Virus record (IMG/VR): IMGVR_UViG_3300012200_000002
Coordinates: 1-60,509 of that record
Reading direction: 5' to 3' (one strand)
Length of the DNA stretch: 60,509 bases
Source: a virus
Lineage: Duplodnaviria > Caudoviricetes
Shown here: in pieces, positions 1 to 60,509 of the stretch
Numbering within the stretch: position 1 is the first letter of the stretch
Layout of the letters: each line of letters starts with the position of its first letter
Made by a program: the position numbers and the translations under genes
The notes under the pieces: model-generated
What the model saw: only the letters and a program-made list of their open reading frames with translations
What the model was told of the DNA's origin: nothing
Database searches by the model: none

Positions 1-123
1 CGATCGACAGCTTCACGCCTCACCCCGGGGGTATTCGCGGTACTTGGCCAGCCTGGGTCTGCCCTTGGCCAGGCGCTCCAGGCGCTTGACATGGGCCACC
101 ACGTCGGCGCACGCCTCCGAACA
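1..123. repeat. Terminal direct repeat, copy 1 (circular assembly overlap)
   Basis: Identical to 60387-60509; ORF 13..177 couples seamlessly to ORF 60214..60402 across the join. Confidence 0.97.
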
Positions 124-177
124 GTAGCGGCGCCGGCCAGGTGGGACGGGATTGCCGCAGCGCTTGCAGTCGGTCAC
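13..177 (-). CDS. Small Zn-ribbon protein
   Basis: GTG start beside the upstream stop; CKRC...YCSEAC motif. Confidence 0.6.
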   Translation of the reverse strand: MTDCKRCGNPVPPGRRRYCSEACADVVAHVKRLERLAKGRPRLAKYREYPRGEA

Positions 178-178
178 A

Positions 179-466
179 TCACGCCACGTCGTCCTTGGGC
201 AGGTCGCGTAACGTCCACTCGTACTGGGTCCACTCAACCAGCCTGCCGTCCGTTGGGCGCTGCGCCTGGATGCGGTATAGCCAGGCCGGCGTCTTTTGGC
301 GGGCCTTGGGGTGGTGACGCACTGGTGGCAGACATAGCTCGGCGTCCAGCACCTTCCACCGCCAGCCGCTCTCGTAACCCCGCATGACCACCTGGTCCCC
401 CGGCCGATATCGTGGCGGACGCTTGGGCACCAGGCCTGGCACGTGCGCAATCCTGCGTTTGCTCAT
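179..466 (-). CDS. Hypothetical protein
   Basis: 95 aa; start overlaps the stop of the replication gene. Confidence 0.65.
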   Translation of the reverse strand: MSKRRIAHVPGLVPKRPPRYRPGDQVVMRGYESGWRWKVLDAELCLPPVRHHPKARQKTPAWLYRIQAQRPTDGRLVEWTQYEWTLRDLPKDDVA

Positions 467-1353
467 GACGCCACCTGTTCCTCCCGAGTCACTTGTACTT
501 CTGCAGTGTGCCAGCCAGGGTTGGCGCAGCTCTTGTCCTCCGGCGGCAGTTCGTCCTGGCGTCGATGGCAGCGAATGCAGCGCGGCACCGGCGCTGGCGG
601 GGGCCCGTGCAACACCACCGGCAGCGACTGACCATCAACCACCGCCGCCGCTCGAGTCTTGCAGCTCGGGTGATGCCCCCGCCCGTCGCTCAGGGTCCAC
701 ATGCGACAGCACTCGAGCGCTTCGTCTCTCGTCGCCCGAGGCTTTTCGTCCCCGTCAGGGTCGGGGGGGATCTCGCGCGCCCGCGGGCGCGACGGTTCCA
801 TTGACCGGTTCTCAATGACCGGTTCTACACGGTTAATTACCGTTTGGGTGAAAGGTGTTTCACCCCTGGACGTCGTACCTTTCACCCCTGCGTGCACAAC
901 TTTCACCCCTGATGACGCAACTTTCACCTCTAGGGGTGAAAGGTGTTTCACCCCTGACGCAAGAGGTGAAAGATCTTCACCCATGGACCCATCAAGGGGT
1001 GCAACATTTTCACCCCTTCGATCTTGGATATGCCCATTCCTGCTCGCTCCCTGGGGTGCAACTTTTTCACCTCTACCAGGTCGCGGCGGGCGCGCCGGCA
1101 CAACCACCCGATAGGTCCTCGAGACATGCCCGTGAGCCTCGCGCAGCATGACCACCTCGCCGCTCTCGAACAGCTTCGGCATCAGGTTCTGCACGCTCCG
1201 CCCGGTCATGCGCGCCTTGTGCGCTAATGTGTCCATACTCGGCCAGCACACGCCCTCGTCGTTGGCCTGGTCAGCCAGCGCCAGCACCAGCAGCAGCTCG
1301 GTCCCGCTGAGCTGTGAGTGGTCCCAGATGTAGCTCGTTACGTACAGGCTCAT
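463..1353 (-). CDS. Phage replication initiator with N-terminal winged HTH (HTH_36-like)
   Basis: LLLVLALADQANDEGVCWPSMDTLA motif; GAGGGAG SD; internal iteron array. Confidence 0.85.
   Translation of the reverse strand: MSLYVTSYIWDHSQLSGTELLLVLALADQANDEGVCWPSMDTLAHKARMTGRSVQNLMPKLFESGEVVMLREAHGHVSRTYRVVVPARPPRPGRGEKVAPQGASRNGHIQDRRGENVAPLDGSMGEDLSPLASGVKHLSPLEVKVASSGVKVVHAGVKGTTSRGETPFTQTVINRVEPVIENRSMEPSRPRAREIPPDPDGDEKPRATRDEALECCRMWTLSDGRGHHPSCKTRAAAVVDGQSLPVVLHGPPPAPVPRCIRCHRRQDELPPEDKSCANPGWHTAEVQVTREEQVAS
846..1074. repeat. Iteron array / putative replication origin inside the initiator gene
   Basis: Eight TTCACC cores (859, 881, 902, 923, 947, 976, 1009, 1066), several within palindromes such as GGGTGAAA-GGTG-TTTCACCC; locally AT-richer. 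Confidence 0.85.
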
Positions 1354-1521
1354 ACCTGCAACTCCCTCTTGCAGGTACCGGCGCCTTGCCTGTATTCTGA
1401 GCGAAGCAAGGCGATCCGCCTGCAGCGGTTTTTCCAAGCGCCTCCTGTTGTCCGCAGGGGGCGTTTTCGTTGCCCCGATGAGACGCTGTCGAACGAATGT
1501 ACCAGTCCCACTTGCATTACG

Positions 1522-1707
1522 TCACGTCTCCGGCCGGCTAGCCGGCTCCACGCGCGCGCACGTGGGCCACTTCTCGAGCGCGCGCACCACCGCCAGCCAC
1601 ACCTCGTTGCACATCTCCTCGTCGCCATAACCCCCGCCGATCGCCACCCACAGTCTCTCCTCGATGACCGAGCGCAGCTCACTCTGAAGCGCTGGCGAGA
1701 TCTTCAC
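1522..1707 (-). CDS. Hypothetical protein
   Basis: GTG start overlapping the MTase stop; GGAGG SD. Confidence 0.55.
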   Translation of the reverse strand: MKISPALQSELRSVIEERLWVAIGGGYGDEEMCNEVWLAVVRALEKWPTCARVEPASRPET

Positions 1708-2909
1708 TCCAGGACCTCCCTGGCCACACGCGCGCGCGTGAGCTCCACACACTCGGGATCGATGTCTGAGCCACGGAAGCGCCGCCCCAGGCGCAGCGCA
1801 GCCACCGCGGTGGTGCCGCTGCCCACGAACGGATCCGCGATCAGCGCGCCCGGGAAGCTGTACAGCAGCACACAGCGCCGCGCCAGCTCCTCCGGGAACG
1901 GCGCGCCGTGGCCCACTCGATGGCGGTGCTCGCCGGCGAACTGCCAGGTCGACGACAGCCAGTCGATCCAGTCCAGCTCCTCGATGTCGCTCGGCTCACC
2001 CGGGCGTCCCAGGCTCCACTCGGCGCCGCGGCGCATGACCACCACCAGCTCGACTGGCGCGATCGCGTGCGGCGCGTTGGGCGAGGCCACCGAGCCGCGC
2101 GCCTGGTGGTTGGACACGTTGCCCTCCTTCCACACGTGGCAGCCCTCCCAGCGCCAGCCGGCGCGCCGCAGCATGACCACCCAGTCCACGAACAGCGGCT
2201 CGCGCGAGCCCACTGTGCGATCCAGCGGCACGTTGATGCACAGCCGCCCACGCTCGGCGTCGGCCAGCCCGTACAGCCCACGCGCCCAGCGCCCGACCCG
2301 CCCCAGATAGTCGTCGTAGCTCAGCTCGGCGTTCAGGTCCGAACCTTGCACCCCCAGCCCGTACGGTGGCGAGCAGACAATGAGGTCTGCGCCCACGCTG
2401 TAGAGCGGCAGCGCGCCGGCGTCGGCCACCTCGACCGCGAACGTGGACTGGTCGAGGTCCGGCGCCGCGGCTTGCTCCAGGATCGTGCGCCGCGCGTGCT
2501 CGATGCGCAGCTCACGCCGCGCGTGAATCACCCGCCGCAGCTCGCGTGTGCTGATGGTGGCCAAGTCCACACTCCTGGCCACCTCGAGCTTGTCCTCGAA
2601 TGGCTCGTCGCCGATCGCCAGCTCGCGGAAATTCGAGGTGCTGACTTGACCGGAAAAAGTGTCGACGTCGACACTTTTGAGCTCGCGCTCGAAGTTGGCC
2701 GCCTGCAGATGGGCGAACACCGTGCGCCGGTGCTGTGAGAACTCCTCTTCGACGCAGGCCTCCCAGGTGGCATAGCCCAGCGCCTTCCAGCCGCGCCGGT
2801 CGTGCAGCTCCAGGACGAGCGAGCGCACTTCGCCCAGGTTGCGATTGATCTGTTCGACGAGCGCGCGCGCGCTCGATTGATCCAGCTCGTGCTCGAGGGC
2901 GAGGCTCAT
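1704..2909 (-). CDS. Amino (N4-C/N6-A) DNA methyltransferase, beta class, with extra N-terminal helical domain
   Basis: SPPY catalytic motif precedes DPFVGSGTT SAM-binding motif; HGAPFPEEL motif. Confidence 0.9.
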   Translation of the reverse strand: MSLALEHELDQSSARALVEQINRNLGEVRSLVLELHDRRGWKALGYATWEACVEEEFSQHRRTVFAHLQAANFERELKSVDVDTFSGQVSTSNFRELAIGDEPFEDKLEVARSVDLATISTRELRRVIHARRELRIEHARRTILEQAAAPDLDQSTFAVEVADAGALPLYSVGADLIVCSPPYGLGVQGSDLNAELSYDDYLGRVGRWARGLYGLADAERGRLCINVPLDRTVGSREPLFVDWVVMLRRAGWRWEGCHVWKEGNVSNHQARGSVASPNAPHAIAPVELVVVMRRGAEWSLGRPGEPSDIEELDWIDWLSSTWQFAGEHRHRVGHGAPFPEELARRCVLLYSFPGALIADPFVGSGTTAVAALRLGRRFRGSDIDPECVELTRARVAREVLE

Positions 2910-2910
2910 G

Positions 2911-3330
2911 TCAAAAGATGTCTCCTGGTGGGCCATAGCTAGGCGCCGGCCCGTGGTGGTGCCAGCGCGGCACGCCGCTGCCGTGGCCCGAGTTGCACCA
3001 CAGCAACGGGAACACCGACGCCGACGGTGGCTCAGGTTCAGCTTCAGGCGGCGGCGGCTCGAGCGACCGCGGCGCCAGCGCGCGCACGATCTCGAGCTCT
3101 CTGGGCAGCAGCGGCATCAACAGCGTCGCCCCCTGCAGCAGCTCGTCGACGCTCAGCTCGAGCGCAAGGGCGAGCGCCCCCAGACGCGACGCCGGCACCG
3201 CACGGCGGTCCGCCGCCCACAGGCTGATCACCGCCGAATCCAGGCCCACGCGCCGCGACAGCTCGCTCTGATTGATCTCCAGGACCCTCAGCCGCTCGCG
3301 TATGCGCTCACCACAAAACGCCGCGCTCAT
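2911..3330 (-). CDS. XRE-family HTH regulator
   Basis: INQSELSRRVGLDSAVISLW...ALELSVDELL. Confidence 0.8.
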   Translation of the reverse strand: MSAAFCGERIRERLRVLEINQSELSRRVGLDSAVISLWAADRRAVPASRLGALALALELSVDELLQGATLLMPLLPRELEIVRALAPRSLEPPPPEAEPEPPSASVFPLLWCNSGHGSGVPRWHHHGPAPSYGPPGDIF

Positions 3331-3356
3331 GTCCAAGTGAGACCCCCCTGGCGGCT

Positions 3357-4766
3357 CTACAAGCGCGGCTGCAGCGCCGTCCCCTGGCGCCCGCGGCCGC
3401 TAGCCAGTGCTTCCTTGACCGCCGCGATGCGCTGCTCCAGGATGTTGCGCCGATCGATCAGCACCTGCCTGGCGCAGCCCGTTTCGGCCTGGCAGTCGCG
3501 ATAGTCGATGTCCAGCCGCGCGGCCTCTTCGAGCGTGTGCGCCAGCGCCTGGTACGCCTCGTCGCGCACGCTCAGCACCATCGGGATCGGCTCGTTCTCC
3601 ACCGCGTCGATGGCCGCGTCCGTCTCGAGCTCGGCCTGCAGCTCTTCCGGGTTGATATCTGGATCGGTGCTCACCGGGTACTCCACCGCCGCGGCGTGGG
3701 CGATGGTCGCCTGATTGCGCTGCGCCGTGGCGTGCACGTCGTACACCGCGCGCAGCGCCTTGCCGCGCTTTTCCAGCAGATCGCGGGTGGCCCCCTGCGG
3801 CAGCAGCCAGCCCGAGACCTGCCCCTCCGGCACCGCCCCCGAGTGGCGCGCCAGACTGAGCAGCTTGCCGTACTCCTCCAACAGATTACCCATGGTGCGC
3901 TCACGCGCCGCGGGCTTCGGCTGGGCCTCGCGCAGCACCTCGCCGGTGGTCGTATCGACCAGGTCGCCGCCGGCGTTGAGCGCCGGCCTGGGGCGGTCCT
4001 GCACCTCGCGCACGTCGGTCGGCACGTAGCCCTGCGGCAGCTCGTACGCCGAACGCGACTCCTGATCACCGAAGATGCGGCTGTACGTCGCGGCGTGGCC
4101 TGGTGCGGCCAGACGTTGCTGCTCAGCGCGCGCCTCGAGCAGCTCCGGGCTGGTCTCGGCCGGCACCGCGCGCTTGAGCGACATCATCTCGGCCGTCTTG
4201 GCCAGCATGTGCGCCGGCTTGGTGTCCCAGAACGACGTCGGCACCCTTTTGCCGGTCTTGTGCCCATCTTTCCACTCGTCCGTGGTCTGCACCCACTCGT
4301 CGTACAGCGCCACGCTCCACAGCGGCAGATTCGAGCCGCGCCGCAGGACGCCGCAGCGAGCTGCCCGCGGCGGCTCACGACGCAGCCACACGTCGACCCA
4401 CACGCCGTCGTCGCCGCACCACTGCGGCCCGACCTGCCCGAGGTAGTCGCCCGAGCGCGCCGCATCCAGACGCTGCCCGTCGATCGTCTTCTGCGGCGTG
4501 ATCACTTCGCGCCCGGCGTTGGAATCCCAGCGCAGAATGAAGCTGATCTGCGGCGGCCTGGCGAACATGTCGTAGTGGCCGTTCTGACAGTAGGCGGCCA
4601 TGAACTCGAGCTCGGCATCCGTCGGCTGCCGCTTCCAGCCGCGCGAGACCTGCTCCTTGATCAACATCAGCTTCTCTTCGCCGAACGTGCGCGCAGCTAG
4701 CGGCACGTCGCGTGGATCGACGATGTCGATCTGGACAGGGGGCGGGGCAGGACGCGTGGACGACAT
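3357..4766 (-). CDS. bet: Bet/RecT-like ssDNA annealing recombinase
   Basis: TIDGQRLDAARSGDYLGQ...W...PAHMLAKTAE..SLKRA motifs; GAGGAG SD. Confidence 0.85.
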   Translation of the reverse strand: MSSTRPAPPPVQIDIVDPRDVPLAARTFGEEKLMLIKEQVSRGWKRQPTDAELEFMAAYCQNGHYDMFARPPQISFILRWDSNAGREVITPQKTIDGQRLDAARSGDYLGQVGPQWCGDDGVWVDVWLRREPPRAARCGVLRRGSNLPLWSVALYDEWVQTTDEWKDGHKTGKRVPTSFWDTKPAHMLAKTAEMMSLKRAVPAETSPELLEARAEQQRLAAPGHAATYSRIFGDQESRSAYELPQGYVPTDVREVQDRPRPALNAGGDLVDTTTGEVLREAQPKPAARERTMGNLLEEYGKLLSLARHSGAVPEGQVSGWLLPQGATRDLLEKRGKALRAVYDVHATAQRNQATIAHAAAVEYPVSTDPDINPEELQAELETDAAIDAVENEPIPMVLSVRDEAYQALAHTLEEAARLDIDYRDCQAETGCARQVLIDRRNILEQRIAAVKEALASGRGRQGTALQPRL

Positions 4767-4790
4767 GTAGGGGGCTCCTCCTCAGCGGCT

Positions 4791-5027
4791 TCAGGCCGCG
4801 CGGCGCTTGCGCAGCGGCGTGCGCGGCGGGGCGCTGGGCAGGATCCGATCGAGGGGCACCTCGAGGATCGCCGCGGCGCGCTCGTACCAGTGCTCGGGTG
4901 GCGCCTGGCGGCCGCCCTCGATGCGCGAGAAGGTCCAGGGACCCACACCCAGCCGCTGCGCCAGCCAGTCGCGGCGCAGCCGCTGGCGGGTCAGCTCACG
5001 ACACAGGGGTGAATCGACTCGGCGCAT
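4791..5027 (-). CDS. Cro-like HTH protein
   Basis: LAQRLGVGPWTFSRIEGG HTH; divergent from the repressor-like gene. Confidence 0.75.
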   Translation of the reverse strand: MRRVDSPLCRELTRQRLRRDWLAQRLGVGPWTFSRIEGGRQAPPEHWYERAAAILEVPLDRILPSAPPRTPLRKRRAA

Positions 5028-5222
5028 GCGACCGTGCAAGTGTACTTGCGCAGCCACTTGCGCGCAAGCTAGAGTTGCGCCCTCAGGAGCCCCACATGTG
5101 CCGGCCTTTACCCTGCCGCAAGCGAATGTTTGTTCAATCTACATGCAAGCTTGACTTGCGTAGAACGCAAGCCCCGACTAGCCTTGGCGTGAGCGATGCA
5201 CGTCAGAAAGTGAGGGCGTCAT
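5028..5222. promoter_or_regulatory. Divergent switch region with GCAAG-N5-CTTGC operators
   Basis: Palindromes at 5036-5049 (N4), 5064-5078 and 5145-5159; also CTTGCGT-AGA-ACGCAAG at 5155-5171. Confidence 0.75.
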
Positions 5223-5729
5223 TTGGATCGAATAGGTGAGGCAAGGTTCGGCGAATTCTTTGACCAACTCCTGTCGCACCACCACATGACGGGCGCCGAG
5301 GCTGCGCGCAAGCTGCGTGTCGCGCAGTCGCAGGTCTCGCGCTGGCGGCGTGGCGAAGGCGGTCTGTCCGAGGCCTCGATGCGCCGCATCAGCGAGGTCT
5401 TCGGCACCGACATTGACTACCTCAAAGAGATCACCGGGACCACCTACGCGGGCCCCAGCGTGTACCGCGCCGACTCGATCGACCCGTACATCAACGTCCG
5501 TCTGGACGCCATCCGCTCGCGCATGCGCGAGCTGCTCGAGGGCATCCCACCCAATCTGTGGGTGACCTACCTCGAAGCCACCGGCAGCATGCTCGAATTC
5601 CTGGCCAAGGCCTACGTGCCGCCTGAGCCGCCTGCACCCGTCCCCACCCCCGAGTCGCCGCCGGCCTCGCCAGCCCCCAGAGCACGCCGCGGCGGACGCC
5701 GGCGAACGCAGATCACAAGCATGGCCTAG
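5223..5729 (+). CDS. CI-like XRE repressor (start uncertain)
   Basis: MTGAEAARKLRVAQSQVSRWRRG HTH; no S24 peptidase domain recognised. Confidence 0.8.
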   Translation: MDRIGEARFGEFFDQLLSHHHMTGAEAARKLRVAQSQVSRWRRGEGGLSEASMRRISEVFGTDIDYLKEITGTTYAGPSVYRADSIDPYINVRLDAIRSRMRELLEGIPPNLWVTYLEATGSMLEFLAKAYVPPEPPAPVPTPESPPASPAPRARRGGRRRTQITSMA

Positions 5730-5879
5730 AGCACCACCTGAGCCTTGACGCGCACGTACGACTTGCGCTGCAATCAGCCCCCATGAGCGTCAGTCGGAAG
5801 CGAGCTCGTGGGGCACGTGCGAGCGCTTGGGGAGAAGCCCTGTACGCCCGAATCCTTGGCGAAGGGGACAAAGGGACCA

Positions 5880-6440
5880 ATGGTCACTCTTTTGGCAGCA
5901 GTCGAGCTGTTCCTCGCCGATCTGGCGAGCTCAGGCTTGCGCGCGGCGGCCCTGGCGACCGTCGACGGCTCACTGCGCCTGTACCTGGACTACCTGAACT
6001 CAATCGACTACCTGGACGCGGACGTCAGCGTCCTGTCTGCCGAGAGCGCGCTGGCCGCCATCGCCTGGGCCTTCAGGCGCGTGCCAGTACGACTGCGGCC
6101 CGAGCAGCGTGGCCTGGCGCGCCTCGAGTGCGCCGACATGTGGCGTGCGCTGTGCGCCTTCGGGAGCTGGCTCGAGCGGGTTGGCGTGCTGCCAGCCAAC
6201 CCGCTCGGACGGCTGCCGTCGCCTGAGCGCCGCCCGTCGTTGCTCGGCGATCGCGTGCCGGTCGACGACGACCTGGTGCTGGCCGGCGCTCACGACTGGT
6301 CGAGCGTCGTCCAGGTCAAGACCCACGTGCACCGCGGCCCACCGCAATTCCCCACGCCCGAGGCGCGCCAGGCCATGAGCCGCTGGGTCGAGGCGTTCTG
6401 GGCCGAACACCCGCGCCCGCCCTGCGATCGCACCCTCTAG
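5880..6440 (+). CDS. Integrase N-terminal SAM-like/core-binding domain protein lacking a catalytic domain
   Basis: AVELFLADL...LRLYLDYL...ALCAFGSWLERVGVLPANPL pattern; no R-H-x-x-R-H-Y catalytic set. Confidence 0.65.
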   Translation: MVTLLAAVELFLADLASSGLRAAALATVDGSLRLYLDYLNSIDYLDADVSVLSAESALAAIAWAFRRVPVRLRPEQRGLARLECADMWRALCAFGSWLERVGVLPANPLGRLPSPERRPSLLGDRVPVDDDLVLAGAHDWSSVVQVKTHVHRGPPQFPTPEARQAMSRWVEAFWAEHPRPPCDRTL

Positions 6441-6544
6441 ATCGTGGCGTGCGGCTGCGGGAAGGATCCCCACGTAAGGAGCTCTCTGACCTAGCTGAGC
6501 AACCCGCGTAAGGAGATGAGGGCAGGCGCCTGCCCTCATACTTC

Positions 6545-6958
6545 TCAGAACGGCAGCTCCTCGAGCTCGAGCCCGTCGTCGGGTGCCGGCGGCGGCAGTT
6601 CTCGCGGTCCCCCGCGCGCGGCGACCATCGCCTCGAGCAGCGCCGTCGGTGAAGCAGCCGCCTGATCGCGCGGGCACTGCGTATGGCGCTCGCCGCGCAG
6701 ATGATCGGGCAGCACCTCGCCGCAGCGGCTGCAGCGTCGCTCGGGCGGCTCCACGTGGCTGCGCACGGCGAACGAGCGCGACTGCTGGAGCTGCGCCTCG
6801 ACGAACGTGCGCGCCTGGGCCATCAGCGCCACCGCGGCGTCGTCCTCGTCGTCGCCCAGATCGAGCTCGGCCTCGAGCACCGCCGAGGCCAGCTCTGAGC
6901 CGTAGGCGCCGTCGGTCAGCCGCTTTTCGAAGCCCAGCGTGATGTGCCTCAGCTTCAT
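6545..6958 (-). CDS. Hypothetical protein with acidic LPF tail (paralogue of 56594..56890)
   Basis: ATGA coupling to upstream gene; ends ELEELPF. Confidence 0.75.
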   Translation of the reverse strand: MKLRHITLGFEKRLTDGAYGSELASAVLEAELDLGDDEDDAAVALMAQARTFVEAQLQQSRSFAVRSHVEPPERRCSRCGEVLPDHLRGERHTQCPRDQAAASPTALLEAMVAARGGPRELPPPAPDDGLELEELPF

Positions 6959-7176
6959 GCGCGCCTCTTGCCGTTGCGCGCCGGCGTGTGCTGGGCATGC
7001 TGGTAGGCGCCCCACATGCGCTCGATCAGCTCGCCCAGGGTGACATCGGCGACGTGCGCCTCGCGCAGCATCTCCTGGTGGGTCCCGGCGCTCAGCCCGC
7101 GCGGCGCGCCGACTTTGAGCTGCAGCGAGGCGCGCTGGAAGGGAGCGCGCAGAGTCGTGGTGGTCGTGTCATTCAT
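6955..7176 (-). CDS. Small possible ribbon-helix-helix regulator, leaderless
   Basis: TTGTCA-18-TATCAT-6nt-ATG on the - strand; beta-helix-helix pattern (weak). Confidence 0.6.
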   Translation of the reverse strand: MNDTTTTTLRAPFQRASLQLKVGAPRGLSAGTHQEMLREAHVADVTLGELIERMWGAYQHAQHTPARNGKRRA

Positions 7177-7215
7177 GTCGACATGATAGTGCTTGCCATG
7201 CCTATCTGACAATAA

Positions 7216-7266
7216 TTGGCTGCAATGCAGTCAATGTGTATAATGACAGCGTATGAACCGCACCGA
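7216..7266 (+). promoter_or_regulatory. Leaderless promoter + 5' tag, copy 1
   Basis: TTGGCT-17-TATAAT-8nt-ATGAACCGCACCGA. Confidence 0.85.
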
Positions 7267-8257
7267 TCTCCCCCGCCGACGCATGGTCTACCTGTCGGGC
7301 GCCGTCCGCCCCGAGATCCTCGGCTTCGCCACCAACCGCTACGACCTGGGCGTGCTGCTGACCCCCAACATGGGCAACCGCCCCAAACTGCAGGGTGTGC
7401 TGTGGGCCGCCGACAACGGGCTGTTCGCGGGCCCGGACAAGCCAGTCCGCCCGTTCGGCGAGTGCGAGTTCGCGCGCTTCAAGACGCTCCTCGAGCGCGC
7501 CGGCTGGGACCTCGACGGCTGCCTGTTCGCGGTCGTCCCTGACGCGCCGTTCAACGCCCAGGGCACGCTCGAGCGCTGGGCTGAGTGGTACCCACGCTTC
7601 CGTGCTGAGCTGCCCGCCGGCGTCCCGCTGGCCTTCGTCGCCGCCGACGGCATGACCGTCGACGACGTGCCCTGGGACGAGCTCGACGTGCTGTTCCTGG
7701 GCGGCTCGGACGCCTTCAAAGAGGGCGCCGCGATCGAGCTGTGCGCCGAGGCGCGCCGCCGCGGCAAGTGGGTCCACATGGGGCGAGTAAATTCGCGACG
7801 GCGCATGGCCATCGCCTGGCGCTTCCGCTGCGACTCGGCCGACGGCACCTTCATCGCCTTTGGCCCCAACCAGAATCTGCCCAAAGTCAACGCCTGGCTC
7901 GGCGAGCTCAACGGTCAGCCGGTCACCAGGTTCGTGCGCGGCAACCTGGCCTGGACACGCGTGCCTGGGCGCGGCTGCCGCCTGGACGTCGTGGCCGCGC
8001 ACACCGTCTTCGGCGCATTCGTGGGCGGCTGGTACGCCTGCCCGCAGACACCCGGCAACCGCTTCAGCAATCGCGGCGAGCGGCGCTGCATCCACTGCGC
8101 GGCCGCGCTGGCCAGCTCGCTCAATGTCGACGGTGAGGGCGCCTGGATGATCCTGCCGTGCCCGTGCGAGCTGTGCTACGAGACCGCCTTCGGCGCCCCC
8201 GCGGCCGCGCCGCACAGGATCCTCGAACTGCCGGCCAGGCTGCCGGCAGCCGCCTGA
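7253..8257 (+). CDS. TGT/DpdA-like TIM-barrel protein with Cys-rich C-terminal extension (MNRT start)
   Basis: WAADNG, FAVVPD, LFLGGS, VHMGRVN and DSADGT motifs resemble phage tRNA-guanine transglycosylase-like proteins. Confidence 0.6.
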   Translation: MNRTDLPRRRMVYLSGAVRPEILGFATNRYDLGVLLTPNMGNRPKLQGVLWAADNGLFAGPDKPVRPFGECEFARFKTLLERAGWDLDGCLFAVVPDAPFNAQGTLERWAEWYPRFRAELPAGVPLAFVAADGMTVDDVPWDELDVLFLGGSDAFKEGAAIELCAEARRRGKWVHMGRVNSRRRMAIAWRFRCDSADGTFIAFGPNQNLPKVNAWLGELNGQPVTRFVRGNLAWTRVPGRGCRLDVVAAHTVFGAFVGGWYACPQTPGNRFSNRGERRCIHCAAALASSLNVDGEGAWMILPCPCELCYETAFGAPAAAPHRILELPARLPAAA

Positions 8258-8262
8258 TATTC

Positions 8263-8310
8263 TTGCAGTCATTGTGGACAGGAAGTATATTGTACTCATG
8301 AACCGCACTG
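8263..8310 (+). promoter_or_regulatory. Leaderless promoter + 5' tag, copy 2
   Basis: TTGCAG-17-TATATT-6nt-ATGAACCGCACTG. Confidence 0.85.
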
Positions 8311-8600
8311 CCTCCCCCGAGCTCGTCGCGCAGCTCGTCGCGGCCCTCGAAGCCGCCGACCTTTACCTGAACTCCTTCGACACCAGTGCCCCGTCGCGCA
8401 TCAAGGCCGAGACCCGCGGCGCTGTCGAGAGCGCCATCGGCGCCTACGTCGCCGCCAGCAAGCCGGCCGTCGACGCCGCGGCCGAGGCCATCAAGGCCGC
8501 CACCCTCGCGGCGTTCGCCGAGCTACCCTCGCCCGCCCACGCCGGGCTCGCCGCCGAGCGCGCCTACCTCGCCGAGACCGCGGCCAGGAACGCCCGATGA
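8298..8600 (+). CDS. Hypothetical protein (MNRT start)
   Basis: ORF begins at the tag ATG. Confidence 0.8.
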   Translation: MNRTASPELVAQLVAALEAADLYLNSFDTSAPSRIKAETRGAVESAIGAYVAASKPAVDAAAEAIKAATLAAFAELPSPAHAGLAAERAYLAETAARNAR

Positions 8601-8890
8601 ACAGCATGACCACCGCACTCCCCACCGCCCGCTTCCGGGCCATCCGCACTCGCTTCGTCGGGCCGACCAACACCCGCGGCTCGCGCGTCATCGCCGACGC
8701 CGGCGACCGTGCCAGCCGTGTGGTCCTCGACTGGGATCACGCCCTGAACTCTGAGCAGAACCACGCCACCGCCGCCGTCGCGGTCACTGAAAAGATGGGC
8801 TGGACCGGCGAGTACTACACGCCCCTGGTCGGCGGCGGATACGGGATGGACACCTACTGGGTGTTCACGTCCGAGGCGGCTCAGTCATGA
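8597..8890 (+). CDS. Phage hypothetical protein (GPTNTRGSR motif)
   Basis: ATGA coupling; motif recalled from small phage early proteins. Confidence 0.75.
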   Translation: MNSMTTALPTARFRAIRTRFVGPTNTRGSRVIADAGDRASRVVLDWDHALNSEQNHATAAVAVTEKMGWTGEYYTPLVGGGYGMDTYWVFTSEAAQS

Positions 8891-9165
8891 GCGAGCGGCG
8901 TGGCCTGGTGTTCTACACGTGCGGCCACCAGGAGCCCATCCCGTCCAAGCCGGACCGTCACGTCGACGGTCCGTGCTCGAGCTGTCGCCAGGCAGCCTCG
9001 CCGCTCGAGATCTCGCGCCGCAAGACCTTCACGCTGCAGATGCTCTACCGCGGCCTGTACACCGAGTGCCCCTCGGCGTGGGTCGCCTGCGCCGCCTGCG
9101 GCGCGCTGTACCCCGACCCGTCCGACCTCAGCGACTGCCACCGCTGTCCAGTGTCGCCATGCTAA
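8887..9165 (+). CDS. Cys-rich hypothetical protein
   Basis: ATGA coupling; several CxxC motifs. Confidence 0.65.
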   Translation: MSERRGLVFYTCGHQEPIPSKPDRHVDGPCSSCRQAASPLEISRRKTFTLQMLYRGLYTECPSAWVACAACGALYPDPSDLSDCHRCPVSPC

Positions 9166-9168
9166 TTA

Positions 9169-9216
9169 CTGGCGACAATGCTGATGTTGTGTATAATGTC
9201 GTCATGAACCGCACCG
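9169..9216 (+). promoter_or_regulatory. Leaderless promoter + 5' tag, copy 3
   Basis: CTGGCG-17-TATAAT-6nt-ATGAACCGCACCG. Confidence 0.85.
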
Positions 9217-9995
9217 CTTCCCCCGCCCGCCGCTCGCTCGCCGAGCTCAATCTGGGCTTTGTCACCGAGGGCGCCACCTCCGACTTCGACACCCGCACCG
9301 AGTACCGCGTCGGCAAATGGGGCCTGGCCTGGTCGCGCGATGGCTTCGCCAGCGGCGGCCTGGGCGGTGACCACCTGCACCTGAGCGTGGTCACCGTCAT
9401 CACCGCCATCCACCCCGACTACGACTGGCGCCCGTACTGCGCCGCCAGCGCCTACCTGGGCTACGGCAACGCCGAGCAGAAGGCGGCCCGCCGCGATCGC
9501 CAGGTCGCCGGCCACGGCAGCTACAACCACCGCTGCAACCAGCCCAAGGTCGGCGACGCGATCAGCGTCCGCCCGGTCTGCCGCGACAACAACGTGCGCG
9601 GCACCTTCGTCTTCGACGGCGCGACCGCCGACACCGACGTGGTCGACTGCATCAACTGCCGCCGCGGATTCTTCGGCGAGCAGGTCGACGTGGTCGCCGT
9701 CAAGGCCGACCGCGCCGCCGCCAGCGAGGCCAAGAAAGCCAGCCGCCCGCTGCCGACGCGCTGCTTCCACTGTGGCGACATCCGCCCGAAGACCAAAGCC
9801 ACCGCCGCCGGCGAGCAGCTCCCCTGCTCGAACTGCAAGGACAACTTCGAGACCATCTGGTGGGTCGAGACCACCGGCTACTCGTGCAGCTACTTCGCCG
9901 AGTTCCCCAAGCCCCACCTGCTCGAGCTCGGGCTGGCCGACGAGACCGCCGCCTGCGAGCGCCTCGAGCGCGTGGAAGGCAAGTGGTTCCGATGA
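9204..9995 (+). CDS. Zn-finger hypothetical protein (MNRT start)
   Basis: CINC, CFHC and CSNC motifs. Confidence 0.8.
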   Translation: MNRTASPARRSLAELNLGFVTEGATSDFDTRTEYRVGKWGLAWSRDGFASGGLGGDHLHLSVVTVITAIHPDYDWRPYCAASAYLGYGNAEQKAARRDRQVAGHGSYNHRCNQPKVGDAISVRPVCRDNNVRGTFVFDGATADTDVVDCINCRRGFFGEQVDVVAVKADRAAASEAKKASRPLPTRCFHCGDIRPKTKATAAGEQLPCSNCKDNFETIWWVETTGYSCSYFAEFPKPHLLELGLADETAACERLERVEGKWFR

Positions 9996-10447
9996 GAGGT
10001 GATCAAGAGCCAACCATGACTCCCGAGAGTCGATACGAATACAAACCCAACCTTACGCACGTGCAGACGTTGGACGAACCACTGAGGGCAGTCCGCCAGA
10101 AGCGGATCGCTGAGGTGCTCGCGGAGACAATCAAAGCACTGATCGCTAACGGATACACCACCGACGAAATCGTCTCCGCACTCGGAAGCCAAGTCGTGCG
10201 AATGCGAAGCGTTCATCGCCGAGGAGACCCAACCATGACCCCCACCCGTACACCCCTGCCCGAGGTATGGCAGGAACGCCACGAGCCGCTGCCGACGTTC
10301 CCTGAGAGCTGCCCGGTGTGTGGCGCCGCCGCGAGCGCCCACGGCAACCGCTACCACCCGGTGACGTACGCCTGTGGCGCCGCGTACACCGACAAGCCGC
10401 AGATTCAGAACCACACCGACAAGTGGTGGGGAGCGTGTCCGGGGTGA
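9992..10447 (+). CDS. Hypothetical protein with internal in-frame start at 10235
   Basis: ATGA coupling; GAGGAG SD before 10235; C-terminal CPVC. Confidence 0.6.
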   Translation: MRGDQEPTMTPESRYEYKPNLTHVQTLDEPLRAVRQKRIAEVLAETIKALIANGYTTDEIVSALGSQVVRMRSVHRRGDPTMTPTRTPLPEVWQERHEPLPTFPESCPVCGAAASAHGNRYHPVTYACGAAYTDKPQIQNHTDKWWGACPG

Positions 10448-10644
10448 GGGAGCTGTGCCAGCGTTCTGGACACGATGCCGACGAGCTGCGCTCGGGCGCG
10501 AAGTGGCTCATCCGCAAACCAGGCGAGTCGCTGCCCGACTGCCCCGAGTGCGGGCGTCGGGACCTGATTGTGACCGCGCATAAGCAGTGGCCGCGCCACT
10601 ACCGCGTGCGTCGCTGGATCCGTCCCGAAGCGAGCCAAGCATGA
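10444..10644 (+). CDS. Small Zn-binding hypothetical protein
   Basis: GTGA coupling; CPEC. Confidence 0.55.
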   Translation: MRELCQRSGHDADELRSGAKWLIRKPGESLPDCPECGRRDLIVTAHKQWPRHYRVRRWIRPEASQA

Positions 10645-10700
10645 CAGGGCGCGGTGAGCTCGAAAGCCGCGGCGACCACACCGAAAAGGAACACACGACC

Positions 10701-10991
10701 ATGACCCCCACCAATTGGATCGACATCACCGACGAGCCCGCGCCACCGTTCCCCGAGCAGAGCATCGAGCTCGACTGCCCGCCCGGTGACCCGCGGCCTG
10801 GCGACCTGATCGCTGAGGTGATCCTGGGCACCGGCCTGCCGGCGCGCCCGGCCAGGAGCAAGGTGTTCGGCAACTGGGTCTGGGACTACTCGGACATTGA
10901 CCCCGAGGCGTGGGCGGCGGCCAAGGCGATCGTCGGCCCGCGGATCGCCCGACTGCACGACCGCGGCGTGATCCGCTACGGGAGCTGGTAA
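10701..10991 (+). CDS. Hypothetical protein (alternative start 10641)
   Basis: AAGGA SD; ends IRYGSW. Confidence 0.7.
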   Translation: MTPTNWIDITDEPAPPFPEQSIELDCPPGDPRPGDLIAEVILGTGLPARPARSKVFGNWVWDYSDIDPEAWAAAKAIVGPRIARLHDRGVIRYGSW

Positions 10992-11013
10992 GCGCGCGTA
11001 AACGCACAGGACT

Positions 11014-11060
11014 GGCGCCGGCACCTCGCGAAGCGGTTCATGGGGTGCCGGCGTTTCCTT
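11014..11060 (+). terminator. Intrinsic terminator-like hairpin carrying an anti-tag sequence
   Basis: 19-position stem (11014-11032 / 11037-11055; one mismatch, four G-U), GCGG loop, running into TTTCCTT. Confidence 0.75.
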
Positions 11061-11081
11061 ACCCCGCGTGCATTGTATTTG

Positions 11082-11132
11082 TTGCAGGCATTGTTGCCAC
11101 CGTGTATATTGTAGTCATGAACCGCACCGACG
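11082..11132 (+). promoter_or_regulatory. Leaderless promoter + 5' tag, copy 4
   Basis: TTGCAG-17-TATATT-6nt-ATGAACCGCACCGACG. Confidence 0.85.
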
Positions 11133-12085
11133 TCCTCGACCTGGCCAACGGCCTGGGTCGCAAGTTCGAAACCTTCGACATCACGCCCGAGCTGACCGCC
11201 ATCGCCCGCGAGTACCTGGCCGCCTACCAGGGCAACTTCAGCTTCCTGCTCGACCTGCGCGCCAAGAGCGCCCGCGGCCTCAGCGCTGGCCAGGCCAAGG
11301 GTGTGCTGAACTGCCTGCTGGCCGACCTGCGCCGCAGCGCCCCGAAGGCTGCCGCCGCCCCGGCCGCGGTCCTCAACCTGGCCGCCATCCCCGACGGCCG
11401 CTACCGCGTGGTCGACGGCCTGGACGGCTCGAGCACGACCGCGGTGCGCCTGGTCAAGGCCACCTGGGCCACCGACAAACCAGCCGGCACGCGCTCGATC
11501 GCCATCCGCTCGGCCGAAGGCTGGACCAACCTGGGCTTCGTCAGCCCCGAGGGAGAGATCTCGCTGTGGCGCAAGGCGGAGGCCTTCAAGGCGCGCGTGC
11601 TGGCCAGCCTGGCCATCCTGGCCAAGGCCGACGACACGCTGGTGTACGGTCTGGCCTACGCCATGGAAGGCAGCGAGTGCTACATCTGTGGCCTCGAGCT
11701 CGACACGGCCGAGTCGCTCAGCGTCGGCTACGGCCCGACGTGCGCCAAGAACCGCGGCCTGCCCTGGGGCGCCAAGGCGGTCCCGGCCCAGGTCCTGCTG
11801 GCCAGGGCCCAGGCCTCGGGCGCCTCGCCGGTCGAGTTGGCGCAGGCCGAGCGCGCGGCCGCCGCGGCCAAGGCGCAGTCGCTGGTGAGCGCCGCTCGCC
11901 CGAGCCGCCGCAGCTACGACGAGATCTTCGATGTCCAGTGCCGCCAGTGCGCGCCGTTCGACTGCGACGACCCCGACCGCCACCTGGGCGTGCCGTCGCA
12001 CTACACGCCACTCAAGAATCGCGGCTGTCGGTGTGATGCGGACGTCACGGGTTTCGATTGCATGTGCTTCGAGGGTGCTGCCTGA
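11117..12085 (+). CDS. DUF6011-like Zn-finger protein (MNRT start)
   Basis: CYICGLELDTAESLSVGYGPTC motif. Confidence 0.75.
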   Translation: MNRTDVLDLANGLGRKFETFDITPELTAIAREYLAAYQGNFSFLLDLRAKSARGLSAGQAKGVLNCLLADLRRSAPKAAAAPAAVLNLAAIPDGRYRVVDGLDGSSTTAVRLVKATWATDKPAGTRSIAIRSAEGWTNLGFVSPEGEISLWRKAEAFKARVLASLAILAKADDTLVYGLAYAMEGSECYICGLELDTAESLSVGYGPTCAKNRGLPWGAKAVPAQVLLARAQASGASPVELAQAERAAAAAKAQSLVSAARPSRRSYDEIFDVQCRQCAPFDCDDPDRHLGVPSHYTPLKNRGCRCDADVTGFDCMCFEGAA

Positions 12086-12108
12086 CCGGCAGCACCAATC
12101 TATTTATT
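12074..12108 (+). terminator. Terminator-like hairpin
   Basis: GGTGCTGCC-TGACC-GGCAGCACC followed by an AT-rich tract. Confidence 0.6.
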
Positions 12109-12154
12109 GCAGCCATTGTGAGCATTGTGTATATTCTATCCATGGACCGCACCG
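12107..12154 (+). promoter_or_regulatory. Leaderless promoter + 5' tag, copy 5 (variant)
   Basis: TTGCAG-17-TATATT-6nt-ATGGACCGCACCG. Confidence 0.85.
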
Positions 12155-12570
12155 CTTTCACCGTCGTCGCCGGCTTCGAAGCCGCCGCCCGCCACGAGGC
12201 CGCCCTGGCCACCGCCGCCGCCGCCCCTAGCTTTGACCTGCCGCGCTGGCAGGAGCGCAGCGACCCGACCGTCGCCGCCGAGATCGTCGTGACCATCTAC
12301 GGCTACGGCCTGCGCTACGCCAGCGGGCTGCAGAACTTCGCCATCATCGCCAGCGCGCAGTACCTGGGCACGCTCGAGAAGGCGCTCGCGTACGCGCAGC
12401 GCTGGGCCGCGCAGAACCCCGACACCAACTTCGTGTTCATCCGCAACACCTCGCTGGCCCAGGCCGGCGCGATCGCGGCCAAGGTCGCCGAGCGCGAGGC
12501 GGGCATCGCCCGAGCTGCCGCCGCTCAGCGCGAGGCGCAAGAGCGCCTGTACGGGAAGGCCAAGTCATGA
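12142..12570 (+). CDS. Hypothetical protein (MDRT start)
   Basis: ORF begins at the tag ATG. Confidence 0.8.
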   Translation: MDRTAFTVVAGFEAAARHEAALATAAAAPSFDLPRWQERSDPTVAAEIVVTIYGYGLRYASGLQNFAIIASAQYLGTLEKALAYAQRWAAQNPDTNFVFIRNTSLAQAGAIAAKVAEREAGIARAAAAQREAQERLYGKAKS

Positions 12571-13088
12571 ACCATCCACTCGATTCGCTCACCAGCGAGC
12601 TGACCGCGTTCAATTCGTTCCGCGAGCTGGTCGACAGCGCGCCGCAGTACCGCCCGACCATCCTGCCGCGCGACAACCAGCACATCGACCTGGCCGACGG
12701 CTACGACGCCTTCCAGGCCGAGCGCGGTGATGCCCGCCGAGCCTGGCGCGGCGGCTCGGATGTCGTGCGTACGCCCGCCGTGCCCTCGGCCGACAGCCTG
12801 CTGACGGTCACCCTGGGCGGCGTGCCAGCTCGCTCAGGGCTGTACTCGGAGTGGCTGCGCGCCATCCACGAGATCAACGGCGAGTGCGGCCCGGACGACG
12901 TCAAACCCTTCGGCTCGCCAGACTCGCACGCGGGCGCCGACGGCTCGTACATCGAGGAGTACCCGGAGTACCGCGTCATCCTGCGCCACACCGAGTGGGG
13001 CAACGACCAGAACAGCGGCACCATCGAGGCCAAGACGCCCGAGGCCGCCCAGGCGCTCAAGCGCGCGCTGGCGGTGCTGCTCGCATGA
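12567..13088 (+). CDS. Hypothetical protein
   Basis: ATGA coupling; 173 aa. Confidence 0.75.
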   Translation: MNHPLDSLTSELTAFNSFRELVDSAPQYRPTILPRDNQHIDLADGYDAFQAERGDARRAWRGGSDVVRTPAVPSADSLLTVTLGGVPARSGLYSEWLRAIHEINGECGPDDVKPFGSPDSHAGADGSYIEEYPEYRVILRHTEWGNDQNSGTIEAKTPEAAQALKRALAVLLA

Positions 13089-13363
13089 GCTACGTCTCGC
13101 TCGTCTTCGAGTGCGCCAACTGCGGGCACATGGACATGGCCAACCCCGAGCTGGTCCTGTCCATCCCCGCGCGGCGCGAGGGCGGCCGCTTCGTGCCCGA
13201 CCCGAACGGCAAGCGCGAGCCGATCTGCCGCTTCTGCGCGGTGCAGGCCCTCGAGCGCATCCGCTCGGGCGACCCGATGCTCACCTCGGTGTCGCCAGTG
13301 CTGCGCGAGCCGGACTACTTCGACCGCGCGTACGGCGAACCCGCCGCGGACTTCGAGCCATGA
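13085..13363 (+). CDS. Zn-binding hypothetical protein
   Basis: ATGA coupling; CANC and CRFC. Confidence 0.7.
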   Translation: MSYVSLVFECANCGHMDMANPELVLSIPARREGGRFVPDPNGKREPICRFCAVQALERIRSGDPMLTSVSPVLREPDYFDRAYGEPAADFEP

Positions 13364-13572
13364 ATGTGTGCGCCTACTGGCACGACCACCCCGAGGGGGA
13401 TCCGAGCTTCGACGACTGCCAGGCCGCCGCGGCGGCCGCCCGCCGTGCGCTGCCGAACTGCCTGGTCTGCCGCCAGCCGGTCTCGGCCGCCGACGACTGC
13501 GTCGCAGCCAACACCTGGGTGGCCCACCGCGAGTGCGTCTACCGCCGCGCCGCGCGGCGTGTGCGCAAGTAA
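13360..13572 (+). CDS. Small Cys/His hypothetical protein
   Basis: ATGA coupling; CLVC...HREC. Confidence 0.6.
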   Translation: MNVCAYWHDHPEGDPSFDDCQAAAAAARRALPNCLVCRQPVSAADDCVAANTWVAHRECVYRRAARRVRK

Positions 13573-13583
13573 AGGAGATCCCG

Positions 13584-13808
13584 ATGTCCTACGACCCTTA
13601 CGCTTCTGAGTCCAGCGGCGACCACGAGACCACCACCGATCAGGTGTACCTGCGCCACATCCGCCAGGAGCTGCAGCACGTCACTGCGGCGCTCGGCCCG
13701 CTGAGCGAGCTCGTGCTCGAGTTGCGCACGCTCAACACCAACCTGAACAGCATCGACTCGCGCCTGGACTACCTGGCCCAGCTCGTGGGCGCCGGCGGCT
13801 GGCGCTGA
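13584..13808 (+). CDS. Small coiled-coil protein
   Basis: AAGGAG SD; heptad leucines. Confidence 0.7.
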   Translation: MSYDPYASESSGDHETTTDQVYLRHIRQELQHVTAALGPLSELVLELRTLNTNLNSIDSRLDYLAQLVGAGGWR

Positions 13809-13811
13809 GTC

Positions 13812-13872
13812 GCAAGTAATACTTGCTCGGCATTGGCTGCATTGAGTATATTGTCGGTATGAACCGCACCGA
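13812..13872 (+). promoter_or_regulatory. Operator + leaderless promoter + 5' tag, copy 6
   Basis: GCAAG-TAATA-CTTGC overlaps TTGCTC-18-TATATT-6nt-ATGAACCGCACCGA. Confidence 0.85.
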
Positions 13873-14170
13873 GCTGGTCAGGACCGACCTGATCTACACC
13901 GAGACCGTCTACACCCTGTGGACCAAACTGCCGTGGCAGCGCAAGACGCGCGCCTTCGCCGCCTACTCGGTCATGTACCACCCGAGCGGCCAGGTCACTG
14001 TCGACGTGTCCTACTTCGACTACAAGACCGGCAAGCGCAAGGTGAGCTTCATGACCAAGCCCGCGGAGATCGCCGCCAAGCTCATCGAGTGGCGGGCCCA
14101 GGACAACCACGGCGTCAGCTACAGCCACCAGGAGCACTACGGCTATGAGCTGCGCGAGGTGTCGGCGTGA
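13859..14170 (+). CDS. Hypothetical protein (MNRT start)
   Basis: ORF begins at the tag ATG. Confidence 0.8.
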   Translation: MNRTELVRTDLIYTETVYTLWTKLPWQRKTRAFAAYSVMYHPSGQVTVDVSYFDYKTGKRKVSFMTKPAEIAAKLIEWRAQDNHGVSYSHQEHYGYELREVSA

Positions 14171-14547
14171 CCGACGAGCGCGCGGCCGAGCTGCGCCAGC
14201 ACCGCGCTGAGCTGGCCCAGCGCTTCGCTTCGAACGCGCGCGACACCAAGGCGCAGGCCCTCGCCGACGGCGCCACGAGCTGGATCCCGTTCACCTCGAA
14301 GGACGGCCGCTACAAGGGCTTCTGTGTCCCCTCGAGCCAGGACGGCAAGTACTACACCGTCACCATCGACGACTGCGACTGCCCCGACGCGCAGCGCCAC
14401 ACCACGACTTGCAAGCACCGCCGCGCCCTGCGCCTGGTGCTCGAGCGCCAGGGCATCCTGGCGGAATTCATGCCGGCGGCGGTCACCGAGGGTGACGCCG
14501 CGTTCTGGGCCCGCCTTGGCGTGCTGCCCACCACCCGAGAAGACTAG
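14167..14547 (+). CDS. SWIM zinc-finger protein
   Basis: YTVT..CDCPD......CKH motif. Confidence 0.8.
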   Translation: MTDERAAELRQHRAELAQRFASNARDTKAQALADGATSWIPFTSKDGRYKGFCVPSSQDGKYYTVTIDDCDCPDAQRHTTTCKHRRALRLVLERQGILAEFMPAAVTEGDAAFWARLGVLPTTRED

Positions 14548-14566
14548 GAGCTTGAGGATCCCCGTC

Positions 14567-14833
14567 ATGAACACCCCCAACATCGTCGTCCTGACCGAAG
14601 TCGGCGGCCTCCCGCTGGGCCCCGGCCACGACCACGCGGTCTACATCAATCCGGCCCACATCGTCGAGTGGACCAGCGCCAAGGCGCCCAAGGGCGCGAC
14701 CTCGATCAAGCTGGTCGGCATCGAGTACGAGCTGTTCGTGCGCGAGTCGCCGCGCGAGGTCTTCCACCTGGTCACCGGCGACGAGCTGCCCGAGCTCGAG
14801 GCCGAACCGAACGGCCACATCCGGGCCCTGTGA
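14567..14833 (+). CDS. FlbD-like small beta protein
   Basis: VYINPAHI...TSIKL...VRESPREV pattern; GAGG SD. Confidence 0.55.
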   Translation: MNTPNIVVLTEVGGLPLGPGHDHAVYINPAHIVEWTSAKAPKGATSIKLVGIEYELFVRESPREVFHLVTGDELPELEAEPNGHIRAL

Positions 14834-15006
14834 ACTACGCCATCGTCATCGTGCAGCGCTACGCCATCCTTCGGGATGGCCAGCGCGTGGCCAACACCCC
14901 CGACTACCCGAGCGCGGATGACGCACGCCGCGCCATCGTCAAGCTCAGGCGCCAGGACGCCGTGGCCGCGGCCAGGCAGGCGCGCGAACAGGAGCAACAG
15001 CCATGA
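14830..15006 (+). CDS. Hypothetical protein
   Basis: Coupled to neighbours on both sides. Confidence 0.55.
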   Translation: MNYAIVIVQRYAILRDGQRVANTPDYPSADDARRAIVKLRRQDAVAAARQAREQEQQP

Positions 15007-15251
15007 CCACCGCTGGAGAAGCACAGGCAGCGATCAACGAGGCCAAGGCCAAAGCTCGTAACGCCAGCCGCGAGCGTCGCCTGCAGCAATACCAGGGCCA
15101 GACTGCATCACACGTGGCCGTGGCCAGCTTCGACGACGGCTTCGACGCCGGCTACCAGGCCGGCTTCCAGCAGGCGCTCAGCTCGCTTCAGGAGGCCCTG
15201 CTCGACTCCATCAAGGCGCAGCGCAGCGGCATCATGTCGAGACTGATGTGA
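15003..15251 (+). CDS. Hypothetical protein
   Basis: AGGAG SD; coupled start. Confidence 0.65.
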   Translation: MTTAGEAQAAINEAKAKARNASRERRLQQYQGQTASHVAVASFDDGFDAGYQAGFQQALSSLQEALLDSIKAQRSGIMSRLM

Positions 15252-15508
15252 GCCAGTCGCTGGCGTCAGCCCAGTTCATGACCGCCCTGGCCACCCTGGT
15301 CGTGTTCGGCGTCGCGTACGGCGTCGGGCACGAGGTGCGCGCGCGTTCGCTGTGGGCCAAGCTGGGCGGCCTGCTCATCCTCGTCGGCGGCCTGGCCGCC
15401 TTCTCGGTCGTGGCCAACACCTTCGACAGCTCGGTCTTCGCCGTGCTCATCCTGCCGGTGCTGATCGGCTTCGGCGTCGGACTGCGCAAGCCCTCGCCCG
15501 CGGTCTAG
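15248..15508 (+). CDS. Small membrane protein (about 3 TM)
   Basis: Three hydrophobic segments. Confidence 0.7.
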   Translation: MSQSLASAQFMTALATLVVFGVAYGVGHEVRARSLWAKLGGLLILVGGLAAFSVVANTFDSSVFAVLILPVLIGFGVGLRKPSPAV

Positions 15509-15660
15509 GGGATCAGGCGCGCCAGGGCCACCCCGCCGAGCAGTCCGGCCAGTCTGAGCTCGAGCTGGCCAATCGCGGCAAACACAATAACGAGCAAAAA
15601 GACGACCAGCGCCAGTAGCCAGCCGACGGTGACCCACGTGGGAGCTCCTGTGATGTGCAT
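15505..15660 (-). CDS. 51-aa membrane protein, holin candidate (not in ORF track)
   Basis: GAGGGAG SD; MHITGAPTWVTVGWLLALVVFLLVIVFAAIGQLELRLAGLLGGVALARLIP; last gene of the virion operon. Confidence 0.65.
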   Translation of the reverse strand: MHITGAPTWVTVGWLLALVVFLLVIVFAAIGQLELRLAGLLGGVALARLIP

Positions 15661-15676
15661 GCGATTTCTCCCTCTC

Positions 15677-16447
15677 TTATTGCGACCCCACCGTCAGGTA
15701 GAAGCCACCACTGCCCAGGTTTACGGCCTTCCCCGAGGGCTGACTGGTGATGATGACGTCGAAGCCGTACGTCTGACCCGCCACGAAGGCGCCCTGGTAC
15801 ATGGCGACAATTGGCTCGGGGATGTCCACGTCGCACAGCGTGCGCCAGCCGTTCGCCTGACCGTCGAACAGAACGGCTCCGGTTGAGACGTTACGGATGC
15901 GCGCATACGCGGTGTAATCGCCCGCCGTGGTGTCCCTGCGTTGGCCGCCACACCAGCCGCCTGCCTGACCAAAGCCGCTGCGAGGTGCGACCAGGGTGGC
16001 CACGGCTACCCAACCAGTGCTGTTGTTGGCCCCGCTGAACGCAGTCATGCCGACGCTCTGGCCATCGGTGGTCTTCGACGCCGCGCCGGCGCCGTAGCCG
16101 GCGTTGTAGCCGGCGTTGTACTGGTTGGTCCACACGTTGGGGTCGCTGTGCGCGTCGGTGCTCCACAGATTGCCGCTGCCCCACGCGCCGCCGTCGTAGG
16201 CGGCAGCCCCGCGCTGCACTGCGTCGGTCTCGAAAGACTGACCACTGCTCCACACCCGAGTCGCGCCCCAGGCCTGATTGGCGCGCCCGGCCCAGGTATC
16301 TCGGTCGGCGGCGTTCTGGTCCCGCTGGGTCCTGTAACTGACACCTGAGTTCCAGACCTGCGAGTCGCCCCAGGCCTGGTTGGCGCGGGTGGTCCACGTC
16401 TGCACCAGGCTCCACAGGTACGCCACGCTGGCGCCCAGGTACGTCAC
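15677..16447 (-). CDS. Putative tail/fibre-associated virion protein
   Basis: GTG start at upstream stop; Trp-rich repeats then a beta-rich C-terminus. Confidence 0.6.
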   Translation of the reverse strand: MTYLGASVAYLWSLVQTWTTRANQAWGDSQVWNSGVSYRTQRDQNAADRDTWAGRANQAWGATRVWSSGQSFETDAVQRGAAAYDGGAWGSGNLWSTDAHSDPNVWTNQYNAGYNAGYGAGAASKTTDGQSVGMTAFSGANNSTGWVAVATLVAPRSGFGQAGGWCGGQRRDTTAGDYTAYARIRNVSTGAVLFDGQANGWRTLCDVDIPEPIVAMYQGAFVAGQTYGFDVIITSQPSGKAVNLGSGGFYLTVGSQ

Positions 16448-17103
16448 TAGATCGCCCGCCAGTTGGTGGAGTCGCTCTTGTAGGTCAGCGCGTCGCCGGG
16501 GCTGATGGTCCCGTTCATGACCGCGCCGGTGCTGGTGTTGATGCTGCCGCCGATGACCGAGCCGCCCGCGGCTATCACCGTCGTGGTACCAGCGATCGCC
16601 GAGACCAGGATCGGGCGGTTGGTCCCACTGGCCACCGGCAGCGTGACCGTCACGCCCAGCGTGCAGAACACGAACTGGATGCCCGCGGCCACCACGTAGC
16701 TCACACCTGTGGTGACCCACGAGTTGGCGTACAGCGACTCGAGTGAGACCGAGCCGCCCGAGTAGCCACTGGTACCGTGGACGTGGTCACCGCCGGCCAC
16801 CTGGCCAGCGGCCGAGCCGACGTCCGAACCGATCAGCGGGACCGTCGCCGCGGCGCCGGCCTTGGACAGCCGGACACCCGTCGCGTCGACCGACAGCAGC
16901 ACCGTCGAGCCGTCCGAGGCAAAGATGACCAGCCCGCGGCTGGCCGCATCCGAGTTGCGCAGGCTGAGTGCGTACGACAGCGGGTCATTGACGATCGTCG
17001 CCAGCGGCGTGTTGCGCCGCCCGGTCAGCGCGTCGATGACCTGCTGGATGTCCTGGGCCGCGGCCGGCGTTTTGCCCGTTGCGATGTCAGTGAAGGCTGG
17101 CAT
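16447..17103 (-). CDS. Putative tail protein
   Basis: GGAGG SD; G/S/T-rich; position in operon. Confidence 0.6.
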   Translation of the reverse strand: MPAFTDIATGKTPAAAQDIQQVIDALTGRRNTPLATIVNDPLSYALSLRNSDAASRGLVIFASDGSTVLLSVDATGVRLSKAGAAATVPLIGSDVGSAAGQVAGGDHVHGTSGYSGGSVSLESLYANSWVTTGVSYVVAAGIQFVFCTLGVTVTLPVASGTNRPILVSAIAGTTTVIAAGGSVIGGSINTSTGAVMNGTISPGDALTYKSDSTNWRAI

Positions 17104-17114
17104 CTGTCACCTCC

Positions 17115-19148
17115 TCAGGACCAGCTCCTGCCGCTGTCATAGGGCACGCCCGCATCCCAGCCGAACGGGGCACCGGGTTGGCGCCCGAAGATGCTCAGCG
17201 TCACCGCGCAGCTCAGCACGCGCGAGCCATCCATATCCGCCTCGACCTCGGCCGGTCCGTCCACCTGCAGCACGCGCACCCTGTAGGCCGTGCCAGCCTC
17301 GTCGATCATGGTCACGCGCGCCGCGGCCTGGGCCAGGTCGAGCAGGCGGTGGACGTCGTCCATGGCGCCACGCCCGTGCAGCTCGCCATAGGCGTAGCGC
17401 TCGTAACGCCCGAGCTGCAGGATGTACTTGCGGATCTCGCGCAGGTCCGGGTTGGGCAGCCAGCGAATCGACAGCCGCCGCAGGATCGGCGGCGTGAGTG
17501 GGCTGCCGTTCAGATTGAGCTTGAAGGTCAGACGCTGGCTGACGATCGCCTGTGTCACCGGCAGCACCGTGCGCGGGCCGCTGGTGAAATTGCACAGCGT
17601 CTGGAACACGGGGTCGCCCTCGACCGCGCCTGAGACCACGATCGAGTTGCCGCCGGTCAGCGCCTCGCTCTCGCACTGGATCTCCTCGACGTCTTTTGGG
17701 ATGGGGTCCTCGCCTCCGTCTTCGGATGGCATGGTCACCTCGCACGTCTGCGCGAAGCGCCGCCCGCGGCCGGCCTTCAGGTCGGCGTACGGTGTCGTGT
17801 AGGCCAGCGGCGCCCAGCGCACCTGGAACACACCGCCTGGCACGGTTACCCCGAACAGCCACAACCGCGGCCCGTCGCTGGCCAGGCCACTGATCCACAT
17901 CGCGCTCACCCGAAAGTTGGCGGTCACGATCGGCGCGACGTTCCATATGAACGGTCCCAGCTCGGGGCCGCGCACCACGTCGACGGCGTTCGGGTCACCA
18001 GGCATGCGCCCCATCATCTGCCCGGTGTCCGCCTCGCGACCCCAGCTCACCCAGGTCTGCTGTCCGGTGGCGTCCCATGTGGCGTAGATCAGGTAGCGCC
18101 CACGCGTGACGATGTCGACGCCGTAGCCACCGATCGGCGTCTCGTTGGGCAGCGACAGCAGCGGCGTGATCGGCTCGGCCTGGGCGTAGCTCTGGCCTGA
18201 GATCTGCACGCGCAGCAGGTCGTACGCGGCGCTGATGTAGCCATAGCCGCCGCGGCATATCGCGGCCAGACCGCCGGTCGAGATGACCCCGTCCTCGGCC
18301 TCGGGCGTCAGATTCGGCGCCAGGCCTGAGCTGTCCAGGTCGCGTAGCCCGCTGGTGGTGGCGATGTACAGGTGATCGAGCGTGTTCGCGAAGCGCTGGA
18401 TGCTGCCGCGGATGTCGATGGCCGGCGTGGCCAGGCCAGGTGTCCAGCTCGTGTCCAGCCGCGGCGCACTCGAGCAGTAGCGCACGCCCGAGGTGCCGAA
18501 CTGCGCGGCCAGGCGCTGCGAGGTCAGCGTCGCGCCGGCCGGGCCCGTCGTCCACCACACCGTGCCGAGCGCGCCAGTTGGCTGCACCGCGGCCGAGCCG
18601 AGCAGCGCCGCGGTCCACACGCCACCGTCGGGGCGCTCGTACAGGTTGGCGTTGTTGGACATGAACATGCTCGTGCCGAAGCGCGTGAGCGCGTAGCCGG
18701 CCTTGCCGGCGCCCATGTCCAGGTCGACCGATGGGACCGGTGCACTGGCCTGGCCAGCGGTCAGCTTGTAGACCACCTGGCCGCACACCGCGTAGATGCT
18801 GCCGTCAGCCTCAGCTATCCCGTCCGCCCGTGGCGCCGCCGTGGCCGCGGGCAGCGCGATCGCGGTGACCTCCGGGCCTGGCAACAGGATGCCCGCGTCG
18901 CACGTCCAGGCGTTTTTGGTGTAGCTGACCATGCCGTTGATGCCCACGCTGCGCGAGGCGCCAGAGCCGCGGTGGAACGTGGTGATCTCGAGCGGGTCCA
19001 GCGTCGCCTGGCGCGCCGCTTCCATGCCCGCGTTTTTGATCTTGGGCACGTAGGTGACCGTGTACTGGCGCTCACCCTGGTTGCCGCGGGCGGCCTTGTA
19101 CGCCTGTCCGTCGATGTTGATGTCGATCGCGAACTGGACAGCGGCCAT
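17115..19148 (-). CDS. Putative tail nozzle/hub protein
   Basis: 677 aa, beta-rich, follows the adaptor-like gene; call from synteny. Confidence 0.55.
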   Translation of the reverse strand: MAAVQFAIDINIDGQAYKAARGNQGERQYTVTYVPKIKNAGMEAARQATLDPLEITTFHRGSGASRSVGINGMVSYTKNAWTCDAGILLPGPEVTAIALPAATAAPRADGIAEADGSIYAVCGQVVYKLTAGQASAPVPSVDLDMGAGKAGYALTRFGTSMFMSNNANLYERPDGGVWTAALLGSAAVQPTGALGTVWWTTGPAGATLTSQRLAAQFGTSGVRYCSSAPRLDTSWTPGLATPAIDIRGSIQRFANTLDHLYIATTSGLRDLDSSGLAPNLTPEAEDGVISTGGLAAICRGGYGYISAAYDLLRVQISGQSYAQAEPITPLLSLPNETPIGGYGVDIVTRGRYLIYATWDATGQQTWVSWGREADTGQMMGRMPGDPNAVDVVRGPELGPFIWNVAPIVTANFRVSAMWISGLASDGPRLWLFGVTVPGGVFQVRWAPLAYTTPYADLKAGRGRRFAQTCEVTMPSEDGGEDPIPKDVEEIQCESEALTGGNSIVVSGAVEGDPVFQTLCNFTSGPRTVLPVTQAIVSQRLTFKLNLNGSPLTPPILRRLSIRWLPNPDLREIRKYILQLGRYERYAYGELHGRGAMDDVHRLLDLAQAAARVTMIDEAGTAYRVRVLQVDGPAEVEADMDGSRVLSCAVTLSIFGRQPGAPFGWDAGVPYDSGRSWS

Positions 19149-19156
19149 CGTTCAGC

Positions 19157-20350
19157 TCAGCGCACCCAGGTCCACCACTGGTCGAGCGCGCCGCTCTGCG
19201 CACGGTGGTCGGCGCGCTCCTTCGGGTGCGGCAGGCCGACGTACTTGGCGCGGTTGGCGATGATGCGCTGATCCTGGGCTTTGAGCCCCATGCGGTTGCT
19301 GACCGCGCCGGTGGTCATGCCGGCCAGCGCCTCGTAGGCGTGCGCCAGGGCCACCTGCACCAGAAACTGGGGCTGGATCAGGCTCTCGTCGTCGTCGAGC
19401 TCGAAGCCCTGGCAGTTGTCGGTCCACACCCCGCAGTGCTTCATCAGGGTGTCCGCGGGGCGGGTCAGGCTGAGGTCCATGCGCGTGCCGCCGGCGATGT
19501 CGCCTGGGGTGTCGAGCAGGATCTGCTGGCCATCGCGGCGTGCGTTCCAGCCGCTCCACGGCGCCTCGACCCAGCTCGGGTCGACGTACGGCCCGTAGAA
19601 CTCATGGATCGCCTCGGGGTCGAGCCAGTCGCCGTAGTCCAGCGTGTACACCGCGGTGTTGCTCAGGCCGGCGAGCTGCAGCCGATCGAGCACCCAGCAC
19701 TCGGCCAGGGCCAGGTTCAGGCACTCCTTGAGGCCGAGGTGGCCGTCCATCTCGTATGGCGGCAGCAGCCGCGACAGCTCAACCTGGGTGCCGCTGGCCA
19801 CGCGTGTCGGAAACGGCGGGCCTACCTGCAGCTCACCCGTGACCGGGTTGAGCGCCTGGTCGGAGACGTGGCGCACTAGGCCGGCATTGGCGCCGTCGAC
19901 GGGCATCACCCACCACTGTCGAAAACGGTTTGCGTCGAGCTGATTGCCGAGGTTGGTGGCGATCAGCGAATTGCCGCCGACGGCGCCGTCGGCGGTGGTC
20001 GTGACGACGTTCAGGCTGCCCTGCAGGCGGCGGCCGAGCATGCGCCGACAGGCGCGCAGCGAGCGCCGCGTGGGCGCGACCCTTGAGGTCGGCGGTACAG
20101 CCACCGGCCAGGGCGCCGAGTAGGTGCCGAGACCACCGGCGTTGTAGCGGCAGGTGCGGTACCAGTCGCTCTGCACGCCAGGGATGTCGACGTAGGTGTA
20201 GCTGGTCTGGTCGGCGACGTACGGGATCCGCGCGAGCGTGGCGAAGGTGTTGAGCTGGGTGGCGTTGGCGCCCTTCTCGAGCTGCAGCCCGGTCCACGTG
20301 GTGATGAACGTGTCGACGTCGGGCTCACTCAGGACGATCGTGTTGGTCAT
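19157..20350 (-). CDS. Putative head-tail adaptor
   Basis: Helical ends (CRRMLGRRL, ECLNLALAE, VALAHAYEAL) flanking a beta core; synteny. Confidence 0.5.
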   Translation of the reverse strand: MTNTIVLSEPDVDTFITTWTGLQLEKGANATQLNTFATLARIPYVADQTSYTYVDIPGVQSDWYRTCRYNAGGLGTYSAPWPVAVPPTSRVAPTRRSLRACRRMLGRRLQGSLNVVTTTADGAVGGNSLIATNLGNQLDANRFRQWWVMPVDGANAGLVRHVSDQALNPVTGELQVGPPFPTRVASGTQVELSRLLPPYEMDGHLGLKECLNLALAECWVLDRLQLAGLSNTAVYTLDYGDWLDPEAIHEFYGPYVDPSWVEAPWSGWNARRDGQQILLDTPGDIAGGTRMDLSLTRPADTLMKHCGVWTDNCQGFELDDDESLIQPQFLVQVALAHAYEALAGMTTGAVSNRMGLKAQDQRIIANRAKYVGLPHPKERADHRAQSGALDQWWTWVR

Positions 20351-20356
20351 GGCGCC

Positions 20357-20695
20357 TCAGCTCGCGACGGCCGTCCCGTCCAGTACACCATTGAGCGTCG
20401 GCGTCTCGGTCGCCCCGAGGACGTCGTCGACGAAATTCAGCACACGCCGATCCACAATGCCCCACGAGAAGGCCTGCACCTTGTCGCGCAGGTGGTCCCA
20501 GTCGGCGTCCTCGAGCTCGAGGACTTCGGGCTCCTTGTCGAGCGCGTCGAGCAGGCGGATGCCGCGGCGCAGCTCCTCGATGTCGGCGCCCTTGGATGGG
20601 TCGAGCGGACGGCGCACCACCTGGCGCAGGATCTCGGCCCAGGACAGCTCGCCGAGCTGGGGGTCGTGATCGACGCGCAAGCGGATGCGCTTCAT
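20357..20695 (-). CDS. Hypothetical protein, possible fibre chaperone
   Basis: Downstream of the tail fibre; VLELEDADW motif. Confidence 0.55.
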   Translation of the reverse strand: MKRIRLRVDHDPQLGELSWAEILRQVVRRPLDPSKGADIEELRRGIRLLDALDKEPEVLELEDADWDHLRDKVQAFSWGIVDRRVLNFVDDVLGATETPTLNGVLDGTAVAS

Positions 20696-20955
20696 GATGT
20701 CTTGCTGGCTGACAAGCCCAGAATCGCGTCGATCTCCTGCTGGTCGGTAATCGGCGCTTTGGCGTACGCCACGGCGACGTCGGTTGGCGGCGAGGATGCC
20801 GTGGCGACCTTGTGCTGCTTGACGTACTCGTTCAGCAGGTCCTCGTTGCGCGCCTGGAGGTAGTCCTGGTTCGTGATCGGCGGATCGCTGTCGGTCACCA
20901 GCCAGGCCAGCGCCTGGTCCTGCTCGTCGGTCGCGCTGATCGTGTACTCAGCCAT
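20692..20955 (-). CDS. Hypothetical protein, possible fibre chaperone
   Basis: AAGGAG SD directly after the fibre gene. Confidence 0.65.
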   Translation of the reverse strand: MAEYTISATDEQDQALAWLVTDSDPPITNQDYLQARNEDLLNEYVKQHKVATASSPPTDVAVAYAKAPITDQQEIDAILGLSASKTS

Positions 20956-20965
20956 GGCTCTCCTT

Positions 20966-23900
20966 TTATGCAGCGTCCGCGTAGCACGGGATCTTGCGGT
21001 TGGTCCCGTTCACGCTGATGCGGATGTACTCGGTTGGCGTGGCCGGAGGCGCCGCCGCTCCGCCCGCTGCACCCACGGTCGTGGTCAGCGTGTTGTCCAC
21101 GCGCATGAACACTCCGGTCGAGGTGTTTGAGATCCAGATAGGCGAGTTCGTTGCGCCTGGTGCAGCAGCGCCTGCGATCCGGAGGGGAACGTTGTTCGTT
21201 GTCGCACCGGACTGAGCGTCGAGATAGATGCCGTAGGCGTTGGTCCGTGTCCCGCTGCTATTGAAGATCCGCATACCGTAGAAATCGGTAATGGTGGTCC
21301 CCGAGACAGACGCGAGGGACATCATGATGCCGTAGTACGAAGGCAGCGTGTATGAGCCGCTGAGCGAGTATCCAATGTAAAGTGCTCGAGCGGTCGTGGT
21401 GGCTCCGGTGAACGTCGGCTGGAGGTTCAGGCCGGTTGCACTGACAGCCGCGTTCGTTGACGCCACGAACAAGTTGTCGCCGGCTGTCGGGACGGTGCCA
21501 ACTCCAACATTGCCGTCCAGGCGCGAGGTGCCCAGGTTGTACAGACCGATGTTGGTCGTAACCGCGCCGGACTGAGCCAAGATGTAGACGCCATAGGCGT
21601 TGGTGATCCCGGCTTTGCCCTGGTTGGCAACGTAGATGCCGTACAGCGTGGTGATCGCGCTGCCAGCGCCCACCACTGGTGCGACCACCTGTAGCGCATA
21701 CCCGCTGACCATGGTGAACGCAGCAGCGGCTGTCGTCAGGCCAATCATCACGTCAGAGCCGCTCGTGGTTGCCGTTGCGCTGAAGGTGCCCAGCACATTC
21801 AGGATGCTCTGGGTCGCACCGCTCAGGCTTGTCGAGGCTGGATTGACCACGAGGCCAATGCTTGTCGAGGATGCCTGGCCGATGCCGACGTTACCGTTGA
21901 CACTCAGGTTGCGACCCAGGAACAGATCGCGCGGCCGGTTGGCTCCACTGGCGCCAATGTCGTAGGTGTTGTCGGTTACCGCCTTGAAGTTCCCGGTGCC
22001 ACCTTCGATCTTCCAGAAGTCGGAACCACCGAGTTGGAACGTGATCTCCGAGCCGCCCAATCCGAGTGCTCGCAACGTGCCCGTTCCTGCGTTGACAGCC
22101 CGGACATACACCTTGTTCGCCTGCCACTCGACGTTTAGTCGTTCGTAGTTGCTGGCGTCCGTGTACGTGTTGTAGAGCAGGAACTGCTGCGCGTTGACAC
22201 CGTTGCGAACATCAACGACGTTGCTGCCCCACGGCTGAAGCGACAGGGGCACGCCAGCGCTGTTCGCGTAGAGCGGCGAATCGACGTAGCCGAGCGTTGA
22301 GAAGTTGCCACCCAGGTACAGATTGCGCGGTCTATTCGCTCCACTCGCGCCGATGTCGTAGGTGTTGTCGGAGTTGGAGACGAGATGGCCCCCGCTCGTG
22401 AGCTGCCAGGCCGAGGTTGTGCCATTGACCACAAACTGGATGCCGTTGCCCACACCCGAGGTGAGGGCGCCCGCGTAGACGGTGCCGCCCACATAGACGT
22501 CTCTCGGGCGAGTCGCGCCGGCCGCGCCGATGTCGTAGGTGTTATCGGGTGAGAACGTGAGCGTCTGGCTCAGCGGGAGGGTTAGCCCACCACCTCCACC
22601 TCCCAGCGCCACCTCCACACCCGAGTTGCTCAGCATGTACAGGTTGTTGTCAGCTTTGGAGTACAGCCGCACGCTGCCGCTGGCAGGGTTCGCTGGCTTC
22701 ACGATCGCCGAGAACTGGGCGTAGCTGGCGAGCTGGGCAATGCCGGCCAGGAACAGGTTCCTGGGTCGATTCGCGCCGGATTGCCCAAGGTCGTAGGAGT
22801 TGTCGGCGAAGGCGATCAAGTGGCCGCTCGAGTTGACCTGAAAGCGGGTCGTGCTGACGGTTGACAGGCTGAGCGTGGTGCTGGCGTTGACCAGCGGCGT
22901 GACGACCGATGTCGCGGCGTAGACGGTGCGCGGGCGGAGTGTGGCCGACGTCGCGCCGATGTCGTAGGTGTTGTCAGGGCTGAAGGTCAGGTTTTGCGCG
23001 AGTGGCAAACTGAGCCCGCCACCGCCGCCGGCCGGTGTAACCCAGGCCGTGTCGTAGTCGGTTGCGGTGTTTTTCTGGAGCACCTGGCCGGTGGTGCCGC
23101 CGGTGGGGACGGCGCCAGGTCCGATGAACGCGCCGGAGACATAGATCCTGCGCACTCGCAGGGGTCCGCCACCAGGCGGGTAGCTGGCGTCGCCGCCAAT
23201 GTCCACCGCGCCACCCGTTGCGCCGTCGTATGCGGGTATCAGGTTGCCCGTGGTATCGATCGACCAACGCAACTGGCCACTGCCCTCGCTCGTGCCGCCG
23301 GTCCAGAAGCGAATGCTCTTGGATGTGCCGCCCGACCGCGAGTCACCGGCCCTGATGCCAGAACTGCCGTACTGCAGCCACTGGGCGCTGTTTTTGTCCA
23401 TGCCGCTCCAGCACGTCAGAGTCGTCTCGTTGTAGGAGACGTCGTTGGGGATGATCCACACCTTGGCCGGTCGGTACTCGCCACCAGCGCCGTCCTTGGC
23501 CGCGAGCAGCAGCACCGTCTGGTCGTTGTTGTCGCTGGTCAGCGAGATCTGGAAACCGGTGGTGTAGCCGTTGTTCGCGTCGGGACCGACCAGCAGGAGG
23601 TGTGGTGGCGGGGGCCACGTACCAACGGTGGTGCCAAGTGTGGTCAGACCCTGCACGTTCAAGTTGCCACCCAGGTACAGGTTGCGGGGGCGGTTGGAGC
23701 CGGCGGCACCGATGTCGTAGGCATTGTCCGTATCGGCCAGCAGTGAACCTCCGTACATCAAGCCCGCGCCGATGAGACGGATCTGACCAGCACCAGTCTT
23801 ATAAAGCTGTTCTGCGCTGGAGGTGGAGCCGAAGCGATAGCTAGTACCAGCGGTCACGTCGCCGGGAGTAATCAATGCTCCTGCGACCACGCTGCTGGTC

Positions 23901-24394
23901 GCATAGACACTGCGCGGACGGCTCGCTCCGGACGCACCGATGTCATAGCTATTGTCTGGCGAGAAGAGCAGGTTGCCGCTGAGCGTGCCACCCGTTAGTT
24001 GGAGATAACCACCGCCGGCCAGGGGTGCGTAACGAGCGTCGCCCTGAGCCTGGGTGATCTTCGTGTCGGCGTATTGTTTCGTGGCTGCTTGCAGGTTCGT
24101 AGACGGGTCAGCCGACAACGTCAGCAATCCGCTGAGCGTGCCGCCGGCGAGTTGCAGGTAGCGTGTGTCGGCCTGGGTCTGGGTCAGGTAGCCGCCGCCG
24201 ACGACGGGCGCATAGCGTGTGTCGCCCTCCGGCTGGGTCAGGTACTGCGGGAAAGGGTCCGACGTCTTCAGGAACGCCTCGACCGCATTGACCGCCGCGT
24301 TGGCCTTGTTGTGCAGGTCCGGGTGGGTGTCCTGCGAGACCGTGCCGTTGGCGCTCGAGGTTGGCAGGTTGTCAGGTGTGGTGGGGAACGTCAT
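20966..24394 (-). CDS. Tail fibre / receptor-binding protein
   Basis: 1142 aa; YLQLxGGTLSG and AATKQYAD fibre motifs; seven DNxYD[IL]G...RPR repeats; ends RKIPCY. Confidence 0.85.
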   Translation of the reverse strand: MTFPTTPDNLPTSSANGTVSQDTHPDLHNKANAAVNAVEAFLKTSDPFPQYLTQPEGDTRYAPVVGGGYLTQTQADTRYLQLAGGTLSGLLTLSADPSTNLQAATKQYADTKITQAQGDARYAPLAGGGYLQLTGGTLSGNLLFSPDNSYDIGASGASRPRSVYATSSVVAGALITPGDVTAGTSYRFGSTSSAEQLYKTGAGQIRLIGAGLMYGGSLLADTDNAYDIGAAGSNRPRNLYLGGNLNVQGLTTLGTTVGTWPPPPHLLLVGPDANNGYTTGFQISLTSDNNDQTVLLLAAKDGAGGEYRPAKVWIIPNDVSYNETTLTCWSGMDKNSAQWLQYGSSGIRAGDSRSGGTSKSIRFWTGGTSEGSGQLRWSIDTTGNLIPAYDGATGGAVDIGGDASYPPGGGPLRVRRIYVSGAFIGPGAVPTGGTTGQVLQKNTATDYDTAWVTPAGGGGGLSLPLAQNLTFSPDNTYDIGATSATLRPRTVYAATSVVTPLVNASTTLSLSTVSTTRFQVNSSGHLIAFADNSYDLGQSGANRPRNLFLAGIAQLASYAQFSAIVKPANPASGSVRLYSKADNNLYMLSNSGVEVALGGGGGGLTLPLSQTLTFSPDNTYDIGAAGATRPRDVYVGGTVYAGALTSGVGNGIQFVVNGTTSAWQLTSGGHLVSNSDNTYDIGASGANRPRNLYLGGNFSTLGYVDSPLYANSAGVPLSLQPWGSNVVDVRNGVNAQQFLLYNTYTDASNYERLNVEWQANKVYVRAVNAGTGTLRALGLGGSEITFQLGGSDFWKIEGGTGNFKAVTDNTYDIGASGANRPRDLFLGRNLSVNGNVGIGQASSTSIGLVVNPASTSLSGATQSILNVLGTFSATATTSGSDVMIGLTTAAAAFTMVSGYALQVVAPVVGAGSAITTLYGIYVANQGKAGITNAYGVYILAQSGAVTTNIGLYNLGTSRLDGNVGVGTVPTAGDNLFVASTNAAVSATGLNLQPTFTGATTTARALYIGYSLSGSYTLPSYYGIMMSLASVSGTTITDFYGMRIFNSSGTRTNAYGIYLDAQSGATTNNVPLRIAGAAAPGATNSPIWISNTSTGVFMRVDNTLTTTVGAAGGAAAPPATPTEYIRISVNGTNRKIPCYADAA

Positions 24395-24398
24395 GCGC

Positions 24399-24635
24399 TC
24401 AGCTCAGGTTGGCCACAGCTTGACCTGTCCGCGGCGGCGGTGTGATCGTGGCCACGGCGCTACCTGGCGGCGGGCCGCCTTGATCCCAGCTCGCAGCGCC
24501 CACCAGGGACGCCGAGGTGGGGATCAGGGCGCCGCCCAGCATGTAGCTGCCCAGCGTCCAGTCGCCCAGGTGGCCAGCTACCCACAGCCAGCCGCCTATG
24601 GCGCTGCCGGACTGTGGCGGGCTCGAGCCCGCCAC
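24399..24635 (-). CDS. Small hypothetical virion-module protein
   Basis: Fills the gap in the co-directional operon. Confidence 0.45.
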   Translation of the reverse strand: MAGSSPPQSGSAIGGWLWVAGHLGDWTLGSYMLGGALIPTSASLVGAASWDQGGPPPGSAVATITPPPRTGQAVANLS

Positions 24636-24656
24636 GCCGCAGTCGGTCAGGGTCCC

Positions 24657-25268
24657 TTACCCCAGGATTTGCTTGATCGTGTCGCCGGCCGACAGAGCCT
24701 GCGGGGCGTTGATCAGATTCATGTAGAGCTGCCCCTCGCCGATGCGGTGGCCGTCGAGCGCCTCGGTCTTTTCGCCCGAGTTCAGATCGAGCAGGGTCAT
24801 GTGACCCTTGACGACATCGCCAGGGCCGAGCAGCCCCCACTCGCTGACCGGGCGGTTGATCAGGCCGGCCAGCTTCTGGCCAACCGGACTCAGGATGGCC
24901 GCGCGCTCCTTGACCCATGGCACCGCGCGCTTGCTCTGATCGACCGGCGCGTCGAGGACCTTCTCGATGGCGCCGCCAGCGATCGTGCCCGCGTCGGGCA
25001 GCGCCTGGCCGCTGGCGCTCACATCGCCGGTGGACTTGGCCGCGGAGTGGCCCTCGATGGTTACGACGTTGGTCGTGTCGGCGAGTTCGCTCGAGGCGGG
25101 CTGGCCAAACTGGTCGGCATCGATTCTGGCCATACCGGCCAGGCTGGACATGTCCTTGACTTCGTCCGCGGACTCGACACGATTGGAGGCGCTGCCGCTC
25201 GGCGGTGACGAGCTCGCGGCACTCGGCGACTTGCTCGGGGTGCGCGGGCTGCTGCTGGTCTCGGTCAT
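24657..25268 (-). CDS. Hypothetical virion-module protein
   Basis: GAGGA SD before MTET. Confidence 0.7.
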   Translation of the reverse strand: MTETSSSPRTPSKSPSAASSSPPSGSASNRVESADEVKDMSSLAGMARIDADQFGQPASSELADTTNVVTIEGHSAAKSTGDVSASGQALPDAGTIAGGAIEKVLDAPVDQSKRAVPWVKERAAILSPVGQKLAGLINRPVSEWGLLGPGDVVKGHMTLLDLNSGEKTEALDGHRIGEGQLYMNLINAPQALSAGDTIKQILG

Positions 25269-25279
25269 GGTTTCCTCGC

Positions 25280-25981
25280 TCACAGCCCGCGGTGGTCGTA
25301 CTGGTAGCCAAGGGGCTGCGGGCTGGCCGCCCCTCGCTCGGGCCGCAGCGGGCCCTCGCCGGTCTGTCCGAATCGGCCGCCGCTGATCGACTGCGCACCG
25401 GCCAGGAACTGGCCGCGCTGTGGGTCGTCGATCGCCTCAATCTGCTGAGCTGGACCCTGGCGCTGGTGTTGGTTCCACGTCACCTGCACCGCGATCGACT
25501 GCGGCACGCTACAGATCTGGCCGACGAAGATCGGGAACTCGAGGCCATTGACCATGAACACGCGCGGCGGGAACTTGCCAGTGACCTTGTGGATCTTCAT
25601 CTCGTCGGCGTCCGGCTGGATGTACACCGGCTCGCGCACCTCGGTCCGCCAGGCCTCGAGCGTCGCGTCGCGCTGCTCTTTGTCGCGGCGCACCTCCTCG
25701 GCCAGGTTGCCGCGCCGATCGCTCTGCTGGTCGGTCCGCTGCTGCCCCATCAGGTCGAGGATCTGGCGCTGCTGCTGAGCGAGCTGCTCCTGCATTGTGG
25801 CCATCAATCGGAACATGTCCTGGGGCGTGATCTCGCCCACGTTGGGCGCCGCGTGAATGATCGGCTCGAGCGCGTGCAGCGCCTCCTCGGGATCCTTGTC
25901 GATGCGGTCCATCGCCGCCTGGGTGCCGTCAACCGCGCGCTCGAGCAGCGCCGCGGCCGGCCCGTCTGGTCTGGCGTTCAT
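25280..25981 (-). CDS. Capsid-adjacent protein
   Basis: ATGA coupling to the capsid gene; VFMVNG..F.I..G....VP motif recalled from genes following N4-gp56-type capsids. Confidence 0.65.
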   Translation of the reverse strand: MNARPDGPAAALLERAVDGTQAAMDRIDKDPEEALHALEPIIHAAPNVGEITPQDMFRLMATMQEQLAQQQRQILDLMGQQRTDQQSDRRGNLAEEVRRDKEQRDATLEAWRTEVREPVYIQPDADEMKIHKVTGKFPPRVFMVNGLEFPIFVGQICSVPQSIAVQVTWNQHQRQGPAQQIEAIDDPQRGQFLAGAQSISGGRFGQTGEGPLRPERGAASPQPLGYQYDHRGL

Positions 25982-26946
25982 CCAGCGACGGCCGTTTCCA
26001 CGCGCAGGATGCGCGCGTTGTCGAGGACCTTGGCCACGTACGCGACCTTCCAACCCGCCACGCCGTACTGTTGCAGGGGGTCAATCTTCGATGGCGTGTT
26101 GGCCGGCACGACCATGATGTCGACACCGGTCTCGTTGGTCTGCGGGTTCAACCCACCGACGGTCATCGACTCGAGGTCGGTCGTGCCGAAGGCGTTCGGG
26201 CCCCAGATGAGCGCGGCGTGGACGTCGATGCCCGCGGCGCCGCCAGCGGTGAAGATCGGGTTTTCAGTGGTGGTGTCGAAGTCCACGCCCTCGACCTCGC
26301 CCAGGGTGCCCGACAGGAACACACTCGGCGCCGAGTAGCGCATGATGTCCAGCCAGCCACCCGCGGCCGCGTCGGTCTTCAGGTCATACTTTTGCGATGG
26401 CGTGCACGAGCCGTGGTAGCGCCCGTCCGGGAAGCGCGGCACCTTGGTCTTCTCGAGGGTCCTGACGGCCTTGCGCACCTCAGCGGTGATGAAGTTCATG
26501 CCCGCGGCGACGGTCACGCGACTGGTAGCGGTGGAGGCGTACTGGACGCTCGAGCCGGCGCCCAGCTCGGTACTGGTGAGCGCGTGCACGCTCAGCCCGC
26601 ACTGCTCGCCCTCGACGTCCATGACGTTGCTCATGGCGGGGTCGATGCCCGCGCGGATCAACAAGTCGGAGATCTTCTGGAACGCGCCGTACTGGGCCAG
26701 GCTGGCGGTCACCTGGGTGATGGTCAGCGAGCCCTCGGTGGGCGGCACGCCCTCAGTCAGGGCCGAGGTGGCCGCCGGCAGCGCGCCCCACTTGCGCCAC
26801 TGGATCGTGGTACCCGTGTTGGAGCCGACGGTCTCCTGCATGCCATCCTTGAGCAGCGGCAGGTACGGGATGAGGCGCTTGAGGGTCTTGGCGATGTAAT
26901 AGGTACGCTGCTCAGCCGTCAGGCTGGCGTAGGTCTGCACGACCAT
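25978..26946 (-). CDS. Major capsid protein, N4-gp56 family
   Basis: GTTIQWRKW, LTEGVPP, LAQYG...ISD, DPLQQ...AGWK motifs. Confidence 0.9.
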   Translation of the reverse strand: MVVQTYASLTAEQRTYYIAKTLKRLIPYLPLLKDGMQETVGSNTGTTIQWRKWGALPAATSALTEGVPPTEGSLTITQVTASLAQYGAFQKISDLLIRAGIDPAMSNVMDVEGEQCGLSVHALTSTELGAGSSVQYASTATSRVTVAAGMNFITAEVRKAVRTLEKTKVPRFPDGRYHGSCTPSQKYDLKTDAAAGGWLDIMRYSAPSVFLSGTLGEVEGVDFDTTTENPIFTAGGAAGIDVHAALIWGPNAFGTTDLESMTVGGLNPQTNETGVDIMVVPANTPSKIDPLQQYGVAGWKVAYVAKVLDNARILRVETAVAG

Positions 26947-26968
26947 AGTGGGAGCTCCAGGGCAGGGA

Positions 26969-27955
26969 TTAGGACGAGCTGAGGTCGCGCCCGAGCCATT
27001 TGCCCTGGGCCACTTCACGCTCGAATTCCGGTTTGATCTGGCCGCTGGAATCGAAGGCGAGGTCCTGCCACCCGCGGCCCGACGGCACGGCGGGCCCGTT
27101 GGGGCCGGCTGGCTGCGGCGAGCGCACGAGCTGGTTGCGCTTCAGGCTCTTGTTTTCAGCCTGGAGACGAGCGATGGTCTGCTGCGCCTGGGCGCTGGCT
27201 CTGGCCTCGCCGGCGGCGAGGGCCATGGCATGCACGGCACGGATGGCAGAGATCGCGTCGGGAGCAGTGTTGAGCTGGGCCATGTGTTCAGTGCCGATGC
27301 CCTCGAGCTCGCCGAGGCCCTGCCAGTTGACGCCGTACTGGCGCTGCACTTGCTTTTCGGCCTCGCGATAGATCGGGCCGGCCAGCTCGTGCCACTGGCG
27401 CATCTCGACCGCGGTCTGGCGCTCTTCGGCCGTGGCGGTCCCGTTGAGCACCCGCTCGGCGAGCTGCTCGTACACGAACTTGCCTGAAGAGTCGCGTTCG
27501 TAGCCCGAGACTTTGCCGAGTTGGGTCAGGATGTGGCGCTGAGAGGCATTGACCTGCTCCAGCTCGCGCTGGGCAGTCTGCATGATGGTCCGAGCCTCGT
27601 CCCGCTCGCGCGTACGAACCTCGAGATCAGCGGCGAAACGCGCCGCATCACGGCGCGAGAACTTCGGTGGTTCGGTGGTCTGGGCCTCCGGCGCCACTGC
27701 GGCGGGTGCTGGCTCAGGTTGCTCCGCGGGCTGCTCGCCCTGTTCCTCGAGCTCGTCGTCGTCCTCTTGACCTTCGTCGTCTGTCTCGACTTCTTGCCAG
27801 TCTGGTGCGCCCGGCGGGGTTTCAGCCTCGAGGTCGCGTTGGGCGTTCGCGGCGATCGCCGCGTGCTCCATAGCTTCGTCGAGAGCTGCCAGCGTCGGGT
27901 TAGCGTCAGGTGGTGCCGGTGAGACAGCGGCGGATGCGGGCGACTGGGGCTGCAT
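26969..27955 (-). CDS. Putative scaffolding protein
   Basis: Acidic N-terminus and coiled coil; directly upstream of the capsid gene. Confidence 0.7.
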   Translation of the reverse strand: MQPQSPASAAVSPAPPDANPTLAALDEAMEHAAIAANAQRDLEAETPPGAPDWQEVETDDEGQEDDDELEEQGEQPAEQPEPAPAAVAPEAQTTEPPKFSRRDAARFAADLEVRTRERDEARTIMQTAQRELEQVNASQRHILTQLGKVSGYERDSSGKFVYEQLAERVLNGTATAEERQTAVEMRQWHELAGPIYREAEKQVQRQYGVNWQGLGELEGIGTEHMAQLNTAPDAISAIRAVHAMALAAGEARASAQAQQTIARLQAENKSLKRNQLVRSPQPAGPNGPAVPSGRGWQDLAFDSSGQIKPEFEREVAQGKWLGRDLSSS

Positions 27956-28028
27956 ACCGAAGGACTGGCCTCAGTATGCTCACCGCCGGCACCGCGGCGG
28001 ACCCGCCTGGGCGGGTGGTATTTAGTTA

Positions 28029-28078
28029 TTGGCTGCATTGTTGGCAATGCTGTATAACTACGAGCATGAACCGCACCG
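28029..28078 (+). promoter_or_regulatory. Leaderless promoter + 5' tag, copy 7
   Basis: TTGGCT-18-TATAAC-7nt-ATGAACCGCACCG. Confidence 0.8.
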
Positions 28079-28299
28079 CCCCTTCCACTGCCAACCGCTA
28101 CGGCGCCCACCAGGGCGTGACCTACCGCTACAGCGTCCGCGCCGTGCTCTCGCCGATGGCCTTCCGCTCGCGCGCCTACCTGCCCAGCGGCGCGGCCGTG
28201 TCCGGCTTCGGCAACACCCGCGACGCCGCCGTCGTCGACATGCAGAGTCGCGTCAACCTCGTCATCGACGACCGCCTGGCGCAGGGATGGCAGCCATGA
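28066..28299 (+). CDS. Hypothetical protein (MNRT start)
   Basis: ORF begins at the tag ATG. Confidence 0.8.
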   Translation: MNRTAPSTANRYGAHQGVTYRYSVRAVLSPMAFRSRAYLPSGAAVSGFGNTRDAAVVDMQSRVNLVIDDRLAQGWQP

Positions 28300-28630
28300 G
28301 CACAACCGGCCACGCCGTCAACGAGAACGGCCGGCACGTCCTCCTCTCACCTGATCACCCGGTCTGCGCCGAGTGCGAGCGTATCCGCACCACCCTCAGC
28401 GCAGAGGGGGCAGCCATGAGCCACCGCTGGGTCTTACAGACCTCACTGCCCAACGCCTTCCAGCACATCGCCATTCGCGCCGAGACCACCTCTTCGGTCG
28501 CTCTGTGCGGCAAGCGCGCCCGCATGGGCTTTGGAACAAGCGCTGGTACAACCTCGGGCACGAGCCGTTTCCTGGGCGGCGCCTCTGCCCGGTCTGCACG
28601 CGCCTAGCGACCGGGAAGGTGGCCCAGTGA
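28296..28630 (+). pseudogene. Cys/His protein apparently frameshifted near 28530
   Basis: HIA..ALCG half and RLCPVC half lie in different frames; the second frame's stop couples to the next gene. Confidence 0.5.
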
Positions 28631-28854
28631 CCATGATCACCCACGAGCACGCCGAGTACGTCACACGCGACGAGCTGGCCGCGCGGCTGGCCGAACTGGA
28701 GCTGCGCATCGCTGATCGCATTACGACGCTCGAGCGACGGATGGACGACCACTTCCGCGCCCAGACGCGGCTCATGCTCGGCATGCTCTTTTCGATCATT
28801 GGCCTGTACGCCGCGGTCGGCATCGGCGCGTTCGTGATTGCGGTGAAGGGGTGA
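28627..28854 (+). CDS. Coiled-coil protein with C-terminal TM (DUF1640/CCDC90-like)
   Basis: YVTRDEL neck, heptads, hydrophobic tail. Confidence 0.7.
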   Translation: MTMITHEHAEYVTRDELAARLAELELRIADRITTLERRMDDHFRAQTRLMLGMLFSIIGLYAAVGIGAFVIAVKG

Positions 28855-29102
28855 CCATCGAGGAGCGCCTCGTTCGGCTCGAGCAGCGCATCGACCAGCT
28901 CGACCGCATCGAAGAAGGCCTCGAAACCGTAGCAGGCGAGCTCAAGGGCTTTCGCGCCGAGTTCACGGACTTTCGAGCCGATCAGGCTCAGATTCTGGGT
29001 CGCATCCTCGCGACGCTCGACAGCCATGACCACACACTGCGTGAAATCGCCGACGTGCTGCCTCGTCTTGGATTCCGCTGGCCATGGGAGCGACGTCCAT
29101 GA
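28851..29102 (+). CDS. Coiled-coil protein ending FRWPWERRP
   Basis: Heptads; GTGA coupling. Confidence 0.75.
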   Translation: MTIEERLVRLEQRIDQLDRIEEGLETVAGELKGFRAEFTDFRADQAQILGRILATLDSHDHTLREIADVLPRLGFRWPWERRP

Positions 29103-29314
29103 GCATCGCTTGGATGCAGCGGCTGCGCGAAGCGGGCCTAACGCAGGAGCAGGCCGAGGCCATCGCCACCATGCCGGAAGACCGCTATGTGACCAAGGAC
29201 TACCTCGACGCGCGACTGGCGCAGCTCGAGACAGGCATGACCTGGCGGTTTCTGGGCATCGCCGGCCTGCTAGTCCTGCTGGTCGGCCTGATCGACAAGT
29301 TTGTGAGGCCATGA
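29099..29314 (+). CDS. DUF1640/CCDC90-like membrane-anchored protein
   Basis: LREAGLTQEQAEAI head, YVTKDYL neck, TM segment. Confidence 0.75.
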   Translation: MSIAWMQRLREAGLTQEQAEAIATMPEDRYVTKDYLDARLAQLETGMTWRFLGIAGLLVLLVGLIDKFVRP

Positions 29315-29574
29315 CGCTCGAAAATCTGGAGCTCCGCGTCGCTCGTCTCGAAGAGCACCAGGGCCTGGCCACCAAAGCTGACCTCGCCGCGGTACGTATC
29401 GAGCTCAGCCGTGACATCGCCAATCTGGCCACCGGAATCGGCAAGGATCTGCGCGACGTCCGGCAGGACCTGGCCACCGTCCATGCCGATCTCGGCGAGA
29501 TCCACACCGACCTCGGTGAGATTCGGCGCCTGCTCGAGCGCCGCGCGTTCCGCTGGCCCTGGGAGGCGCGCTGA
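29311..29574 (+). CDS. Coiled-coil protein ending FRWPWEAR
   Basis: LATKADL neck; heptad repeats. Confidence 0.75.
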   Translation: MTLENLELRVARLEEHQGLATKADLAAVRIELSRDIANLATGIGKDLRDVRQDLATVHADLGEIHTDLGEIRRLLERRAFRWPWEAR

Positions 29575-29580
29575 GTGGTC

Positions 29581-29595
29581 GCAAGTAGCCCTTGC
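29581..29595. promoter_or_regulatory. Operator GCAAG-N5-CTTGC
   Basis: GCAAG-TAGCC-CTTGC, intergenic. Confidence 0.6.
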
Positions 29596-29726
29596 GCGCG
29601 CGTCACAAACCAGGCACTCTGAGCTTGCGCGATGTGGTCGATATCAGTGCCGTTGATGGCTCAGGCCTTGACGCGCCAAAGCCATCACGAGCTTGGCCCA
29701 GCTTCTGTGCATTATGTCGGCCAAAG

Positions 29727-30101
29727 ATGAAATGCCCCGAGGATCCGGAGGCGCTGTGTGGTCAGCCGATCGGCCAGTACCACTGCCCGGTTTGCGCTTG
29801 TATGCAGGTGGCCTGCACGCCGCACATGTGCGAACCCGAGCTGTGCTTGCTCGAGAACTGCGACTGCCTGCCCGAGGGCAGGACCAAGTCGATCAACCTG
29901 GTTGAAACCGAACACCTCGAAAAGATCGGGCAGTTGGAACGGCTGCTACGCCACCAGGCCGAACAGCTAGAAGAAGTGCTGCGGACCAACGATCAATTGC
30001 AGGCACGCCTGGCTGAGTCGGAAGCGGAAAACGATCAGTGGCAGAAGAAGCTGGCCGAGGTATGGGCCGAGGTTGCCTCGTTGAGAGAGCGGGCTGAGTA
30101 G
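29727..30101 (+). CDS. Cys-rich plus coiled-coil hypothetical protein
   Basis: Cys-rich N-terminal half; start uncertain. Confidence 0.55.
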   Translation: MKCPEDPEALCGQPIGQYHCPVCACMQVACTPHMCEPELCLLENCDCLPEGRTKSINLVETEHLEKIGQLERLLRHQAEQLEEVLRTNDQLQARLAESEAENDQWQKKLAEVWAEVASLRERAE

Positions 30102-30302
30102 GTGATCGAGCGCTACTGCGTCCGCGTCGCCGACCTGCCCAGGTTCCGGACGCTAGCTAGCGTGCCGTGCGCCGGCTGTGGCGCGCCGGTCGTCCACAAC
30201 GAGCCTGACCCCGCGGACGTGCGCTTCATCTGCATCCAGTGCCTGATCGCCGATCCCCGGCCCGACCCGTGGATGTACTTCAAGTATCAGGGGAGACACT
30301 AA
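30102..30302 (+). CDS. Small Zn-finger protein
   Basis: CAGC...CIQC. Confidence 0.6.
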   Translation: MIERYCVRVADLPRFRTLASVPCAGCGAPVVHNEPDPADVRFICIQCLIADPRPDPWMYFKYQGRH

Positions 30303-30637
30303 TGGTGTCTGGCCAAGACGACTGGTTTGCTGGGCAGCCGTATGACCAGCAGAGCTTTGCGGGCCGGCGGCCAGACGTAGACCCATCGTTCAGTGCTGTT
30401 CAGCGACTGGCCCGTGAGGCCGACGCACTCTGCGCCGAAGTCGAGGGGCTGGAATCTGAGGTTGTGGCTGAGCACGACTTGAACCGCAAAGCGATGGCCG
30501 AAATCAAGCGACTGCGGGAGGGGCTGGCCGCCGCTCTCAAACAGAACGAACGGTTTGCAGCCGAACTTACAAAGCTGCGGGCGTTGATCGACACGCACAA
30601 CGACCAGTGCCGTGAGTGCCCCGTCCTCGAAGCTTGA
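30302..30637 (+). CDS. Coiled-coil protein with HNDxCRECP tail
   Basis: GGGAG SD; TAATG coupling. Confidence 0.7.
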   Translation: MVSGQDDWFAGQPYDQQSFAGRRPDVDPSFSAVQRLAREADALCAEVEGLESEVVAEHDLNRKAMAEIKRLREGLAAALKQNERFAAELTKLRALIDTHNDQCRECPVLEA

Positions 30638-30761
30638 TAGAGGTAGAGATGGTTATGACTGACAAGCTCCGTGGACGCAGGTTCATTCTTCCTGGGCGCA
30701 GCAATCGGGATGAGTGTGCTGATTCTTGTTCAGTGGTTGGCACGGTTGATCCAGGAGTCGC

Positions 30762-30950
30762 ATGACTGAGACGCCCGGCTATGTTCGCTTCTGGGTCGAA
30801 GAGCATGGCCTAGAGGTCGCCATGCTCACGGCCAGCGACTTCCGCGCCGCCATGTCTGAGCGCGACGAACTCCGCGCCGAGGTCAAGGGGTTGCGGGCGT
30901 TGATCGACAAGCACAACGACGAATGCCGTGAGTGCCCGGTGATCGAATGA
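30762..30950 (+). CDS. Small protein with HNDxCRECP tail
   Basis: AGGAG SD. Confidence 0.7.
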   Translation: MTETPGYVRFWVEEHGLEVAMLTASDFRAAMSERDELRAEVKGLRALIDKHNDECRECPVIE

Positions 30951-31192
30951 GCTTCCCGGCTGAGGCAGATTTCCGCTACCACCGCGTCGGCAACGTGCTG
31001 CACGTCGTCACCAAGAGCGTCAACAACCATGAGATGCGGACCATTCTCATCGGCTTCTGGCTGACCCTGGACGAAGACGACCGCCGTGACCACATTGCCG
31101 AGTTGCAGCACTACCTTGAGCCGGGTAGCTCGCCGCCACCGGCCAGCGTCGAAATGGCGCAGTCGATCATCGCTGAGCGGAACAAGGCTTGA
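30947..31192 (+). CDS. Hypothetical protein
   Basis: ATGA coupling. Confidence 0.65.
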   Translation: MSFPAEADFRYHRVGNVLHVVTKSVNNHEMRTILIGFWLTLDEDDRRDHIAELQHYLEPGSSPPPASVEMAQSIIAERNKA

Positions 31193-31201
31193 CCGACATA
31201 A

Positions 31202-31477
31202 GTGCCGTTAGCCAGCAAGCCCACCCGCTATGACGAGGTAGTGCCCTGCCCCGAGTGCAGCGCACCAATCGATTCGGCGAGTCAACTCAAAGGGATGGCC
31301 AGCCCGTCGCCTGGCGACCTGACCATCTGCTTCAAGTGCGCCGCGCTACTGGTGTTCGACCAACCGCCAGCGCTGCACGCGATGACCGACGCAGAACTGG
31401 CTGCCCTGAGCGAAGACGAGTACGAGGCGCTTCGCTTCGTCAAGGAGCAACTAGAGGCGTTCAGGCGTGCTGTCTGA
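31202..31477 (+). CDS. Zn-ribbon protein
   Basis: CPEC...PSPGDLTICFKC. Confidence 0.7.
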   Translation: MPLASKPTRYDEVVPCPECSAPIDSASQLKGMASPSPGDLTICFKCAALLVFDQPPALHAMTDAELAALSEDEYEALRFVKEQLEAFRRAV

Positions 31478-31646
31478 CAAACTCACGGCGGAGCAGGAGG
31501 CTCAACTGGTACGAGTAGGCCAGTGGGTCATCGACACATGCCTGCTGTTCGGCACCCAACCCAAGACCGCCTATCTGGTCGCCGGGGCATTCGTTGAAGG
31601 CGTTGAGGCTGCCTGGCGAAAGCAGGGGCGCCCGCGGCCGGGGTGA
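31467..31646 (+). CDS. 59-aa hypothetical protein (not in ORF track)
   Basis: GAGG SD, GTG start; MLSDKLTAEQEAQLVRVGQWVIDTC... Confidence 0.5.
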   Translation: MLSDKLTAEQEAQLVRVGQWVIDTCLLFGTQPKTAYLVAGAFVEGVEAAWRKQGRPRPG

Positions 31647-31716
31647 AGAATTGCGACTCTCTGGTAGGCAGAAAGGTACTGCTCTCCTTCCGTAAAATTC
31701 CCCGGCCGCGGACAAG

Positions 31717-34700
31717 TCAGGCGGCGACGTCACTCCGCGGCGGCGTGAGCGGCAAGGTGTTGCCGGTCAGCGCCTGGAATTCAGCGGCGAGCTCGGCGCT
31801 GCGGCTCAGTCCGCCGTTGGTCTTGGCGTCGATCTTCTTGCGCTCGCGGGCCAGGACGTCGGCGTCGCGGTTGTCGCGCTGCGACAGGCGATAGGCGACC
31901 GGATCGTCGCGGCGTAGCAGCCGCTCGGCGCGATCGCGCGAGTCGTCCTTGCGCACTCCCATGGCCTCGAGGCCGCGCTGATACTCGGTCACGCGCGCCT
32001 TGGCGTCGCGCACGGCCAGGTTCTGCTGGGCGATCTCCTCGGGCGACTGGCTGCTCGAGATCCCACCGTAGTGCGGCACCTCGGTCCAGGCCAGCGCGGC
32101 CAGCTTACTGTCGCGGGCCTTGTCCGCGGCGTCCTTCTGGACCGGCGTGTTGGCCGCCTGCAGGTCCTTGTCGTACTGGGTGCTAATGCGCGTGCGCAGG
32201 TCGTCGTGGCTCAGGCTGGCCTGATACTGCTGGTTGGCCTGTGCGTCGGCCAGGCTGACCGCCTTCTGCAGCACGTCGCGCTTGAGGTTGTCGGGTGCGC
32301 TCTGGAACGACGGTGAGGCCGCGGCCGCGGGCACGATGCGATCGAGGATGGCCGCCCGATTCTGCTCGTACTGCATCTTCTCTTCTTCGGTCGGGTCCAT
32401 GCCAGCGACCTTCTTGACGCCAGGCAACGTCACCTCGTGCTCGCCCAGGACGCGTAGCGACTCGAGACCGGGCGTCCCCTCGGGGACCGCGCCAGGCGTG
32501 CGTAGTGGCAGGAGCTGCTGCAGCCCCGCGGCGGGGTTCAACTTGGGCTGCCCGAGCATGGTCGTCTGCGGGCTGAGCTCTCCACGCGTCCAGGGCAGAT
32601 TCTGCTGGAAGCCGGCCGCGATCGCCGGCAGGTAACTCAGCGGGTCGGACGGCGAGGTGCCGCTGGTGGGGATCTTGCGCGCCAGCGGGTCGTTGGCGCT
32701 GGCGAGGTTGCTCAGCCCCGCGGACAGCGGCACGTAGCCGCCGCCGGTGCCACCGATGAGCTGAGACAACGCGTACGGATCACCTTTGAGCACGTCGGCG
32801 GTGAGGCCGAGCTGCTGGATGCCTGGCGCGCCCTGGCCAAGGACGTCAAACACGTGCGTCGCGAGCTGCGCCGCGGTACCCGTCGGGTCGTCGGGATGCT
32901 CGCGCACCGCGTCGCCATAGATGCCGGCCAACTCGAACGGCGTTTTGAGCTGATCGGGCAGCCGCTGGGTGCTGTAGTACTGCCCGTTCGGCAGCAGCAC
33001 GCTCTTTGGCCGCCAGCCGCTGGCCTGCAAGTTGGCCATCGCGGTGGGGTCGGACGGTCCGTCGCCGGTGACCGTACCGTCGAGTGCTTTGGAGGCCAGG
33101 AACGACGTGATGGCTGTGCCGACGAGGTTGTGGGTCAGTCGGTCGGCCAATGGCGTGACCGCCTCACCGGTGCGCGAGAAGCGGCCTGGTTGCGGCGCAG
33201 TCGGCGTCCATGGGCCCGTGTTGGTCAGCCACTGCATGCGCTGTGGCGAGCCAGGTGGCGGTGGCGGCGGCATCCGCGGCGGAACTCGGCGTGCGTACGG
33301 ACCGAGGCCAACCTCGCCGCGGGCGACGTCGAAGGCCGTGCCGGCCAGTCCCAGCGGCGAGGCCTCGACGCCACGCGCGAAGCCGCGCGCACCGATCGAG
33401 AAAACCGGCAGCAGAAAGTTCGAGAGCGCGCCCAGCGCCGGCGTGTCGCGGATGTGGCTCAGCGCACGCTCGATCGCCGCCTGGCCGGTGCCAGCGGGCT
33501 GACGCAGCCCGGCGCGGTTGGCCAGGTCCTCAGCGCGCGCGACCGCCTCGGGCGGCAGTTTGCTCGGGTCAGCGATCAGGCTGGCGATGTCGCCGAGGCC
33601 CTGGATGCCGCGGCCTTTGAGCGACGCGACGTGCTCGCCCGCGGCGGCGCCGAGCTCCATGCGCCGCACCATCTGCGCCGAAACGTTTTGCATGCCGGCG
33701 TGCAGCCCGCCGCCCATGGCGTGCGTCGCGCCCAGGTAGGCGTCCACGAGCGGGTTGCCTGACCAAGTGTTGCCACCAGCCGAGCTGAAGCCGCTCAGGA
33801 AGTCGCGGCCCATCTCGGGCAGCGAGTGCAGTGTGCCGACCGTACGGCCCATGGCCCGGTCAAGGTTGAGCGTCAGCAGGTCGCGCCCGGTCTGGGTCCC
33901 GTAATTCCAGGCCGGTGAGAAGGCGCTATGCATGGCCACCTTGGCCGCGGTGGCCGGGCCCATGACCACGTTGCCCGAGTGGTACGCATTGACCAGCCTC
34001 GAGATCCCAGCGGTTGTGCCCGCGGCCCTGGCCACCTGGCCAGCCTGGACACCATGCAGCGCGCCCGCGGCACCCGTCTCGCCCAGGATCGAGCCGACGA
34101 CCGTGCGTACTGCACGTTCTTTCCAGTCGGTGTCCTCGGGCGTGGTCTCGTAGCCGGTTGCGCCGCCGGCCAGTGCGCCGCCCAGGTGCAGCGCCATCGG
34201 GAGCTGGATCTGGCCACCCTGGCGCCCACTGGTCGCGTTACGGATCTTGTCGAGCGCCTCGGGGAAGATGACGTGTGCGGTGTGCTCGATCGGTGCGCCG
34301 GTGGCATCGGTCATCGGTACCCGCTTGCCGCCGGCGTAGGTGATGCCATCGTAGCCAGCGTCGCGGAGCACCTTTTGTGGATCCGCTACCAGTTGCTCCA
34401 AGTGGCGGTAGAGCTCATCGCCGGTGGCGTTGTCTCGACCCAGCACCTGCGCCCGCAGCATCGGGTTGGTGTTCTCGGCCGGCAGCGCCGAGTTGATGAG
34501 TGCCTGCCTGGCGCCAGGTGGCAGCCGGTCCGCGATCGCATGCACGGCATCGGGTTGCATGCGCGCGTCGGCATCGAACAGGTTCATGTCTTGCGGCACG
34601 TCGACCGCGCGCACGTTGGGACCTGACGGCGAACGCATCCTAGCGAGCTGCTGCTCATAGATCGCCGCGGCCTGCTCCTGCGCATCTGCGTAGCCGCTTG

Positions 34701-37700
34701 AGCCGCGCGCGCGGGCGTCCTGGGCCTGTGCTCGAGCGGTATCGGCAGCACTCTGCACATCGGCGATGTCCTGCTCGGATGGAAGCGGCGCAGCTCGCTG
34801 CTGGGCATAGCCGGGCTCGATGACATCGCCGGGGTAACGCTCGGTTGGGTAGGACACATCGACACCCAGGCGGGCGGACGCGGCCGCGTCACGCACGGGT
34901 TGTCCCGTTTCGCCGCCGCGCGCGACGGTGCCGCCGGCCACGCGCGGGTCGCTGGTCAGGTAGTAACCGGGCCCGTACAGGTTGTCCCCGCCGCGGATAG
35001 CCGACGGCTGGACGCTGGGGAAGTCGGCGCTCGTGCCGTGGTACATGCGCCTGGTGCCGGCCTCAGCCTCAGCCTCTCGCCCCAGAGTGGCCGCGCCGGT
35101 CTGGCGCGCCCTGGCTGCTGCTTGCAGGCGGTCCATTACGCCGCCGGCACGCTCGGCGAGGCCTACGCCCTCGGGGTTACGCCTGAGCAGCTCGCCGACA
35201 CCGACGTGGGCGCCGCCGAAGCCGAGGCCTGCGCCGCCAGCGATGCGTAGTCCACGCTCGAGCGGCGAGGCGCCCTCGGGAGAGGTCTGATCGGCGGCCA
35301 CGCCGCCAGCGACGGCGCCGGCAAAGTCGGTCGGTAGGGTGGGTCGCAGCCCACGCGTGCTCAGGTCGCCCGGCAGCACGCCGGTGGTGGCCTGGGCGCT
35401 GGCACGTCGGGCGCGCTGCAGCGCGCCGCTCAGGCTTGCGGTGGCGGTTCCTGTCGCGTCGAGCGTGGCGGCCGCGGCTTGTTGGGTGGTTGCGGCGGCG
35501 GCGCCTGGCGCTTGGGCAGCCCGACCCATGGCCCGCTCGAGTAGATCGGATCGTCCGGGGGTAGTGGGTCCGAAGAGACCCCCAAGCTCTTGAGTAATTC
35601 CTGGTACGTCTGCTTGTCCGACATCGCTGAGTACTCCACGGTAGGCCCTGGCCTGTGACGGCGCAAGGCCAGCTTGCGTTATGGCATTGATTATACTGGC
35701 GGCAGCATCAGCATCATTAGCATTGTCGTATGGCACCTGCAGCGAGCGGCCGGTGGTCGTCTCGACGACCGAGTGACCGGCCTGGTGCAGCGCGTCGCGC
35801 GCGCTGGTCATCTCCTCGGGCGTGCCGAAGATGGCCATGCCGATGTCGTCGAGGGCCTGGTGGTCGGGGATGTGGATCGGCACGCGATCGGCGCCCGTGG
35901 CGCGCGCGACCTGGGCGCCGACGTACTGCGCGGTGTCCTCGTTGCCGGCGGGCAGGTGGACGGCGTACTGGCCTGGCGCGACCTCACGCACACGGTGGCT
36001 GGCGGTCAGCCAGGGGAAGGTGTTGTTTTCGTCCATACCGAGCTGCGCGGCGGTGGCGGCGTCCAGACCGCCCACCAGCGGCGCACCAGCTTCCTGAGCG
36101 ACACGCGACTGGGCACGAAACTCGGCGTTCGCCGCGCGCGCCGGTCGCGCCGCGGGTTTGGTCGGCGACAGGCCGGAATACGAGCGCTGCATGCCCTGCC
36201 CCTGCAGCGGCGGGGGCTGCTTGATCAGATCACCAAACTTGTCCATCTCGGCCTTGACCGTGGGGTGGTTCATGACCGTGTCGATCTCGCCGCCGAGCTT
36301 CTGGTTGAAGACGCCGCGCTCCTCGCCGAGGCGGATGGCCTGCATCTTGTCGCCGTTTTTCCACATGTCCTCGAGCTCGGGGTCGCTGAACAGGTGGCGG
36401 ACCGCGCTCCACAGCAGCGACTGCATCTGCATGCCGTCCATGCCACGTTCGTTAGCCAGCTCGTTGAAGACGCCCTCGACGCCGCGATAGGCGGTGTCGT
36501 CGTTGGCGGCGTTGTTGAACGCCTTGCGGACCATCGGGATCTTGTCGCTGACGCGCGCGGCCTTCCTGGCCGCCTTGGCCTGCTCTTCGGGCGTGCCGTC
36601 GGCCGCGGCCTGGATGATCTTGTCGCGCGTCGCCTGGGCTTCCGCTTTGAGCTGATCGATCTTGCCCTGCCCGACGCCCGGTGATAGCTCGTCGGACAGG
36701 TTCATGATCTGCCAGTCCCAGGTGTCGTTGGTGATGCGCGGGTCGAACAGGCGGTGCTGTGCCGAGTCGTAGTTGCCGGAGAACGAGCTGGTCTTCGGCG
36801 CGCCCTTCACCGGCGCGACGCCGGTCGTGTACCCCTCGGTCGCAAAACCGCGCTTCTGCGGGTGGGTGTAGGACATCATCGGCAACGTGTCTTTGTCGTT
36901 GATCGCGTCGACAACGGCCTTCTCGATGCTGGCCGCGGTCGCGCCTGGCTCCTTGGCGGCGTCGATCGCCACCTGGCGGACGGTGCCCATGGTGCGGATC
37001 GACTCGGCGACCTGATTGGCCAGCGGCGTCTGTGAGGACATGATCGAGTTGAGCGCGAACCACTCGTCGGTGTTGTTCGGGCCGACCACACGCGCGGCGT
37101 CATCGGCCTGGTCGGCGTAGAAGTCGCGCTGGCGCAGGCTGGTGTCGGCGAGCTCGCGCAGCTCGTCCATGTGCGGCATGCCGCCCTTGTTGAGGGCCAT
37201 GACGCGCGTGCCCTTGCCCTGCAGGTCGAAGGGCAGGATGTCCTTGGACAGGTCGTTCAAGTCGAGGTGCGCGCGCCCATCACCGACGACCGTGTTGCCC
37301 TCGCGATCGACGTAGCTCGGCGCCGCAGCAGCCGCGCGCGCGGCGGCGTCGAAGCGCGACTCGGGCGTGTCCGCGTCGTAGTTGAAGGGGCGTTGCACAC
37401 CTGCGGAGCCGGCCCGTTGGCGTGCCGCTGCTTCCTCGACGCCGGTTGTGGCCGCGCCCGACTGACGCGCGCTCACCAGGCCGCGCAGGCGGTCCATGAC
37501 GCCGCCACCCGCCTGGGTCACGTCACCACCAGCGGCCGCGGCAGCCTCGGTCGGCGCCTGGCCAAGGTTGGCCATGATGTCCAGGGCCCGCTGACGTGCG
37601 CCGCGGCCCAGGTTCAGCGCGGTGTCGACGGCCGGCAGCGCGATCGTCGTGCCAGGGATGCCGGCGCGGAAGTCACGTGACAGTGGCTTGCTGAACACAT

Positions 37701-40686
37701 CTCCGGCGGCCTGGGCGATGTCAGGAAAACGCTCGGCGGCCTGGCTGGCCAGCTCGGCCGCACGTTCCGCACCAGGTGCGCGCGCGGCCACCTCGAGCGC
37801 ACGCCCGGCCAGGTGCGGACCGACCGCCAGACCTGCACCCAGCGGATCGGCGGCGGCGGCGGTAGCTTGCAGCGCGGCGGGCGCACCACCACCGGCGATG
37901 CTGCCCGCACCGCCGAACAGGACGCTGATCAGCGCCTGGTTTTTCATCGCCTCATCTTGATAGTCAGAGAGGCGCGGATTCGCGCGTGCCAGCGCGTCCA
38001 TGTCCTGGGTGCCGAAGCGCGAGCTGAGCTGCTGGCGCAGCTCCTCGTAGCGATCCGAGTCTTCGGGCGACGCCTGGCCGCTCTGCGGCGCTCGAGCGCG
38101 GATCGCCTGCATCTCGTCGTCGAGTGAGCGGTACTCGGGATCCTGGTCGCGGAGCTGGTCGTGGGCGGCCAGCACGCGCGCGTTGTAGACCAGCGGGCCG
38201 CGTGGATCCTGGGTCCAGTCCCAGGCGCCGCGGACTTGCGACGGCAGCGTCAGTGGGCCGACCTTGACCGGCTCGCCCTCACCGCGCAGCTCGGCCGCGG
38301 TCTGCTCGCGCTGCGGGCCGAGGCCGGCCCAGTTGGCCAGACCGCCGGCCGCGCGCAGCGCGATCTGGTCGGGCGTATTGGCCGTCAGGTCCTGCGCGGT
38401 CTGCACGACCTGGCCAAGCATGTGGCCGCCGTCCGGAGCGTTGTTGCCGCCGTAGCGATTGGCCTGCTCCTGGTGGAGCTGCTGGGCGTACGCGGTCGCG
38501 GCCTCAGGCGTGGCAAATACGCCCAGGTGCTTGCCGCTCGCGCGGTACTGCGCGATAGCTTCCTGGTTGGTCATGACCCGCCCGTCGTCGCTGACGGTCG
38601 GGATCAGCACTTCACCGTCATCAGTGCCGATGGAGATCGAGCGCACGGTGCTGATCGAGCCATCGGGATTGCGCACCACCGGACGATTGGTCAGGTCGAT
38701 GTTGCCTGGGGTAATCAGCCCTGGCGCTGGCGGCGCCTTCGGCTCGGGCGGGGTGTTGCCGGTGCCGAGCGGGTTGGTGAGCTGGTCGCTCGGCACGGTC
38801 TGGCTGCCCGCGGGCTGACCGGCTGGGCCACCACCGAGCAGGTGCTGGAACAGGTCGGTAAAGGCCGAGCCGAGCTGGGTACCGAGCTGCTGGACGCGGC
38901 TCTGGCCGCTGTCAACTGCAGGCGTCGTGACCGCTGGCGTCTCAACCGGCGCTGGCGTGTACGGCAGGCGATTGATGCCCTGGTCGCTCGTCGTGCTGGT
39001 CTGAGCCGCGCCGTAGCTGCCCTGCTCGTTGCGCAGGTCCTGCAGCCGTCTGGTCGTCTGCTCATCCATCGCCAGGCGCGGATCCACCCACGGCTTGGGT
39101 GGCGTCGCTTCAGTGGTCGTGGTCGTGGTGGTTGGCGTGGTCGTGTCGGTCGTGGTGCCGCTGCTGACCACCGGCTGGCCACCGCCGAACAGGCTGCTGT
39201 AGTTGCTGCCGGCACGCTCGGGTGAGACGGACACCTGGCCATACTGCTGGGCGTAGGTGGCCAGCTCGGCGCCGCTCTTGCCGAGCTGGATGCCTTTCTG
39301 GATGACCGCGCCGAGATAGCCAGGTTTGTCCGCCGTGCCAATCGCCCAGCGCACCGCGTCGGACGGGTGCTGCTCGACCCAGTCCTTGGCCGCGTCCAGG
39401 GTCATGCCCAACTGGCTGGCCAGGTTGGCGAGCTGGCCGCCCTCGTAGAACTGCAGCGGGCCAGCGCTCTTGCCGTTGTCGCCGCGGGCGTTGTTGAGGC
39501 CGCCCTCGGTCACCAGCACGGACTGCAGCGCCTTTTGGCCCTGCTCGCCGAGCCAGCTCGCGGCCTGCGCGCCCTGGCTCATGATCTGCTGGCCGCGCTG
39601 GCCAATCTGCCCGGACAGGTCGCCACCGCCACTCAGGCCGGCCGTCGTCTGGGTGGCCGCGGCGGCCGCGCCCGCGGGACCACTGGCCGTGCTCGGTGCG
39701 GGCGTCTGCGGGTTGTCGGCGAACAGCGCGCCCTGGACCGGGCCCATGAGTGCGGTCATCTGAGCCGGCGTCATCCACTCGGCGCCGCTCTTGAGCGCCG
39801 TGCCGCTCTTACCCACGTGGAAGGCACCCGAGGTCGGGTCGTAGCCGTCGGCGAAAAAGTAGTGCCCGCGGGTGCTGATGGTGACCGGGTTGCCGGTCTG
39901 CGCCTCGTTGGCGAAGGCCGACCAGTTGTCGCCAGGGACCAGGCGCGTGGGCACCTGGAGCTTGTCCATGAGCGCTTTTTCGGAGCTGAGCCCGGCCATG
40001 CCCGTATCGCTCGTCCAGCCCACGCCAGCGGCCAGGTTGGTGGCCTCGCGCAAGGTCGGGTTGCGCCCCTCGCGCATGGCGAAGTTGACCGCGGCCGCGG
40101 GCCCGCACGCGGCGTAGGCTTCGTCGCTGGTGAGCTGCGGGTCGCCGAACTGCGAGACCTGGGCGCCTGGCTGCACTGGCGGCGTGGGATTCTGGAGCGG
40201 GTTGGTGAGCTGGTCGCTGGGCATGACCGGCGGCAGCGCGGCGGTCTGCGCAGTGAGCGTCTGGGGTGCCGACGGCGGCGCGCTGGGGGCGAGGCCGGCG
40301 CGCTGGGTCAGGTCATTCCAGGTCGAGGTGGCCTGATCGGCCACACCCTGGGTCGCCTGCTGCACGCCCTGCTGTGCACCCTGCACACCTTGCTGTACCG
40401 CCTGGGTGCCCTGCTGGAGGCCCTGTGCGGCCGCCTGGACGGGCGCGCTCAGCCCAGCTCTCCCGAGCAGGTCGTTCAGGTCGAAGGGCCCTGGCATGGG
40501 CGCTGGGGGCGCCTGTGGCGGTGTGGGCGGTGTAGGCAGCGGTGGCGGCGGGGTGACCTCGGGCGGGATGCTCGCGTCGGGTGCCGGATTGGCGTCCAGG
40601 TCCTGCTGGGTGAGGTCGGCCTGCTGGGCGGCCGCGTCTTTGTGCCACAGGTCGAGGGTGTCGCGCGGCAGGCTGATGGGCGGCAT
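31717..40686 (-). CDS. Giant polyvalent virion/ejection protein (2989 aa)
   Basis: C39-like peptidase, lysozyme-like, glycosylase-like and ADP-ribosyltransferase-like motifs; see findings. Confidence 0.85.
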
Positions 40687-40689
40687 GGC

Positions 40690-42405
40690 CTACATCCCGC
40701 TGAAGGTGGACGGCCTGGCCGAGCTCTGGCCGATCCTCGAGCGCGCGTACTGCTCATTGAAACCCTGCACGTCGGCGCCGATCGCCGCGCCGCCGCCCTC
40801 AAACATCTGTTTTTCCGTCGAGGTCATGCCCTCGAGCTGCTGCGGTCCGAGCGCCTGCCCGCCGCGCGCGTAGACCTGCTGCAGGCCCTGTTGGGCAGAG
40901 CTCGTGTCCTGTCCCCAGCCTTGCTGCTTGTACTGCGCGTACGGATCGGTGCGGCCAAACAGCTTGGCCACGTCGGCGGTGGTCGCCCCGCTCCAGTTCT
41001 GGCCACCACCCTGGCCGCTGGTGGCCGCGGACGACGGCTGGCCGGGGTACTGGGACTGAGCCCAGGATGGCGCGCCGTACATGTTCTGGTTGGGCGCCGC
41101 GGGCTGCTGCTGCTGAGCTTGCTGCTGCTGCTGGCCGTACTGCTGCTGGACGTACTGCTGCGTCTGGGGCACGTTCTGGTAGCCCTGCAGGTACTGGTTC
41201 TGCGGGGTGTACTGATCCAACTGCATCTGGCTGGGCATCTGGCTGGGTGTCGCACCGGCGGCCTGCGAGGTAGTGCCTGGTTGGCCGCGCAGTCCAGCAG
41301 CGCCAGGCATGACCTGGAATTGCTGCGTCTGCGGCTGCCCCTGCTGCGGGACGTACTGACCCGTCTGCATCTGGGCGTACTGCTGTTGGGCGGCCTGCTG
41401 TTGGGCGGACAACGCAGGACCGCCCTGCTGTGGGCTGTAGTTGACTTGCTGCCATGGCGGCGGCTGGGCGCCCTGGGGCTGGTACTGACCTGTCTGCATA
41501 GTCTGGACGGGTTGGCCGAGCTGCCCTGGCTGCTGCTGGGCGTACTGCCCCTGCGCCTGCTGCTGAGCCATCTGCATCTGCATGTACTGGTTCTGATCGG
41601 CCGCGCTCTGCGGCTGCATCTGGCCTGGTTGCGGCTGTGGCTGCTGCTGGCCAGGCACGCCCATACCCGCGGCCATGCCGCCCATGCTCAGCGCCGGCGA
41701 CATCTGCGCGCCTGGCTGAGGACCGCCCAGGGTGGCCGTCGACTGGCCGCTCAGGAGCTGATTGACGAAGCCTGGCAATTGCGGGTTGCCCTGCACGCCG
41801 CGCGCGAAGTTCGACGCCTGGATCCAGTTCTGCGGACCCGACAGGCTGGCCGCGGTCTTGAGCGTGTCCAGGCCGAGCTGTCCCTGGCTGACCCCAAGCT
41901 GTCCCTGGCTGACCGCGAGCTGGCCACGCTGTACGTAGTCCTGGAGTTGCTGCTGCGCCTGGGCGATCGAGAGCTGCCCGAGCTGGACTTTCTCCTGCAG
42001 GTCCTGCGAGCGCGTCTGCAGCCCCTCGGACACCAGCGCCGAGCGCTGCAGCTCGCCGAACTTGGCGTCTTCGAGATCCTGGGCACGTTGCTTGATGGCC
42101 AGCTCGGGCAGCCCTTGCTGCCGCCACTGCTGCTTCTGCCACTCGAGCGTCTGGTCGTATTCACGCTTTTGCTCCTCGAGCTGTTTGATCGAAAAGCCCG
42201 AGGAGGCCTGCATGGCCGCGACATAGCCGCTCAGGTCAGCGTTGCCGGCGGTGGCCGGGGCCGCGGCGCCGCCGCCGCCGGCCGGGCCCGCCTGGCCGCC
42301 AGGATGACCAGGCTCGCTGACGACGTTGCCGCTGGAGTCGGTGCCAACCCAGTTGCCCGCGTCGCGCGCGGCCTGACGGCCCTCGTACGTGCTCAGATCA
42401 GCCAT
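40690..42405 (-). CDS. Gln-rich putative internal virion protein
   Basis: Low-complexity Q/G/P with coiled coil; precedes the giant protein. Confidence 0.7.
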   Translation of the reverse strand: MADLSTYEGRQAARDAGNWVGTDSSGNVVSEPGHPGGQAGPAGGGGAAAPATAGNADLSGYVAAMQASSGFSIKQLEEQKREYDQTLEWQKQQWRQQGLPELAIKQRAQDLEDAKFGELQRSALVSEGLQTRSQDLQEKVQLGQLSIAQAQQQLQDYVQRGQLAVSQGQLGVSQGQLGLDTLKTAASLSGPQNWIQASNFARGVQGNPQLPGFVNQLLSGQSTATLGGPQPGAQMSPALSMGGMAAGMGVPGQQQPQPQPGQMQPQSAADQNQYMQMQMAQQQAQGQYAQQQPGQLGQPVQTMQTGQYQPQGAQPPPWQQVNYSPQQGGPALSAQQQAAQQQYAQMQTGQYVPQQGQPQTQQFQVMPGAAGLRGQPGTTSQAAGATPSQMPSQMQLDQYTPQNQYLQGYQNVPQTQQYVQQQYGQQQQQAQQQQPAAPNQNMYGAPSWAQSQYPGQPSSAATSGQGGGQNWSGATTADVAKLFGRTDPYAQYKQQGWGQDTSSAQQGLQQVYARGGQALGPQQLEGMTSTEKQMFEGGGAAIGADVQGFNEQYARSRIGQSSARPSTFSGM

Positions 42406-42408
42406 CGC

Positions 42409-44331
42409 TCAGCTCGACCCCCTTCCAAAGATCTTGGCCACGTCAGCCGGACTGGCGAACGGCGAGCCGTCAGGAGACAGGCCGGCCTGCATGTTTTTCT
42501 GATGCTGCGCGGTGTTCTGCTCGAACATCGCCTGGGCCGGGTCGGCGTTGTTGAACAGACCCAGCATGGCCGAGGCATTCGGGCCGCCGCCGGGGTTGTT
42601 GAAGTTGGTGCCCGTGCCCTGCCCCCACGTCGACGGGACCCCCGCGGTGCTTGGCAGCGGCGTCGACTGGCTGCCCAGCGCGTTGCCGCCGGGCATGGCG
42701 CTCAGGTCGATACCGGGGATGGTCTGCTTGGTGAAACCGGTGCCGGTGGTGTCCGTCGGCGGTGGAGGAGTCGCGGGCTGTGCGGTGGCGGTCGTGTCCT
42801 GGTTCAGCGCGGCGGTGTTGGCTTGCAACTGGTTCGCCTGCGCCTGCTGCTGCCCGGCTTGTGAGGCGCCGAGTTGCTGCATGTACGTGCTCATGTCCGG
42901 CGTGGCCGCTTCGGTCGGCGCCGGGCCGGCCGCGTTGGCCAGGAACTTCTGGCCGTAGGCCATCAGCCCCTCGAGCGCTTTGCCGGCCAGGTCCGAGCCA
43001 GGCGGCAGGTACTTGTTGATGTCGCCGAGCTGGGTCATGCCCGCCTGCAGCAGCGCGTTGGCGGCGTTCATGCGCGCGGTCAGCGCGGTCGTGTCGGTGC
43101 TGTAGCGACTCGAGGCAGCCGTGACGTCGGTGTTGCGCAGGCTGGTCGCGCTGGTCAGCGCGGCGTTCTGCTTGTCGGCCTCGAGCTTCTGCTGGTTGTA
43201 GGCCTCGGTGGCCTGGTTCTGGCGGACCTTCTCGGCGTAGTCCTTGGCCGTCATCTCGTCGGCGGCGGTGCGGTGGCGTTCGACGTTGTAGTCGTCGAGC
43301 TCGCCCTGGGCGGCCTTGCGATCGCCATCGGACATCTGCCACTGCTGATAGGCCTGCGACAGCTCGAGCGTCTTCTGCGCGCGCACCGAGGCGGCGTCCT
43401 CGCCACGCGCGACGGCCTGTTCGATCTCGACGCGCGCGGCGTCGGCGGCAGTCGTGGCGTTGGCCTTCAGGCGCTCGGTCTCGGCGTTCTTGTCGGCGAC
43501 CTTCTGCTGCGCCGCAGCCAGGCCGCTGGCGTCGGTGTCGGTGTACGCCAGCTTGACCTCGCCGGTGCCGGTGTTGAACGTGTAGAGGTTGTTGCCGACT
43601 TTTTCGGTGGTGTAGCTGTTGGCCGGCGGGCTGCCATCCCAGGCCGGGTTGTTGACGGCGTGGACGACGCCGGCGTTGTCCTCCTGCAGGATGTACTTGT
43701 TCTTTTCGGTCGGCGTGCCGAGGGTCGTCTTGGCTGGCGTGGGTGGCGTCCTGGCCTCGGCGGTGGTGATGTCCGAGGTCATCGTGGTGACCGAGTTGCG
43801 CAGGCTGTTGAGCTGCGACGTCTCGGCGTTGGTCGGGCCCTCATCGCCGGTCCCAGCGCGTTTGTCGATCGTGGCCTGCAACGCGTCGAGCTGCGCCTGG
43901 AGCTGATCGCGGCGGTTGCGCAGCTCGGTCGCCGAGCCAGGCCCAGATGTCGCGGGGGCGGCCGTTGTAGTGGTCGGCGTGGCCGTTGTGGCCGTTGTGG
44001 CCGCGGCGGGCGCGGCGGCGTTGCCCGTACCGAGCGGGTTGGTCAGCGTGTCCGAGCCAGGCGCGTTCGAAGCGCGTGTGGCAGCAACCGTGGCCTGCGA
44101 CGGCGCCGCTGTCGTGGTCGCGCCGGCGCCGGTCAGGTAGTCGTCCAGCGTGCCCAGGCCGCTGCCGGCGGCCGCGGCGCCGCGGTTATTGGCCTGGGTG
44201 GCCTGGGCGGCGGCGGCCTGCAGCTTGGGGTCGTTGGCGACGTTGGGCGCGAGCGGCTGGCCCTGGGTGTCGAGGACCTTGCCGGCCGAGTCGACGATGT
44301 AGGTCTTGCCGTTGTAGGTGAAATTTGGCAT
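42409..44331 (-). CDS. Ala/Thr-rich putative internal virion protein
   Basis: Coiled coils; synteny. Confidence 0.7.
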   Translation of the reverse strand: MPNFTYNGKTYIVDSAGKVLDTQGQPLAPNVANDPKLQAAAAQATQANNRGAAAAGSGLGTLDDYLTGAGATTTAAPSQATVAATRASNAPGSDTLTNPLGTGNAAAPAAATTATTATPTTTTAAPATSGPGSATELRNRRDQLQAQLDALQATIDKRAGTGDEGPTNAETSQLNSLRNSVTTMTSDITTAEARTPPTPAKTTLGTPTEKNKYILQEDNAGVVHAVNNPAWDGSPPANSYTTEKVGNNLYTFNTGTGEVKLAYTDTDASGLAAAQQKVADKNAETERLKANATTAADAARVEIEQAVARGEDAASVRAQKTLELSQAYQQWQMSDGDRKAAQGELDDYNVERHRTAADEMTAKDYAEKVRQNQATEAYNQQKLEADKQNAALTSATSLRNTDVTAASSRYSTDTTALTARMNAANALLQAGMTQLGDINKYLPPGSDLAGKALEGLMAYGQKFLANAAGPAPTEAATPDMSTYMQQLGASQAGQQQAQANQLQANTAALNQDTTATAQPATPPPPTDTTGTGFTKQTIPGIDLSAMPGGNALGSQSTPLPSTAGVPSTWGQGTGTNFNNPGGGPNASAMLGLFNNADPAQAMFEQNTAQHQKNMQAGLSPDGSPFASPADVAKIFGRGSS

Positions 44332-44334
44332 GGC

Positions 44335-45255
44335 TCAGGGCTGAGCTCCCATCTGCGTCGGCGGGATCGACGAGTTCGGCAGCGACGGCGACGGCGGCGC
44401 CGCGGGCGGCATGTCTGGCGCCGGCTGCTGGGGGCTGGGCAGCCCGCGTGGCCCGACGATGGTCGGCATCGCGTCCGGGGTGTTGCCCTTGGCCACCTGG
44501 CGGTTGGTGATGGACAGCAGTTGCTTGGCTCGTGCGACGCGCTGTTCGGGGTTCAAGCTGTCCATCATGGCGAGCTGGTAGCGGTACGGGTAGACCGCCT
44601 GCATGGCGCCCTGCTCGGCGACCGCATACGGGTCCTTGTCGCCGTTCTGCATGGCCAGCCGCACCAGCTCGTCGTGCTGCCGCCAGAACTCCGTCGGCGC
44701 GTCCATGCCGTACGGGCTGAAGTGCCACATCTCGTGGGTCGTGTCCTCGGGCACGGTGTCGTGGTTGGTCGGCATGTCACCCATGTTCTGGGCCAGCGCG
44801 GCGGCCTGGATGGTGGCCGAGTCCACAATCATGCTGGCCTGACGCTCGAACGGATTTTCGATCTTGTCTGAGGGCTGACGCTGCTTGATGACCGACTGGT
44901 CGGTGATCGTCGTCGGCGGCAGTGGTGGTGTGGGCTTGGGTGGCGGTGCGCCCTGCTGTGGCGCGGGCATGGGCGCATTGGGCGCGACCGGCGGGCCTGG
45001 CGTGGGCGGCGGCGGCGGGCTCGGCGGCGGCAGCACCGGCGCCGGAGCGCCGCCCGCGGGGGGTGGAGGAGGGCTACCTGGCGCTCCCGCGGGCGGCATC
45101 ATGGGTGGCGGCGGCGCGAGGCCGCCTGGCAGCGCCGGAGCTTGCACCGGCGGCGGTGGCGCGAGACCGAGGGCCACCAGCGGCTGCGGCAGCGGTGGGG
45201 GCATCGCCCCAGGCACCAGTGGGCGAGCGTTCAGCGGCGGAATGGGCGGCTGCAT
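44335..45255 (-). CDS. Proline-rich protein
   Basis: Poly-Pro N-terminus with an apparently folded central region. Confidence 0.7.
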   Translation of the reverse strand: MQPPIPPLNARPLVPGAMPPPLPQPLVALGLAPPPPVQAPALPGGLAPPPPMMPPAGAPGSPPPPPAGGAPAPVLPPPSPPPPPTPGPPVAPNAPMPAPQQGAPPPKPTPPLPPTTITDQSVIKQRQPSDKIENPFERQASMIVDSATIQAAALAQNMGDMPTNHDTVPEDTTHEMWHFSPYGMDAPTEFWRQHDELVRLAMQNGDKDPYAVAEQGAMQAVYPYRYQLAMMDSLNPEQRVARAKQLLSITNRQVAKGNTPDAMPTIVGPRGLPSPQQPAPDMPPAAPPSPSLPNSSIPPTQMGAQP

Positions 45256-45259
45256 GAAG

Positions 45260-45562
45260 CTACGGGCGGAAGGTCCCTGGCGCAGCGCGCGGCTGCGAGC
45301 TGGCCGGATTGGGCGGCGCGGGCACGACCACTTGCGGTCGCGGCGGCGCCGAGCGGCGGACGCCCTGGTTGTTGGTCGCCTCGATCGGCGTGCGCGCGTT
45401 GGCCTTGCTGGCGATCGCCTTCTGGGTCTTGTGCGGCGCGGTCATCTTGGCCGCGTCGATGAGGCCACGCTGCATGGCCTGGCGGAACTTGATGTCGCCG
45501 TCGTCGCCGTACTGCTGGCGGAAGCCGTCGCGGGTTTTGGCGCCGAGTTTGGTCAGCGGCAT
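45260..45562 (-). CDS. Small basic MPLTKLG-family protein
   Basis: Paralogue of 45567..45731 and 55547..55744. Confidence 0.75.
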   Translation of the reverse strand: MPLTKLGAKTRDGFRQQYGDDGDIKFRQAMQRGLIDAAKMTAPHKTQKAIASKANARTPIEATNNQGVRRSAPPRPQVVVPAPPNPASSQPRAAPGTFRP

Positions 45563-45566
45563 CCGC

Positions 45567-45731
45567 TCAGGCCTTGCCCTGACGTTTGCGGATGGAGCCG
45601 CCCTTGCGCTCCATCTTGGCCGAGTTCAGCGTGCCCTTGTTCTGGGCGGCATAAAAGTTGGCTTCGCCCTTGTCACCGTACTTTTCCTTGAACTTCGACA
45701 GGACACGAGCACCGAGCTTTGTTAAAGGCAT
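45567..45731 (-). CDS. 54-aa basic MPLTKLG-family protein (not in ORF track)
   Basis: MPLTKLGARVLSKFKEKYGDKGEANFYAAQNKGTL...; starts just after the portal stop. Confidence 0.8.
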   Translation of the reverse strand: MPLTKLGARVLSKFKEKYGDKGEANFYAAQNKGTLNSAKMERKGGSIRKRQGKA

Positions 45732-45732
45732 C

Positions 45733-48021
45733 TTAAGCACCTACTCCGAGCGTGGCCGAGGCGGGGTTCGGTCCGCCTGCGGGCATTGGCGCACCCTGGC
45801 CAGTGGCCCCGGCCACGCGCGCCTGTGGCCCTGTCCCCATCGCCCCGGCCATGATCCCGCCCATGGCTGAGGCGGCCGTGTTGCCGACCTCGAGGCCGGC
45901 GTTACCGGCTGGTACGCCGCCGTCCGACTCGCCTGGGCGCGCGGCGTTGTTGGTCGGTCCCTTGGCGCCTGGCCGCGGCGGCATGAGCGCGGTCGGTGTG
46001 CCGCCTGGGCCGAGCTCGCCGTCCTGCTTGAGCTGGGCGATCTTGGTCATCTCCTGGTCGCCCTGGATCTTGGCCGCGAGCTGCCAGATCAGCGCCTGCC
46101 CCTGCTCGCTCTTGAGCGCGTTCTCGACGTTGATGCGGTCGACTTCCTCGTCCGGGTGTTCCTCGCCCCAGCCGTCCTGCAGCCACGTGTACAGGCTCAG
46201 TGCACCACCCTTCCACCACTGGAACATGCCCTGCGCCAGAGGCAGGTTCGAGCCCTTCTTCATCGGGAAAATAATCTCGACGGTCCAGTCGCCGTGCAGG
46301 TCGGTCGAGCTCAGCTCGAGCAGGTCGTGGTAGGTGTTCGTCTTGGGGTCCCAGCGGCAGTACACCGGGATCGGCTCGCCCAGGATGTCCGACAGCGACG
46401 AGGTCTGCTCGAGCAAACACTCGCACGTGCGCTTGAGCGCGGACATGGCGCCGGCCAGGATCTGACCGAGGGCGTTCTCGCCCGAGGCCTGCGCGACCGC
46501 CTGTGAGAAACCGCCGTCGGACGGGTCACCACTGGTCAGCGAACGGCTCGGGCCGAAGTTCTCGAGCATGCCCAGGGCCATCTGCACGAACCACGAGACG
46601 TCCTTGTCGACGCCCGAGTGGACCGCCGGGGTGATCTTGCCGGCCACGTAGCTGACCGCGCCGCGGTGGACCTTGACCTTGGCCGGCTGGCCATTTTCGG
46701 TCCAGTACTTGGCGTCGGCGCCGGATGGGTCGGCGAACCAGCCGCCGAAGCCGACCTCATAAGCGTGGTGCACGACCGAGCTCACGGTCTGGTTCACGCC
46801 CATGATCAGCGGCGCGAAGATGCTTAGCAGCGGGATGCCCTTGCGATCGGGGTCGGTCTCGTTGGGGTGGTGCGCGCCGTAGAAGTAGCCGCCAGGAACC
46901 TCGGTGATGCCGTAGGTGCCGGCCAGGTCGACGTACGCCGCGGTGCGCTCGAGCTCGTAGTCGGTCACCTGGCCGTCGTCGTCGTACTTGGGCACCTCGC
47001 GCTGCAGGTAGGTCGGGTAGCTCCTGGTCGCCTGGCCGCTGGGCTTGCCGTCGGCGTTGCCAGGGGCCAGGTCGCCGACCTGGTAGTAGATCCCGCCAGG
47101 GACGACCAGGCCATACAGGGTGACCTCGAGGCCGCCATTTTTGAGCACGCGGCTGGGCGCCATCTGCTCGCTGGCGGTGTCCGGGCCAGGGCTGGGCTGG
47201 CCGATCAGATCCCAGTCGAAGCCGAGGCTATTGAGCGAGCGCACGCTGCGCACGCTGCGCAGCAGCATTGCGTCGACTTTGCCGGTGGACGGGTCGACGC
47301 CGATCGGCAGGCACACGTCGGCCGGCAGCACCTCGACCACGAATGGCAGGGCGCGCGCCTTCTCGTGGCTGTCGTACTGGTTGAAGGCCTTGGCGCTCTC
47401 AACCGCGTCGAGCTCGAACTCGTGCGGGTCGTCGGTGTAGAACGCGTCCTCGGGCGAGCGACCCAGGGCGTCACGCTGGAAAAACGGATGGATGTTGGTC
47501 CCCTCGACGTCGGTATCGCCGTCGTCCTCGGGGTCGGTGAAGTCCAGGATGTGCGACCAGGCGGCCGGCCGCGGCAGCACCAGCACGCCGTACTCGCCGT
47601 CGTTGGCGCCGTGGGCCACGAAGCTCTCCCACAGCACCTCGCCGTTGGAGCGCAGCTCGCTGAGCGCACCGCCGCCGCTGGGCGCGCCGAGCCAGTGCTC
47701 GATCTTGTCGGCCAGGCGGGTGGCCATCGGCCCGGCCATGGATGGGCGGCGCACACCAGGCTGCTTGCGGGTCAGGTACTGGATGATGTTCTGGACCATC
47801 AGCAGCGCGTGCGGCACGGTCACGCGGAAGGCGTCGGCGTTATCGATGTCGGTCGGCACGTGCGGCAGGATCTCGTTGCGGCGCAGACGCCCACACTGCG
47901 CGACGCGCGAGCGCGAGGCGCGGAAGCGCGCGTACTCAGACTGCCACAGGTCAGCCAGGCTGTAGTTCGAATCGGGCTCGAAGGAGTTCGACTCGAGCTT
48001 GTGGCGCGCCTGGGCTGGCAT
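45733..48021 (-). CDS. Putative portal protein
   Basis: 762 aa downstream of terminase; size, synteny and low-complexity C-terminal tail. Confidence 0.7.
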   Translation of the reverse strand: MPAQARHKLESNSFEPDSNYSLADLWQSEYARFRASRSRVAQCGRLRRNEILPHVPTDIDNADAFRVTVPHALLMVQNIIQYLTRKQPGVRRPSMAGPMATRLADKIEHWLGAPSGGGALSELRSNGEVLWESFVAHGANDGEYGVLVLPRPAAWSHILDFTDPEDDGDTDVEGTNIHPFFQRDALGRSPEDAFYTDDPHEFELDAVESAKAFNQYDSHEKARALPFVVEVLPADVCLPIGVDPSTGKVDAMLLRSVRSVRSLNSLGFDWDLIGQPSPGPDTASEQMAPSRVLKNGGLEVTLYGLVVPGGIYYQVGDLAPGNADGKPSGQATRSYPTYLQREVPKYDDDGQVTDYELERTAAYVDLAGTYGITEVPGGYFYGAHHPNETDPDRKGIPLLSIFAPLIMGVNQTVSSVVHHAYEVGFGGWFADPSGADAKYWTENGQPAKVKVHRGAVSYVAGKITPAVHSGVDKDVSWFVQMALGMLENFGPSRSLTSGDPSDGGFSQAVAQASGENALGQILAGAMSALKRTCECLLEQTSSLSDILGEPIPVYCRWDPKTNTYHDLLELSSTDLHGDWTVEIIFPMKKGSNLPLAQGMFQWWKGGALSLYTWLQDGWGEEHPDEEVDRINVENALKSEQGQALIWQLAAKIQGDQEMTKIAQLKQDGELGPGGTPTALMPPRPGAKGPTNNAARPGESDGGVPAGNAGLEVGNTAASAMGGIMAGAMGTGPQARVAGATGQGAPMPAGGPNPASATLGVGA

Positions 48022-48024
48022 CAG

Positions 48025-48498
48025 CTATTGCTCCGCTGGGAACGTGATGCCCGACCACGAGTAGTAGGAGTTCGCCACGATCGGCGCCGGGATGATGCCC
48101 TGGATGCTGATGCCGCCGTCGGGCTGGACGTACCACGAGCTGACGCGGTCGGTCTGGCACGGCGTCGAGAAGTAGTGGTACTTCCTGGGGCGAAAGCCCG
48201 CGGGCAACGTGGCCACGACGTTGCCGAGCCCCGGCGTGGCACCTGAGTTGAGGAGGCCACGCAAGTGGACGAAGCCATTGGCGTCCTTCACATATCCGGG
48301 CAGGTTCCAGGAGGTCTCTGGAGGGTCCCAGGCAGCCCAGGGTGCGGTGAGGATCAGGGTCGTCCACGGCGGAAGGGCCAGACTGCCGCTCAGGTTGAGT
48401 GGGTCGCTCTGCGCCCAGGCCGCGATGCGGTTGACCTGGGCGACGACCTGATCGACACGCGCTCGCGTCGAGAGTGGATCGAACAGCTTGGTCGGCAT
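48025..48498 (-). CDS. Fibre-tip-like beta domain protein
   Basis: GYVKD.NGFVHLRG...ATLPAGFRP motif common in fibre C-termini. Confidence 0.7.
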   Translation of the reverse strand: MPTKLFDPLSTRARVDQVVAQVNRIAAWAQSDPLNLSGSLALPPWTTLILTAPWAAWDPPETSWNLPGYVKDANGFVHLRGLLNSGATPGLGNVVATLPAGFRPRKYHYFSTPCQTDRVSSWYVQPDGGISIQGIIPAPIVANSYYSWSGITFPAEQ

Positions 48499-48502
48499 CT
48501 AT

Positions 48503-49066
48503 CTAGGCCGGCACATAGCTCACGAACTCACTCCAGGCCGCCTCGAGCTCGAGCTGGCGCTGCTGCAGCGTGGACGGGAAGCGATCGATGCGCTGCCCGG
48601 TCACGGTCAGGAAGCGTTTGGCCGAGTAGAACTCGATCCACTCGCGGATGCGCCGCCCAGGCGGCAGCCAGCCGAAGCAGAAGATGCGGAAGCCGTCGCG
48701 ACCGGGCGTGATCTCGGTGTACGAACCGAGCTGCTCGCAAATGCGCGCGGCGGTCTCGAGGTGCTCGCTGACGTGGTCCAGGTCGATGCCCACGATGCCG
48801 TGCTCGTGGACGGCGAAGCTGATACCACCGAAGCGCGAGCGGCCGCTGCGGTAGGTGTAGTAGGCGTCGTCGAAGGGCGCCCAGGTCTCGGGGTGGCTGG
48901 CGTAGGCGCGCTCGTCCGGGTAACGCGCCTGGTACGGCGGCTTGGAGATGCGCCCGCTGTCGTCGGCTTCGTAGCGCCAGCACGCCCAGGCGTCGATCGC
49001 GCGCAGCTCGCGCGGAATGCCGTCGGGGTTGACGGCGAGCGGGTTGCTCGGATCGCCGCCGCTCAT
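48503..49066 (-). CDS. Stand-alone NrS-1-like primase-polymerase (AEP) domain
   Basis: IPRELR...WACW, KPPY, PETW..F, GIDLDH, SYTEITP, IEFY..RFLTVTG. Confidence 0.8.
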   Translation of the reverse strand: MSGGDPSNPLAVNPDGIPRELRAIDAWACWRYEADDSGRISKPPYQARYPDERAYASHPETWAPFDDAYYTYRSGRSRFGGISFAVHEHGIVGIDLDHVSEHLETAARICEQLGSYTEITPGRDGFRIFCFGWLPPGRRIREWIEFYSAKRFLTVTGQRIDRFPSTLQQRQLELEAAWSEFVSYVPA

Positions 49067-49185
49067 TGTGACGCCGGCCTCGTAAACGCTCGAGGGGCTG
49101 CCGGTGCATAGAGGTGGCGGGGGCGCCACTGCGGCGCGTAAGCGGTGTTATCCCGCAACAAATTACGAGCCCCCGCCTTCACCGC

Positions 49186-50718
49186 TCATCGGATCCCCGC
49201 GAGCGCAGCTTTGGCCCAGTCGGGCGGGCCCTGGGTCTCCTCGTACACGACGCGCGCGGTCTTGCCCAGCAGCAGCATCCTCGAGCGGATGCTCTCGAGC
49301 TTTTCGACGGACATCCTGACCAGGTAGGCCAGCGCGTCGATCTGGTCGTCGTGCTCGCTCTTGGGGAACATCGACATCTCGCGCGACAGCAGCGGCCACC
49401 AGGGCGCGCGGCGGTCGACGGTGATCAGCCCGGCCTTGGCCCGGCCAGGGATGATCATGGCCCTGGTCACCTTGTCGTTGTCCGCGGGGATGGCCTCGAA
49501 CGAGCAGCTAAAGCCGCGGTTGTTGCAGAAGATCTCCAGCCGCCGGCACAGGTCCATCGTCGCGCCTTGCTTTTCGAAGGCGCGCTTTTCGATGCCGACC
49601 ATGATCGGCCGCCACAGCAGGATCCACTCGCCGATCATGTCCTCGTGGCGTGCGTCCGAGAGGTGCTCGCGGAAGACGTCGATGATGTGCAGCCGCGGCA
49701 AAATGGCCTTGCGTTCGACGGCGCCCAGCATGCCCACGGTCCAGTCGGCGGTCTCGGCGTCCGAGTAGTTCAGATCGAGCGTGGCGATCAGGTCGACGGT
49801 GTCCGTCTCGAGGCGCGGCGTCTGCGGGAACCAGGCCTGGTTGAGCACCATGCCGGCGCGCGGCGTGGGTCGCTGCTGGTACTGCGCCGAGTAGGCGTAC
49901 GGGCCGAGCTGGATGGCCCGCTGGCGCATCGTGTCGCGGTTGAAGCGCTCGGGCGTGAGCAGTTCGCCCTCGGTCGTGCGCTGGTCGTGCGGCGCGCCGC
50001 TCAGCGAGCAGAAGTCCGGGCGGTCTTCACCACTCGGCGGCTCGTACTCCTCACGAAGCTCGATGTGGTGGACGGTTGGCCCCTCGCGCTCGAGCCACTC
50101 GGCGGTCGCGTCTTCCTCGTGCACACGCTGGCCGATCACTACTCGCGCGCCACCGGGCAGGACGCGGCTGGGGAAGACCTCGCGCAGGGTGGTCAGGGTG
50201 GCCGAGCGGATGGCCTCACTCTCAACGCGGTTGACGTTGTGCGGGTCGTCGACCAGCACGAAGTGCGCGTGGTGGCTGGTGACCGCGCCGTTGACGCTGG
50301 TGGCGATGCGCCAGCCGGTGCGGTTGTTCTGGTACCAGCTCTTGACGTTCTGGTCGCCGGCGAACGACCACGGCTCGAGGATGCGCCGCTGGTACCACTC
50401 GGAGCGCATCAGCAGGCGCGTGCGCTGCGCGTCGCGGATGGCGATCGCGTCGTCGTAGCTGGTGGTCAGCCAGCGCGTCCAGGGCGCCCAGGTCCAGCAC
50501 CAGGCCGGCCACAGCACGGCGCAGATGAGCGACTTCGACGAGCCCGGCGGCTCGTTGATCAGCAGGTCGCGTTCGTCGAGCTCACCCAGGCTGAGGGCCT
50601 GCAGGTGAGCGCACAGCACCGTGATGTGCCAGCCGTGGACGTACGGCACGCTGGGCTCGAGGATTGGCCAGGCGCCGCGTACGAAGTCCTCGAGGTCCAG
50701 TGTTGGGCGCGCATCAGG
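49186..50718 (-). CDS. terL: Terminase large subunit (no convincing own start; see frameshift finding)
   Basis: LLINEPPGSSKS Walker A-like, VLVDDPH Walker B, YSAQYQQRP, and HDDQIDA nuclease motif. Confidence 0.9.
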   Translation of the reverse strand, partial: PDARPTLDLEDFVRGAWPILEPSVPYVHGWHITVLCAHLQALSLGELDERDLLINEPPGSSKSLICAVLWPAWCWTWAPWTRWLTTSYDDAIAIRDAQRTRLLMRSEWYQRRILEPWSFAGDQNVKSWYQNNRTGWRIATSVNGAVTSHHAHFVLVDDPHNVNRVESEAIRSATLTTLREVFPSRVLPGGARVVIGQRVHEEDATAEWLEREGPTVHHIELREEYEPPSGEDRPDFCSLSGAPHDQRTTEGELLTPERFNRDTMRQRAIQLGPYAYSAQYQQRPTPRAGMVLNQAWFPQTPRLETDTVDLIATLDLNYSDAETADWTVGMLGAVERKAILPRLHIIDVFREHLSDARHEDMIGEWILLWRPIMVGIEKRAFEKQGATMDLCRRLEIFCNNRGFSCSFEAIPADNDKVTRAMIIPGRAKAGLITVDRRAPWWPLLSREMSMFPKSEHDDQIDALAYLVRMSVEKLESIRSRMLLLGKTARVVYEETQGPPDWAKAALAGIR

Positions 50719-51235
50719 GCTCGGCGTCCAGGCTGCCGTTTCGGGTGGCAGGGTCGGGCTCGGGGAGCGGTCGCCACTCGAGCTCGTCGGGTTCAAAATT
50801 GAGAGACCGGATGAACCGGGCGACCTGGTTCCAGGCCACTTCATCCAGTCGGGCCAGTTGATCAGCGCTTTGTCTTTCGATGTAGCCGGGTCGAGCAGTT
50901 GATCGGGCGCGATTCGCAATACTCTGGAGGTTGGCGATGATCGCGTCGTAGACATAGCGGGCTATGCGCTCTCTGCTGCGATCGCGGCCGTCGTCGTGGC
51001 CGATCGGGACGTCGTCGACTTCCTGAAAATCGGTGACCTTGGGCGTGCGTACGCCGAAGGCCTTGAGGTGGTCCTTGTGCCAGAACTGCACGGTCTGGCG
51101 GCTGACCCCGAGCTTGGCAGCCAGGGCGCGCGCGGTGGCGGTGCCGGCGATGATGGCGGCCACGGCCTCAGCACGCTGCTCGGCGGTGATGTCGTGGCGC
51201 TGGCGTCGGTCGATCGGAGGGCGTTCGTCGGCCAT
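50714..51235 (-). CDS. terS: Putative terminase small subunit (HTH)
   Basis: N-terminal HTH (ALAAKLGVSRQTVQFW); directly upstream of terL. Confidence 0.7.
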   Translation of the reverse strand: MADERPPIDRRQRHDITAEQRAEAVAAIIAGTATARALAAKLGVSRQTVQFWHKDHLKAFGVRTPKVTDFQEVDDVPIGHDDGRDRSRERIARYVYDAIIANLQSIANRARSTARPGYIERQSADQLARLDEVAWNQVARFIRSLNFEPDELEWRPLPEPDPATRNGSLDAEP

Positions 51236-51367
51236 TGCACGTGGGCTGCTGGCCCAGTATGGGCAGCGGCATAGGTGTGAGGGACCCGCCTGCACGGGCG
51301 GTTTTGAGATGGCCTCGTGATGCCATGGGCAGCCACCGCGGGCCCGTCGTGCAAGCACCATTTGCCT

Positions 51368-51727
51368 ATGACGATCGAAGCAGTGGAAATGCTCTCTGTC
51401 CGCGCTGCAGCCAAGCTTTTGGCCATGTCCACCCGCACTGTCCGGCGCTATTGCGAGCGCGGTGATCTCAGGGGTGAGCGCGGCGCGGACGGCTGGACAG
51501 TCAGCAAGGCCGAGGTAGACCGCTATGTGGCTGCACGGCGGTCACGCACTCTGATAACGCCAGGCTCAAGGTCGATCATTCGTCTGGCGCTGCCGGCCGA
51601 GCGCAGCTCGCTCGATGAGATGAACGCCAAGCTCGATCGCGTGCTCGAGCTGCTCGAGGAGCGAGAGCAGCAGGCGCTGCCGCAACCGCGTAAAGCGTGG
51701 TGGTTGCGCCTGGTCCGCGCGAGCTAG
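51368..51727 (+). CDS. Excisionase/MerR-like HTH protein with coiled coil
   Basis: LSVRAAAKLL..STRTVRRYCERGDL...W; ends KAWWLRLVRAS. Confidence 0.8.
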   Translation: MTIEAVEMLSVRAAAKLLAMSTRTVRRYCERGDLRGERGADGWTVSKAEVDRYVAARRSRTLITPGSRSIIRLALPAERSSLDEMNAKLDRVLELLEEREQQALPQPRKAWWLRLVRAS

Positions 51728-51754
51728 TTCGTCTGACTTGCGCTAAGCTGTGAG

Positions 51755-51841
51755 GGTCAGCTCCCGTCGGTGCGGTTCATATAACACTTGCGGGGGTTCG
51801 GCCACACTCCGCGGGGCGTGAGACCTCAAGGCTCGCGCCCC
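51755..51841 (+). ncRNA. Candidate antisense sRNA complementary to the ATGAACCGCACCG tag
   Basis: Possible -10 TAAGCT at 51744-51749; CGTCGGTGCGGTTCAT at 51765-51780; two hairpins with G-U pairs that form only on the + strand. Confidence 0.55.
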
Positions 51842-52032
51842 GTAGAGCTCCGCTCTGCAGCGGCCCTCTTGCGTACGAGCCGCGCCCACTGCCGGTCGAT
51901 ATGCGACTCGATTGCGATTAGCGCATATGCGCGCGGGTCGCGGCGGTCATCCGCGGCGAGCTCAGAGAGTTTGCGCCAGCGATCCTCATCGAGCTGCAGG
52001 TCGCCCAGGTGCACACGGCGAGACGGCGTCAT
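51826..52032 (-). CDS. Possible ribbon-helix-helix protein
   Basis: GGGAGG SD; LQLDEDRWRKLSELAADDRR...IAIESHI pattern. Confidence 0.65.
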   Translation of the reverse strand: MTPSRRVHLGDLQLDEDRWRKLSELAADDRRDPRAYALIAIESHIDRQWARLVRKRAAAERSSTGREP

Positions 52033-52161
52033 ACCAGCGGTCCTCCCAGTCACAGCCAGTGCGCTCGCAGTACGCCCGCCCAGGGGCGAAGCGGACCAGG
52101 TGACCGAACAACGGCCACAGCCAGCCCGTGATCCACCACTCGCCGATGCGGCAGCGCAGGG

Positions 52162-52605
52162 TCATTCACGGTCGAGCAGCAGGCGCAGCAGGGCGTTCTG
52201 CGCCTGGGTTACCGCGGCCAGTTGTTTGAGCGACCAGGCGATGTCAGCCAGGGAGCGTTCGACAGTAGGTGGCGTGGGGGGCTTCTCGAGCTGACCGTTG
52301 GGGTTGAGCTGAGCGAGCGCACGGCGGATCTTGCGCACGTGCGTCTGGCCGATGCCGTGGCACGCGAGCAACTCCACGTCACTGGCCTGGGCCAATTCGT
52401 CGAGCGTTGCGTAGCCGTTGTTGACCAGGATGTGGGCGGGCACCGGCCAGTCGCGATCGCTGCGGCCAAGCTCTGCGCGCAGCGTGCCAATCACGACGTC
52501 ATGGTGGCGAGCACACCACCAGTGTTTGCCGTTGCGCCAGTCATATGCCATTGAATCGCCACACACCTCGCAGGGGTGCGACTCGACAAACTCCTCGAGT
52601 GTCAC
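52162..52605 (-). CDS. Zn ribbon plus RNAP alpha-CTD-like HhH domain protein
   Basis: CEVC; ILVNNGYATLDELAQASDVELL..HGIG...VRKIR. Confidence 0.7.
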   Translation of the reverse strand: MTLEEFVESHPCEVCGDSMAYDWRNGKHWWCARHHDVVIGTLRAELGRSDRDWPVPAHILVNNGYATLDELAQASDVELLACHGIGQTHVRKIRRALAQLNPNGQLEKPPTPPTVERSLADIAWSLKQLAAVTQAQNALLRLLLDRE

Positions 52606-53762
52606 TTCGCTACAGGGAAGGCCTCGCCAGCGCGTGTGCCAGGGCCGCGCTGGGCGTGCCAGGTCAACTGCTGCATCTGTTCGCCAGCGCGCCAGGCGTT
52701 CCAGGCCTTGATGCCCAGCGCCACCAGGTGCTCACGGTCGGCGAGGCCATTGGGCATGCGCTTGTCGGTGATGAGCCGATTGCGAAAGCGCAGGATGGGG
52801 CTGTCGCGCTCGAGCTGGGCGCCAGTGCTGAGCGACTCGGCAAAGATGTACGTCGCGTCGCGATCGACGCGCAGCAGCAGCACGAGCAGTATCCCGAGCA
52901 ACCCCGCTCCACCGGCCAGGCCGGCGCTCCTGACCTTGTTGGCCAGCAGCACGCCATCCTCCACCTCGTCGTGCTCCTTGACGTAGCGCAGTAGGGCGGT
53001 GTGGCTGATCAGTGGATCCAATTCCTTGCGATTAGGTGGGTCGAGGCGGCCGCTGGCTTCGATCAGGACCAGGCCGCGCGCCGCGGACGCGAGGGCCACA
53101 CGGTTCTGGTAGCCGGCGATGCCCAGCACGTCGCCGGGCGTCCTGTTTTTGCCCGTGTCGAAGACGGTGAAGTCCTCTTCACCGACGCCGCGGATGACCA
53201 CCGAGCGGATCGTCAGGCCAGCCGCGACGACCGCGCTCAGGCGGTGCTTGCCGTCGCGTACGCGACCCTGTGCGTCGAGCTTGATGGTGTCCCCGGTGAG
53301 CCGCCACTCGCCACGCCGGATCGCATTGGCGTATCTATTTACGCGGCCTTTGGTCGGTACACGGTTGTTGCCGCCACGGGCCAGCCAGGCCTGGGCTGTG
53401 GCCGGGCTGATCTCCATGATCTCGATCGACAGCGGCGCGCCCTGACCCAGGTCGAGCCCATTCAGGCTGAGCGGTGTCGCCTCGACAGGCGGCTGCTTCG
53501 CAGTAGCGACGCGTCGAAAGGAGCCGCCGCCGTGCGCGTCGCCAGGCAGCAAGCTGCTCTTGGGGACGTACTGGGTCATGAAGATGTCGTAGGCCAGCGA
53601 GTGCGTGCGGTTCTCGTCCACCTTCTGGTTGCCCATCGCCACCCCGCCGCCTCGGTTCTGGAAAAAGACGCTCACGCCGTTCGTGTCGGAGACCTCAATT
53701 TCGGCCTCGGCGTGCTTGCCACGCTTGCGTATCCAGCGTGTACCAGGTGCGGGCCTGGTCAT
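52602..53762 (-). CDS. ParB/Srx-like domain protein
   Basis: ISPATAQAWL..NNR...YANAI..GEW...DGKHRLSAV. Confidence 0.75.
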   Translation of the reverse strand: MTRPAPGTRWIRKRGKHAEAEIEVSDTNGVSVFFQNRGGGVAMGNQKVDENRTHSLAYDIFMTQYVPKSSLLPGDAHGGGSFRRVATAKQPPVEATPLSLNGLDLGQGAPLSIEIMEISPATAQAWLARGGNNRVPTKGRVNRYANAIRRGEWRLTGDTIKLDAQGRVRDGKHRLSAVVAAGLTIRSVVIRGVGEEDFTVFDTGKNRTPGDVLGIAGYQNRVALASAARGLVLIEASGRLDPPNRKELDPLISHTALLRYVKEHDEVEDGVLLANKVRSAGLAGGAGLLGILLVLLLRVDRDATYIFAESLSTGAQLERDSPILRFRNRLITDKRMPNGLADREHLVALGIKAWNAWRAGEQMQQLTWHAQRGPGTRAGEAFPVAK

Positions 53763-53786
53763 CGGTCGTCACGTGCAGGCAGCAGT

Positions 53787-53972
53787 TCAGTCTTGTTCGG
53801 TGCGGCCATATCTCGCAAGCTTAGCTTGCACGTTACGCTGGCGCCACCAGCACGACAGACAGCGCATGCCGGGTTTCCACTGGTACGGCCTCGAGCGCAG
53901 TGGACGACCGCACTGGGCGCATGTACCACTCGGAATCGGCCGATCGTGATTGTCCTGTGACAAGTGGGTCAT
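53787..53972 (-). CDS. Small Zn-finger protein
   Basis: CAQC...CLSC; coupled start. Confidence 0.5.
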   Translation of the reverse strand: MTHLSQDNHDRPIPSGTCAQCGRPLRSRPYQWKPGMRCLSCWWRQRNVQAKLARYGRTEQD

Positions 53973-54304
53973 TTCTTGCTTTGCAGCACGGCGATGTGCG
54001 CCTCGGCGTCTGACCAACCGTTGCGCAGTCGGGCCACCTCGGCGTGCAGGTACTTGAGCTCAACGCGCAGTCGGTTGATCTCAGCCCGTGCCGCGGCCAG
54101 GGGGCTCGTATGGGACGGGACGCAGCCATCGTTCATGGTGTGCGAGCGCTGGCCAGAACCGACCGTGGTCACCTCGGCGTGCAGGTACCTGATCAGTGTG
54201 TCGTCCGCAGCAAGCTGATCCTGCAGCCGCTCGACCTTGGCGCGCAATGCGTCGCGCTCCTCGGCTGCCTTCAGCAGCTCACTGAGCGACACCGGTGGGG
54301 TCAT
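53969..54304 (-). CDS. Coiled-coil protein with duplicated YLHAEV
   Basis: ATGA coupling. Confidence 0.6.
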   Translation of the reverse strand: MTPPVSLSELLKAAEERDALRAKVERLQDQLAADDTLIRYLHAEVTTVGSGQRSHTMNDGCVPSHTSPLAAARAEINRLRVELKYLHAEVARLRNGWSDAEAHIAVLQSKK

Positions 54305-54582
54305 TCGGCCTGGGCCTCGTTGGGGTCGACCAGGCGATCGATCAGCCCCGCGCTTTCGAGCAAGCCGACGTGGCTGCCAGGGCCCGCACGGATCGGCGCG
54401 CGCAGCTCGAAGCCGTCGGCTGACACGGTCGGCATGTGCGGGTTGGCCGCGCCGGCGTCCAGGCCTGGCCAGTGGAACTGCAGGTGGCAGCTCGTGCAGC
54501 GCACCTGCACCGTGGCGATCAGCCCGAAGTCGGTGGCCGCGGCGCTCGAGGCGAACTCGAGCTCAGGGTGCGCGCAGTTCAC
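54301..54582 (-). CDS. Zn-binding hypothetical protein
   Basis: CxH...CTSC...SADGFELRAPI. Confidence 0.65.
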   Translation of the reverse strand: MNCAHPELEFASSAAATDFGLIATVQVRCTSCHLQFHWPGLDAGAANPHMPTVSADGFELRAPIRAGPGSHVGLLESAGLIDRLVDPNEAQAE

Positions 54583-54729
54583 GGCAACTCGGACACACCG
54601 CGGACTGTGGCACGGGGCACGCCCGGCGGCTTTTGCGCACTCAGGTGACCCGCGGCCAGACGACGCGGCCGCAGTGCTGGCACTTGACGCGCACGTGGTG
54701 ATGCCACTGGCTCTCGGGACCTGGCCGCT

Positions 54730-55020
54730 TCACTTGGCGTAGCGCATCGTGGCCTGCGCTTGCGCGCGGCGGTGTTCGCGGTTGTCCTTGAGCTCGGCCT
54801 GGTGCCTGGCCTCTTCGGCCTCGACGATGGCCAGCAGGTGGGCGTAGCCGCCAGCACGCTCCATCATGCGCCGGCCTTCTTCGATAGCGCCCTTGAGGTT
54901 GGTGGCGAAGCCGTACGCCGCGTGTGGGCACAGCCAGAGCTGGTCGGTGATCTGGATGAAGCGACAGCCGCGCTTGCACTCGGGTTTGATGAGCTGCTTG
55001 GTGCGCGGAGCTTTGGCCAC
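54730..55020 (-). CDS. Hypothetical protein
   Basis: GTG start just after the upstream stop. Confidence 0.6.
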   Translation of the reverse strand: MAKAPRTKQLIKPECKRGCRFIQITDQLWLCPHAAYGFATNLKGAIEEGRRMMERAGGYAHLLAIVEAEEARHQAELKDNREHRRAQAQATMRYAK

Positions 55021-55021
55021 G

Positions 55022-55543
55022 CTAACACCCTGCAACGACCCACTCCGAGCGGCTGCCCGGATAGGTGGCCAACATGAACGCCATGACTCGCTGCACATCA
55101 CTGAGTGAGTGCAGGCTCAGACTGCCGGCGTAGCCGGTCGCAGCGCGGTACAGGCTCACGTGACGCGCCCAGGTCGTCGGGAAGTACTGGCCGGGCCCAT
55201 CGGCGCCGCTGCGCTGGTTGTTGGGCTTGTCGAGGCCACCCGATTCCTTGCCGATGATGCAGTTGGCACGCGACAGCGCACCCAGGATGGGCGGCGGCTG
55301 GGCCAGCACGGGTGATAGTGGGGGCGGGTTGTCGAGCTCGCCGACGCGGTGCAGATAGACGAACGGGTCCAGCCCGGTCGAGTTGACCGCGCCCTGCAGG
55401 TCCTGCGCGTCGACGCCGGCCAGCTCGGCCGCGTGGGCGATCTGCTGCTCGTCACTGGGGTCGGCCGCGTGGCCAACGATGACCGCGGTGCCCAACACCA
55501 ACCCACACACCAGACCGGCCATGAATGCTCCAGCACGGGCCAC
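55022..55543 (-). CDS. Secreted Rpf/transglycosylase-like protein
   Basis: Signal-like hydrophobic N-terminus; CII.KESGG...SGA.G..QY..TTW. Confidence 0.75.
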   Translation of the reverse strand: MARAGAFMAGLVCGLVLGTAVIVGHAADPSDEQQIAHAAELAGVDAQDLQGAVNSTGLDPFVYLHRVGELDNPPPLSPVLAQPPPILGALSRANCIIGKESGGLDKPNNQRSGADGPGQYFPTTWARHVSLYRAATGYAGSLSLHSLSDVQRVMAFMLATYPGSRSEWVVAGC

Positions 55544-55546
55544 TCG

Positions 55547-55744
55547 CTAGTTGCTTTTCTTGCCCATGTTGTCTTGCTGCGCGGTCAGGATGGCCGCGAC
55601 ACTGCCGACGTATAGCTTGGCCGGGTCGATGTGGCCAGCGCTGACCGCCTTTTGAAAGCGCGCCTGGCCATCGGTCTGGCCGTACTTGGTCTGGAAGCCG
55701 GCCAGCGTGCGCTGTCCGAGCGGCGTGAGCTGCTGCGGGCTCAT
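55547..55744 (-). CDS. MPLTKLG-family paralogue
   Basis: LTPLGQRTLAGFQTKYGQTDGQARFQKAVSAGHIDPAK. Confidence 0.65.
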   Translation of the reverse strand: MSPQQLTPLGQRTLAGFQTKYGQTDGQARFQKAVSAGHIDPAKLYVGSVAAILTAQQDNMGKKSN

Positions 55745-55911
55745 GCCGAGCTCGGTTCCGCGTCGGTGTAGTTGGTGTGGCAGGTGGCGCACTCGCGGTG
55801 GTTCTCGCTCGAGCCGTACTCCGGCTGGCCGCGGTCGAAGTAGCGTGTGCCATCGGCGCAGCGTGGGCAGGTGGTCTCCTCGGTGGGCGGCTTGGTCTGG
55901 GGGTGGGTCAT
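55741..55911 (-). CDS. Small Zn-ribbon protein
   Basis: AAGGA SD; CPRC...CATC. Confidence 0.6.
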   Translation of the reverse strand: MTHPQTKPPTEETTCPRCADGTRYFDRGQPEYGSSENHRECATCHTNYTDAEPSSA

Positions 55912-55922
55912 GGCAGGGTTCC

Positions 55923-56591
55923 TTACTCGACGCTGGGGTCCAGGTACACGGCCTGGAACGGGCCCAGGCTGTTGAACTGCGAGCGGCTGAGTGTGCTGTA
56001 CACACCGCGGTAGCCCTCGGCCGAGTTGGCGATGGCCAGCGTGTCGCTGTCGAGCGCGCCGCGCAGCCCGATGAAGTGGTACCAGCCGAGCCCGTTTAGG
56101 ATCGTGGCGGTGCGTGCCAGGGTCCAGGCTGCCTCGAAGTTGACCCACTCCTGACGGGCGCGGATGCCGTACTGCCCGAAGACCTTGATGATGCAGTCGG
56201 TGGTCTCGAGGCCGTGCTCTTCGTTGACGCAGCCTGGGTAACCGAGCATCACGGCGACGTCGTAGCGGCTGGCGTTCGGGTCAATCGCGGTCGCCTGAAG
56301 CACCCAGGTCGTGCTGCACACACTGCACGTCCAATCGCGTTGCTGCGGCTCCATCGGCCACTCGCGGTTGGCGTTGAAGTGCTCGAGCCAGGCCGGTCCG
56401 TTGATGGGCGCGCTCACCTCACTGGTGAGCAGCGGTGGCCGCGGTGTGAGCTCGAGCGTCGGGTTGAGTCCATCCAGATCAGCCTGTAGCGACGGGAAGC
56501 CTACCCATTGGCCCTGCAGCATGCGCACCAGACAGTCGGTCTGCAGCGCGGCCTGCGCCTCGAGCTGCTGCAAGTGCTCCTCGCTGATCAT
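55923..56591 (-). CDS. C39-like cysteine peptidase, endolysin candidate
   Basis: Q..DWTCS, YHFIG and IANSA match a papain-like Q/C/H/N arrangement. Confidence 0.7.
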   Translation of the reverse strand: MISEEHLQQLEAQAALQTDCLVRMLQGQWVGFPSLQADLDGLNPTLELTPRPPLLTSEVSAPINGPAWLEHFNANREWPMEPQQRDWTCSVCSTTWVLQATAIDPNASRYDVAVMLGYPGCVNEEHGLETTDCIIKVFGQYGIRARQEWVNFEAAWTLARTATILNGLGWYHFIGLRGALDSDTLAIANSAEGYRGVYSTLSRSQFNSLGPFQAVYLDPSVE

Positions 56592-56593
56592 GC

Positions 56594-56890
56594 TCAGAAC
56601 GGCCCCGCGACGTGTGCTGGCAGCTCGTCGCCTTCGTCCTCGGGCTCGAGTGGTGGCGGTGGAGTTGGGCGTGCGGCCTGCATGGCCAGCACACGCCGCA
56701 CCGTGGCCGACGGCGAACGCGCCAGCTCAGCATGCACCAGCCGCCTCGAGAGCCTCAGTAGTGCGTCAGTCAGGTCCTCGTCGTCAGGGCCCTCGACCTC
56801 ATTCTCGACCTCGAGGATGACTTCGGCTACTTCGCTGCCGAAGTTGCCATCCGAGACAGTCTTCTTGAAGCCAGCGCGCAGCGTGGTCAT
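56594..56890 (-). CDS. Hypothetical protein with acidic PF tail (paralogue of 6545..6958)
   Basis: ATGA coupling; GFKKTVSDGNFGSE. Confidence 0.7.
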   Translation of the reverse strand: MTTLRAGFKKTVSDGNFGSEVAEVILEVENEVEGPDDEDLTDALLRLSRRLVHAELARSPSATVRRVLAMQAARPTPPPPLEPEDEGDELPAHVAGPF

Positions 56891-57081
56891 GAGCGGTGGC
56901 AGGCGCACTGGCACGGCAACACTCGTTTGCCGCTGCCGCCACCGCGGCGAGTCGTGCTGCCACACGCCCAGTGCATGCCCTCGCGGCAGTAGTTTGACGT
57001 CTGTGGGTGCTCGAGGTTGAACTTCGAGCGACGGGCCTGGGCGGCCAGGCGTTTGAGCTCGGCGCGCTGGGCGTTGGTCAC
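56887..57081 (-). CDS. Small Cys/His protein
   Basis: Coupled on both sides; CQCACH. Confidence 0.55.
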   Translation of the reverse strand: MTNAQRAELKRLAAQARRSKFNLEHPQTSNYCREGMHWACGSTTRRGGGSGKRVLPCQCACHRS

Positions 57082-57293
57082 GGCACCACTGGCGGGTTGA
57101 GCTCGAGCGTCCCCTGCAGGGTCGGGTTCAGCGCGTACAGGAACGCCTCGACGCTGTCGGCACCGGTCCAGCGCCCCTCGAGCGCAGCAGCCAGGGCCGC
57201 GGTGATCAAGCCCTGCTGATTCTCAAGCGTCGTCAGGCGACCGCTCAGGTCCTGCTCGAACGAGTACCTGAGGATCTCGGGTGGCTTGGTCAT
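57078..57293 (-). CDS. Stand-alone homologue of the peptidase N-terminal domain
   Basis: Aligns by eye to the first ~55 residues of 55923..56591. Confidence 0.7.
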   Translation of the reverse strand: MTKPPEILRYSFEQDLSGRLTTLENQQGLITAALAAALEGRWTGADSVEAFLYALNPTLQGTLELNPPVVP

Positions 57294-57436
57294 TACGCGG
57301 TCTTAGAGGAGGACTCAGGCTTGTCTTCGCTGTCGTCGTCGTCGTCGGGCTCACCCGGCACCGGCACTGGCTGTGGATCGGGCAATGGCTCCGGCTGTGG
57401 TTCAGGTGCGGGCGTGGGATCGGGCGTCTCGGTCAT
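57293..57436 (-). CDS. 47-aa Pro/acidic peptide (not in ORF track)
   Basis: GAGGAG SD; TAATG coupling to the next gene. Confidence 0.65.
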   Translation of the reverse strand: MTETPDPTPAPEPQPEPLPDPQPVPVPGEPDDDDDSEDKPESSSKTA

Positions 57437-57452
57437 GCGGGCTCCTCTCAGG

Positions 57453-57677
57453 TCAGGGGTGGGGCTGTGGCCGTTCGCCGTGAAACACGATGGCCTTGTT
57501 GGCCCACATGCTCACCTGCTCGAGGTTGGTGATGGCCAGCGACAGCTCGCGGCAGTCGGGGATCAGGTTGGTGAGCTGGTCGCGCAGGTCCTTGCACGAC
57601 TGGCGGATGGCCTTGATGCGCTCGGTCTGCTCGTCGGTCGGCGCCTGGTAGTCGAACGCGTCCAGGGCCATGCTCAT
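57453..57677 (-). CDS. Acb2/Tad1-like helical hairpin protein (possible anti-defence nucleotide sponge)
   Basis: FDYQAP..EQ...RELSLAITNLEQVSMWANKAI. Confidence 0.7.
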   Translation of the reverse strand: MSMALDAFDYQAPTDEQTERIKAIRQSCKDLRDQLTNLIPDCRELSLAITNLEQVSMWANKAIVFHGERPQPHP

Positions 57678-57949
57678 CGGGGTCGCGTCCTGCCTTCCTG
57701 GACGTAGCTCTGGGCGGCGATCGCCGCGCCCCAGGCGATGTCCCACACGTCGCGCGCCATCTCACGCCCCATGCGCTGCCCGTACATCGGAAACCGCTCG
57801 TTGAAGCCACGCCAGAACTCGGCGCGCGCGGTGGCCATCGTATCCGGCTCGAGCAGCAGCGTCTTGCCGCGTGCCGCCCAGGGCTTGTCAGCGGTCACCC
57901 CGCGCTCAGCGGCGGTCATGTGCTCGTCCATCGGGTTGTCCTTGCTCAT
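57674..57949 (-). CDS. Hypothetical protein
   Basis: AGGAG SD; coupled. Confidence 0.65.
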   Translation of the reverse strand: MSKDNPMDEHMTAAERGVTADKPWAARGKTLLLEPDTMATARAEFWRGFNERFPMYGQRMGREMARDVWDIAWGAAIAAQSYVQEGRTRPR

Positions 57950-58227
57950 GGCGTGTGTGCTCCTGGCATGACCGGCTTGTGGTCGTAGTCATAGCCCTCA
58001 CCGAACAGCACGTAGCCTCGGGCGAGGAGCTCGGTACGCAGTAAGGCGAGCTCCTCGCCAAAGACATCAGGCTCAGCGTGTTCGCCCTCGAGCACCCAGC
58101 ACAGCACCTCGAGGTAGATCTTGAGCGCCACCTGGGTGGCCCCGTCGAGCTCGAGGTGCGGCTCGCCGTCGTCGAGCACCTGGCCGACCATGTCGTGCGC
58201 CCACTGCACCTCCGCGGCGCTCCTCAC
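57946..58227 (-). CDS. Hypothetical protein
   Basis: Coupled; EVLCWVL. Confidence 0.65.
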   Translation of the reverse strand: MRSAAEVQWAHDMVGQVLDDGEPHLELDGATQVALKIYLEVLCWVLEGEHAEPDVFGEELALLRTELLARGYVLFGEGYDYDHKPVMPGAHTP

Positions 58228-58484
58228 GCCAGCGTCTCGACAACTGAGGCAACGACCTCAGCGATGATCGCGTCCATCTCCTTGAAGGTCAGATCGCGCT
58301 CCTCAAGCGCAGCTTGCAGACGATCGCGGGCTTCCAGGGCGCGGCGGGCCGCAAGTGATCCCTTGGGGCCGGGCCCGAAGTCTTTGAGCGCGCTGCTGTC
58401 ACCCCAGTTGCCCAGGTGGCGCACAGACCAGTGCCCGCTCAGGTTGTGGCGTGCCACGTAGAACCTGTCGCCCGCTTTCTTCAT
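58224..58484 (-). CDS. Hypothetical protein
   Basis: MKKAGDRF start; stop coupled to the next gene. Confidence 0.55.
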   Translation of the reverse strand: MKKAGDRFYVARHNLSGHWSVRHLGNWGDSSALKDFGPGPKGSLAARRALEARDRLQAALEERDLTFKEMDAIIAEVVASVVETLA

Positions 58485-58510
58485 GCCCGGGCGACGGCGC
58501 GGAGCTATTC

Positions 58511-58756
58511 TCACGTCGGCACGTCCGGCAGGTCGACGCCCATGAGCGCATGGCAGGCGCGGCACGTGAACGTCGGACAGCCGGCCAGGACGCCCAGGTA
58601 CTCGAGCATGCCTGGTTGCCCGCAGTCGCCGCAGCTCGGCCAGTTGCCGGCGGCCAGCTCGGCGCGCACCATCAGGTCGTAATCCTGGCAGTCGTCGCAG
58701 TTGTCGTGGTGCTCCTTGGCCAACTCGGCGACCTCGCGCATCAGCCCGTCGTTCAT
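58511..58756 (-). CDS. Cys-rich hypothetical protein
   Basis: Three CxxC motifs. Confidence 0.6.
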   Translation of the reverse strand: MNDGLMREVAELAKEHHDNCDDCQDYDLMVRAELAAGNWPSCGDCGQPGMLEYLGVLAGCPTFTCRACHALMGVDLPDVPT

Positions 58757-58860
58757 CGCAAGTACCGAAACCAGCGCGCCAGGGCCGCGGCGACACACAC
58801 GCTAGCCAGCAGCCAGGACACCAGCAGCACCCACACGCTGCCCGGCAGCTCGAAGGTCAT
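58753..58860 (-). CDS. 35-aa single-TM peptide (not in ORF track)
   Basis: MTFELPGSVWVLLVSWLLASVCVAAALARWFRYLR; ATGA coupling at both ends. Confidence 0.6.
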   Translation of the reverse strand: MTFELPGSVWVLLVSWLLASVCVAAALARWFRYLR

Positions 58861-59060
58861 CGGCCCGCACCTAGCAGCTCTTCATCGGGCTGCTTGGCGT
58901 ACTCCAGCACCAACGCCAGCAATCTCTCGATCTGTGCCGGCTCGAGCGAACCACGTCGGTACTGCTCGACGAGCAGCGCACACACGATACCCAGGACCCC
59001 GCGCAGCTCGCGTAGCTCGAGCTCAGGCAGCGACATCTCAGCGAGCGGCAGCGCCGTCAT
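58857..59060 (-). CDS. Hypothetical protein
   Basis: Coupled ORF. Confidence 0.6.
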   Translation of the reverse strand: MTALPLAEMSLPELELRELRGVLGIVCALLVEQYRRGSLEPAQIERLLALVLEYAKQPDEELLGAGR

Positions 59061-59332
59061 CGCCCAGCTCGCTTGATCGGGATATACAGCAGCGGCCGCT
59101 TGCGGTCGTTGTGGTTCGTCTTCGGCTGCAGCTCGCCGATCAGCTCGTCGGCCAGGCCAGTGGCCACGTGGTGCACGATCTGGAACATCTCTTGCTCGCT
59201 GGTCACGCCACGCGCCGCGGTGTCCACCCGCCCGTCGCTGTCGACGATGATCACCACCACGCTCCTGGCCGCGGGGTCGTCGATGCGCTGCAGCAGCCGC
59301 TCGTAGGCGAAGCGATCGTTGTCAAGCGACAT
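59057..59332 (-). CDS. Hypothetical protein
   Basis: Coupled ORF. Confidence 0.65.
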   Translation of the reverse strand: MSLDNDRFAYERLLQRIDDPAARSVVVIIVDSDGRVDTAARGVTSEQEMFQIVHHVATGLADELIGELQPKTNHNDRKRPLLYIPIKRAGR

Positions 59333-59606
59333 GCACGTCCACCGCCCGACAACTCGAGCACATGCAAAAGATCGAGTGGCCCAGCCAGGTCGACGAGCGC
59401 GTCGTCAGTGCCCAGCGCACGATGTCCACCCGCGAGGTCACGCCCAGCTTGCGGCGGATCTCGCCCATCAGCCAGTGCGCCGTGTGCGGGCTGATGACCA
59501 GGGCCCGCGCGATGTCCGCGTCGCCATAGCCACCCTTGAGCAGGCAGTCGACGACGTCGCGCTCCCGCGGCGACAGCGACTCGAGGGGCTCCGAGACCAG
59601 CGTCAT
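59322..59606 (-). CDS. LuxR-type HTH regulator with C-terminal CxxC
   Basis: LSPRERDVV...IARALVISPHT...IRRKLGVTSR. Confidence 0.85.
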   Translation of the reverse strand: MTLVSEPLESLSPRERDVVDCLLKGGYGDADIARALVISPHTAHWLMGEIRRKLGVTSRVDIVRWALTTRSSTWLGHSIFCMCSSCRAVDVHVA

Positions 59607-59626
59607 GCCTGCTCGCCACCGTACGT

Positions 59627-59692
59627 GCTAGTCGTGCTTGCGCGCAAGACCTTTGCCGGCAAGCAAACCGCGCGCGTGCAACACCCACTTGC
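59627..59692. promoter_or_regulatory. Operator cluster upstream of the LuxR-type gene
   Basis: GCTAG-TCGTG-CTTGC (59627-59641), GCAAC-ACCCA-CTTGC (59678-59692) and extra GCAAG half-sites. Confidence 0.6.
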
Positions 59693-59755
59693 AGCTAGTG
59701 AGTTAGCCGCGCGTTAACACTGAGTTTTCCGTGGTTTAGCGTGGTTTACCTGGGT

Positions 59756-60217
59756 TCATTCGAACGCCGACCAGCGGCTCTCGTCGGGCTGCAGATGCGG
59801 CAGCACCCGTCCGCCCACACGCCATTCGCCTGAGCGCGTCACCCCGACCTCGACGGCCTCCATGGGCTCTGGCGCGCTGGCGTGCCGCCTCCTGGAGATC
59901 GGCCGCATCTGCTCGTGTACGCTTAGTGGCTCGGGCTTCGGCAGCTCCGGAGCTGGTGGGAGGTGCAGGTCCTGCGCATACACCGGCCGCTGGCGCAGGA
60001 GCTCCACGACAACCTCGAATGGCATCGCCTGCAGTCGGGCGTACCCATTCGGGCCATGCGGCGGCTCGATCTCCATCTCGCGCTGTTGCAACCACCAACC
60101 ACCGAGCTCGCGCGCTGGCTCTGGTGCCGGTTGGGGTCTCTCTGGCGGCCTGGCAGCGTAGCGCCTGGCGCGATCGAACGCCTCCACCACCGACAAGGGC
60201 ACGCCGCGGGGTTTCAC
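59756..60217 (-). CDS. Hypothetical protein
   Basis: GTGA coupling. Confidence 0.55.
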   Translation of the reverse strand: MKPRGVPLSVVEAFDRARRYAARPPERPQPAPEPARELGGWWLQQREMEIEPPHGPNGYARLQAMPFEVVVELLRQRPVYAQDLHLPPAPELPKPEPLSVHEQMRPISRRRHASAPEPMEAVEVGVTRSGEWRVGGRVLPHLQPDESRWSAFE

Positions 60218-60402
60218 GACAGCCGCTCGCGGGCCTCCTGGTTGAAGTACGACCACAGCTTGTGGCGCGCCATGGCCGCCATCCAGCCTAGCGCGAAGTC
60301 GACCCGCGAGGTTTTGCCGCCATCGCGCCGCACACAGTTCACGAAGTCATCCTCGAGCCGAGCTCGGCCGAACTCATTCAGGTCCTCGATCGACAGCTTC
60401 AC
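60214..60402 (-). CDS. Hypothetical protein
   Basis: GTGA coupling across the circular join. Confidence 0.6.
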   Translation of the reverse strand: MKLSIEDLNEFGRARLEDDFVNCVRRDGGKTSRVDFALGWMAAMARHKLWSYFNQEARERLS

Positions 60403-60509
60403 GCCTCACCCCGGGGGTATTCGCGGTACTTGGCCAGCCTGGGTCTGCCCTTGGCCAGGCGCTCCAGGCGCTTGACATGGGCCACCACGTCGGCGCACGC
60501 CTCCGAACA
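60387..60509. repeat. Terminal direct repeat, copy 2
   Basis: Identical to 1-123. Confidence 0.97.

Follow-up and report, generated by a model that had tools for sequence, protein, structure and literature searches.

Several phage systems recognise sequences at translation starts. Phage antisense RNAs that block such starts include P22 sar on ant, P1/P7 c4 on ant/icd and lambda OOP; they are stem-loops with one mRNA target, usually encoded opposite or beside it, and they cover the SD. In T4, the translational repressor RegA and the endoribonuclease RegB, both proteins, read short or degenerate motifs (GGAG; A/U-rich around AUG) on leadered mRNAs. Leaderless mRNAs with a -10 element 6-8 nt before the ATG are known from lambda cI, transcribed from PRM, and from many actinobacterial genes. 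Start-codon accessibility is a reported determinant of leaderless translation (PMC8459731). The start-associated sequences (SAS) of Cluster K mycobacteriophages are, according to Pope et al. 2011 (PMC3203893), 13-bp asymmetric repeats that lie in one orientation at the translation starts of many unrelated non-structural genes. Papers from as late as 2024 and 2025 describe their function as unknown.

The window analysed here is the whole stretch of 60,509 nt from an uncultured soil phage. Its + strand carries seven copies of a 13-nt tag, ATGAACCGCACCG, that begins with the ATG of a gene. Five are exact (7253, 9204, 11117, 13859 and 28066) and two have one mismatch, namely the copy at 8298 (C12T, synonymous, ACT) and the copy at 12142 (A4G, Asn to Asp), so that 2 of 91 tag positions are altered across the seven copies. 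A search of both strands at up to one mismatch gave eight matches, when shuffled sequences gave a mean of 0.09 and none of 100 shuffles reached eight. This agrees with the seven tagged ATGs of the original prediction, five identical and two with a one-base change, and the observation of seven shared 5' coding tags is confirmed as real. The eighth match, exact and on the - strand at 51780..51768, was absent from that list.

All seven + strand tags lie 6-8 nt 3' of a TATAAT-like hexamer within one conserved promoter cassette of ~50-60 bp. The first cassette (7216..7265) has TTGGCT at 7216-7221, TATAAT at 7239-7244, a gap of 8 nt and the tag at 7253-7265, and heads a DpdA-like gene (7253-8257; phrog_15826). 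The second (8263..8310; TTGCAG, 17-nt spacer, TATATT, 6 nt, tag ATGAACCGCACTG) heads a 100-aa gene (8298-8600) that found no match in Pfam and PHROG searches, and the third (9169..9216; CTGGCG, 17-nt spacer, TATAAT, 6 nt, exact tag) a 263-aa gene (9204-9995). The fourth (11082..11129; TTGCAG, 17-nt spacer, TATATT, 6 nt, exact tag) precedes a 322-aa gene (11117-12085) with a DUF6011 match slightly under the Pfam cut-off. The fifth (12107..12154; TTGCAG, 17-nt spacer, TATATT, 6 nt, tag ATGGACCGCACCG) belongs to a 142-aa gene (12142-12570), the sixth (13823..13871; TTGCTC, 18-nt spacer, TATATT, 6 nt, exact tag) to a 103-aa gene (13859-14170) and the seventh (28029..28078; TTGGCT, 18-nt spacer, TATAAC, 7 nt, exact tag) to a 77-aa gene (28066-28299). 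All are on the + strand. A terminator-like hairpin (12074-12096) is present directly 5' of the fifth cassette.

Re-measured in this way, the geometry agrees with what had been proposed. The -10 hexamers (TATAAT twice, TATATT four times, TATAAC once) stand 8, 6, 6, 6, 6, 6 and 7 nt before the ATG in cassettes 1-7, a distance that leaves the tagged genes without space for an SD; the -35-like hexamers start with TTG in six of seven cassettes, and the spacer is 17 nt in five and 18 nt in two. Most of these hexamers agree with TTGACA at just 3 of 6 positions, and for this reason a strict sigma-70 scan of 7000-14500 misses most cassettes, calling one of six together with the divergent promoter of the gene at 7176. 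The common elements are an A/T-rich patch, the TTG, one or two CAWTG motifs in the spacer and a GTG ahead of the -10. An eighth promoter of this type was not found in the window.

The tagged genes are presumably early genes. As predicted, only the first gene of each unit is tagged, and later + strand genes start differently (ATGAACAGCATG at 8597, ATGAACCATCCA at 12567). The divergent leaderless gene (6955..7212, - strand), whose ATG at 7176 stands 6 nt past the TATCAT of a TTGTCA-18-TATCAT promoter, indeed has no tag and starts ATGAATGACACG. The seven proteins, said to look unrelated beyond codon 5, are mutually unrelated (no pair at E<0.04, the best alignments being the common N-termini). At the nucleotide level, likeness extends to ~+22 (TCCCCCG) in the copies at 7253, 8298 and 9204, and copies 1 and 3 are homologous to ~+30, though substitutions and an indel separate them. 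The 6-8 nt leading up to the ATG, described as not conserved, are diverged overall but partly alike in four of seven copies (gtactc, gtcgtc, gtagtc, gtcggt).

The tag has stayed constant, whereas the spacers between -35 and -10, the 6-8 nt ahead of the start codon and the bases from +14 to +30 have diverged. A relative, L076, which is 81.1% identical across 461 nt, has a cassette with the tag at 13/13, heading a different 53-aa ORF, and its whole-gene difference from the window is located exactly at the tag. Its homologue of the 103-aa gene is SD-led and starts GTGAGCCGCACCG, a tag copy that is now internal and has drifted. The kin phages G001 and G002 have 12 cassettes of another type, six of them leaderless-type with starts alike only in ATG(A/C)A, and two other genomes, L069 and L106, likewise have repeated leaderless cassettes with no common tag. 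Across the genomes of 185,579 species, the combination of a -10 hexamer, 6-8 nt and the tag turned up in 24 stretches, with a single match each and none of the 24 carrying the cassette; in a sample from one phylum it is present in 4 of 301 genomes, at most once per genome. The tagless cassettes of the kin phages bear out that the tag is not a generic leaderless requirement. Together with the decayed flanks, the rarity of the pattern elsewhere and the 13/13 match in L076, they argue that the tag is under nucleotide-level constraint and selectively kept. The synonymous sites are a weak argument here, as codon bias alone favours AAC, CGC and ACC. Our literature searches found no description of a shared coding tag on leaderless genes.

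Read on the + strand, the eighth copy is the exact reverse complement of the tag, CGGTGCGGTTCAT (51768..51780), and we report this anti-tag as a new observation. By an estimate from base composition, ~0.002 further exact tag copies are expected by chance. The flanks of the anti-tag have no similarity to those of the cassettes (p 0.59-0.99 upstream, 0.23-0.90 downstream), and the copy in cassette 4 (11117) agrees with it across 16 nt. The site is non-coding (GC3 of the overlapping ORF 0.69, against 0.85-0.9 in most genes here). It lies 40 nt past the stop of an HTH_17 gene (excisionase/MerR-like, 119 aa; 51368..51727, + strand; PF12728, E 5e-9), the only + strand gene within a 29-kb - strand block (31.7-60.4 kb). 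The RNA is predicted to fold into a + strand hairpin (51755..51803; 19 pairs including 6 G-U) that holds the anti-tag in its upper stem and apical loop, with bases 51773-51780, the complement of mRNA bases 1-8, mostly unpaired. The fold of 51728-51850 has z -4.1 on the + strand (0/200 shuffles as good) and z -1.4 on the - strand, where the 6 G-U pairs are impossible; the hairpin is thus predicted to be + strand-specific. A second, G+C-rich stem-loop (51807..51847) sits between the convergent units and overlaps the stop of the - strand gene 51826-52053. Neither hairpin has a T run 3' of it. No promoter-like site was found in 50900-52700, and none is recognisable directly ahead of the anti-tag; for the HTH_17 gene the sole candidate is a weak -10-like CACCAT placed 6 nt 5' of its start codon. 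The anti-tag locus was not found in any relative. The predicted cost of opening the complement of mRNA bases 1-8 in the hairpin is 0.54 kcal/mol, that of opening the tagged 5' ends 0.4-3.8 kcal/mol (24 other gene starts: 4.05 +/- 3.3), and the 13-bp duplex of tag and anti-tag is predicted at -23.2 kcal/mol.

The interpretation given in the original prediction is partly supported: its core idea of a common 5' address label, read as RNA, DNA or peptide, has survived this analysis. Of the three readings RNA gains most, because of the exact complement in a + strand hairpin loop, and the peptide gains nothing. We tentatively favour an explanation, to which we give somewhat less than an even chance, in which the tag is an RNA address bound by the anti-tag. 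The tag would comprise bases +1 to +13, the first to be both transcribed and translated, of a sevenfold promoter-plus-start cassette read by the host RNA polymerase. This cassette may have spread through duplication, carrying up to ~30 nt of 5' coding sequence, of which only the first 13 nt would then have been held constant. The seven leaderless mRNAs would share the 5'-terminal sequence AUGAACCGCACCG, the target of a single phage-encoded antisense element, CGGUGCGGUUCAU, displayed at the apex of the hairpin downstream of the HTH_17 gene, within its 3' untranslated region. A kissing contact of the loop CGGUUCAU with the free mRNA 5' end AUGAACCG would form first, and the duplex would then grow to 13 bp. 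As a leaderless mRNA needs an accessible 5' AUG, such pairing would block translation of the first genes of all seven units together, and the duplex may also be exposed to double-strand RNases. We infer a TSS at the A of the ATG, and likewise the transcription of the anti-tag, its pairing in vivo and the sign and timing of its effect. Seven shared 5' tags and one exact complement in a hairpin loop suggest a single silencing switch; if so, one element would bring about the global shut-off of one gene class. Several points weigh against this RNA reading. A terminator hairpin is to be expected in any case where two genes converge, and the position of the tag in its loop could be a coincidence, which we estimate at roughly 1 in 15-30. 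The anti-tag has no recognisable promoter directly ahead of it, and no T run follows either hairpin. Known asymmetric protein operators also have 13 bp.

A DNA operator is an unlikely explanation. The 13-mer would be the asymmetric site of a phage protein, monomeric or bound in one orientation as at L5-type operators and stoperators. Occupying +1 to +13, this protein would prevent initiation or escape at the seven early promoters, and at the eighth site it would keep transcription of the upstream - strand operon from running on into the terminase operon. The site is non-palindromic and 13 bp long, and identity limited to it suits a protein site equally as an RNA site. All eight copies are co-oriented with local transcription, the eighth lying just past the end of the - strand gene 51826-52053, and according to PMC9283540 such a correlation is the hallmark of stoperators. 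Several small HTH proteins are encoded (HTH_26/HTH_3 at 2911-3336 and 5223-5729, HTH_17, and GerE at 59322-59606). However, seven of the eight sites are within coding sequence, no cognate protein is known for the tag, and each cassette already has, in its spacer, one or two copies of CAWTG, a candidate operator in its own right. An operator also leaves without reason the location at a hairpin apex, a hairpin formed by + strand RNA only and the unpaired complement of the mRNA 5' end.

It is distinctly unlikely that the tag is a cis-acting expression optimum, giving efficient start choice or promoter escape and/or an open A/C-rich 5' end for 70S loading, in which case there would be no trans reader and the eighth copy would be functionally unrelated. 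Phage promoter families often have some conserved bases beyond +1, and an RNA is about 13 nt long when the polymerase escapes the promoter. In favour of this reading, the tagged 5' ends are predicted to open more easily than the starts of other genes, and the leaderless starts of the kin phages and the tagless gene at 7176 likewise favour ATGA(A/C). Many sequences would suffice for such an optimum, though, so that near-perfect identity over 13 nt is unexpected. The six leaderless-type cassettes of G001 and G002 do without a shared block, and the exact inverted eighth copy would go unexplained, given how rarely one arises by chance, even at up to one mismatch.

We consider it quite improbable that the tag only hitch-hikes as the edge of a recombination module, the cassettes serving as homology for gene-module exchange and gene conversion homogenising them. 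The homology beyond the tag in three copies fits this, as do the whole-gene difference at the tag in L076 and a RecT-like gene at 3357-4766. So does the DpdA-like gene, whose N-terminus is extended by the tag and 6 further codons ahead of the native Met11, which aligns with the start of a homologue. Yet gene conversion or recent duplication would preserve the neighbouring bases too, and nothing in the cassette varies more than these; the eighth copy, moreover, has no cassette flanks. That MNRT(A/D/E) is a peptide signal at the N-terminus, serving for instance in targeting, stability or processing, is very improbable even though every one of the seven proteins begins with M-(N/D)-R-T and then A, D or E. 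Such a signal of 4-5 residues would be very short, and the residues after it do not form a hydrophobic signal-peptide region. Of the two changes, one is non-synonymous (N to D), and base 13 is G in every copy in spite of three different residues at codon 5. The eighth copy, read as a tag, runs into a stop after 7 codons and lacks a promoter, and a peptide signal would not predict a complementary copy in an RNA hairpin.

Compared with known leaderless mRNAs, the tagged genes have the same -10/ATG geometry, no SD and the same need for an accessible 5' AUG (PMC8459731); they differ in the shared coding tag, none having been described for other leaderless genes in our literature searches. The Cluster A (L5 gp71 type) operators and stoperators resemble the tag in being 13-bp and asymmetric, in lying at the early promoter and elsewhere and in following the direction of transcription. 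According to PMC9283540, they comprise >20 sites, mostly in short intergenic gaps, and have a known repressor, whereas the tag has 8 sites, 7 of them in first codons, and no known reader protein; unlike the anti-tag, they have no described hairpin context.

SAS and tag are alike in being 13-bp, asymmetric and of a single orientation at the starts of many unrelated non-structural genes, in their rarity in host genomes and in an inverted copy that is placed at the apical loop of a hairpin specific to one strand. Phage Anaya has 16 SAS of one orientation and 1 inverted SAS, whose core makes up the apical loop, 10 nt long, of a hairpin with z -3.99. This anti-SAS hairpin is kept in 12 of 12 sampled Cluster K phages and its loop is anti-SAS in nine; in the other three the loop is degenerate or lost, yet 11-12 exact SAS sites are kept, so that the anti-label appears dispensable there. 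In Adephagia the hairpin lies between genes 92 and 93, the reported starting point of late transcription (PMC11373665). This layout of many labels and one inverted hairpin-loop copy is an independent parallel in favour of the RNA reading. As the original prediction stated, SAS lie upstream of starts, 3-7 bp 5' of the ATG (PMC3203893). They have the SD core AGGAG, stand in a 5' leader and often belong to operon-internal genes, whereas the tag lies within the CDS from the ATG, without SD, at the predicted mRNA 5' end and on the first gene of a unit only. The two sequences are unrelated, the window having 1 match to the SAS consensus at up to 2 mismatches against 1.44 expected.

The proposed tag system would share with T4 RegA and RegB one trans factor, a short common motif in the initiation region and a joint shut-off of many early mRNAs, and would differ in a motif that is 13 nt long and exact and in a candidate reader that is RNA. 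With the phage antisense RNAs it would have in common a small stem-loop RNA that pairs with the initiation region and prevents translation; unlike P22 sar, c4 and OOP, the anti-tag would act in trans on seven leaderless mRNAs through their 5'-terminal coding tag.

The 13-nt tag ATGAACCGCACCG opens seven plus-strand genes, at 7253, 8298, 9204, 11117, 12142, 13859 and 28066, as the original prediction had it. At up to one mismatch, eight copies were observed in the window against 0.09 expected. Five of the plus-strand copies are exact, one carries a synonymous C to T change and one an A to G change (Asn to Asp). TATAAT, TATATT or TATAAC precedes the seven ATGs by 8, 6, 6, 6, 6, 6 and 7 nt without any SD, and the leaderless configuration of sigma-70/SigA-type promoter-start units, TANNNT 6-8 nt before the ATG with no room for an SD, was found in 7/7 units. 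The further hexamer expected 17-18 nt upstream of the -10 was present at all seven sites and starts with TTG in six. Its resemblance to the -35 element that such promoters have at 16-18 nt is thin; the hexamers mostly have just TTG in common with TTGACA, and a strict promoter scan of 7000-14500 called one of the six cassettes (the ~50-bp promoter repeats ending in the tag) located there. Past their first residues the seven proteins are unrelated, the later genes within each tagged unit lack the tag, and the leaderless gene running divergently from 7176 opens with ATGAATGACACG in its place, all of which agrees with what had been claimed.

About 50 bp can be aligned across the seven sites: a patch rich in A/T, then TTG, a spacer with CAWTG once or twice, GTG, the -10, GTNNNC and the tag. 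The nucleotides between the -10 and the ATG, described originally as not conserved, do differ freely overall, but GTNNNC within them is partly conserved. A weight matrix covering just the promoter part, trained on those same seven sites, scored them at 34-57 bits and nothing elsewhere above 16.5. No eighth promoter of the cassette type was found with it in the window, so this promoter type and the tag always go together. Hairpins lie upstream of several cassettes, one of them (12074-12096) called as a terminator, and the region therefore reads as a row of terminator-promoter-leaderless-gene units. The CAWTG elements, one or two per cassette spacer, lie ~10-11 bp apart (e.g. 12113-12129 and 28035-28052), are sometimes arranged as an inverted repeat GCATTG..CAATGC, and are a candidate operator separate from the tag. 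In the relative L069, TATAGACCATTGGTCTATA stretches across the -10 element. The strict scan also returned minus-strand promoter-like sites at 12133-12161 and 11072-11100, over cassettes 5 and 4; their hexamers TAGAAT and TACAAT are the TATATT region read in reverse, and the sites may be chance matches or antisense starts.

The eighth copy is inverted and exact, lies at 51768-51780 and reads as the complement of the tag on the plus strand; we call it the anti-tag. From base composition, ~0.002 further exact copies would be expected by chance. Its flanks resemble the cassette flanks no better than shuffles do, so the identity spans the A of the ATG to +13 (+16 against copy 4), and no cassette-type promoter was detected there by the weight matrix. 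A decayed cassette was considered as its origin and rejected on the same shuffle-like flanks. The anti-tag lies 40 nt past the stop of an HTH_17 gene (51368-51727), the only plus-strand gene inside a minus-strand block of 31.7-60.4 kb.

The plus-strand RNA of 51728-51850 gave a folding z of -4.1, with 0/200 shuffles as good, against -1.4 for the minus strand. Hairpin 1 (51755-51803) has 19 predicted pairs, six of them G-U pairs available to the plus strand only, and a G+C-rich hairpin 2 (51807-51847) comes after it. The anti-tag is predicted to form the upper stem and apical loop of hairpin 1, with the eight bases that would match mRNA bases 1-8 essentially unpaired. Predicted opening costs were 0.54 kcal/mol for the anti-tag loop, 6.7 kcal/mol for the whole anti-tag and 0.4-3.8 kcal/mol for the tagged 5' ends, compared with 4.05 +/- 3.3 kcal/mol for 24 other gene starts, and the 13-bp tag/anti-tag duplex was predicted at -23.2 kcal/mol. 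The anti-tag is complementary to five targets at 13/13 bases and to two at 12/13, reaching 16 contiguous bases with the mRNA of gene 11117. It has the contiguous complementarity to the target's initiation region that marks an antisense regulator, and the modeled fold also offers an unpaired seed in a stable structured RNA. No promoter-like site was called in 50900-52700, neither a plus-strand terminator call nor a T run was found 3' of hairpin 1 or 2, and Rfam and tRNA scans gave no match.

We consider it a real possibility, if somewhat short of probable, that the tag is an RNA address read by the anti-tag. Presentation of a complement in a loop is the classic mode by which antisense RNAs meet their targets. 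Here the predicted 5' ends of seven leaderless mRNAs would have their first 13 bases in common, the tag complement would be shown in a hairpin loop of one phage RNA, and pairing between the two would make the 5' AUG inaccessible. Start-codon accessibility is described as a determinant of leaderless translation (PMC8459731), so joint shut-off of the first gene of every unit would be expected, to which duplex cleavage could possibly be added. Strict conservation would follow from one antisense element having many targets, as a change in a single copy loses the match.

Pairing of the tag with 16S rRNA was considered separately and rejected as weak. Tag bases 6-12 (CCGCACC) can pair, at -15.1 kcal/mol, with a GGUGCGG in the 16S rRNA of a Jiangella genome that lies close to the 3' end, directly 5' of the anti-SD. 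Shuffled tags paired equally well in 1.6% of cases against the last 60 nt and in 67% against the whole rRNA, and the GGUGCGG stretch is the 3' strand of helix 45, paired within the ribosome.

The HTH_17 gene is divergent from the terminase operon, and the regions upstream of the terminase and head-gene operons have a motif in common. This second promoter-like class lies on the minus strand at ~51250-51306, upstream of the terminase operon (ATG 51235), and at 27965-28007, upstream of the head-gene operon (ATG 27955). Its parts are an inverted repeat CCGCCC..GGCGGG, TCC, 19-20 nt and CATACTG(A)GGCCAG, the repeat being centered at ~-42 relative to a start after CATACT, and it may be an activator-dependent late promoter. 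Going by the shared late-operon motif and the divergent HTH_17 gene, the anti-tag may perhaps be produced together with the late genes.

The size, asymmetry and orientation rule of the tag would all suit an asymmetric DNA operator of the kind represented by the L5 stoperators (PMC9283540). By the orientation criterion taken from stoperators, 8/8 copies point the same way as the transcription unit that flanks them on their strand. Stoperators are many sites in short intergenic gaps with a cognate monomeric repressor; here only one of the eight sites is intergenic, and the HTH genes present in the phage genome include none linked to the site. Such an operator does not, however, predict a strand-specific hairpin, and we regard it as an unlikely explanation, though one with some weight.

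A cis-acting optimum for promoter escape or ribosome loading would fit the open 5' ends, but the strict identity, the eighth copy and the tag-less cassettes of kin phages do not fit it, and we hold it a little less likely again. These kin phages, G001 and G002, carry a homologue of gene 11117 and their own repeated cassettes, GTCACCGAAAnnnTTGACA-N17-TATATT in 12 copies (loci L107-L118). Six of the 12 are of the leaderless type, with the starts ATGAATCTG, ATGACCAGC, ATGCAATTC, ATGAATCAA, ATGCAACAA and ATGAACACC; five are followed by a conserved SD leader, TCGGCCGATGGAGGGCC, and one by another leader. L069 and L106, also kin, behaved in the same way. Because these cassettes have no common tag, a shared coding tag is not needed for such a gene layout, which bears out the earlier statement that it is not a generic leaderless requirement. 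The leader TCGGCCGATGGAGGGCC is itself a repeat in uncultured phages that resembles the start-associated sequences (SAS) of Cluster K mycobacteriophages; no inverted copy of the conserved leader, TCGGCCGATGGAGGGC, was found in G001/G002.

Commonness of the tag as a host start, which would have told against a phage-specific label, was also addressed. Across genomes from 185,579 species, the pattern of a -10, 6-8 nt and the tag occurred in 24 stretches with a single match apiece, none of which had a cassette or came from a relative. In the phylum of G003, a bacterial genome picked for having a match, 4 of 301 genomes (the unpublished G088 among them) matched, at most once each, while a control pattern gave two matches; this sample represents G003's phylum, which may not be the host's. 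The pattern is rare and is not a common bacterial start. The exact cassette plus tag pattern was found in no other viral contig and in 25 metagenome stretches, one of which is a true relative.

The tag shows two changes in 91 positions, and the spacers and the bases directly before the ATG vary freely. Past the tag, TCCCCCG is common to copies 1, 2 and 3, to ~+22, and copies 1 and 3 are similar to ~+30, though substitutions and an indel separate them. At the start of the DpdA-like gene, the tag and six codons (7253-7285) form a 10-residue extension, MNRTDLPRRR, preceding a Met that matches the start of the homologue in contig L010, and the cassette was, judging by this alignment, grafted onto an existing DpdA-like gene. 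The homology past the tag and this extension argue that the neighboring sequence decayed and the tag did not. The one tag-bearing relative found, the ~1-kb metagenome contig L076 (1,076 bp), was compared with window 13089-13871 and is 81.1% identical over 461 nt. Its cassette, with the tag at 13/13, is fused to a different ORF of 53 aa, an extra gene that separates the cassette from the homologue of gene 13859. That homologue is SD-led and starts GTGAGCCGCACCG, a drifted tag copy, the tag-derived bases that are now internal having drifted at about the background rate. From this comparison, a gene may have been gained or lost through recombination at the tag. Both this gene swap and the cassette origin would fit a tag that hitch-hikes with recombination at the cassettes, but the decay pattern does not, and we think this explanation improbable.

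An N-terminal peptide signal has the shared residues in its favor and no support past them, and we give it hardly any credence. Codon bias is strong (AAC 84%, CGC 67-82%, ACC 56-72%), so synonymous invariance is weak evidence against a peptide signal. The synonymous-site test gave P ~0.0025 with genome-wide codon usage and, by hand arithmetic, P ~0.035 with early-gene usage, in both cases on copies that are not independent, which makes it too weak to separate RNA from peptide. The first four codons of these unrelated genes are under nucleotide-level selection even if the reader is a protein, something that neither gene callers nor analyses of codon usage allow for.

The window is an entire virus record of 60,509 bp (G+C 0.63-0.71) whose two ends overlap by ~120 nt. 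Close relatives are lacking among named phages: blastn with 7000-14900 aligned to three phage records, none of them covering more than 3% of that stretch. Identity to named phages does not exceed 33% for the large terminase or 31% for the major head protein, and most large ORFs lack a Pfam/PHROG match. The TerL query matched five viral contigs at 51-55% identity, none with a gene for a tagged protein or the HTH_17 protein, and gave no match among genome contigs. No relative was found in viral contigs for the HTH_17 protein or a 386-aa protein (52602-53762), nor was one found for ORF 13111-13572, whose reading frame is possibly wrong. Three very large minus-strand ORFs, at 31717-40686 (2,989 aa), 20966-24394 (1,142 aa) and 17115-19148 (677 aa), had no Pfam match; the 1,142- and 677-aa ORFs also had no PHROG match, the 2,989-aa ORF having been covered by the Pfam scan alone. 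The virion module forms two separate leftward blocks, with the seventh tagged unit between them. With its Acb2/Tad1 hairpin domain (E 1.8e-19), a 97-aa protein at 57453-57746 (-) is likely an anti-CBASS/anti-Thoeris sponge; its gene lies in a leftward small-gene block adjoining a GerE/LuxR-type HTH gene (59322-59606). At 858-946 (+), TTTCACCCCTG occurs four times at spacings of 22, 21 and 45 bp, with no strong coding signal there, and could be iterons or a protein-binding array.

The RecT-like protein matched 77 phage records, among them 58 Gordonia, 14 Mycobacterium and one Mycolicibacterium phage; added to the high G+C and leaderless starts, this weakly hints at an actinobacterial host. The phage DNA is also present in four soil metagenome runs from three studies. 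Their contigs showed no base substitutions against 7000-14500, and single-contig indels at 9073, 9482-9485 and 10367-10377, none inside a tag.

A parallel was sought in Cluster K. Pope et al. describe the role of SAS as unknown and all sites as lying in one orientation, bar one in each K1 genome that is inverted and lies away from gene starts (PMC3203893); the function has been unknown since 2011. In Anaya, 16 SAS are forward and one is inverted, in the gp96-gp97 gap. A predicted hairpin near the right genome end (34850-34902 of L144, the Anaya sequence; ~59849-59901 of the record) has CCUCCUAUCC, the core of the inverted site, as its 10-nt apical loop, and plus-strand RNA there gave a z of -3.99. 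A total of 135 Mycobacterium phage records carry this region in conserved form. Both stems are kept in 12/12 sampled phages (L144-L155), with G-U pairs and one compensatory pair, and the apical loop (CCUCCUAUC) is anti-SAS in nine of the 12. In Ekdilam, Amgine and SirPhilip the loop is degenerate or lost while 11-12 exact SAS are kept, which counts against the parallel. A 2025 survey of 188 genomes contains none of the terms "antisense", "opposite orientation" and "complementary strand".

In Adephagia the hairpin is located between genes 92 and 93, a gap where late transcription is reported to appear to start (PMC11373665). Right-arm genes are described as early lytic genes (PMC11373665) and SAS sites as lying in the right arm (PMC3203893), so that, if the inverted SAS acts as an anti-label, late transcripts would turn off SAS-labeled early genes. 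Two unrelated phage groups have the same layout, with the label at many starts and its one inverted copy in a hairpin loop, which raises the odds of the tag being read as RNA, as an analogy rather than a test. The wider proposition, that phages label a temporal class of messages at their starts and silence it through one hairpin-loop anti-label, Cluster K SAS likewise, is more doubtful.

If tag and anti-tag do pair, they would form a compact RNA switch-off of several operons together. The target would be the free 5' AUG, indispensable to a leaderless mRNA and a new type of antisense target, and synthetic circuits could use the tag as a portable 13-nt "off handle" wherever the host translates leaderless messages. 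It would be the first case in which antisense control acts on the 5'-terminal AUG of leaderless mRNAs, and the first in which a single antisense element serves seven separate operons; the same label/anti-label logic would explain SAS function in Cluster K. It gives a concrete hypothesis for the SAS repeats, for which the Cluster K phages, their host M. smegmatis, genetics and RNA-seq exist.

The geometry of a tagged unit is that of an ordinary leaderless promoter-start. Like SAS, the tag is a 13-bp asymmetric repeat at unrelated gene starts in one orientation (seven plus-strand copies, one minus-strand). Unlike SAS, which precede the start codon by 3-7 bp and include the SD core (consensus GGGATAGGAGCCC), it is inside the coding sequence, begins with ATG and has no SD. 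The SAS consensus at up to two mismatches matched the window once against 1.44 expected, and by its coding position, missing SD and unrelated sequence the tag is not an SAS. The expectation that no equivalent has been described held for the literature searched, supplementary tables aside. The proposed action is nearest that of sar and c4, which are phage antisense RNAs, and in logic that of T4 RegA/RegB; unlike these, it would aim at the 5'-terminal AUG of leaderless messages and serve seven operons through one exact tag.

Follow-up and report, generated by a model that had tools for sequence, protein, structure and literature searches.

What is the role of a short sequence that opens seven genes of a phage and then recurs once, inverted, in the 98 nt that separate a pair of convergent genes? 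The window, by which we mean the whole stretch of DNA that was analyzed, is a complete IMG/VR record of an uncultured phage from soil, 60,509 bp long with a terminal repeat of 123 bp and a G+C content of 68%. An initial annotation of this DNA had read the inverted copy as the candidate site of a master antisense RNA that pairs with the start codons of all seven genes. Our analysis lends partial support to one form of that idea. Judging from sequence and from modeled folds and duplexes, the 3' untranslated region (UTR) of the neighboring HTH gene, or a small RNA (sRNA) cut from it, may block the start codons of leaderless early mRNAs, a reading that we take seriously and place a little short of an even chance.

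Most genes of the phage lie on the - strand, including TerS, TerL, the portal gene, and an ORF of 2,989 aa. The tagged genes sit in a + strand block at approximately 5.2 to 15.5 kb, plus a short one near 28 kb. Profile matches identified two HTH proteins, an HTH_3 protein of 168 aa (5223-5729) and an HTH_31 protein (4791-5057). Neither a tyrosine integrase nor a serine recombinase was found in the window by searches that were positive in control genomes, and we therefore treat the phage as probably lytic and not temperate. The same result weakens the earlier suggestion of a lysogeny switch, and a switch from early to middle or from early to late expression is more likely. Among deposited phages, relatives of TerL reach only about 30% identity, and blastn and tblastn searches of deposited phages and plasmids returned no match for the inverted locus or for protein 3 of the tagged set.

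The seven genes are preceded by promoter-like cassettes. There are 13 islands with at least 57.5% A+T in this GC-rich genome, and seven of them have one common layout. From 5' to 3', it consists of an A/T-rich stretch, the hexamer TTGCAG or TTGGCT (CTGGCG in one cassette), 17 to 18 nt that include CATTG or CAATG, and a -10 element reading TATAAT, TATATT, or TATAAC. The spacer between the -10 and the ATG is 6 nt in five cassettes, 7 nt in one, and 8 nt in another, and in all seven the ATG begins an ORF of 77 to 334 aa. Each of these ORFs, all on the + strand, opens with ATGRACCGCACYG. Over the first 13 nt, hereafter the tag, five cassettes read ATGAACCGCACCG, while cassette 2 reads ATGAACCGCACTG and cassette 5 reads ATGGACCGCACCG.

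Cassette 1 (7216-7265, +), whose gene is a DpdA-like transglycosylase, has the -35-like hexamer TTGGCT, the -10 TATAAT at 7239-7244, a spacer of 8 nt, and the tag ATGAACCGCACCG at 7253. It is followed on the same strand by cassette 2 (8263-8310; -10 TATATT, 8286-8291; spacer 6 nt), with the C>T variant ATGAACCGCACTG at 8298, and by cassette 3 (9169-9216; -10 TATAAT, 9192-9197; spacer 6 nt), which has its tag at 9204 and for which homologues exist. The gene of cassette 4 (11082-11132, +; -10 TATATT, 11105-11110; spacer 6 nt) carries DUF6011, and its tag at 11117 matches the inverted copy in 16 of 16 positions. Cassette 5 (12107-12154, +; -10 TATATT, 12130-12135; spacer 6 nt) bears the A>G variant ATGGACCGCACCG at 12142. 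The tags of cassette 6 (13823-13871, +; -10 TATATT, 13847-13852; spacer 6 nt) and cassette 7 (28029-28078, +; -10 TATAAC, 28053-28058; spacer 7 nt) begin at 13859 and 28066, respectively. Terminator-like hairpins lie immediately 5' of cassette 5 (12074-12096) and of cassette 7 (28001-28016).

A strict consensus promoter scanner scored just one of the seven tagged promoters, at 7216-7244; the other six match the -10 hexamer in 5 or 6 of 6 positions but have TTGCAG or TTGGCT as the -35. For this reason, it is from their geometry that we infer the cassettes to be sigma-70-like and their mRNAs to be leaderless. An exact 9-mer screen of 28 intergenic gaps yielded no common motif that would mark non-early promoters. 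In the 45 nt upstream of the tags, the cassettes are just 60 to 77% alike, and thus the tag has been kept far tighter than the promoter.

The constraint on the tag acts on nucleotides, beyond the peptide MNRT that it encodes. Given the codon usage of the genome, the recurrence of CGC (7/7), ACC (6/7), and AAC (6/6) has a probability of about 7e-4, and base 13 is G in every tag (p ~1.4e-3). Furthermore, both deviations from the core (2/2) are transitions that still pair with the inverted copy as G-U. In cassette 2, the Thr codon is ACT, which makes up 3.4% of Thr codons, and not ACG, which makes up 34%. Wobble-compatible variants of this kind favor pairing between RNAs, an argument that is suggestive and concerns two positions only.

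The inverted copy, or anti-tag, is CGTCGGTGCGGTTCAT on the + strand at 51765-51780. It is the exact reverse complement of ATGAACCGCACCGACG, and the core common to all tags occupies 51768-51780 (13 nt). What the initial annotation had reported about this complementarity was borne out in full. Once reverse-complemented, the anti-tag gives exactly the 16 nt that open the ORF at 11117 (cassette 4), and copy 4 pairs with it without interruption over all 16 nt. Such exact pairing reaches 14 nt in copies 1 and 6 and 13 nt in copies 3 and 7, whereas copies 2 (C>T) and 5 (A>G) form 13 pairs of which one is a G-U; no tag thus pairs over fewer than 13 nt. When the genome was searched with up to three mismatches allowed, there were 9 matches versus 0.97 expected, a number reached in none of 100 shuffles. 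Six of these are + strand tags, one is the inverted copy, and the two others (25897 and 36690, - strand, three mismatches each, inside ORFs) resemble chance matches. It was through its promoter layout, outside the mismatch search, that the seventh tag (12142, ATGGACC...) was recognized. In total, there are eight copies, seven on the + strand exactly at ORF starts and one inverted. Approximately 0.0015 exact 13-mers are expected on the - strand; the inverted copy arose other than by chance.

Contigs from four sequencing runs, which belong to three studies, carry the inverted copy unchanged; two of these runs may be this DNA's own source, and the identity reflects the same strain and nothing more. 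Over 50600-53000, the contigs of the four runs have no differences anywhere across the gap. The sole differences come from a separate contig (4,091 nt in run X1 and shorter in each of the remaining three) that is about 90% alike over 51867-51985. When the eighth copy is read in the sense direction, the micro-ORF MNRTDGS* that had been described on the - strand (51780-51757) is indeed present. Spanning 51757-51780, it has no AT-rich promoter cassette upstream, where we found a weak terminator-like hairpin and then TGTTATAT. The copy retains its ATG even though nothing is translated from a promoter there. The anti-tag is adjoined by CTTGCG hexamers, which are common throughout the genome (60 in total).

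The gene to the left of the gap (51368-51727, +) had been annotated as HTH, which Pfam supports by assigning it to HTH_17 (PF12728, excisionase/MerR-like; E 5.2e-9, 36.7 bits versus a cut-off of 27). The ATG at 51389 is the more likely start. On the right is a convergent gene of 68 aa (51826-52032, -); its product has merely a sub-threshold match to TraY (E 0.13), and the label RHH-like that it had been given is therefore unproven. In both a GC3-based ORF map and the ORF list, the HTH_17 gene is the only + strand gene between position 31.7 kb, approximately, and the right end. It diverges from TerS and thus stands where the upstream - strand genes give way to the packaging-structural operon. 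The anti-tag starts 38 nt past the HTH_17 stop with no hairpin in between, and for this reason any HTH mRNA should, on the sequence, carry the anti-tag as its 3' UTR. A consensus promoter scan of both strands from 51200 to 52300 found no promoter-like site, neither for the HTH gene nor for a separate sRNA. Accordingly, the hexamer TAAGCT at 51744-51749 (+) is present as described, but the -10 role proposed for it, and with it an sRNA with a promoter of its own, finds no support. Since such a promoter is unsupported, the 3' UTR version is more economical. Around the HTH gene, the repeat TGTGAGGGWC was found 4 times versus 8 expected with one mismatch, and so is not above chance; the two flanks of the gene do not align to each other.

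The gap has the potential to form a stable RNA structure, and it does so mostly in one direction. From 51728 to 51850, the + strand folds at -60.9 kcal/mol (z -4.10; none of 200 shuffles as stable), compared with -45.0 kcal/mol (z -1.38) for the - strand. There are two hairpins, as the initial annotation had it, but the first, which it had placed at 51790-51813, is better taken as the 3' arm of a larger hairpin at 51755-51803, and the second spans 51807-51847. Hairpin 1, on the + strand, has a 13-bp basal stem with several G-U pairs and holds the anti-tag core within a loosely paired apical stretch of 22 nt; the extra three nucleotides of the 16-mer lie in the basal stem. On the + strand, it folds at -24.2 kcal/mol (z -3.18; 0/200 shuffles as stable). 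The reverse strand reaches -9.9 kcal/mol (z +0.74), which is not a significant fold, and the G-U pairs of the stem become A-C mismatches there. Hairpin 2 forms on both strands. An equal or greater strand difference occurs in 9 of 3,023 genome windows of 55 nt; the local mean of this difference is -0.75 to -2.3 with a standard deviation of about 4.5 to 5, and where genes are on the - strand, the + strand folds 1 to 2 kcal/mol better on average. In absolute terms, the stability of hairpin 1 is not rare, as 11.7% of window-strands reach -24.2 kcal/mol or better. The chance that the core would fall within the apical 22 nt is about 0.12, and the two hairpins almost fill the 98-nt gap, where an element of any kind would overlap one of them. 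The GC-rich stem-loop of hairpin 2 reaches across the stop codon of the - strand gene and is, by its predicted fold, a probable two-way transcript end. It has no U-tract on the + strand that would define the 3' end of the RNA.

In the computed fold of hairpin 1, the UCAU bases are unpaired with a probability of 0.99 to 1.00, and the preceding GU with a probability of about 0.45 to 0.48. Opening the 7-nt seed GGUUCAU, which pairs with AUGAACC, costs 0.54 kcal/mol, and opening the 13-nt core of the anti-tag costs 6.7 kcal/mol. In the first 60 nt of each of the seven targets, opening nucleotides 1 to 13 requires 0.24 to 2.5 kcal/mol. Duplexes between the anti-tag and the seven 5' ends are predicted at -22.6 (cassette 2) to -31.5 (cassette 4) kcal/mol. 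On these energies, pairing would be physically expected if both RNAs were present together.

We propose that the anti-tag would function as RNA from the + strand, transcribed within the 3' UTR of the HTH_17 gene and perhaps then trimmed to a two-hairpin RNA of approximately 90 nt. Hairpin 1 would display the 13-nt anti-tag atop a stable stem, its apical loop leaving GGUUCAU free to make the first contact. The partner would be AUGAACC, the unstructured 5' terminus of each of the seven leaderless early mRNAs. From there, pairing could grow to 13 to 16 bp, burying the start codon at the extreme 5' end of the message. Ribosome loading would be prevented, and the seven cassettes would be turned off together once the HTH gene is transcribed. 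In this scheme, it is by inference that the mRNAs are leaderless and that HTH transcription reads through the anti-tag, as are the timing and the direction of control. Taken as a whole, the antisense reading of the initial annotation gains from the 3' UTR site, the + strand hairpin, the exposed seed, the strong duplexes, the open targets, the constrained tags, and the wobbles, while the separate promoter that it considered is not supported.

Relatives, seen as proteins, carry similar tags. Protein 3 has 16 non-self homologues. Two of these, P0003 (70% identity, 9,972-bp contig) and P0015, have the N-terminus MNRTAS. For two others, P0004 (67%, 49,710-bp contig) and P0005 (64%, 15,393-bp contig), the gene caller ran through the -10, giving ...YIVHV-NRTAS and ...LYIVVV-NRTAS, from which a -10 of TATATT can be deduced, with a spacer leading to a GTG start codon and then NRT. 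P0011 begins with MSRT, and the closest homologue (P0002, 84%, on a contig of 62,061 bp) begins with MSLTSS; the remaining 10 have other starts, mostly rich in Thr. For protein 4, the tag was present in 1 of 40 non-self homologues (P0019, 84% identity, 38,786-bp contig, ...YTVHV-NRTD). For protein 1, we examined 5 of the 120 homologues listed. An MNRT start was found in P0060 (70%, 9,972-bp contig) and the sequence ...ILFIV-NRT in P0061 (71%, 49,710-bp contig); P0062 and P0063 are without the tag, and P0059 is the window's own protein 1, called with a later start. When proteins are assigned to one relative by inference from contigs of equal size, the 9,972-bp relative has MNRT on both of its known tagged genes, and GTG-NRT is found on both known tagged genes of the 49,710-bp relative and on the one known from a 38,786-bp contig. 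By these comparisons of sequence, the tag outlives 30 to 36% protein divergence. A concerted switch of the start codon seems to have taken place, and a different tag is present in one close relative. The pattern calls for a trans-acting reader, RNA or protein alike, or for gene conversion.

Searches for the genomes of these relatives gave little. With TerL, we found 5 loci at 51 to 55% identity among viral contigs, with only TerL and portal in common, and 8 loci at 28 to 62% identity among metagenome contigs; in neither set was there a usable relative. The promoter-plus-tag pattern had 1 single match in viral contigs, in an AT-rich giant-virus bin, and 4 single matches in genome contigs, from four unrelated phyla. 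A guessed MSLT-type tag had 6 matches, in AT-rich phages, and a GTG-type tag had 3 single matches, with no relative among them. Contig searches with a neighboring protein of 386 aa and with the HTH protein likewise returned no relative. A 43-kb phage (G001) with 60% identity to protein 3 was considered and set aside: it has no TerL match, its HTH match is marginal (E 0.0012), and in its promoter cassettes a Shine-Dalgarno leader takes the place of leaderless tags.

If the tags are read in this way, the phage, a lytic one, may carry a 13-nt address in the opening codons of every leaderless early gene, with one master antisense element in a regulator gene's 3' UTR reading it and silencing the entire regulon together. 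Among relatives, address and reader would then co-evolve into specificity classes (MNRT, GTG-NRT, MSLT), much like immunity groups. We advance this wider picture tentatively, as conceivable and somewhat doubtful.

The main rival argument is that the 13-mer is instead an asymmetric DNA operator, at which a phage or host protein bound over +1 to +13 would shut the seven early promoters. The eighth site faces the other way in a region transcribed mainly on the - strand; there it would serve as a roadblock or stoperator, separating the genes upstream on that strand from the packaging-structural operon. The "barcode" would then be the mere footprint of an operator on leaderless genes. There are eight asymmetric 13-mers, seven at promoters and one in a short intergenic gap, and each points along the transcription of most neighboring genes. 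The arrangement fits the sites of mycobacteriophage L5 (Cluster A) as PMC9283540 describes them: more than 20 asymmetric 13-mers in promoters and short intergenic spaces, oriented with transcription. Frozen synonymous positions and nucleotide conservation are equally expected of an operator, and the phage encodes several HTH proteins, among them HTH_3, HTH_31, and the HTH_17 protein beside the site. Yet an RNA hairpin presenting the site on the + strand alone is not something that an operator would predict, and the operator leaves unexplained why conservation begins exactly at +1, why the eighth copy has retained its ATG, and why the rare ACT was chosen over ACG. Moreover, there are only 8 sites, 1 of them outside a promoter, compared with the more than 20 given for L5 (PMC9283540). 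In a PDB sequence search, neither HTH_3 (168 aa) nor HTH_17 matched a solved repressor, their best hits being to unrelated proteins (E 0.087 and 0.22, respectively). We regard a DNA operator as unlikely, albeit worth keeping in view.

The remaining accounts concern the eighth copy in particular. It could be a relic of a former cassette, or a gene-conversion tract from cassette 4, that lost its promoter and has no function now. Positions 14 to 16 equal those of cassette 4, where agreement with one or another of the seven cassettes would be expected about 0.1 times, and GTGTTATAT directly upstream resembles GTGTATAT of the cassette -10 region, as if approximately 9 nt had been deleted. In addition, the cassettes seem to evolve in concert, with a GTG start on all three known tags of the GTG lineage. 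Against such decay, all 16 positions still match while the AT-rich promoter of 45 nt has vanished altogether, a stable hairpin specific to one strand encloses the site, and the site is identical in contigs of four runs, though of the same strain; we consider a relic improbable. A further notion, which we rate as quite improbable, is that a translational repressor analogous to T4 RegA binds the tag as its RNA operator, with the eighth copy on the - strand serving as a decoy, an autoregulatory site, or the micro-ORF MNRTDGS*. That copy does keep its ATG and an open frame of 7 codons, and a start-region operator common to many mRNAs has precedent in T4 RegA (PMC3014915). However, no - strand promoter cassette lies upstream, a terminator-like hairpin stands just before the site, the - strand has no significant fold there, and no gene follows that could be regulated. 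The window also has no RegA-family match, which is weak evidence given that the control genomes were silent too. Finally, control could run in the reverse direction, with abundant 5' ends of early mRNAs opening hairpin 1 in the HTH 3' UTR and altering the stability or termination of the HTH transcript, such that HTH expression senses early mRNA. Complementarity and energies are identical for this scenario, and seven strong cassettes would outnumber one 3' UTR. Sequence does not separate it from our main model, and it requires an effect of hairpin 1 on the fate of HTH mRNA, and none is known; we deem it highly improbable.

Our favored reading, antisense control from the HTH 3' UTR, has counterparts among known regulatory RNAs. 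The c4 RNA of phages P1 and P7 (immI operon; Rfam C4, RF01695) is a phage-encoded, structured antisense RNA that acts in trans and covers a region where translation begins. Short complementary segments determine its specificity, and its target is the leader of one operon, adjoining c4's own gene. Here, in contrast, the target would be the first 13 nt, including the start codon, of seven leaderless mRNAs that are 16 to 44 kb away. RF01695 had no match at an E value of 1 or below. Across the whole window, no Rfam family reached its gathering threshold; the best local matches (E 2.7 to 9.9) were to unrelated miRNA and leader models. As in antisense RNAs generally, we found contiguous complementarity to the initiation region from the A of the start codon onward, together with a strand-specific structure that has an accessible seed. 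Such RNAs are also judged by a promoter of their own and an intrinsic terminator: the scan of 51200-52300 found no promoter, which a 3' UTR product would not need, and hairpin 2 is without a + strand U-tract.

The candidate also resembles bacterial sRNAs derived from 3' UTRs, which have the terminator and 3' end of an mRNA in common with it and whose accessible seed occupies a loop 5' of the terminator hairpin. The likeness is one of position at the 3' end of an mRNA and was compared by fold only. To our knowledge, the known examples are chromosomal, depend for the most part on Hfq, and base-pair with 5' UTRs in the vicinity of Shine-Dalgarno sites. A leaderless mRNA lacks a 5' UTR and with it the usual targets of sRNAs, the Shine-Dalgarno region and the leader. 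As far as we know, the post-transcriptional control of leaderless messages is a largely open subject. Among the papers listed by our full-text literature searches, none described a phage antisense RNA acting on leaderless mRNAs, though one that the searches missed may be in print.

With the L5-type phages, the present system has in common an asymmetric site of about 13 bp that is repeated, here at seven promoters and one intergenic position. It differs from the more than 20 sites of L5 in having 8, seven of which start at the inferred +1 as first codons, while the eighth lies in a strand-specific RNA hairpin. By PDB sequence search, neither HTH protein matched a repressor of the two-domain, monomeric type that Cluster A relatives would lead one to look for. 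Nor are there many sites oriented with transcription, as there are eight in all and the orientation of the eighth, between convergent genes, is ambiguous. If the DNA operator were true, L5-like asymmetric operators would extend to a phage without an integrase or a detectable relative among deposited phage records.

Another functional parallel to our model is T4 RegA, a protein that competes with the ribosome at the initiation regions of about 30 mRNAs (PMC3014915). In both cases, there would be a post-transcriptional shut-off of many early mRNAs at their initiation regions. RegA, however, is a protein with loose, A+U-rich operators, whereas the candidate effector here is RNA and the operator an exact, GC-rich 13-mer in coding sequence. 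The RegA family (PF01818) had no match in the window, and 14 control genomes were silent too. If our reading is correct, an operator inside coding sequence would allow one short RNA to turn off a whole temporal class of genes. This would be an RNA counterpart of T4 RegA with a compact and portable design, a 13-nt tag and a hairpin of approximately 50 nt, that could be reused for the multiplex control of leaderless genes. By analogy, then, the candidate would work in the manner of phage antisense repressors such as c4, while in what it accomplishes for the phage it would also resemble T4 RegA.

Tagged gene 1 (7253-8257), one of seven + strand genes that share a 13-nt start behind AT-rich promoter cassettes, resembles DpdA-like tRNA-guanine transglycosylases from Mycobacterium, Arthrobacter, and Rhodococcus phages, with 41-47% identity over ~58% of its length. 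This likeness in sequence hints that 7-deazaguanine DNA modification may be among the early functions of the phage. Elsewhere among the tagged genes, terminator-like hairpins on the + strand lie directly upstream of promoter 5 (12074-12096) and promoter 7 (28001-28016), and cassettes 5 and 7, at least, have the appearance of self-contained, insulated units of transcription.

The gene upstream of the anti-tag, the sole inverted copy of the tag (51765-51780), encodes an HTH_17 protein and is flanked on either side by exact copies of the 10-mer TGTGAGGGWC, at 51276 and 51749. Upstream of this HTH gene there is also a GC-rich hairpin followed by TTTT (51286-51310, + strand), at which no + strand gene ends. 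Across the gap, 119 bp of the convergent 68-aa gene (51867-51985) are ~90% identical to a separate contig, which diverges on both sides of that segment. Such a contig was present in all four sequencing runs compared with this region (X1-X4; in X1, 4,091 nt at a depth of ~15), suggesting that the segment is a mosaic module common to another element in the same soils.

Another locus, at 4791-5729, contains divergent genes for an 88-aa HTH_31 protein (- strand) and a 168-aa HTH_3 protein (+ strand), which are separated by 165 bp. Together with seven CTTGCG/CGCAAG hexamers within 5045-5171, the pair looks like a CI/Cro-type switch; no integrase was detectable in this phage.

In the structural region, a PHROG search at an E value of 1e-5 returned no match for a 2,989-aa ORF (31717-40686, - strand) or for the adjoining ORFs of 571, 640, and 762 aa. 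Another - strand ORF, of 1,142 aa (20966-24394), contains six diverged copies of a 68-nt repeat (62-87% identity to the reference copy), which suggests that its product is a repetitive, fibre-like protein.

An M/V-T-T-T-T start is found in many of the more distant homologues of protein 3, the product of tagged cassette 3, and in one protein 4 homologue (among P0006-P0016 and P0028). It may be a start tag of a second type, shared within another clade, or simply N-terminal sequence that was inherited. A distant relative, the 43,371-bp IMG/VR record G001 (L020; protein 3 identity, 60%), has four repeated promoter cassettes near 25790-29430, and a fifth promoter, with TATAAT followed after 6 nt by ATG, that looks leaderless. 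The four G001 cassettes carry a conserved GGAGATCC Shine-Dalgarno leader, whereas those of the window have the leaderless tag in its place.
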